The notes beneath the pieces were generated by a model, which was not told the origin of the DNA, searched no databases, and saw only the letters and a program-made list of their open reading frames with translations. Positions 1-31,172 of a DNA stretch of 31,172 nt are shown here, in pieces (within the stretch, counting starts at the first letter, position 1; every line of letters begins with the position of its first letter). The stretch spans positions 1-31,172 of the forward strand of contig DASCPX010000171.1 of NCBI GenBank assembly GCA_036012755.1, written 5' to 3'. Position numbers and translations under genes: made by a program. This stretch comes from Myxococcota bacterium. Its GTDB lineage: Bacteria; Myxococcota_A; UBA796; CAJQPC01.

Positions 1-1
1 C

Positions 2-229
2 GTAGAGACCTTCCGCGAGGGCTCGGACGCCGAGACCGCCTCCCGCACGGACAGGGTGATCGAGGGCCGCTTCACGACACAGCTCCTCCTGGATCTGGGC
101 GTCGACGGAGATCGGGACTCTCGCACCATCTACTACAACGACGGCGACGGCTTCCACGTCTCCAGCGTCACCTACGACGCCGACGGCGTCCCGGAGACAG
201 AGCACGACTACGACTACGACTGCGACTGA
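2..229 (+). CDS. C-terminal fragment of an acidic YD/RHS-repeat-like protein (5' end outside the window)
   Basis: Frame 2 is open from the window start to TGA at 227-229 and reads ...DLGVDGDRDSRTIYYNDGDGFHVSSVTYDADGVPETEHDYDYDCD*. It has high GC3 and TYDADG/DGDG motifs. Confidence 0.6.
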   Translation, partial: VETFREGSDAETASRTDRVIEGRFTTQLLLDLGVDGDRDSRTIYYNDGDGFHVSSVTYDADGVPETEHDYDYDCD

Positions 230-257
230 AGCTTCGCCCCGAATGCATCGGTCGGAA

Positions 258-1127
258 TCAGAGCAGGCCCTTCACCGCTTCGCCGAGGCCAGCCGGCGAG
301 CGGCTGATGACGACGCCTGCTTCCTCCATCGCCTGGTACTTGGCCTCGGCCGTGCCCGAGCCACCGGAGATGATGGCGCCCGCGTGGCCCATGCGGCGTC
401 CCGGAGGCGCCGTGGCGCCCGCGATGAACCCCACGATGGGCTTCTTCATGTGCTCCTTGGCCCAGGCGCAGGCCTCTTCCTCGGCCGTGCCGCCGATCTC
501 GCCGATCATCACGACGACGTCGGTGTCGTCGTCGTCGTTGAAGAGCTGGAGCGCGTCGATGTGGCGGGTGCCGACGATGGGGTCACCCCCGATGCCGATG
601 CAGGTCGACTGGCCCAGCCCGATGGCGGTGAGCTGGCCGACGGCCTCGTATGTCAGCGTGCCCGAACGGCTCACGACACCGACGCGTCCGGGGACGTGGA
701 TGTGGCCGGGCATGATGCCGATCTTGCAGGCGCCCGGCGTGATGATGCCCGGGCAGTTCGGACCGATCATGCGGGCGTCGGAGTCCTGCATGTAGCGCCA
801 GACCGTGACCATGTCCTTGACCGGGACGCCCTCCGTGATGGGGATCACGAGCCGGCAGCCGGCGTCCACGGCCTCCAGGATCGCGTCGGCCGCGAAGGGG
901 GGAGGCACGAAGATGACGCTGACGTCCGCTCCTGTCTCCAAGACGGCCTGGGCGACCGTGTCGAAGACCGGGACGTCGCCATCGAAGGTCTGACCGCCCT
1001 TTCCGGGTGTCACGCCCGCGACGAGCCGCGTGCCGTACTCGCGCATCTGCTTGCAGTGGTAGCTGCCCGCGGAGCCTGTGATTCCCTGGCAGAGGACGCG
1101 GGTGTCGGCGTCGACCAAGACAGCCAT
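258..1127 (-). CDS. sucD: Succinyl-CoA synthetase alpha subunit (289 aa)
   Basis: Starts [18 protein letters not shown]. Motifs [28 protein letters not shown] and the phospho-His motif MGHAGA. True ATG is at 1127, 1 nt after the sucC stop. Confidence 0.97.
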
Positions 1128-1128
1128 C

Positions 1129-2369
1129 TCAGGCCTCCCTTGCAGCGACGGCGGCCGTGATCTTCCGGGCGGCGTCGGCCATGTCGGTTGCTGGAACGAG
1201 GTCCAAGCCGGACTCGGAGAGGATCTTCTTGCCGAGTTCGACGTTGGTGCCGGCGAGCCGGACGACCAGCGGCACCTGCAGGCCGACTTCACGCACGGCG
1301 GCGATGACGCCCTCTGCGATGACATCGCACTTCATGATCCCGCCGAAGATGTTGACGAGGATGCCCTTCACCTCCGGGTCGGCGGTGATGATCTTGAAGG
1401 CCGCCGTCACCTTCGCCGTGTCCGCGCCCCCACCGACGTCCAGGAAGTTGGCCGGCTCGTAGCCGTAGAAGCTGATGATGTCCATGGTCGCCATCGCCAG
1501 CCCGGCGCCGTTGACCATGCAGCCGATGTTCCCGTCGAGCTTCACGTAGGACAGGTTGTGGTTGCCGGCCTCGACCTCTGTGGGGTCCTCTTCCGACAGG
1601 TCCCGCATCGCTCGCGTGTCCGGGTGGCGGAACATGGCGTTGTCGTCGAAGGACATCTTGCAGTCCAGCGCGATCACCTCCCCTTCCTCTGTGAGGACCA
1701 GGGGGTTGATCTCGGCCATCGAGCAGTCCTCTGCCATGTAGGTCCGGTACAGACCGAGGATGAACTTCACCCCCGAGCGGAAGGCGCCGCCGGTGAGCCC
1801 GAGTCCATCTGCGATCTGGCGAGCTTGCCAGGCGCCGAGGCCGGTGACAGGGTCGGCCCAGACCTTCAGGATCTTGTCGGGCTGCTCCTCGGCGACCTCC
1901 TCGATGTTCATGCCGCCCTCTGTGGACGCCATGACGAGGACCCGGCAGCGAGAGCGATCGAGCAGGACGGCCAGGTAGAGCTCACGAGCGATGGTGCAGC
2001 CGTTCTCGATGTAGAGCGTGTTGACCCGCTGGCCCTCGAGCCCGGTCTGCTTGGTGACCAGTGTCTTGCCGAGCATGCTCTCCGCGGCGGCCGCGGCCTG
2101 TTGTCGTGAGGAGCAGATCTGGACGCCACCTCTGCCCGGAGCGTCCTCGCCACGAAGAACGGCGGCGAGATCATCGGCGCTGGCGGCTTCCTTGAAGCGC
2201 CCCTTTCCCCGGCCGCCGGCGTGGATCTGGGACTTCACCACCCAGACCGGGCCCGGCAGCCCTTCGAGGCCCGCGTTCAGCGCGGCGAGGTCGCTGCCGG
2301 CCACCCCCGACCCACAGGCCACGCCGTGGCGGCGAAGGACCGACTTCGCCTGGTACTCGTGGATCTTCA

Positions 2370-2370
<1 letters not shown>
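1129..2370 (-). CDS. sucC: Succinyl-CoA synthetase beta subunit (413 aa)
   Basis: Starts MKIHEYQAK. Motifs [56 protein letters not shown]. The ATG overlaps the icd stop (TGATG). Confidence 0.97.
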
Positions 2371-3626
<1,256 letters not shown>

Positions 3627-3636
3627 CGTCGCCTCT

Positions 3637-3665
3637 GAAAAGAAAGGGCCGCTTGCAGGCGGCCC
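3637..3665 (-). terminator. Intrinsic-terminator-like hairpin between gltA and icd
   Basis: The minus strand reads GGGCCGC-CTGCAA-GCGGCCC followed directly by TTTCTTTTC: a 7-bp GC stem plus a U-rich tract. Confidence 0.6.
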
Positions 3666-3708
3666 GGAGGGTCTGGATGAAAAGGACCGTTCGGTTGGGG
3701 CTGAGCGG

Positions 3709-4872
3709 TCAGGAACGGTTGGGCTGGTTCTCGGCGATGAACTTGCACCGGTAGATGGCAACACCCTTGCCGCCCCGGAAGTTCAGACGCTCGTCGATGA
3801 TCTGGGCGGCGATGCCGGAGCAACGCGAGAGACCGAAGAGCACGGTGTAGAAGTCCGAGTTCGTCAGTCCCACCGCCTGCAGCAGGGTGCCGCTGATGGC
3901 GTCGACGTTCGGGTAGGGGTTGGAGACCCTGGGGTTCTCCTTGAGCACCTTGACCGCCCGCTCGCGCATGGCGATGGCGGTCTTGAAGAGGGTGTCGTCC
4001 GGGCAGATCTGGTGGCCGAGGGCGTACTGGATGGCGGCCCGGGGGTCCTCTGCCCGGAGCACGGCGTGTCCGAAGCCGTAGATGAGCTCCCCCCTGTCCA
4101 GGCGCCGGCGCACGAAGGCCTCCACCTCGTCCGGGTCGCTGGTTCCGACGGTGCGGAGGAACTCGAGGCAGTCCTGGTTCGCGCGACCGTGACGGCGGCC
4201 GTAGAGCCCGGCCATCGCGGCGCCCAGGGAGGCGTACATGTCGGCGAGGCCGCTGGCGACGCTCTTGCCTGTGAAGGTCGAGAGGTTGCCGCCCCCGTGG
4301 TCGAGATGCAGCGTGTAGAAGGTCCGCATCATCTTCGTCAGCTTGGCCGGGTCCGCACCTGGGACGCCGAGCATGTGGACGAAGTTCTCCATCAGGCCGA
4401 GCTCGGGTCGGCTGGGAATGGGGGTGCCCCAGCCGCTGCGGACACGGAAAATGGCGGCGACCAGCTGCGGGAGGCGGGCGATGATGTCGAGCCCGTCTTG
4501 TCTGAAGTCGTCGGTCTTGCTGGTCATCCCGAGGAAGTTGAGACCAGCGATGAGCCACTCCATCGGGTGTCCCTGCTTCGGGAGGTGTTGGAGCAGGTCC
4601 AGCACGGATTCGTCGAGACCGGCGGTCCGCGAGGCGAGATCGGCCTTGAACGCCTCGAGCTGCTCGTCGTTCGGGAGTTCCTTGTTCAGCAGCAGGTAGA
4701 CCGCTGCCTCGGGCCCGACCTCCCAGATGTCCTGGACCGGGTAGCCGACGTAGTGAATGCCCTTGTAGGGGTCGACGGCCGAGGTGCGCACGGTGCCGAC
4801 CGGTATGCCTCGCAAGCCCGTGTCGAGGTGGGCTCTGGTGATCTCGAAGAGGACCTCTGAGGCGTCGGGCAT
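3709..4872 (-). CDS. gltA: Citrate synthase (387 aa) with eukaryote-type active-site motifs
   Basis: Motifs [46 protein letters not shown]. First gene of the TCA operon. Confidence 0.9.
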
Positions 4873-4901
4873 GGCTGTCTTTCTTCTGGTTCGGGGTGCT
4901 G

Positions 4902-4929
4902 TTCGTATCACCCGGGTTTCGGGTGTCAA
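4902..4929 (-). promoter_or_regulatory. Putative sigma70-type promoter of the gltA operon
   Basis: The minus strand has a perfect TTGACA (4929-4924), a 16-nt spacer, then TACGAA. The inverted repeat CACCCG-N5-CGGGTG (4909-4925) covers the spacer. Confidence 0.45.
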
Positions 4930-4972
4930 GCGGCTCGGGGAGCGGGGTGTTATCGGCGCTGATGAGGTTTCG

Positions 4973-6115
4973 ATGCGGCTGAACCACACCGTCGCGCTCA
5001 CTGACGTGGGGCGCGAGCGGAAGCACAACGAGGACGCACATCTCCTGCTCTCCGACATCGGCCTGTTGGCCGTCGCCGACGGAATGGGTGGGCTCGAGCA
5101 CGGCGAAGTCGCCTCCGCTACCGCAATCGGAACCATCCGGGCGGCGAGGAGCGTCCTGACCGATCTGGTCGAGAAGACCGACGAGGTCCCGGCGAGAGAG
5201 AACCGCGCCAACCTCGGTTCGGCGCTGGAGCAGGTCACGGACATCGCGTCCAGCCGGATCCAGCAGGTCCTCCAGGGAGCCAACAGCGGGACGACGCTCG
5301 TCGTCGGCGTAATCGCGGGTGGCCACCTGATGGTCGCCAACACCGGGGACTCACGGGCCTACCTCTTCCGCCAGGGTCGCATTCGCTGCCTCACGGACGA
5401 CCACACCGTCGCGGCGGCCCGCCTGCGGGCGGGGCTCCTGACCCAGGAGGAGCACGACAACTCCCCCTACCAGCACATGCTCTACCAGGCCCTGGGTATC
5501 TCTGGCGAGGTCAACCCGGACCTCTTCGACGAGCCCCTGGCGATGGGCGACATCGTGCTCTTGTGCAGCGACGGCCTGACCGGGCCGGTGCCAGATGGAA
5601 TGTGCGAGCACATCCTCGAGGAGCACCTCGAGCAGGACGCCACCCTCGACGAGATCGCAGGAGCCCTGGTCAAGGAGGCCAACGACAAGGGGGGCCCCGA
5701 CAACATCACCGTCGTGATGGCCCGCATCGAGGACGGCCCGACAGCGGACACCGTCGAGCGGGACCGCATCACGCTCGAGGCGGCGAACGCGACCGGGGCC
5801 CTGGAGTCGATCGACCTGCGGCTCTTGCGCCACTACCTCGACTACGAATCCCTCGGCCCGGAGGAGGCCACCTCTCCGGCCCGCGGGCTGCACCTGGTGC
5901 TCACCGGCGCGCTGTGTCGCGGCGAAGAGCGGGTCGAGCCCGGCTCCTTCTGTGGCGTGAAGAGCCTGATGGACGGCACCGAGGAGCCATGGCTGGCGGA
6001 GGGCGACACCAGATGCCTCACCCTCTCTGGCGAGTGCTACGAGCTCCTCGAGCGTCGCCGTCCCAAGACCGCCGCGCGGCTGCTGCGGGGCGTGCTCGGA
6101 GCCCTCTCGGACTAA
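4973..6115 (+). CDS. PP2C/Stp1-family Ser/Thr protein phosphatase with a C-terminal degenerate cNMP-binding-like domain (380 aa)
   Basis: Motifs TDVGRERKHNED, VADGMGG, ANTGDSRAY, CSDGL, GGPDNIT. The C-terminal LHLVLTGAL...PGSFCGVKSLM...AEGDTRCLTLS resembles a CNB beta-barrel. GAGG precedes the ATG at 4973. Confidence 0.88.
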   Translation: MRLNHTVALTDVGRERKHNEDAHLLLSDIGLLAVADGMGGLEHGEVASATAIGTIRAARSVLTDLVEKTDEVPARENRANLGSALEQVTDIASSRIQQVLQGANSGTTLVVGVIAGGHLMVANTGDSRAYLFRQGRIRCLTDDHTVAAARLRAGLLTQEEHDNSPYQHMLYQALGISGEVNPDLFDEPLAMGDIVLLCSDGLTGPVPDGMCEHILEEHLEQDATLDEIAGALVKEANDKGGPDNITVVMARIEDGPTADTVERDRITLEAANATGALESIDLRLLRHYLDYESLGPEEATSPARGLHLVLTGALCRGEERVEPGSFCGVKSLMDGTEEPWLAEGDTRCLTLSGECYELLERRRPKTAARLLRGVLGALSD

Positions 6116-6134
6116 TAGTCTGGGCGGCGGGGCA

Positions 6135-7334
6135 TCAGACGCTCCTCGGATTCACCAGCGCGTTCGCGGCGAGGATGCCCGAGACGAGCGCGGCGGCGAT
6201 GAGGCAGGTCTGGAAGGCGATGTCGACGCCGTCGAGGACCTGACGATCCGCGAGAGCCCGGGCCGCCCGGAACCCGACCGAGCCCGGAACGAGCATGAGG
6301 AGTCCGGGCATCAGCGGAACCGAGGCGGGGACGCGCCTCCAGCGGGCGTAGAGGTTCGAACCCAGCGCCACCATGAAGCTGCCGAGGAAGGGGCCGAGCT
6401 CCGTGCCGACGAGCTCGGCGGCGTAGCCCGTGCCGAAGAAGGCCAGGAAACAGACCGCGACGACCACCGGGAGCCGACTCGGGTGGGCCCGGAAGAGCAC
6501 GACGAGCGCCGCGGCGCAGGCAGCGACTGCCAGAGGCGTGACCCAGCTGGCGAGTGCCACGACGTCCACCGCCGTCGTCTGGCCCGCGTGGGCGCCGAGC
6601 GAGAAACCCAGGGCAGTGCCGACGGTCAGCTGCAGCAAGCTCATCCCCGCACCCATCGCCCGAGCCGTGCCCGAGGCCAGGTGTCCCGTCGCCAGCTCAG
6701 CCAGGGCGATGGTCAAGGAGAAGCCTGGCAACAGCACGATGAGGCTCGCCAGCACCACGATCTCCGGACGCAGTGGCGCGAAGACCGCGAGTCCCCTTGC
6801 CGCCGTCGCCACCATCGCCGCCGCAGCCATCGGGAACAGCCGCGAGATGTGAGGCGAGCGACCGGAGATGGCCGCGAGCGCGCCTACGATCGTGCCCAGC
6901 AGGCCCGAGGCGACCACCTCCTCGAGGACACCGCCGAAGAGCACTGACGAGGTAGCCGAGGTCATGCCGAAGGCACCGACGACCGCCCCGACGCTCCACC
7001 GGGCCGGGGCGGCCAGGACCGCATGGAGACGACGGAGGGCAGCCCGAGCGCCCAGGCGACCAGCTCCGAGGTCCCTGGCGATGAGATCCAGCTCCACGAT
7101 GCGCTCCAGGCACACCTCCGACGGCGCCGTCCGGAGCAGCTCGATCTCGCCGTCGACCTGGACCAGGACCGCTGTCGGCGTAGCGAAGAAGCGGCCCTCG
7201 ACGCCCAGCGGGCGGCAGGCACCTTCGAGCACGGCTTCCATGCGGTGGGCGCTCAGGCCGGCACCGTGAAGCGCCTTGGCGAGCTCGACCAGGAAGCGTG
7301 CGCGACGACGGATGTTCTTCGGTGTGCGGACCAT
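6135..7334 (-). CDS. ThrE-family threonine/serine exporter (399 aa)
   Basis: N-terminal LAKALHGAGLSAHRMEA, about 10 hydrophobic segments, and duplicated IVLLPG...LATGHL.SG / LMLVPG motifs. Divergent from an Lrp regulator. Confidence 0.85.
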   Translation of the reverse strand: MVRTPKNIRRRARFLVELAKALHGAGLSAHRMEAVLEGACRPLGVEGRFFATPTAVLVQVDGEIELLRTAPSEVCLERIVELDLIARDLGAGRLGARAALRRLHAVLAAPARWSVGAVVGAFGMTSATSSVLFGGVLEEVVASGLLGTIVGALAAISGRSPHISRLFPMAAAAMVATAARGLAVFAPLRPEIVVLASLIVLLPGFSLTIALAELATGHLASGTARAMGAGMSLLQLTVGTALGFSLGAHAGQTTAVDVVALASWVTPLAVAACAAALVVLFRAHPSRLPVVVAVCFLAFFGTGYAAELVGTELGPFLGSFMVALGSNLYARWRRVPASVPLMPGLLMLVPGSVGFRAARALADRQVLDGVDIAFQTCLIAAALVSGILAANALVNPRSV

Positions 7335-7391
7335 ATGTCCAAGATAGGTTCGGCCTTGCACCAGAGCTATCGAATGGTTTATTGTTCTTGT
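7335..7391. promoter_or_regulatory. 57-bp AT-rich divergent promoter region; both genes appear leaderless
   Basis: Plus strand: TTGCAC(7356-61)-N18-TATTGT(7380-85)-N6-ATG. Minus strand: TATCTT-N6-ATG(7334). No clear SD for either gene. Confidence 0.55.
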
Positions 7392-7865
7392 ATGGATCTT
7401 CCGGAACTCGACCGAACAGATCGCGGAATCCTGCGGCTCCTGCAGAACGATTCACGCCAGAGCTTCAAGCAGGTGGCCGCCAGCGTCGGACTGGCGGCCT
7501 CGACGGTCTACGAACGGGTCCGCCGCCTGGAGCGCGCGGGTGTCTTGCGTGGTGCCCGCTTCGAGGTCGACCCGCGCGCCCTCGGCGTCAACCTGGAGGC
7601 CATGGTGTTCGTGCAGCTCTCTGCCCACGACGTCGATGTCTTCTCGCAGTTCGCGGCCCACATAGACCAGCTCCCCATGGTGGTGCGCTGGTACAACCTC
7701 GCGGGCTCCCAGGACTTCGCCGTCGTCGTCGCCGCTGCGGACTCGGACCACCTGCGGGTGCTGATCCTCGAGCACCTGACCTCACGGCCCGAGGTGCGCC
7801 ACATCGAGACCAACCTGATCTTCGAACGCCGAACCAGCGGCGTGCTGCCGGACTACCTGGGCTGA
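7392..7865 (+). CDS. Lrp/AsnC family transcriptional regulator (157 aa)
   Basis: HTH region LDRTDRGILRLLQNDSRQS..QVA..VGLAASTVYERVRRLERAGVL, followed by a RAM domain (LAGSQDF). Confidence 0.95.
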   Translation: MDLPELDRTDRGILRLLQNDSRQSFKQVAASVGLAASTVYERVRRLERAGVLRGARFEVDPRALGVNLEAMVFVQLSAHDVDVFSQFAAHIDQLPMVVRWYNLAGSQDFAVVVAAADSDHLRVLILEHLTSRPEVRHIETNLIFERRTSGVLPDYLG

Positions 7866-8022
7866 CTAGTACCCTCCGGCGCGAGTTCCGACGCAGTCGG
7901 GGCTGCGACGGGGTGAACGACGGCACGCGCAGCGGGCCGCCGGGGGGAGGGCCGTAGGCCCGGGGGGCAGGGCCCCCCTGGAAGGAAACGAGTGCCCCAG
8001 CGCCGCGACGCGGCGCGCGTCG
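7866..8022 (+). mobile_element. MITE/REP-like repeat, copy 1 (right end uncertain, possibly ~8106)
   Basis: Starts with CTAG immediately after the lrp stop. Aligns without gaps to 9767-9923 with 28 mismatches in 157 nt (~82%, manual count). Contains the hairpins CCGAC-GCA-GTCGG and GGGGGG-CAGGG-CCCCCC. Confidence 0.7.
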
Positions 8023-8476
8023 GCGACAAGCTCGACCATGCCCGCCTCCCATGCGCTGCCGTCCTCTGCGACCACCGCGCGAAACTCGGCGCTGGAGATG
8101 CCCTGGAGGTCCATCAGCGCCGGCTCCGCCATCGAGGCAGGCTCGGACCAGCTGGAGGTGTGGAAGGAGAACTCCTGGCTCCCGCAAGCCTCCATCGTGA
8201 CGTCGTAGGTGGCGTCGAAGGACAGGGGCTCGTCGGGACGGAAGAAGATCCTCCTGCCGTCGAGCTCGACCTCGCCCAGCACCGCACCCTCCGGCCCTTC
8301 GACGCCCAGGCCGACCTCATCGGGGCTTCGCCGAAGAGCCAGAAGAGCTCGCCCTCCGGGTGGAACACGGAGCCAGCCTCGGGCCACTATCTGAAGAGGT
8401 CGGCGCTACACGCAGCAGAGCCCGAGTCCTCGGCGGGATTCGGGCTCGACGAACAGGCGAGGAGGATGGCGAGCAT
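8023..8476 (-). pseudogene. Disrupted lipoprotein with an Ig-like (Big_5/SbsA-type) domain
   Basis: ATG at 8476 gives MLAILLAC-SSSPNPAEDSG...DLFR, then an in-frame TAG (8389-8387), then WPEAGSVFHPEGELFWLFGEAP. A 1-nt frameshift at the G-run 8322-8325 leads to DEVGLGVEGPEGAVLGEVELDGRRIFFRPDEPLSFDATYDVTMEACGSQEFSFHTS. The 3' end runs into the repeat. Confidence 0.6.
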
Positions 8477-8488
8477 CCCCTGAAGGTA

Positions 8489-9649
8489 TCAGCTGATGAA
8501 GTCCTTGACGCGACCGGCCAGATCCGTGGCCTCCCAGGTGAACTCCTCGCGCCCGAAGTGGCCGTAGGCAGCCGTCTGGCGGTACTTCGGCTTGAGCAGG
8601 TCCAGGTGCGCGATCAGGTCCGCGGGCTTGGTCGGGAAGACCTCGCGCACGCAGTCGGCGAGCATCTCGTCCGGGACGACGCCCGTGCCATAGGTGTCGA
8701 CCATGACGCTGACAGGTGCCGCGACGCCGATGGCGTAGGCGAGCTGGACGAGGCAGCGGCTGGCGGCCCCGGCGGCCACGATGTTCTTCGCGGCGTAGCG
8801 GCCGAGGTAGGCAGCGGAGCGGTCGACCTTGGAGGGGTCCTTGCCCGAGAAGGCACCGCCACCGTGGGCGCCGTGGCCCCCGTAGGTGTCGACGATGATC
8901 TTGCGACCGGTGAGGCCGGCGTCGCCCATCGGGCCACCGACGACGAAGCGGCCGGTCGGGTTGACGTGGAAGATGGTGTCGTCGTCGAGCAGGTGGTTGG
9001 GGATCACGCTCGGCACGAGGCTCTCGCGCACGTAGCTGCCGATCTCGGAGAGCTGGACCAGGGGCGAGTGCTGGGTGGAGATGACGACCGTGTGGACGCG
9101 AACCGGCCGGCCGTCGCGGTACTCGATGGTGACCTGCGACTTGCTGTCCGGACGGGCCCAGTCCATGACGCCGGACTTGCGATCCTGGGCGAACTTCGCC
9201 AGCAGCTTGTGGCTGTAGTGGATGCTCATCGGCATCAGCTCTGCGGTCTCGTCGCAGGCGTAGCCGAACATCATCCCCTGGTCCCCGGCGCCCTGCTCGA
9301 CGTGGAGGCCCGCACCGGCGGTCACGCCCTGGCTGATGTCGGGGCTCTGGGTCTCGACCGCGACCATGATGGCGCAGGTGTTCCCGTCGAAGCCCTTGTC
9401 CGAGTGATCGAAGCCGATGTCGTTGACGACGTCTCGGACGACCATCGGGTAGTCGACATGGCCCGCCGAAGTGATCTCGCCGGCGAGGAGCACGAAGCCT
9501 GTCTTGACGGCTGTCTCGCAGGCGACCCGGCTCCTCGGATCCTGGGCGATGAAGGCGTCGAGGATGGCGTCAGAGATCTGGTCGCACATCTTGTCAGGGT
9601 GGCCCTCGGAGACACTCTCAGAGGTGAACAAGTAGTTTTTGAGCGCCAT
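8489..9649 (-). CDS. metK: S-adenosylmethionine synthetase (386 aa)
   Basis: Motifs [60 protein letters not shown] duplicated AAGGAACC precedes the ATG, and TTGACA lies at 9710-9705. Confidence 0.98.
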
Positions 9650-9766
9650 GTTGGTTCCTTGGTTCCTTTGCAAAGCCGGCTGTTTTCGAGCGCCTCGGCT
9701 CGGCTGTCAACCTAAGCCCCGGCCCGCGGGTAGTTGCGCCTATCCGAATGCGAAGATGCAGCCCAG

Positions 9767-9970
9767 CTAGTTCCCTCCGGCGCAAGTCCCGACGCAGTCG
9801 GGGCGGTGACGGAGGGGACTACGGCACGCGGAGCGGGCCGACGGGGGGAGCGCCCACGGCGCGGGGGGCAGGGGCCCCCCGGAAGCGAACTGGTGCCCTC
9901 GCGCCGCCCAGCGGCGCGCGCCGAAGGCGCCGGTGGAAGGCGCGTCGCGGCTTCTGCCGAGGGGCACTAG
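9767..9970 (+). mobile_element. MITE-like element, copy 2 (apparently complete; 196 bp between flanking CTAG tetramers)
   Basis: CTAG at 9767-9770 and 9967-9970. Imperfect 25-bp terminal inverted repeats (18/25). Internal hairpins CCCGAC-GCA-GTCGGG, CGGGGGGC-AGGG-GCCCCCCG and GCGCC-GAA-GGCGC. No credible coding capacity. Confidence 0.75.
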
Positions 9971-10200
9971 TCGCGGGACTGCCGGTGGTGACGAACCGCT
10001 CCGAAAGCGAGGAGCAGCCCCCCGATGCCCAGCATCAGCTTCACCGTCGCGACGCCCATCGCGACCGGGTCGCCCGCGGTCGCCGGGAAGATGCTGGTGA
10101 TGAAGGGGAAGGCCAGGACCTGGCCGGTGTCCTGCCCGTTGTAGGCGTACACGCCGCCTGCGGCGATGACGAACAAGAGGCCCGAGAGGTAGTTCCGCAC
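9967..10200 (-). CDS. Small membrane protein with 2 hydrophobic segments (77 aa)
   Basis: MRNYLSGLLFVIAAGGVYAY...ATVKLMLGIGGLLLAFGAVRHHRQSRD with high GC3. The stop TAG lies within the repeat's right CTAG. Confidence 0.7.
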   Translation of the reverse strand: MRNYLSGLLFVIAAGGVYAYNGQDTGQVLAFPFITSIFPATAGDPVAMGVATVKLMLGIGGLLLAFGAVRHHRQSRD

Positions 10201-10242
10201 GCAGCCCCCCTATCCCGCTGGCCGAGGCTCACGAAGGCTGAG

Positions 10243-11319
10243 TCATCCCCTGACCGTCCGATGCTGGACCAGCTCCTCCCAGTAGCCTCGAAGCGTGCGG
10301 GAGAGGAGCTCTCCGTCGAAGACCTCTTCGACCCGCTTGCGGCCAGCCAGCCCCTGGGAGTCCCGGAGCGCCGTGTCGTTCAGCAGGCGAGCCAGGGCAC
10401 CCGCCGTGCCCTCCCTGTCCCCCGGCTCCAGCATGAACCCGGTCTCCCCTTCCACCACGGCGTCGGGGATGCCATCGACCGTGGTGCTCACCACCGCCAG
10501 CCCGGAGGCCATGGCCTCCAGCACGCTGATCGGGAGACCCTCGGCGTAGCTCGGCAGGCAGTAGACGTCCGCGTCGCCATATGCACGCAGGCGGTCCTCT
10601 CCGGCGATCCAGCCCAGCACCTCGACGCTGTCCTGGACGCCGAGCTCGACCAGGCGCTGGCGGAGGCGCTCGAGGTCTCCATCTCCGCCGACCCGCAGCC
10701 GAGCGGAGGGGGCCTCGTCGAGGACCGCGGGCCAGGCCTCGATGAGGTCGAAGATGCCCTTGCGCTCCCCCACCCGGCCCATGAACAGGACGACCGGGTT
10801 GGCCTTGGGTCCACGCGGGGCCGGAGAGGGGAACTCCGCCGCCGGCACCGGGTTGAAGAGCACCCGGACCGTGGCCTGGCCCTCGGTCCAGCGCGTGATG
10901 TCCCGCGCCATGTCGTTGCTCACGACGTGGACCTGGTCGGCCTCTGCGTAGCACCGGCGCACCAAGGACTCGTGCACCTGCGACCGGGCGACGAGCTCCT
11001 CGAGGTGGGCGAAGTTGTTGTGGAGCACCACGGGGATGCCCGCCGCCGCAGCCTCGCGGAAGTAGACCATCTTGCGGTAGAAGCTCGCGCCGTCGGCGAC
11101 GTGGATGTGCACGAGGTCCCAGCCCTCGCCCAGCGCCGCCAAGAAGCTCGCCTGTCCCCTGGCCATCTGGACGAGCTTGCGGGCCTTGGACCCCTCGCCC
11201 ACCGTCGGGAAGTAGCGCACGTCCAGCTCGGAGAGCGCCCTGGACTCCAGGAAGGTGCGAGCGAGCGTGGCGATGCCGCCTTGGGCCTCCAGAGAGGGGC
11301 CCACCATCGCGACCTTCAC
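10243..11319 (-). CDS. Glycosyltransferase family 4 (GT-B), 358 aa
   Basis: Starts VKVAMVGPSLEAQGGIAT. Motifs FMGRVGERKG and PSYAEGLPISVLEAMASG. The GTG overlaps the wecG stop (GTGA). Confidence 0.93.
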   Translation of the reverse strand: MKVAMVGPSLEAQGGIATLARTFLESRALSELDVRYFPTVGEGSKARKLVQMARGQASFLAALGEGWDLVHIHVADGASFYRKMVYFREAAAAGIPVVLHNNFAHLEELVARSQVHESLVRRCYAEADQVHVVSNDMARDITRWTEGQATVRVLFNPVPAAEFPSPAPRGPKANPVVLFMGRVGERKGIFDLIEAWPAVLDEAPSARLRVGGDGDLERLRQRLVELGVQDSVEVLGWIAGEDRLRAYGDADVYCLPSYAEGLPISVLEAMASGLAVVSTTVDGIPDAVVEGETGFMLEPGDREGTAGALARLLNDTALRDSQGLAGRKRVEEVFDGELLSRTLRGYWEELVQHRTVRG

Positions 11320-12110
11320 TCCGGGTAGTTCCCGGTGACTTCGTACCAGGCCTGCTTGGCGAGCATGCCGAGGAACTTGCTGTCCTCGACGATGTAGCGC
11401 CGGTACATGCGCCGGGGCTCCTGCCAGAGGCGGTAGGTCCACTCGATGCCGGCCCTGGCCATCCAGTCCGGGGCGCGCTTGTAGAGCCCCGCGTCGATGT
11501 CGAAGGTGCCGCCGACGCCGAGCACGAAGCCGACCTTGGCGAGCATCGCCCGGTTGCGGTCGACGAACTCCTCCTTCTTCGGAGAGGAGATGGCGATGAA
11601 CAGCAGCTGAGCACCCGAGTCGTGGATGTCCTTGGCGATCTCGGGTTCGTCCTCGACCGTGAAGTAGCCGTTGCGGGCCCCTACGATCTGCAGACCGGGA
11701 TGCCGGGCCTCGTAGATGGCGCGGGCTCCCTGGAGGCTCTCCTCCTTCGCCCCCAGCAGGTAGACCTTGTAGCCCCGCTGAGCCGAGACGGGCAGCAGCG
11801 CATAGAAGAGGTCGATTCCAGCGACCCGCTCAGGCAGGCGCTTGCCGAAGAGCCGGCTCGCCCAGACCACCGGCGTGCCGTCGGCGGTGACGAGATCGCA
11901 GCGCTCGACGATGTCCCGGAACAGGGGCTCGTCCTTCATCTTCACGAGCTGGTCGACGTTCACGCCACAGCCCTGGTGGGTCCGACCGGAGGCGAGGAAC
12001 TCCTCGACGCGGGCGACGGCCTGGGCCGTGTCGACGACGTCGAAGGGGCAGCCGAAGAGCTTCACGCGCCTCGGCGCGCTGCCAGTCCTGACGTCGGTGC
12101 CGGCCACCAC
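11316..12110 (-). CDS. WecG/TagA/CpsF family glycosyltransferase (GT26)
   Basis: Motifs ADGTPVVWAS, PERVAGIDL, LLGAK, NGYF, SPKKE, GVGGTFD, RAPDW...GIEWTYRLWQEPRRM. Confidence 0.93.
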   Translation of the reverse strand: MVAGTDVRTGSAPRRVKLFGCPFDVVDTAQAVARVEEFLASGRTHQGCGVNVDQLVKMKDEPLFRDIVERCDLVTADGTPVVWASRLFGKRLPERVAGIDLFYALLPVSAQRGYKVYLLGAKEESLQGARAIYEARHPGLQIVGARNGYFTVEDEPEIAKDIHDSGAQLLFIAISSPKKEEFVDRNRAMLAKVGFVLGVGGTFDIDAGLYKRAPDWMARAGIEWTYRLWQEPRRMYRRYIVEDSKFLGMLAKQAWYEVTGNYPE

Positions 12111-13178
12111 TCAGCTGACCTGCTTTTCGTTCGAGCTCTCGTCGTTGACGGTCATGTCTCGAACAGCCGAGGAGGCCCCGGGCCCGAAGCCGTTGTAGGC
12201 CTCGATCTCGTCCCAGTGCGCCTTCATCCACTCGATGGTCTGGTACATGCCCCACTTGAAGTCGGTGTCGGGGTCGTAGCCGACCCCGTCGCGTGCCTTG
12301 TCGACGCTGGCCCGCAGCCGCTTCTTCGTGTCCCACTTGCGGACCTCGGCCCACTTGATGCCCGCCGTGTTGCCGGTGGCCTCGTTGACCATGTCGGCGA
12401 GGTCCTTGATCGTGGTCTCGCGCCCGCTGGCCAGGTTGTACTCCTCGCCGATGGCGTTGTCGTTGGTGCCGAGGCGCAGCAGGCCATCGACGATGTCGTC
12501 GACGTAGGTGAAGTCCCGCGTCTCCTCTCCGGTGCCCGTGAGCGGCAGGGGCAGACCCTTCATCGCCCAGTAGATGAAGTTGGGGATGACGTTCCGGTAC
12601 TGGCCGGGGATCTCTCCGGGGCCATAGCTGTTGAAGAAGCGGGCCTTCACGACGGGGAGCCCGTAGTGGTGGTGGAAGAAGTTCCCGTAGAGCTCGCCGA
12701 GCATCTTCGTGATCTGGTACGGCGTCGTCAGGTGCATCGACATGAACTCCTCCTTCAGGGGAAGAGGAGCCGCGTGCCCGTAGATGCTGCAGCCGGAGCT
12801 CGCGTACACGAAGCGCTCGAGCCCCGTCATCACCGCGTACTCCATGAGCTTCAGGGTGCCCATGCCGTTGACCATGAGGTCGTTCTCGGGGTGGTCGACC
12901 GAGTTCTGGTTCGCGAAGAAGGCGGCGAGGTGGAAAACGATGTCGGGCTTCTCGAAGAAGATCCGCTTGAGCTTGACCTCGTCGAGGATGTCGCCCTCGA
13001 CGAACATCACGTTCGGCAGGCTCGGCACGTTCCAGCGCGCAGAGGCGCAGAGGTTGTCGAGCACGAACACGCGCTTGCAGATCGGCGACAGCGCCCGTGT
13101 CAGGTTGCTGCCGATGGCGCCGGCGCCGCCGGTGATGAAGACCGTCTTGCCCGCGTAGGCCTCGATGTGAGCGTCCAT
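12111..13178 (-). CDS. NAD-dependent nucleotide-sugar epimerase/dehydratase (extended SDR), 355 aa
   Basis: Motifs ITGGAGAIGS, FHLAA, YASSGCSIYG, catalytic YQITK, RFFNSYGPG, TRDFTYVDD. GGAG precedes the ATG at 13178. Confidence 0.92.
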   Translation of the reverse strand: MDAHIEAYAGKTVFITGGAGAIGSNLTRALSPICKRVFVLDNLCASARWNVPSLPNVMFVEGDILDEVKLKRIFFEKPDIVFHLAAFFANQNSVDHPENDLMVNGMGTLKLMEYAVMTGLERFVYASSGCSIYGHAAPLPLKEEFMSMHLTTPYQITKMLGELYGNFFHHHYGLPVVKARFFNSYGPGEIPGQYRNVIPNFIYWAMKGLPLPLTGTGEETRDFTYVDDIVDGLLRLGTNDNAIGEEYNLASGRETTIKDLADMVNEATGNTAGIKWAEVRKWDTKKRLRASVDKARDGVGYDPDTDFKWGMYQTIEWMKAHWDEIEAYNGFGPGASSAVRDMTVNDESSNEKQVS

Positions 13179-13284
13179 TTCGACTCCAGACAATGCGTAG
13201 TACGGCATCACATATCCAATCCCCCTGCCTCCTACCCTAGCCTTCGCTCCTTCCCACCCGGCATCACCCCGGTTTCAGACGACC

Positions 13285-14250
13285 TCACCCACCGGTGAGC
13301 AGGCGCTCGGCCAGGCGCCGGGTGTCGAGCTCGACGACCGCCCGCCTGGCCCCCGTCAAGTCGTCCATATCGTTGCCCTCACGGAAGGGGCGATCACCCC
13401 TGGCCTCGAGGACCGCGACGAGCGAGGCGGCCTCTGGGAAGTCCCGTCGACCCAGCCAGGTGATGGGGGTCCCGGCGGCCAGCGCCTCCGCGATGATGCC
13501 GTAGCCCGGCTTCGTGAGGACGAGGTCGGCTCCGGCGACCAGCGCCGGGTAGGGCACGCCCTCGACCCACAGGCAGTCCGGTCGATCGAGCCGCGGCATC
13601 GGGGGCGACAGCACCCAGGTGACGCCGGCCAGCTCCGGCAAGCGCGCGGACAGATCCTCGAGCCCAAAGCCACCGAAGCTCACGAGCACGCTGCCAGGGG
13701 GCAGCGAATGGGGGCTACGGGATCGTGCAATCACCCCATATCGTTCGATCTTGTCGAAGTCGTACAGACCAGGGCCAGGGGCGAGCTCGAGACCGACGTG
13801 GGCTCGCTGCCATGTGCGGAAGCGCTCCGCCCAGGTTCTCAGCTCCGGGTAGTGGCCGTAGAGCCAGGCCCACTCGAAGTTGCCCACAGCCAGGGCCTCG
13901 ACCCCCGCGCGCCGAGCGGCCTCCAGCCCAGCCGGTGCGATGTCCACGACGACGCGATCGAAGCCCGACAGCTGCCTCGCCAGCTCGTCGATCCGGTCCT
14001 CGCAGCAGACCTCGTCCAGCCGGCGGACGGTCTCGTCGAGGTCCACCGAGAGGCTGTCGCGCTGGGCGAGCCCGACATCGACAGTCCAGGGCACCAGCTG
14101 CGGCGACGGCAAGGTGGCCTCCGCGATCGAGCGAGGTGCCGCAGAGAAGATCGTGGGGTCGACTCCGTGCTCACGCATGACCTCCGCGAGGGCCAGCTGC
14201 CTCGTGAGGTGCCCGAAGCCATGGGCGGAACAGACGATGGCGAGCTTCAC
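13285..14250 (-). CDS. GT-B glycosyltransferase-like protein (GT28/L-arabinokinase N-terminal-domain-like), 321 aa
   Basis: Motifs SAHGFGHLTR, VDVGLAQ.DS, NFEW.WLY, LVSFGGFG, TKPGYGIIAE, RRDFPE. Strong SD GGAGGAGG before the GTG. Confidence 0.75.
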   Translation of the reverse strand: MKLAIVCSAHGFGHLTRQLALAEVMREHGVDPTIFSAAPRSIAEATLPSPQLVPWTVDVGLAQRDSLSVDLDETVRRLDEVCCEDRIDELARQLSGFDRVVVDIAPAGLEAARRAGVEALAVGNFEWAWLYGHYPELRTWAERFRTWQRAHVGLELAPGPGLYDFDKIERYGVIARSRSPHSLPPGSVLVSFGGFGLEDLSARLPELAGVTWVLSPPMPRLDRPDCLWVEGVPYPALVAGADLVLTKPGYGIIAEALAAGTPITWLGRRDFPEAASLVAVLEARGDRPFREGNDMDDLTGARRAVVELDTRRLAERLLTGG

Positions 14251-14266
14251 GGGCTACTCCTCCTCC

Positions 14267-15493
14267 GTGACCTACCGCAGGAGGCTGCTGCTGGCGACGG
14301 GCATGGCGATCCTCCTCGCCTGCCTCGCTGGCATGACCTGGCGCTCGGAGGGGGCGCGCCGTGCCCTGATCGAGAACATCCCCCTGGCCTACGAGGCCTT
14401 CGCCGGGCCCCTGGAGGGTACCTTCACGGGCCTCGACGCAGATCGGTCCCAGCTGCCGATCGATCTCGTCCCCGTCGCGACGGGCCTGCTCCAGCCGACG
14501 GACATCCAGTTCGAGCCCGGGACCGGAGTGATGCTGGTCCTCGAGAAGAAGGGCAAGCTCCGCTGGTTCCACGCTGGCGACGAGGGTACCGTCATCGAAC
14601 TGGAGGTCCGCTATGCCAGCGAGGAGGGACTGCTCGGGCTCGCCTTCCATCCCCGCTACGAGGACAACCACCTCCTCTACATGAACCTCGTCATCGAAGA
14701 GGACGGCAACGATCTCAGTGTCATAGAGGAGTTCGCCGCAGTAGATGGCGACATCAGGCTGGGCTTGCTGCCCACCCGTCGAATCCTCCAGCAGATCCAG
14801 CCCTACCAGAACCACGACGCCGGGCAGCTCCAGTTCGGCCCGGACGGAATGCTCTACATCGGCTGGGGAGATGGAGGATTCCGAGCGGATCCCCGTGAAA
14901 ACGCACAGGATCCATCTACCTGGCTGGGCTCGATGCTGCGGGTCGACGTCGATCGGCCGTCAGGGGAACGGGCCTACGGCATCCCCCCCGACAACCCCTT
15001 CGTCGACCACGCGAAGTGGAAGCCGGAGACCTGGGCTCATGGCCTCCGCAACCCCTGGCGCTTCAGCTTCACGCCGGACGGGCGCCTCGTGGCCGCTGAC
15101 GTCGGTCAGGACCTCTACGAGGAGATCACCTTCGTTCCACGCGGAGCCAACCTCGGCTGGGACGTCTGGGAGGGAGCCCACTGCTTCGAGCCACAAGATG
15201 ACTGCCCGAGCGAGGGCTTCACCGCACCCCTCTACGAGTACGGCCGAGATGACGGAAACAGCATCACGGGGGGCTACACACACAGGGGCGAGAGCTTCGT
15301 GGAGCTGAACGATCTCTGGATCTTCGGTGACTTCGTGCGAGGGAAACTGTGGGCCATCGACCTCGACACGGCAGAGGTCACGGCCCTTGGACGGTGGCCC
15401 ATCCTGCCCTCGACCTTCGGCCGGGACGCCGCGGGCGAGGTCTACGTGGCGGACTACGGCGGCGGCACGATCTACCGCATCGCTCGGCCCTGA
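14267..15493 (+). CDS. PQQ-dependent soluble glucose/sorbosone dehydrogenase family beta-propeller with an N-terminal anchor (~408 aa)
   Basis: Motifs EEGLLGLAFHP, NHDAGQLQFGPDGMLYIGWGDGG, GSMLRVDVD, IPPDNPF, GLRNPWRFSF, DVGQD, SITGG. The start (GTG 14267) is inferred from RRR plus a hydrophobic segment. Confidence 0.88.
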   Translation: MTYRRRLLLATGMAILLACLAGMTWRSEGARRALIENIPLAYEAFAGPLEGTFTGLDADRSQLPIDLVPVATGLLQPTDIQFEPGTGVMLVLEKKGKLRWFHAGDEGTVIELEVRYASEEGLLGLAFHPRYEDNHLLYMNLVIEEDGNDLSVIEEFAAVDGDIRLGLLPTRRILQQIQPYQNHDAGQLQFGPDGMLYIGWGDGGFRADPRENAQDPSTWLGSMLRVDVDRPSGERAYGIPPDNPFVDHAKWKPETWAHGLRNPWRFSFTPDGRLVAADVGQDLYEEITFVPRGANLGWDVWEGAHCFEPQDDCPSEGFTAPLYEYGRDDGNSITGGYTHRGESFVELNDLWIFGDFVRGKLWAIDLDTAEVTALGRWPILPSTFGRDAAGEVYVADYGGGTIYRIARP

Positions 15494-15528
15494 CCAAACC
15501 GCGCGGTCTCGTGAGCATCCCTTCGTCG

Positions 15529-16991
15529 ATGTTCCTGGTCCTCGCAACCGCCTGCGTCGAGCCCCTCTACATCGATCCGCCGGAGAGACGGCCCGAGTCC
15601 CCGCTTCCGGAGTCCACCCTCGACTCGGCCGGACCGGGAGAGTGGGCCGACCCCATCGAGGACATCGGGGAGATGGAGGTCGACACCGACGGCATGGAGC
15701 TCACCGACGCCGCGCTGGCCGGGGACCGCCTGCTGCTGAGCGGGCAACACCAGTTCGGCGATGGCCACCTCGCCTGGGCTGCGGGGGTGGAGGGTGCCCG
15801 CCTGGTCTCGAAGGATGGCGACGAGCTCGGGCCGGAGCTCGCGCTCACCGGAACCTGGCACGGGGTGCTCCTCACGGAGGACAGCATCTACACCGCCGGG
15901 GTCGACCAGATCGCTCGCTACGATCTGTCAGGCACCGGACTCGCGCAGGCGCAGGTCTCCGGATGGTGCCGGGACATGGCGCTGTCGGATGGCGTGCTGG
16001 CCGTGGCCTGCGGATCGGAGGGCGTGCTGCTGCTGGATGCCACCGATCTCGACACCTTGGGGGCCTGGAGCGGCCACGTCTCGGCCCGGACCGTGGCCGG
16101 GGACGAGGACCACCTGTGGCTGGCGGCCTGGTCGGAGCTCATCCTGCTCGACGCAGCTGACCTCGAAGACGTGCACCTCGTGGGCAGCGAGCCCGCTCGG
16201 TCCGCCGCGATGGGCGTGGTCTCAGCGGGGGACGGCCAGGCCCACGTGGCCGATTGGAATCGCCCCTTCACCGTCCGGCGCCAGGCCGTCACGGCTCCCG
16301 AGATTCGCGTCTCTCCGGCCAACGCGATCCCAGGTGACCGGGTGTCGGTCTTCAACGACGGCACAGAGGCCCTCTGGGTCGAGGCCGAAGCCGGGACCCT
16401 GTCGTCCCACGTCGTCCAGCCCAGAGAGAGCGCGACGCTGGACATCCCGGGGGACTACACGGCCGAGAGCCTGGTGCTCACGAGCGACGACCCGGACGAG
16501 GCCAGCTCGAGCATCGAGATCGGCTCCATGAACGGCATGGCGCTGGGCGAGGCAGCCCCGGACTTCGAGGAGTACGACCTCGACAGCCAGCTCTGGACGC
16601 TCGAGGCCTTGCGCGGAGAGGTCGTCTGGCTCGCGACCTTCGACGACGGCTGACCGGCTGCGCCGCCGAGGTCGGTGCCACCGAGACGCGAATGAAGGAG
16701 ACCTGGGGTGAGTCCGAGCTCATACGCCTGTGGGCCTATGGCGCGGGGAGCGACTCCTCGGGGGCTCGCTGGAGGGATGACCACGCCATCGAGGCACCCA
16801 TCCTGATCGACACCGACAGCTCGATACGTCAGGCCTACTTCATGGGCGACGGCATGGGCGACGCCTTCGCGATGAACCCGCGGCACTTCGTCATCGACAG
16901 GGACGGCCTCCTTCGCTACGCAGGCGCGAACCTCGACCCCGACGAGGAGGACGCCGTGATCGCCGCGGCCCTGGCGGCTGGATCGGAATAG
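15529..16991 (+). CDS. Modular lipoprotein: LVIVD-like beta-repeats + Ig-like domain + C-terminal TlpA/Prx-like redoxin with a probable Sec (U-P-G-C). Split into 15529-16653 and 16692-16991 by UGA and a 1-nt frameshift
   Basis: MFLVLATAC lipobox; VACGSEGVLLLDATD and HVADW repeats; VFNDGTEALWV and LTSDDPDE. GEAAPDF..YDLD....TLEALRGEVVWLATFDDG-TGA is followed by CC-GGC-TGC-GCC-GCC-GAG, which leads into the ORF containing PRHFVIDRDG. Confidence 0.75.
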
Positions 16992-17000
16992 ACCGGGGCC

Positions 17001-17294
17001 ATGGAGCTCACGACAAGGCAACGGCGACACCTGCGCGCCCTCGGGCACCACCTGGTCGCCACGGTACGGGTGGGTACGGCCGGTCCGAGCGAGGCGGTGG
17101 CGGAGAAGACCTCGACCGAGCTGCACGCCCACGAGCTCATCAAGATCAAGGTGGGTCAGGGCTGCGCGCAGTCTGCGAAGGAGGTCGCCGCTCTGCTCGC
17201 GGAGACGACCGACTCCCACCTCGTCCAGGTCCTCGGCCGCACGGTGCTGCTCTACCGCCAGCATCCCGAGGATCCCGAGATCGTCCTGCCTTGA
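17001..17294 (+). CDS. yhbY: YhbY/CRM-domain RNA-binding ribosome assembly protein (97 aa)
   Basis: LTTRQRRHLRALGHHL..VRVG..G, HELIKIK, VQVLGRTVLLYR. Confidence 0.93.
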   Translation: MELTTRQRRHLRALGHHLVATVRVGTAGPSEAVAEKTSTELHAHELIKIKVGQGCAQSAKEVAALLAETTDSHLVQVLGRTVLLYRQHPEDPEIVLP

Positions 17295-17986
17295 TCACCG
17301 CGCGGAAGCTCACTCGCACCTACGGCGAGGCGGGGATCCGCGGGGTCGATCTGAGCGTCTACGGGGGCGAGGTCCTGGGCATCGTCGGCCCCAACGGCGG
17401 TGGCAAGTCGCTGTTGTTGCTGCTGCTGGCTGGCCTCGTGGAGCCCGAGTCCGGGGAGGTGCTCCTGGAGGGCACGATGGTGCACCAGCTCGCCCAGGAC
17501 GCCGCGGGCGCCGTCGGACTCATCACGGCGAACCCCGGGCTCTACCCGCAGCTCAGTGGCTGGGAGAACCTGCTGTTCTTCGGCGGCTTGTACGGGCTCT
17601 CGGGCGACGAGGTCCGCATCCGCGCAGCACCGCTGGTCGCCGACCTTCGCCTGGCCGAGGTGCTCGATCGGCCCGTCGCGACCTACTCCAGCGGCATGCA
17701 GCAGAAGCTGTCGCTGTTGCGAGCGCTGTTGATGTCACCTCGGCTGCTCCTGCTCGACGAGCCGACGGCGAACCTGGACCCGCACTCGGCCCATACGATC
17801 TGGAAGAGCGTCCGTGACCACGCGGACACAGGTCTGGCGGTCGTGCTCGCCACCCACGATCTGTCGGCCGCCGAGTGCATCTGCGAGCGCGTCGCCTACA
17901 TCGACGGGGTCCTGGGCGATGTCGTGTCCTTCGACGGGCCGCGCGTGCCCCCCGAGCACCCAGAGCTGTTGGGGCTGTTCGAGTGA
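17291..17986 (+). CDS. ABC-2 type exporter ATP-binding subunit (231 aa)
   Basis: Walker A GPNGGGKS, signature YSSGMQQ, Walker B LLLLDEP, H-loop ATHD. TTGA overlap with yhbY. Confidence 0.92.
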   Translation: MITARKLTRTYGEAGIRGVDLSVYGGEVLGIVGPNGGGKSLLLLLLAGLVEPESGEVLLEGTMVHQLAQDAAGAVGLITANPGLYPQLSGWENLLFFGGLYGLSGDEVRIRAAPLVADLRLAEVLDRPVATYSSGMQQKLSLLRALLMSPRLLLLDEPTANLDPHSAHTIWKSVRDHADTGLAVVLATHDLSAAECICERVAYIDGVLGDVVSFDGPRVPPEHPELLGLFE

Positions 17987-18753
17987 GGCTCATCCTGCAC
18001 GTGGCCCGCCGCGAGGCCTTGGAGCAGCTCCGAATGGGCGGTCTCACCGGGGCGCTGCTCTTCGTCTACCTCTTCTACGTCGCCACCATCGGGCTGTGCT
18101 TCGGCATCTTGGAGATCCTGCGACCCTCTCAGGCCACGTTCCTGGATCAGCTCGCCGCAGCGGGCATCGTCCTGGGCACCTTCGACGACATCGTGCTGAG
18201 CGTCGTGCACGTGGCGAACCTCACGAACGCCACCCAGCTGATGATCTTCACCTCGATCCTCTGCGGGCACGCGGTGCTCCACGACCGCCAGTGCGGGACC
18301 CTGGCGTTCCTCCTCCTGGCGCCGCTGACCCGCGCCCAGCTCCTGGTGGCCAAGGTGATAGGCGCGATGGTGATCCCGACCGGGATCTACGCCACCGCAG
18401 GTCTGTTGATGGTGCTCGCGCCGAGGGCCCTGAAGGTCACCGAACCGGCCGCAGATCTCCTACCGTTTTCCGGTGGTTGGACGGTCGGATTCCTGCTGGC
18501 GACCCCGATCTGGTCCTTCGTCATCGGGGCGCTCTGCGCGATCGTCAGCAGCATCGCGCGAGACGTGCGGACCGCCCAGATGGTCACCTCGATCGTCGTC
18601 TACTTCACCTCCGTGGGGCTCGGCGCCGCCATCGTCGCCGCCATCCCGGAGGGCGCCGTGGCCCAGCTCGGACTCAGCATCGTCGGCGTCTTCGCCGCGG
18701 CGGCGACGGTGATGATCGGCAGCTCCGTGATCAGTCGCGACCTGTCCAGGTGA
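17983..18753 (+). CDS. ABC-2 type exporter permease (256 aa)
   Basis: GTGA overlap with the ATPase. Motifs VARRE, DRQCGTLAFLLLAPLTRAQLLVAK, SSIARDVRTAQ; about 6 TM segments. Confidence 0.88.
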   Translation: MRLILHVARREALEQLRMGGLTGALLFVYLFYVATIGLCFGILEILRPSQATFLDQLAAAGIVLGTFDDIVLSVVHVANLTNATQLMIFTSILCGHAVLHDRQCGTLAFLLLAPLTRAQLLVAKVIGAMVIPTGIYATAGLLMVLAPRALKVTEPAADLLPFSGGWTVGFLLATPIWSFVIGALCAIVSSIARDVRTAQMVTSIVVYFTSVGLGAAIVAAIPEGAVAQLGLSIVGVFAAAATVMIGSSVISRDLSR

Positions 18754-19123
18754 GCTGGCAAGCCGCCCTGGCCTGTCCCACCACGGTCACTCGCTCGATC
18801 GAGCCGCGCGCCCGGTCCTGGTGCTCCTCGCACCAGCTCTTGTCCTCGGCAATCAGCACGCAGGCGTGGGTGAACGCTCCCGCTGGCGGCGGGCAGAAGA
18901 CATCACCCACGGGGCAGCCGCGCACACGCTCCAGGCCCGCCTCGACGCACTCAGCCGCGGTGCTGCCGGCGCCGACGGCGGCCCCCTCCTCTGCGGCGAG
19001 CCCAACAGCGTCCCCCAGCTCGAGCGTGGCTGGGCGAACGACGAAGCTGATGCCCTGGATGCCCGCGCACGCCGCGATGCCAAAGGCCAGGAAGTACAGC
19101 ATCCGGCGGATGCGAGGTCTCAT
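18731..19123 (-). CDS. Small membrane-anchored Cys-rich hypothetical protein (130 aa)
   Basis: MRPRIRR, then a hydrophobic segment, then 6 further Cys. ATGA overlap with the thioredoxin stop. The 3' end overlaps the convergent permease by 23 bp. Confidence 0.6.
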   Translation of the reverse strand: MRPRIRRMLYFLAFGIAACAGIQGISFVVRPATLELGDAVGLAAEEGAAVGAGSTAAECVEAGLERVRGCPVGDVFCPPPAGAFTHACVLIAEDKSWCEEHQDRARGSIERVTVVGQARAACQLTWTGRD

Positions 19124-19527
19124 CGCTTGCGGTCGATCCTCTTGAGGGCCCGCTGCACGCGGTGCCCCCGGTACACGACCCTCCCGTCTGGTGCGTACAC
19201 GATGAGGTAGGGGATCATTTCACGCCCACCCAGGAGCTCCATCGCCGGAGCCACGCTGGCCTCGGAGGGCGTCTCCGGCAGATCTACGACCCGGACCGCG
19301 ACGTCATCGTGCTCGTAGAGGTAGTCCCGCAGCGTGCCCGCCGCGACATGGCAGGGGGCGCACCAGGCCGCGCCGATGTCGATCACCGTGAACTTGCCCT
19401 CGGCGAGGTGGTCCTCTGGATCCACCGCCTCTCCGCTGCTGATCACGGCGACGTCCAGGCCCTCCAGGGGCACGTCCCACGGACCGGGGAGACTGCCGGC
19501 GAGGGCCATCGACACCAACAGGATCAC
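19120..19527 (-). CDS. Exported thioredoxin-family protein with WCAPC motif (135 aa)
   Basis: GKFTVIDIGAAWCAPC and cis-Pro loop MIPYLIVYAPDG; short signal MILLVSMALA. Confidence 0.88.
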   Translation of the reverse strand: MILLVSMALAGSLPGPWDVPLEGLDVAVISSGEAVDPEDHLAEGKFTVIDIGAAWCAPCHVAAGTLRDYLYEHDDVAVRVVDLPETPSEASVAPAMELLGGREMIPYLIVYAPDGRVVYRGHRVQRALKRIDRKR

Positions 19528-19625
19528 CGCTCGTCAGCTCCCACGTCCGGGCTGCCGTCGTCCCGGGGGTCAGAGCAGGGGAAGAACCAGGCGAGCACGG
19601 ACAGCAAGGTAGCCGCTGTCTTCAT
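19524..19625 (-). CDS. Unannotated 33-aa peptide MKTAATLLSVLAWFFPCSDPRDDGSPDVGADER
   Basis: The ATG (19625) overlaps the deacetylase TGA (ATGA) and its TGA overlaps the thioredoxin GTG (GTGA). It fills the gap exactly. Confidence 0.6.
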   Translation of the reverse strand: MKTAATLLSVLAWFFPCSDPRDDGSPDVGADER

Positions 19626-20608
19626 GGTCCGACCGACAGGGCATCGACCGCCCGCGACACGGCCTCCAGCCCCACATCCGCCTCTCCAAGAGGTGGTGGA
19701 GCGCCGCTTGTGAGGACCTCGACACAGCCCCTCACGCTGCGACAGAGGGCCCCGAGGTCATAGCCCCCCTCGAGGATCAGGGCGCAGGCGGGGGCCAGCT
19801 TCAGTACCTCACCACAGAGGGCGGCGAAGCCCTCGTCGGTGACCTCCAGGCCGCCGAGGGGATCGTCGCGGTGGGCGTCGAAGCCAGCGCTGACCAGCAC
19901 CAGGTCCGGGGCGAAGCGAGCAGCCACAGGGGCGAGCACTTCGCGGATGGCAGCGCCGAGATCGCCGTCCCCGCTGCCAGCAGGCAATGGCACGTTGAGC
20001 GTGTATCCGAGGCCAGGTCCCCTCCCCCGCTCGTGGAGCCCCCCGGTGCCGGGGTAGAAGTCGCCGCGGTGACAGCTGAAGAACAGCACGTCGTCCCGCG
20101 CCTCGAAGTGGTGCTGGGTCCCGTTTCCGTGGTGGACGTCCCAGTCGACGATCAGCACGCGATCAACGCGCCTCAGGGCGTGCTCTGCGGCGATGGCGAT
20201 GTTGTTGAGCAGGCAGAAGCCCATGGCAAAGGAGCGCTCGGCGTGGTGGCCCGGGGGGCGCACCAGGGCGAAGGAGCGCTCACCGGAGAGCGCCGCCTCC
20301 GTGGCCGCGACCGCACAGCCAACAGCCAGGAGCGCGGCGTCGAAGCTCCCGGGAGAGATCGATGTGTCGGGATCCAGCTGCGCGCGCTGGCCCCTCAGGT
20401 ACTCCAGCGTGGCGACGTAGCTGGCGGAGTGGACGAGCTCGGCGTCTTCACGGGTCGCCGGGAGTGCCGACTCCAGGGCCGCGTCCGACACGGGGTTCGC
20501 GCCCAGGTGATCGAGGATCGCGCGCAGCCTCTCGGGCCTCTCCGGATGCCGGCGACCGGGGTCGTGATCGAGCATCCTGAGATCGCTGAAGATGCGGACT
20601 GACGGCAA
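19622..20608 (-). CDS. Zn-dependent histone deacetylase-family (class II-like) amidohydrolase (328 aa)
   Basis: Motifs HPERPERL, RPPGHHA, GFCLLNN, DWDVHHGNGTQ, SAGFDAH.DDPLG, LEGGY. TTG start at 20608 with AAGGAG SD. Confidence 0.93.
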   Translation of the reverse strand: MPSVRIFSDLRMLDHDPGRRHPERPERLRAILDHLGANPVSDAALESALPATREDAELVHSASYVATLEYLRGQRAQLDPDTSISPGSFDAALLAVGCAVAATEAALSGERSFALVRPPGHHAERSFAMGFCLLNNIAIAAEHALRRVDRVLIVDWDVHHGNGTQHHFEARDDVLFFSCHRGDFYPGTGGLHERGRGPGLGYTLNVPLPAGSGDGDLGAAIREVLAPVAARFAPDLVLVSAGFDAHRDDPLGGLEVTDEGFAALCGEVLKLAPACALILEGGYDLGALCRSVRGCVEVLTSGAPPPLGEADVGLEAVSRAVDALSVGP

Positions 20609-20645
20609 CGGCGCGCTCCTTTTGGCGGGGCTATGATGCCAGCCG

Positions 20646-22403
20646 GTGATCGTTCTTCTGCTCTCGACCGCAACCGCCGAGCCCCTCGCCCCCGGCGAGG
20701 AGATCGAGCGTGCCGCCGCCCTGCATGTCACGAACGGGGGCTTCCGCCACGTCGGAGATGCCATCGAGGGCCTCGTCCCGGCCTCCTTCCCCATCGAGGA
20801 CGTCTCGGGGACGACCACCTGCGACGAGGAAGACGAGGCCCCCCTCACCTACGAGCTGGCCTCGACCGAGCTCGTCCTGACCGCTGAGAACGTCGACATC
20901 ACGACGAGCGATGGACGCCTCGACATCACGATCTACCTCTCCCTTCAGTCCGAGCCGAGCGACCTGTTGGTGCAGGGCGACTGCACCTTCCTCACGGATC
21001 TGGACGAGGTCTGCACGATGCGGATCAAGGAGACCTCCGTCGTCGCCCACCTCGGCATGACGATGGAGCTAGTCGACGGCGAGGACGGTCCGACCTTCGA
21101 CGTCGTCGTCGACGATCCGACCGTGGAGATGTCGGCGATCAACAACCCGCTGTCCGACTGCACGCTGGCGGACGCTGTCGACTTCCTGTTGATCGACGAC
21201 GAGTACGGCATCACCTACATCATCCTGGGACTCATCGAGCCGGAGCTGGAGGGCCTCGGCGCGGACCTGGGTGCGACGATCGAGGACGCGCTGAACCAGA
21301 CGACCATCGAGACCTCGGTCGGCCTCGGAGACGCGGAGGTCGCGCTGGCGCTCTACCCGACGCTCTTCGACCTGGGCGACGCCGGCCTGATCCTCGGGCT
21401 CGGAGGGACCGCCGAGACGGACCAGCTCTCCGACTGCGTTCCCCAGACAGAGGGCTCCGAGTTCGCGGACGCCGCCTGGCCCGACTTCGACGAGACGGCC
21501 TGGGAGACATCGCTGGACTACGACGCCGGGCTCTTCCTCTCGAAGGACTTCCTCGACCACGTGCTGTGGAATGTCTACGCCGGGGGCGGTCTGTGCATGG
21601 ACGTCGGCGAACTCGCCGGCGACAGCCTGAGCCTGGAGACGGACCTCTTCGCGCCGATGTTCGGCGAGGAGTTCGCGGCGCTCTTCCCCGAGTCCCAGCC
21701 CCTTGGCCTGCAGACCCGTCCCGCCAGCCCGCCCCAGGTGTTCTTCGACGACGACACCCCTGAGATCACCGTCGCGCTGGAGGACTTCGGGCTCGACTTC
21801 TCCTCGGACCTCGACGACAGGGAGGCCCGGCTCTTCCGTGTCGCCGTCGCGATGGACGTGGGCCTCGACCCTGGGCTGACCTCGACGGCGTTGGCCCCAG
21901 AGCTGCTCATCGACCCAGCGGGGATGGAGTACAGCGAGCCCTACAACGAGCTGTTGCCAGAGGGCTTCAGCGCTGACCTCGGGGACTTCCTGCCGACGAT
22001 CATCGAGCAGTTCATCCCAGAAGACGTGCTGCCCGTGATCGACCTTCCGGACTTCTACGGCCTGGGCCTGCAGACCGTCTTCTGGGTCCCTGACGACAGC
22101 GAACAGTGGCAGGGCGGCTTCGTGCTGATCGACGTCGAGGGCGTCACGCCGATGGAGATCCCGGGCTGCCAGGGCGGCTCGCTGGGCTGCGACGGCGAGG
22201 AGCCCCCTGACTTCAACAGCATGCTCGGCTGCGACGAAGACGGCGGCTGCGGTGACTCGGGCTGCTCCGACGAGAGCTGCTCGGGGGATTCCTGCTCCGG
22301 CAGCAGCTGCGCGGTGCACGGCCGCGGCCTCCGCATCCCGAACCGCGTGTGGGTCCTGAGCTTCCTCGGCCTGCTGGGCCTCTGCAGGCGCCGCGCCGAC
22401 TGA
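20646..22403 (+). CDS. Secreted, highly acidic protein, possibly BPI/LBP (TULIP)-fold, with a Cys/Gly/Ser stalk and a MYXO-CTERM-like anchor (585 aa)
   Basis: Short signal MIVLLLSTATA; AALHVTNGGF..V; LFLSKDFLDHVLWNVYAGG.LC; C-terminus SSCAV...VWVLSFLGLLGLCRRRAD; high GC3. The CDS call is secure and the fold is inferred. Confidence 0.7.
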   Translation: MIVLLLSTATAEPLAPGEEIERAAALHVTNGGFRHVGDAIEGLVPASFPIEDVSGTTTCDEEDEAPLTYELASTELVLTAENVDITTSDGRLDITIYLSLQSEPSDLLVQGDCTFLTDLDEVCTMRIKETSVVAHLGMTMELVDGEDGPTFDVVVDDPTVEMSAINNPLSDCTLADAVDFLLIDDEYGITYIILGLIEPELEGLGADLGATIEDALNQTTIETSVGLGDAEVALALYPTLFDLGDAGLILGLGGTAETDQLSDCVPQTEGSEFADAAWPDFDETAWETSLDYDAGLFLSKDFLDHVLWNVYAGGGLCMDVGELAGDSLSLETDLFAPMFGEEFAALFPESQPLGLQTRPASPPQVFFDDDTPEITVALEDFGLDFSSDLDDREARLFRVAVAMDVGLDPGLTSTALAPELLIDPAGMEYSEPYNELLPEGFSADLGDFLPTIIEQFIPEDVLPVIDLPDFYGLGLQTVFWVPDDSEQWQGGFVLIDVEGVTPMEIPGCQGGSLGCDGEEPPDFNSMLGCDEDGGCGDSGCSDESCSGDSCSGSSCAVHGRGLRIPNRVWVLSFLGLLGLCRRRAD

Positions 22404-22406
22404 GGG

Positions 22407-23777
22407 TCAGATACCGAGGTGGGCCTTGCAAGCCGCGACCAGCCTGTTCTGATCGTCGAGCTCAGCGTCCACCCAGGTCTTCTCAGTGACCCACTCGCAG
22501 ATCAGGGTCTTCTCGGCGGTCGGGTCCTCTGAGCTCACGAGGTTGTTCAGCTCGTCCGGGTCGGTCGAGAGCTCCCACAGACCCTCGGTCGGTCCCGGGT
22601 AGGGCTGGGCCTCGCTGTAGGGCGAGCAGCCCCTGAAGGGCGTGTCCACGGCCTGCATGAAGTACTTGCGTGTGCCGTCCACCACGCCCGCGGCGGCCTC
22701 GCCTCGCTCGAAGAACACGGGCGGGCGTGCCTGGCTCTCGCCTCGAAGAAGTGGAACGATATCGACCCCTTCCACGTCAGGACCAGGTGACAGACCGCTC
22801 AGGGACAGCACGGTCGGCACGATGTCGATGGTGCTGACGTGGTCCTCGACGACACCGGGTGACAGCCCCGGGGATCGAATGGCCCAGGTCGTGTTCATCA
22901 CCGTGTCGTAGGGGCTGCAGCCGTGGAAGTAGTAGTCGTCGTGGGCCCCCATCTCCTCGCCGTGATCGGTCCCGGTCACGACCAGGGTGTCATCCCAGCG
23001 CCCGCTCTCTTCCAAAGCCGCGACTATCTCGCCCAGCATCGCGTCGTCCGAGGCGAGCTCGCTGGCGTAGACAGCCTCCAGCCACTCGTCGAAGCCCTCT
23101 GGCTTCTCGCTCGTGCCGAGCATGATCTGGGAGAGGTCCTCTGTCGACACCGGACCGAGCTCCAGCGGACGGTCCCCCCAGAACTCGCTGAGCCAGGGGT
23201 CCCGCGGCGTGTGGTTGGCGTGCGGGTCCCGGACATGGATCCAGATGAACAGCGGCTCCTCTCCGACCTCCTCCAGGTCAGCGAGCAGCCGCTCGGTCAG
23301 CAGGCTGTCTCGCTCGAGGTCTCCGCCCTCCATCGAGCCCGGACCGGTGCAGTAGAAGCGCTCCCAGCCCCGCGATCCGATGACCTCGCAGAAGTTCGAG
23401 CTGTAGCCGAAGGTCCGAAAGCCGGCGTCGGCGTAGTACTCCTGGATCATCGAAGGCATGTCGTCCGGCACGACGGTGTCGTGCACGCCGTGGGTGCGCC
23501 GGTAGGTGCCCGTCGCCATCGACGGGAGGCTCTCGATGGTGATGCCGCGGGTCACGACGGTGTTCTCGAGGACGACCCCCTCGTCGAAGATCCGCTGGTG
23601 GTTCGGCGAGGCGTCGTAGGTGGCATCGAGCAACCAGTCCTCGTTCATGGTGTCGACCGTGAACCAGAGCACCGTGCCAGGCGCGGTCAGCGGGTGGCTG
23701 TCACTCGAGCTGTCAGCGACCAGCGAGTCGTCCGGGGTGGGGCCACCCCGACAGGCGAACAGGAGCAGGATCGACAT
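22407..23777 (-). CDS. Alkaline-phosphatase-superfamily (sulfatase-like) lipoprotein with a non-canonical active site (456 aa)
   Basis: MSILLLFAC; VLWFTVDTM, TIESLPSMATG, WIHVRDPH, GTDHGEE, VSTIDIVPTVL, DPDELNNL. Confidence 0.82.
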   Translation of the reverse strand: MSILLLFACRGGPTPDDSLVADSSSDSHPLTAPGTVLWFTVDTMNEDWLLDATYDASPNHQRIFDEGVVLENTVVTRGITIESLPSMATGTYRRTHGVHDTVVPDDMPSMIQEYYADAGFRTFGYSSNFCEVIGSRGWERFYCTGPGSMEGGDLERDSLLTERLLADLEEVGEEPLFIWIHVRDPHANHTPRDPWLSEFWGDRPLELGPVSTEDLSQIMLGTSEKPEGFDEWLEAVYASELASDDAMLGEIVAALEESGRWDDTLVVTGTDHGEEMGAHDDYYFHGCSPYDTVMNTTWAIRSPGLSPGVVEDHVSTIDIVPTVLSLSGLSPGPDVEGVDIVPLLRGESQARPPVFFERGEAAAGVVDGTRKYFMQAVDTPFRGCSPYSEAQPYPGPTEGLWELSTDPDELNNLVSSEDPTAEKTLICEWVTEKTWVDAELDDQNRLVAACKAHLGI

Positions 23778-23796
23778 CGGGTGGGAACCTACCCGC

Positions 23797-24798
23797 TCAG
23801 CTACCGACTCGCTCGGGGGGTGCGAAGCGCGAGCCGCCCGCCCAGAGGATGTCGGCGCAGGTGTCGCGCAGGGTGGTGTTCGGGTCTCGGGTCCAGAAGC
23901 CCAGCTCGGACCGTGCCTTCGAGTCGTCGCAGTACCAGTAGTGACATGCCTGCAGCAGGCCGACGCGGTCGACGTTGAAGCCCAGCCCGACCCCCTCCTT
24001 GCCGAGCCCCGGGAGGAACTCGAAGATCCGCTTGGTGAACCCGGGCGCGTTCAGGGCCGGCGGCTGTCGATCGGTGACCTGGGCGAGCCGCTGGTAGAAG
24101 GCCGAAAACGGCATGTTGCCGCCAGCGAGCAGGTAGCGCTGCCCTCCCCGCCCCTTCTCGAGGCAGGCGACGACGCAGGCGGCCACGTCCCGAACATCCA
24201 CGAAGCTGATGCCGCCCGGAGGCGAGGCCGGGACCTGGTCCTCGAGGAACATCCGCACCGACTTGACGCTCTCGCCCTTGTCGTCGCCCGGGCCCAGCAG
24301 GAGCGAGGGGTTCAGCGCGACGATCGGCATGTCCGGGTGATTGGCGCGGAGCGCGTGCTCCTCGGCGTAGAGCTTGGTTCGGTAGTAGGGCCACTTCTGG
24401 ATGAGCTGCCGCGGGGTCTCGCTGGCCTCGCTCATCGTCTTCGAGGTCTCTGAGAGCGCGACCGTCCCGCTCGTCGAGATGTAGACGACGCGGCGGACAC
24501 CGGCTTCCCTGGCTGCCTTCAGCGTCACCTCGGTGCCGACGAGGTGGACGTCATAGAGCTGTCCGGCGTCCTCTGGGTCGAAGCTGACCAGCCCCGCGCC
24601 GTGCACGAGGACGTCCATGCCCTCGCAGACCCGGGCCATGTCCTCCGCCGAGGTGACGTCCCCCGGGACGACCTCTTCGGCGCCTTCGAGCTCACTAGCG
24701 CCGCGCGAGACGGCCCGCACCTGGTGGCCGGCCTCGGAGAGCTCCCTGAGGGTATGGCGACCCAAAAAACCGCTGGCTCCGGTGAGGACGACCTTCAC
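23797..24798 (-). CDS. elbE: NAD-dependent epimerase/dehydratase (dihydroflavonol-reductase-like SDR), ElbE-like (333 aa)
   Basis: Motifs LTGASGFLG, YISTSGT, YYRTK, LNPSLLLGPGD, FVDVRD, SKARSELG. GTGA overlap with elbD. The symbol is assigned by synteny. Confidence 0.8.
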   Translation of the reverse strand: MKVVLTGASGFLGRHTLRELSEAGHQVRAVSRGASELEGAEEVVPGDVTSAEDMARVCEGMDVLVHGAGLVSFDPEDAGQLYDVHLVGTEVTLKAAREAGVRRVVYISTSGTVALSETSKTMSEASETPRQLIQKWPYYRTKLYAEEHALRANHPDMPIVALNPSLLLGPGDDKGESVKSVRMFLEDQVPASPPGGISFVDVRDVAACVVACLEKGRGGQRYLLAGGNMPFSAFYQRLAQVTDRQPPALNAPGFTKRIFEFLPGLGKEGVGLGFNVDRVGLLQACHYWYCDDSKARSELGFWTRDPNTTLRDTCADILWAGGSRFAPPERVGS

Positions 24799-27700
24799 AG
24801 GCTGGCCTCGGAGAGCTTGAAGACCCTGGAGAACTCGATCAACAGTGGAATATCGTTCGTCTTTATCGCGCCGGAGAAGAACTCCGGCGGCTCGGGCACG
24901 TAGGCGTCCTCGATAATGCGCCGGAGCATCTCCTCGCTGGTCTTGACCACGCAGTCGGCCTTGCCACCGGAGGGCTTGCCCGTGGACACCTTCGCCGCCT
25001 TGTCGTCCACGGCGACGGTGAAGCGCAGCCCCTCCTTGCCGCCCAGGCTGAAGTACCAGCTGACGGGCTTCTTGACGCGCTCTGGGGCGAAGCGGGCCTC
25101 GAGGCTCTCGAAGGCGCGGATGGTCGGGTTGAGACCGTCGTCCACCACCTCGATGTCGTCCGGCTGCAGCTGCGCGAGGTCGAGCACGATCCCGTCCCGC
25201 AGGTCCTCGACCGCCTGCTTGGCGATGGCCGCCACCTTGCGTGCACCGTCCGCCGGCTTGAGACCCTCGATCATCCGCCGCAGGTGCCGCATCTCCAGCG
25301 GCGGCCCGATGCGGACGCTGACATCCCGAGAGCGCGGCATCGCAGAGCCCCGAGGCATGGCGTCGTAGGTGCCGCCAAGGTGCATCGGCAGGATGTCCAC
25401 GTTCGTGTCGAGGGCGAGTCGGCCGATCAGCGGCTTGAACTCGCCGAGCGTGCCGTCCGCCCTGCGGGTGCCCTCTGGGAAGATCAGCACGATGTGACCT
25501 TCTCGAACGACCTCCGAGGCCTGCTCGAGGCTGGCCCGAAAGCCACGCTTCCGGTCGATCGGACGCAGGTTCGTGAGCTGCTCGAAGTAGGCGACGACCC
25601 AGGGGTTGCCCTCGAAGAAGTAGTCCTTCGCGGCCAGCGCCACGAGCTTGTGGCCGTAGGGGCCCAGGGCGTACTTCACGAGGCCCATGTCCAGGTGCGA
25701 GCTGTGGTTGCTGACCACGATCGTCTGGCGGTTCTGCGGGATGAAGGCCCTTCCGTACACCTTGGTGTTCAACCCGGTGCCGTAGAGCTCCCGCTGGAAG
25801 AAACCCAGACCTTGGCGCAGTGGTTCAGCAACGATCTCAGGTATCTGGACTGCGGTATCGCGGGGGTCCTCCTCCTCCACGATCTGAGGCTTGGGCGCCT
25901 TCGCCAGGTTCACGACGTCACGAACCGTCTCGCAGTGGGCGAGCTCATCGGCGTCCGGATGCCCCCCGTCGAGCTGCTCCAGGGCGGAGGCGAGCTCCAC
26001 CCACATGAGGCTGTCGAAGCCGAGCTCCGCGAGGGTCGTGTCAGGGGAGATCTGCGCAGCCTTGGTGCCCGCCACAGCCGCGATGGCCTCTGTCACCGGT
26101 GTGGCGACGCCCTTGGAGAGCCCGGTCCTCTTGGGCGTGGCGGAGGCGATGCGCTGGAGCACCTTCTGGACTTCGGAGCGCTTGACCTTGCGGCTCGCGG
26201 TGCGGGGCAGGTCGGCGTCGACCACGTGCACGACCGCCGGACGCTGGTACTGCGGGAGCCTCGAGATGGCCTTGTCCATCGACTCCTTGGCTCGGGCGTG
26301 CAGGGTGTGGCGGTCCAGATCGCGGTGCTCGTCGGCGTCGGGCACGAGCATCATGCCGAGGCGCTCACCGCCGCGGGGGTCCTCGATGCCGACGAGCGCG
26401 AACTCCTTCACGTAGTCGTGGTTCGGGCCGAGCACGTTCTCGACGTCGTCGAGGTAGATGTTCTCGCCAGAAGGCGTCACGACGACCTCCTTGGCGCGGC
26501 CCATGATGGTCAGCCGTCCTGCGTGGTCGATCCGGCCGAGGTCGCCGGTGTGGAGCCAGCCTTCGGAGTCGAGGGCCTGGCGTGTGGCCTCGTCATTGCC
26601 GTAGTACCCGGTCATGACGTTCGGCCCCTTGGCCCAGACCTCGCCGACGCCGTCCTTGTCGGGGTTCGCGATCTTGATGGAGACACCCGGGATGGGCTTG
26701 CCGACGTGGCCGGTCCGCGCCCCCGGACGGCCCTTGGCGACCGTGAGCACCGGCGCCGCCTCCGTCAGGCCGTAGCCCTCCGCCAGGTGCAGACCGAGAC
26801 CCTTGAAGAGCTCCTGGGTGTCGCTGGGCAGCGCCGCGGCGCCAGAGATCAAGAAGCGGATGTTCCCGCCGAGGCGGTCGTGGACCTGGCCGAAGAAGAC
26901 GCGCCCGACGTCGAGGCCCGTTGTCTTTCCGAGCCAGCGGTTGAGCGCGAGGCCGCCGTCGAAGATGGACTCGAAGAGCGCGCCGCGCTCCTTGACCTGG
27001 CCTCGAATGCGCCGCTCGAGGAGCTGCCAGAGGGCGGGCACGCCGACCATGCCGGTGACCTTGCCCTCCTTCAGGCCGTAGGTCAGCCGCTCCCCGTTGA
27101 TCTCGTCGAGGTAGATGACCCTGGCGCCGCGCGAGAGCGGCAGCAGCAGCCCACAGGTGAACTCGAAGGTGTGGTGGAGCGGCAGGACGGACAGGACGCG
27201 ATCGCTCTCCCGAAGGGGGAAGATGCGGCCGAGGCTCGCCAGCAGCGAGCAGAAGTTGTCGTGGGTGAGCATCACCCCCTTGGGGAGGCCCGTCGTTCCG
27301 GAGGTGAACAGCACGCTGGCGATGTCATCGGTCTTGCAGTCCTGCTCGGGCAGGCCCTCGGTCGGGCCGGGCTCGGCGATGGCGTGCAGATCGAGGACGC
27401 CCCCCTTCAGGGCATCGCCGAACTCGGCGCGCGCGGTCGCATCGACGATGTTGAGCCGCACCTCTGCGGTGTCGATGATGTTGGCGACTTGCTCGGCGGC
27501 CATACCAGGATCCACCGGCACCGCGACGCCGCCGGCGCGCAAGATACCGAAGTAGGCGATGGGCCAGTCCGGGTGGTTCTCGCCGGAGATCAGGACGCGG
27601 TCACCTCTGGCGAGGCCCGCCTCCAGCAGCCGGGCCGCGGCGGCGTGAGCCAGCGTCCGCATGTCCGAGAAGGAGATGCGGGTGAAGCCGTCTTCGTGGG

Positions 27701-29459
27701 TCCGAGACAAGGCCGTGCGCAGGTCGTGACGGTCGGCGACCTCGTCGAGGAGGTCCAGGAGCGTGTCGTGGCGACGCAGCGGCCTGGCCGCCCTGTTGAT
27801 CTTCTTCTCGATCTCGGGCGTGACGTTGTTCTTGATGCCGGGGGCGTGGACCTCGATGATGTAGTGACGCCAGTCGATGGTCTCGGGGTTCCAGGGGACC
27901 AGGGCCTGCTCGTCCGCTGGCAGCCGGGCCAGCGCCTGCCGCGCGTGAAGGCAGGAGAAGCGGTAGTTGTGCGTCGCCATGAAGGGGATGAACTGGTCGA
28001 TGATCATCCCGCTGATGCGCAGGTTCTTGGCGAGTCCCGCCAGCTGCTTCCCGGTGGGCTTGGTGATCGCAGCGAGGGGCCCGCCGACGCCGCCGATCTG
28101 CTTGCCGGCGTCCGCGAGCAGCCGCGAGAGCACCTTGGGACCGCGCCGCTCGTAGGCCTCGACCGTGGTCGGGGTCGCCTCCAGGCGGGACTGGATGAAG
28201 TCGATGATCGGGCCGTCCTCGCCCTCGTCGAGCCGGCTCCGCCGCTTCCAGAGCCCGACCAGCTCGATCAGCCGCGGCATATTCAGCGGAGAGGTGTCGG
28301 ATGAGCCCAGCTGGTACACGACCTCGTGGGTGCCCTCGAGGAGCTCGGCGAGGGCCAGGATCATCCCAGCGGCGACCATGTCCACCGGGATGATGTCGAG
28401 CACGCTGTCGTGGTTCGTCGGGTACTGGACCGGGGCCTTCATCGCCAGGTAGATCAGCGGCGCCGAGGTGTTGATGCCCTCGCACCAGCCGGCCCGAGGG
28501 TAGGCGACGGCGGACTCGATGACCGCCGGACGCACGATGGCGAAGGTCAGGCCGCTGCGGCACAGGGTCTGCTCGCCGATGGACTTCGTGTAGGTGTAGG
28601 TGTTGTGCCAGCCCCAGAACCTGGCCCGCTCGGTGCCGTCCGTCCGCAGCCGATCCTCGACGAAGGACCGCTTGACCTTCTCGAGCTCGTCCTTGAGCGC
28701 GCTCCCGCGAGCAGGCTCGCCCTTGGCCCGGAGGTTCTCCTTGGCCTGGGCGAGGAAGTCGGACTGCCTGAAGGCGTCCTCGCTGCGGTGCCTGACGTGC
28801 TCGACCATGTCGAGGCACTCGGCGATCTCCCGCTCTGGATCCCAGTGGGCGACCTCGAGCTCACCGACCTTGGGGAAGGGCCAGTCGAAGGGGTGGACCT
28901 CGTCCACCTGGCCCGTGCGATCCCCGGCGACGTAGCAGGTCGAGGTGTGCAGCATGCGGCACTCCCTGCCGCCCTCGACGGACAGGTCGCGCACCAGCGC
29001 GATGAGGTTCTGCATGCCAAAGGCGTTGGCGTTGAGCGCGTAGTCCAGGGGCGGCTGGAAGTCCACGACACCCGCGCTGTTGAGCAGGGCGTCGACGTGA
29101 CCGCGCAGCTCGTCGCGGACGGGCTCCGGGACCCCCGCCAACTCCTCGCTGACGTCCCCCGGGATCGGCGTGATCTTGGACTTGATGAAGGCCTCGAAGC
29201 TGGCGCCGCCGTGGTCCTCGCGGATCGGGTCGAAGACGGGAGAGCTCGCGATCTCGCTCCAGAAGCGGGTCTCGGAGTCGAGGCGGAGGCTGCCGTCGCG
29301 GTTGAACCGCTGACGCACCACGAGGTAGATGTGCTCCACCTCGGGGAAACGGGACAGCAGCATCGACAACCACACCTTGCCGAGGAAGCCGGTGCCGCCC
29401 ACCACGAGCAGGCGCTTGCCCGCCAGCTGCTCGCGAATCGAGAGCGGGCCCTTGCTCAC
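24795..29459 (-). CDS. elbD: Multidomain ether-lipid synthase, ElbD-like: fatty acyl reductase + acyl-CoA synthetase + ACP + PlsC acyltransferase + SCP2-like domain (1554 aa)
   Basis: FAR: GGTGFLGK, STCYVAG, NTYTYTK. ACS: FTSGTTGLPKG, EGYGLTE, LHTGDLG. ACP: LGFDSL. AT: NHSSHLD, FPEGTR. C-terminal ...ADCVVKTS...FFSGAIKT. GTG start at 29459 overlaps the upstream stop. Confidence 0.9.
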   Translation of the reverse strand: MSKGPLSIREQLAGKRLLVVGGTGFLGKVWLSMLLSRFPEVEHIYLVVRQRFNRDGSLRLDSETRFWSEIASSPVFDPIREDHGGASFEAFIKSKITPIPGDVSEELAGVPEPVRDELRGHVDALLNSAGVVDFQPPLDYALNANAFGMQNLIALVRDLSVEGGRECRMLHTSTCYVAGDRTGQVDEVHPFDWPFPKVGELEVAHWDPEREIAECLDMVEHVRHRSEDAFRQSDFLAQAKENLRAKGEPARGSALKDELEKVKRSFVEDRLRTDGTERARFWGWHNTYTYTKSIGEQTLCRSGLTFAIVRPAVIESAVAYPRAGWCEGINTSAPLIYLAMKAPVQYPTNHDSVLDIIPVDMVAAGMILALAELLEGTHEVVYQLGSSDTSPLNMPRLIELVGLWKRRSRLDEGEDGPIIDFIQSRLEATPTTVEAYERRGPKVLSRLLADAGKQIGGVGGPLAAITKPTGKQLAGLAKNLRISGMIIDQFIPFMATHNYRFSCLHARQALARLPADEQALVPWNPETIDWRHYIIEVHAPGIKNNVTPEIEKKINRAARPLRRHDTLLDLLDEVADRHDLRTALSRTHEDGFTRISFSDMRTLAHAAAARLLEAGLARGDRVLISGENHPDWPIAYFGILRAGGVAVPVDPGMAAEQVANIIDTAEVRLNIVDATARAEFGDALKGGVLDLHAIAEPGPTEGLPEQDCKTDDIASVLFTSGTTGLPKGVMLTHDNFCSLLASLGRIFPLRESDRVLSVLPLHHTFEFTCGLLLPLSRGARVIYLDEINGERLTYGLKEGKVTGMVGVPALWQLLERRIRGQVKERGALFESIFDGGLALNRWLGKTTGLDVGRVFFGQVHDRLGGNIRFLISGAAALPSDTQELFKGLGLHLAEGYGLTEAAPVLTVAKGRPGARTGHVGKPIPGVSIKIANPDKDGVGEVWAKGPNVMTGYYGNDEATRQALDSEGWLHTGDLGRIDHAGRLTIMGRAKEVVVTPSGENIYLDDVENVLGPNHDYVKEFALVGIEDPRGGERLGMMLVPDADEHRDLDRHTLHARAKESMDKAISRLPQYQRPAVVHVVDADLPRTASRKVKRSEVQKVLQRIASATPKRTGLSKGVATPVTEAIAAVAGTKAAQISPDTTLAELGFDSLMWVELASALEQLDGGHPDADELAHCETVRDVVNLAKAPKPQIVEEEDPRDTAVQIPEIVAEPLRQGLGFFQRELYGTGLNTKVYGRAFIPQNRQTIVVSNHSSHLDMGLVKYALGPYGHKLVALAAKDYFFEGNPWVVAYFEQLTNLRPIDRKRGFRASLEQASEVVREGHIVLIFPEGTRRADGTLGEFKPLIGRLALDTNVDILPMHLGGTYDAMPRGSAMPRSRDVSVRIGPPLEMRHLRRMIEGLKPADGARKVAAIAKQAVEDLRDGIVLDLAQLQPDDIEVVDDGLNPTIRAFESLEARFAPERVKKPVSWYFSLGGKEGLRFTVAVDDKAAKVSTGKPSGGKADCVVKTSEEMLRRIIEDAYVPEPPEFFSGAIKTNDIPLLIEFSRVFKLSEASL

Positions 29460-31054
29460 AGCTCGGCTCCGGTGACGTCCGCCATCACCATCGGCGCGAT
29501 GCGAAAGCAGGTGATGGAGGGCTCGGGTCCGTGGTCCTCGCGGGCCATGCGGAGGGCCTCCTCCATGGTCGGCGCCGTCTCGTAGCCGAGGATGCCCGGG
29601 ACGTACTCGTTGTCCGCTCCCACCACGATGACCCGTCCGTAGTGCTGCCGGCCGTTCTCGCCCCAGTACCACATGTAGAAGGGGTGGGCCGGGTGGTAGG
29701 CCTTGCCGCTCCGGTACATCTGGATGTAGCCGGGATGACGGGAGAACTCGGCCTCGTAGGTCTTGTGGAGCTCCATCGCGTCGCGAGTGCGCGGGAGCAG
29801 CTTGTGGAAGAACTCCACGTAGGCCGGGTGCTGGTCGCGGTCGAACTTGTCGGTGCAGGGGTGGAGCACGATGGCGGTGCCGCCCTTCTTCACGATCGGC
29901 GCGTTCCGGCTGAGGTTGAAGAGGTAGCCCTCCGCCATCACCGAGACGAGCAGCGGGTTCAGGTAGGCGCCGACGTTGTAGGGGCTGATGTAGGGGATCG
30001 GGAAGATGCCCACGTCGGCCTGGCCCTCGATGGGCACGAGCAGCTGCTCGTAGCACTTCTCCATGCAGGCTTCGTGCACGGCCTCGCACTCGCCGGCCCA
30101 GACACCGATGACGCCGTAGGGCGCCGGGACGCGCTCGAAGATGGCCTGGCGGGCTGGTTGGGGGATGATCTTCAGCGTGCGGACCAGGGCCTTGAGCGCC
30201 TGCTCCTCGGCGCGAGACAGCTCGTCCTCGTTCTTGGCGAGGAAGCCCAGCGGCGTGTCGAACATCCGGTTGTTGACGGTCGACTCGATGTGGAAGATCG
30301 AGATCTTCTGCTCGATGAGCTTGCCGACCTCGACCATCTTGTCCGACAGCGCCGAGACCTTCGGGTCCATGTAGGTCTTGCAGGCCCGAATCGTGTGGGG
30401 GTTGTGGTGCTTCCGCAACGTCGAGTAGCCGACGAGCCCCGTCCCGAGGCTCTTGTGGCCCCCGTTCATCGGCACGAACGTGAGGTTGCAGTAGATGACG
30501 AGGTCGCTCTCCGCGGCCCGAGCGTTGATCTCGACGTCGATGCCCTGCTCTGTGGTGCCGAGGTAGGTCAGCCCACCCGGCTTCTCCGCGTCGTGGTTGT
30601 AGAGGCGGTCGGGCCAGTACTCACCGACGATCTCGTCACCGAGCATGTGGCGGACATCCGACTCGGTCATCGGACGATGGAAGGCGGTCGCGATGATGAG
30701 CTCGACGTCCGTGATGGCGTAGTCGCGCAGGAGCTCGAGCACGCACTCGACCTGCAGCTGCCGGATGTCCGGGCGCTTCATCGGCGGCAGCGGCATCGAC
30801 AGGTCGTCGATCGCGATGGTCACCTTCATGCCCGGGCGGAGCTTGGAGTAGAGCGGGTCGTCGCCGAGTGGGTGGGAGAGGGCGTAGCGGACCGCAGCCT
30901 TCACGTCGTTCAAGGGCGCGATGGGCTTCTTCGGGTAGATGACGCGCGTGCCGACAGGGAGGTTCACCTCCATCAGCTGGTCACCGAAGAAGAGTGTGCG
31001 CGGCTTGCTGCGGTGGTCGATGGTGACGACGCAGGGGTGGCTCGTGTTCGCCAT
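29456..31054 (-). CDS. elbC: LarA (lactate racemase, DUF2088)-domain protein, ElbC-like (532 aa)
   Basis: Motifs KVTIAIDD.S.P, IIATAFHR, NHDA, LGTT..G..VEIN, GGHKS, KKGG. Directly upstream of elbD with AAGGA SD. The symbol is assigned by synteny. Confidence 0.78.
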   Translation of the reverse strand: MANTSHPCVVTIDHRSKPRTLFFGDQLMEVNLPVGTRVIYPKKPIAPLNDVKAAVRYALSHPLGDDPLYSKLRPGMKVTIAIDDLSMPLPPMKRPDIRQLQVECVLELLRDYAITDVELIIATAFHRPMTESDVRHMLGDEIVGEYWPDRLYNHDAEKPGGLTYLGTTEQGIDVEINARAAESDLVIYCNLTFVPMNGGHKSLGTGLVGYSTLRKHHNPHTIRACKTYMDPKVSALSDKMVEVGKLIEQKISIFHIESTVNNRMFDTPLGFLAKNEDELSRAEEQALKALVRTLKIIPQPARQAIFERVPAPYGVIGVWAGECEAVHEACMEKCYEQLLVPIEGQADVGIFPIPYISPYNVGAYLNPLLVSVMAEGYLFNLSRNAPIVKKGGTAIVLHPCTDKFDRDQHPAYVEFFHKLLPRTRDAMELHKTYEAEFSRHPGYIQMYRSGKAYHPAHPFYMWYWGENGRQHYGRVIVVGADNEYVPGILGYETAPTMEEALRMAREDHGPEPSITCFRIAPMVMADVTGAEL

Positions 31055-31075
31055 GGGTCCTTGGTTCAGTGGCCG

Positions 31076-31171
31076 CTAGGCGCGGGTACGGTTTTCGCGA
31101 GAGGGACGGTCGATGTCGAGGCTGGGCCAGTCGTAGGCCAGCGCGAGCCGGCGCAGCCCCTTGTCCGGGTT
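31076..31171 (-). CDS. C-terminal end of a HAD-IB (SerB-like) phosphatase, ElbB-like (partial)
   Basis: Reads NPDKGLRRLALAYDWPSLDIDRPSRENRTRA*. NPD..LR..A...W is the typical HAD-IB C-terminus, and it sits at the expected position in an elb cluster. Confidence 0.7.
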   Translation of the reverse strand, partial: NPDKGLRRLALAYDWPSLDIDRPSRENRTRA

Positions 31172-31172
31172 G

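Follow-up and report, generated by a model that had tools for sequence, protein, structure and literature searches.

Very short, charge-free leaders in one order of uncultured Myxococcota as candidate minimal Sec signals

The stretch of DNA analyzed here, referred to as the window, comprises the 31,172 nucleotides of contig DASCPX010000171.1 (assembly GCA_036012755.1) from an uncultured, marine, myxobacterium-like member of the Myxococcota, whose genome is G000 in our comparisons. All five very short leaders listed in the initial annotation were found at their positions and lie within the following features, with genes named after the position of their start codon.

7866–8386 (−): frameshifted rest of the broken gene 8476, with a dispersed repeat at its end
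8387–8476 (−): 29-codon open reading frame with leader MLAILLAC, 5' piece of the broken gene, TAG at 8387–8389
8453–8476 (−): leader MLAILLAC, lipobox type, ATG start at 8476
8483–8488 (−): TANNNT hexamer, leaderless-type −10 box, 6 nt before the 8476 start
15529–15555 (+): leader MFLVLATAC, lipobox type, ATG start at 15529
15529–16653 (+): lipoprotein-like gene with this leader, ending at a TGA followed by a frameshift
18731–19123 (−): lipoprotein with a classical Arg-rich signal and Cys at 19 (counter-example), start overlapping the stop of gene 19527
19120–19527 (−): thioredoxin-fold protein (PF00085, below cut-off) with a 10-residue SPase I-type leader
19498–19527 (−): leader MILLVSMALA-G, SPase I type, 10 residues, GTG start at 19527
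20632–20637 (+): TATGAT, −10-type hexamer, 8 nt before the GTG of 20646
20646–20678 (+): leader MIVLLLSTATA-E, SPase I type, 11 residues, GTG start at 20646
20646–22403 (+): 585-aa protein with an 11-residue SPase I-type leader, matching no known family
22407–23777 (−): sulfatase-family protein (PF00884, above cut-off) with lipobox leader MSILLLFAC
23751–23777 (−): leader MSILLLFAC, lipobox type, ATG start at 23777
23786–23791 (−): TAGGTT, −10-type hexamer, 8 nt before the 23777 start

In-frame stops were confirmed upstream of 8476 (4 codons), 19527 (2 codons) and 20646 (3 codons), and the open frame of 23777 contains no ATG, GTG or TTG earlier than the called start. The initial annotation had assigned the five leaders to five exported proteins; the leaders are real, but 8476 heads a broken gene of 29 codons and not a current exported protein, since the stretch with its stop and frame is identical, with zero differences, in contigs of three public runs. 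The dispersed repeat at the end of the remainder (about 7861–8030) has 24 matches in the genome, and in G002 metK is followed by an intact relative of the mature portion. Instead of the TANNNT hexamer, re-initiation after metK could account for this start. The TGA ending 15529 is probably a selenocysteine codon; relatives have TGA or Cys at the aligned position, the frameshift lies just past it, no stable hairpin was found 3' of it (z 0.68), and the gene is without an internal stretch present in relatives.

Short leaders recur in the orthologues of the window genes. They are found for 15529 in G002, G003 and G012, with the G002 start overlapping the upstream stop, and they are short and K/R-free in 5/5 orthologues of 19527 and K/R-free with 10–12 residues in 5/5 orthologues of 20646, where a TANNNT box also precedes the start by 6–8 nt in G002, G003, G005 and G012. 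Among homologues of 23777, the 10 closest have Cys at residue 7–9 and more distant ones are mixed. The C-terminal tail of 20646 looks MYXO-CTERM-like by eye; it scores below the MYXO-CTERM model and is absent among the TIGR03901 matches. The classical Arg-rich signal of 19123 in the same window indicates that short and classical types coexist; here the caller had picked a wrong internal ATG, which made this gene a false positive of the short class.

A genome-wide tabulation, based on the starts of our own gene caller, identified the five leaders as a sample of a genome-wide trait. Among 5743 gene calls, charge-free lipobox leaders number 663 versus 94 classical ones and charge-free A-x-A leaders 336 versus 139, with tightly fixed starts in 343 of the short lipobox and 162 of the short A-x-A genes. 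The short lipobox rule is matched by 11.5% of the gene starts (663/5743) versus 0.13% of internal ATG/GTG/TTG codons (102/76,923). In this class the Cys lies at residue 7–10 in 556/663 genes, preceded by Leu at −3 in 61% and mostly by Leu at −2 (60%). An unselected set of 1128 charge-free hydrophobic starts gave the same picture: 674 have a Cys at position 6–13, which follows A, G or S in 93% versus a background of 29%, and in 422 Cys-free starts Ala-x-Ala ends peak at residue 11 (17% versus 1–4% from residue 15 on). The short SPase I-type leaders comprise 9–13 residues in total, have no n-region and hold about 6 large hydrophobic residues in the h-core, compared with about 10 in the classical signals of the same genome. 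The first 20 mature residues of short-leader proteins carry a net charge of −3.3.

Such leaders might be produced by mis-called starts, with true starts upstream, CTG or ATH codons included, giving normal signals. The claim that they are no start-calling artefact was borne out by −10 boxes, Shine-Dalgarno sites, stop overlaps and orthologues. At least one of the first three signals accompanies 465/663 short lipobox starts versus 959/5476 internal codons, and the TANNNT box is most frequent at a spacing of 6 nt (11.5% versus 0.1%). A −10 box lies 5–8 nt upstream in 124/663 genes; with transcription starting there, a longer frame would not fit. An ATG, GTG or TTG within 30 codons adds no Lys/Arg in 531/663 genes, none is gained in 382/663 even if CTG and ATH starts are allowed, and in 121/663 no Lys/Arg codon exists between the upstream in-frame stop and the start. 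Orthologues begin at the same place despite unrelated upstream DNA. Genuine errors do occur, as with 19123; 184 short-class genes could gain Lys/Arg from a start further upstream, which is accompanied by an initiation signal in 51 of them, and the two short calls from outgroup samples (short 2 + 0 versus classical 19 + 20 among 268 genes) resemble internal starts. We therefore reject the artefact for most genes and accept it for a minority; as an explanation of the class it is very improbable.

The clients indicate that short-leader proteins would leave the cytoplasm, hundreds of them in this genome, with an export tag of about 7–12 uncharged residues. BamA has a leader of 13 aa, a start overlapping the lolD stop and no upstream start, BamD a leader of 14 aa and one LolA a leader of 11 aa with a stop 4 codons upstream; ABC peptide-binding proteins also belong to this group, and in 20/29 MYXO-CTERM genes Lys/Arg cannot be gained from any longer start. 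TolB and Pal have kept classical signals. After removal of the leader Cys, even and odd Cys numbers in the short lipobox class stand at 426:166, compared with 59:21 in classical lipoproteins and 1798:2137 in other genes, which suggests a disulfide-type parity with a leader Cys that behaves as unpaired; the short SPase I class has no bias (119:122). Walker A motifs occur in 2/663 short lipobox genes versus 210/4511.

According to topology rules, short hydrophobic N-termini without a preceding positive charge can insert head first. The leaders might accordingly be cytoplasm-facing anchors (N-out, C-in) or cytoplasmic S-acylation tags of proteins that are not exported, but we judge this highly unlikely, as the acidic mature N-terminus runs against the positive-inside rule, the clients include BamA, LolA, solute-binding and MYXO-CTERM proteins, and both Cys parity and Walker A depletion fit export.

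The initial annotation had supposed an unusual specificity of SecA, Lgt or LspA; SecA, Lgt and LspA look ordinary, as does LepB. The leads are instead a finger loop two residues longer in Ffh and the SecY changes described below. Lgt, LspA and Lnt are encoded with their catalytic motifs, together with LolCDE-type genes and two LolA. A special Lgt was rejected, because the 5 copies in G000 compare with 2–7 in all 41 class genomes searched, and the Tyr at the position of E. coli His103 in aligned Lgt, like the Cys-Cys motif variant, is class-wide and shared by the class outgroups. A special LspA was rejected as well: the 2 intact copies of G000 also occur in the low-signal genomes G004, G022 and G026, and high-signal G030 and G021 have only 1. 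In SecA 9/354 conserved columns are switched, none of them in the two segments displayed, which we take to be preprotein-binding, and in the single LepB 0/48.

Compared with the Sec/SPase II lipobox, [LV][ASTVI][GAS]C (PMC8689077, PMC9360617), the short class shares a hydrophobic run, a hydrophobic residue at −3, a small residue (G/A/S) before a conserved, unpaired Cys and a disordered Pro/Asp/Glu-rich tether past it, in a genome with Lgt, LspA, Lnt and Lol genes. It differs in having 6–9 residues before the Cys instead of 16–26, no Lys/Arg n-region, no h-region long enough for a transmembrane helix and mostly Leu at −2 rather than A/S/T/V/I. The A-x-A class likewise resembles Sec/SPase I signals (n-h-c, A-x-A; PMC5875014) in its hydrophobic core followed by A-x-A, its polar or acidic mature start, the ordinary LepB and clients such as BamA and LolA, but the basic n-region and the normal tripartite length are absent (BamA 13 aa, LolA 11 aa). 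Textbook signals of 16–26 aa with a basic n-region (PMC8689077) and the minimal h-region length reported as required (PMC5875014) speak against such leaders being functional.

Nevertheless, we consider it probable that the short leaders are ordinary signals of the Sec/SPase I and SPase II types that, with a permissive translocon, have worn down to a minimal core. The DNA itself shows the starts and the enriched motifs, and also that many clients belong to exported families, that the machinery is complete and ordinary and that the trait stays within one order. Genuine Sec signal peptides would have been stripped of their n-region and of roughly half the h-region, leaving Met, 4–7 hydrophobic residues and then [AGS]-Cys or A-x-A. 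We infer passage through SecYEG and processing by the normal enzymes, in which [AGS]-Cys would direct lipidation by Lgt, cleavage by LspA and then Lnt and Lol, and A-x-A cleavage by LepB. As the leader is too short for a membrane-spanning helix, it would have to sit in the outer leaflet when processed. LspA is modelled to take the signal helix through its transmembrane segments (PMC9360617), and 6–8 residues give little helix; the lipobox enrichment and Cys parity, moreover, report on Lgt and not on cleavage. The proteins might thus be exported and lipidated but uncleaved, the leader adding a further anchor in the outer leaflet next to the diacylglyceryl group. This seems improbable to us in view of the two intact LspA, the Lnt, the LolCDE-type genes and the two LolA, and of soluble or outer-membrane clients (BamA, LolA) that need release and keep A-x-A sites.

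The trait is lineage-specific, as had been proposed: it is confined to one order, is graded within it and is near absent in 257 genomes outside, with a maximum of 7 pattern matches. A separate export or lipidation code is not borne out, because classical signals persist (TolB, Pal) and the orthologue series form a continuum from classical to short. The order also differs in TM5 of SecY, where the pore-ring residue Ile187 (PMC2171872) is Ala/Ser in 28/28 in-order genomes and Ile in 8/8 outgroups, and Phe192 has become Thr, Ser, Ala or Val. The corresponding motif variant occurs in 30/44 in-order genomes versus 0/257 others, and the canonical motif in 0/20 versus 81/131 outside genomes, 50/131 of which lack a match to it. 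The other aligned pore-ring positions (I82, I86, I191, I278, I408) are intact. Most prl mutations map to the pore ring, gate and plug (PMC3164448), and an E. coli cell-free screen (PMC13537251) gave log2 values of only +0.47 for I187M, the one substitution at 187 among the values consulted, +0.28 for F192S and +1.31 for F192L. It is more speculative that an order-wide loosening of the pore relaxed signal proofreading and that lineages, helped by acidic mature N-termini, then shortened their signals to differing degrees; a causal role of Ile187/Phe192 is conceivable but not what we would expect.

It may also be that no special machinery is involved: any bacterial Sec would tolerate such leaders at a lower rate, the lineage would have drifted, and the SecY and Ffh changes would be neutral order markers. 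SecY is not unusually changed, because 8/193 of its outgroup-conserved columns are switched in the order and ribosomal S5, with 6/89, has as many order-specific changes; causation is thus unproven. The short-signal load varies widely among in-order genomes under the same SecY variant, the SecY change fails to tell high-signal genomes from low-signal ones, and the search for SecY residues that do so gave four weak columns, none at the pore. In addition, E. coli reporters can do without a positive charge at position 2 (PMC2034453). Against this stand the near absence of the trait outside the order and the fact that its boundary coincides with the substitution of a pore residue whose function has been mapped, the latter being one evolutionary event and not independent repeats. 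We regard this drift as a real possibility, though not the expected one.

A near parallel to the eroded-signal reading is given by the E. coli secY prlA suppressors (PMC2171872, PMC3164448, PMC13537251), in which a pore-ring isoleucine is substituted and defective-looking signals still need export; the change in this order is natural, fixed order-wide, located at I187 and known here from sequence. SRP-protected, N-formylated N-out membrane proteins (PMC5454389) are similar in their very hydrophobic N-terminus, possible early SRP capture and retained neutral formyl-Met, but were shown for E. coli signal-anchor proteins and not for 7-residue cleavable leaders. A neutral formyl-Met retained after SRP capture may help the short leaders, which we find doubtful. 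Non-MAP residues occupy position 2 in 73% of short leaders versus 21%, which is weak evidence for Met retention because it follows from hydrophobicity and E. coli is without such a requirement (PMC2034453). Tentatively, and with some doubt, one may picture the whole order as carrying a natural "prl" translocon, with a pore ring of narrower side chains and a remodelled Ffh finger loop, that would accept formyl-Met-capped leaders, so that, in each genome, roughly a thousand proteins would go through export, lipidation and cleavage with a signal only dipping into the outer leaflet. If true, the lower bound known for signal-peptide length would move to about 6–7 residues.

What a signal peptide minimally requires has largely been worked out with mutants of a small number of model bacteria, and literature searches retrieved no published description of the short-leader trait. 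Here, 500–1000 leaders per genome, which lack positive charge and have only half the usual length, form a natural set with orthologue series from classical to short. This makes two old questions testable, namely the purpose of the n-region and the way in which signals are proofread by the pore ring. Standard predictors may miss many of these proteins, as the initial annotation supposed, and the secretomes and lipoproteomes of uncultured marine and freshwater Myxococcota of this kind may be far undercounted; very short export tags are on offer for engineering. A twin-arginine motif is absent from the short leaders, which hold no Arg; an RRx[FLV] motif was seen near the start of 89 other genes.

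All five short leaders claimed in the initial annotation are present in the sequence at their places, and GTG is the start codon of both 19527 and 20646 (genes are named by start position).

8476, minus strand: MLAILLAC, broken gene
15529, plus strand: MFLVLATAC, probable selenoprotein
16692-16991, plus strand: AhpC/TSA-like domain downstream of the 15529 TGA (whole region 16651-16991)
19527, minus strand: MILLVSMALA-G, intact gene, thioredoxin-fold protein
20646, plus strand: MIVLLLSTATA-E, intact gene, 585-aa protein without known family
23777, minus strand: MSILLLFAC, intact gene, sulfatase-family protein

The claim of five exported proteins holds for the leaders but not for 8476, a broken gene whose open reading frame stops after 29 codons with the continuation frameshifted. 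Around this stop, contigs of three public runs from two studies, one of which may derive from the source sample, are identical, and in the relative G002 metK is followed by an intact relative of the gene's mature part. The 15529 gene terminates at a TGA, which aligns with TGA in two relatives (G002, G003) and with Cys in two others (G005, G012) within an x-P-V-C redox motif, so that it is probably a selenoprotein, presumably fused to the AhpC/TSA-like domain. The frame shifts directly 3' of this TGA and an internal stretch of the gene is also missing. The source genome, G000, encodes tRNA-Sec and SelA/SelB/SelD-like genes.

A genome-wide tabulation, as proposed with the original observation, showed the trait to be genome-wide. 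In G000 (6.73 Mb, 68% GC) a purpose-built dicodon gene caller yielded 5868 gene calls, and the 5743 having an in-frame upstream stop on the contig were analyzed. Rule-based classification assigned 663 short lipobox and 336 short A-x-A (SPase I) leaders vs 94 and 139 classical ones, and 102 of 76,923 internal start-like codons fit the short-lipobox rule. Positions of the first Cys are most frequent at residues 7-10 (130, 210, 141 and 88 lipobox-like cases vs 13-23 per position at 14-22), and this peak is kept in 1431 starts with a stop at most 10 codons upstream as well as in 1106 starts overlapping the preceding gene's stop. A selection without any motif, by an uncharged hydrophobic stretch at the protein start, gave 1128 genes. 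A Cys occurs at 6-13 in 674 of them, with A/G/S before it in 93% (background 29%); where an early Cys is missing (422 genes), Ala-x-Ala ends are most frequent at residue 11.

Most of the leaders are not explained by mis-called starts, in line with the original observation. At least one initiation signal (a Shine-Dalgarno word, overlap with a stop, or a -10-type hexamer lying 5-8 nt upstream) accompanies 465/663 short-lipobox and 226/336 short SPase I starts vs 959/5476 internal codons. Hexamer positions have a sharp maximum at a spacer of 6 nt, as would be typical of leaderless transcripts, which are established in other bacteria, and the TAG/TAA inside the hexamer accounts for many in-frame stops close to these starts. 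In G000, 124/663 short-lipobox genes, 327/4511 other genes and 3/94 classical lipoproteins have a TANNNT hexamer with a spacer of 5-8 nt; these frequencies suggest leaderless transcription, enriched among short-signal genes. No Lys/Arg codon lies between upstream stop and start in 121 of the 663 genes, and 343 short lipobox and 162 short SPase I genes remain under a stricter rule that demands a hexamer, an overlap or a stop no more than 5 codons away. Orthologues agree on the short leader for 20646 (5/5, a TANNNT box in four), 19527 (5/5) and 15529 (3/3 with N-terminus recovered, five genomes searched); sulfatase homologues of 23777 have Cys at 7-9 in the 10 closest, the next tier being mixed short and classical. 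A minority may be mis-called: an upstream start would add Lys/Arg in 184 short-class genes, 51 of these with an initiation signal, and window gene 19123 is one false positive of this kind. At 14237-15493 (+), a PF07995 glucose/sorbosone dehydrogenase-family gene has a putative Arg-rich N-terminal anchor holding an internal MAILLAC.

Several features of the proteins point to export. Once the leader Cys is removed, the remaining Cys are even:odd in 426:166 short-lipobox proteins, much as in classical lipoproteins (59:21) and unlike other genes (1798:2137; Fisher p about 2e-33 with paralogues counted separately). This parity is consistent with cysteines that form disulfides in an oxidising compartment and with a leader Cys that is unpaired and open to modification. 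Among short SPase I proteins the bias is missing (119:122). Short-class proteins are depleted in Walker A motifs and enriched in DxDxDG repeats, and mature N-termini are acidic over the first 20 residues. BamA (TIGR03303) has a 13-residue leader free of Lys/Arg whose GTG overlaps the lolD stop, with no earlier start; the BamD leader has 14 residues and lacks Cys, and one LolA has an 11-residue leader with a stop 4 codons upstream. The six ABC peptide-binding proteins divide into two with clear short leaders, two with probable ones and two with classical ones, and TolB and Pal retain classical signals. BamD (L013, G000:C149:39842-40597, -) without lipobox Cys has an SPase I-type leader, whereas E. 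coli BamD is a lipoprotein. MYXO-CTERM proteins, modelled as Sec substrates in part of PMC11980579, gave 32 hits, 3 without a matching gene call; a longer start adding Lys/Arg is absent in 20/29 genes. At G000:C70:99209-104130 (+), four or five coupled paralogues with short leaders lie in a row, and two or more of them have a MYXO-CTERM tail. The YajC leader (L010, G000:C27:86880-87236, -) of 9-10 residues ends A-W-A, followed by a polar linker and a membrane helix; even a component of the translocon may therefore have a cleavable mini-signal.

The proposed lineage specificity was borne out. A Met-(hydrophobic)5-[AG]-Cys pattern gave 10-91 matches in 11/44 genomes of the order and at most 7 in any of 257 genomes outside it. 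In 15 in-order genomes, the regions sampled for gene calling (639 genes) yielded 28 short vs 23 classical lipobox and 23 short vs 22 classical A-x-A leaders, a few of the short calls being truncations; the short:classical ratio was 16:1 in G005, while elsewhere the two types were about balanced or the classical one prevailed. The 268 genes called in nine outgroup genomes had 39 classical leaders vs 2 short ones, both probably internal starts. At 29 BamA loci, leaders were K/R-free with 13-18 residues in 8, contained Lys/Arg in 12 and could not be resolved in 9. Judged from these sequences, the trait is order-wide and graded. Public sequencing runs best matching G000 are marine.

G000 encodes SecA, SecY, SecE, SecD, YajC, YidC, Ffh, FtsY, TatC, LepB and Lnt, together with two LspA, five Lgt and two LolA, including a tandem lspA-lspA-lgt-lgt operon (L002/L215, G000:C59:99967-102591, +). 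The postulated unusual specificity of Lgt, LspA and SecA found no support: 2-7 Lgt-family genes occur in all 41 class genomes searched, neither copy number nor motifs of Lgt and LspA track the trait, and SecA and LepB have no order-specific change at the segments inspected. Divergence was found in Ffh, whose finger loop is two residues longer in 13/14 in-order sequences and one longer in G123, compared with 13 outgroups covering the region, and in SecY. The position of E. coli I187, a member of the isoleucine pore ring (part of PMC2171872) in which signal-suppressor mutations cluster (part of PMC3164448), is Ala/Ser in 28/28 in-order genomes and Ile in 8/8 outgroups; that of F192 is Thr/Ser/Ala/Val in the order and Phe or Met in outgroups. 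The variant motif matches 30/44 in-order and 0/257 other genomes, the canonical one 0/20 and 81/131. There are serious reservations about a role of SecY. Conserved columns switched in the order number 8/193 in SecY, 6/89 in ribosomal S5, 2/54 in adenylate kinase and 0/42 in L15. The SecY change goes back to one event at the order's root, and it does not account for the gradient inside the order. In the rows of an E. coli screen covered from the PMC13537251 supplement, which do not include I187A/S, I187M and F192S raise translocation no more than slightly, F192L more.

With good confidence, we assume that the short leaders represent ordinary Sec signals of which a short hydrophobic core and a processing motif are left. 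As 6-8 residues are too short to cross the membrane as a helix, the leader would have to stay within the outer leaflet while lipidation and cleavage take place. It is conceivable, though we hold it tentatively, that a permissive SecY allowed such signals to be tolerated and to erode lineage by lineage. That the last charge would be removed through SRP capture and retention of the formyl group (part of PMC5454389) seems rather unlikely. The main rival explanation likewise assumes export but does without special machinery; it and our reading differ only in cause, so that confidence in the two overlaps. In the way they work the leaders resemble Sec/SPase I and Sec/SPase II signals; they fall short of the usual length, lack the n-region and are therefore filed as a variant, not as members: sections of reviews give lipoprotein signals 16-26 residues and a basic n-region (PMC8689077, PMC9360617, PMC5875014), and in SignalP 6.0 the n-region label of an SPase I signal spans two residues or more (part of PMC9287161). 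Sections of a secretome survey including Myxococcota MAGs do not mention short signals (PMC11495043), and searches of the openly accessible article literature brought up no paper that describes the trait. Taken together, the observation is confirmed with one gene broken, and its earlier interpretation is partly supported.

Two further features of the window were noted.

7861-8030 and 9767-9923: dispersed repeat of ~160 nt flanking the metK region on both sides
24795-31054, minus strand: 1554-aa protein downstream of a DUF2088/LarA-like gene

The repeat has 24 matches in G000, 16 of them at least 100 nt, stands out by a very high depth among contigs from public runs and is MITE- or REP-like. 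Motifs recognized by eye suggest that the 1554-aa protein combines fatty acyl-CoA reductase-like, AMP-binding, carrier and acyltransferase parts with an SCP2-like tail.
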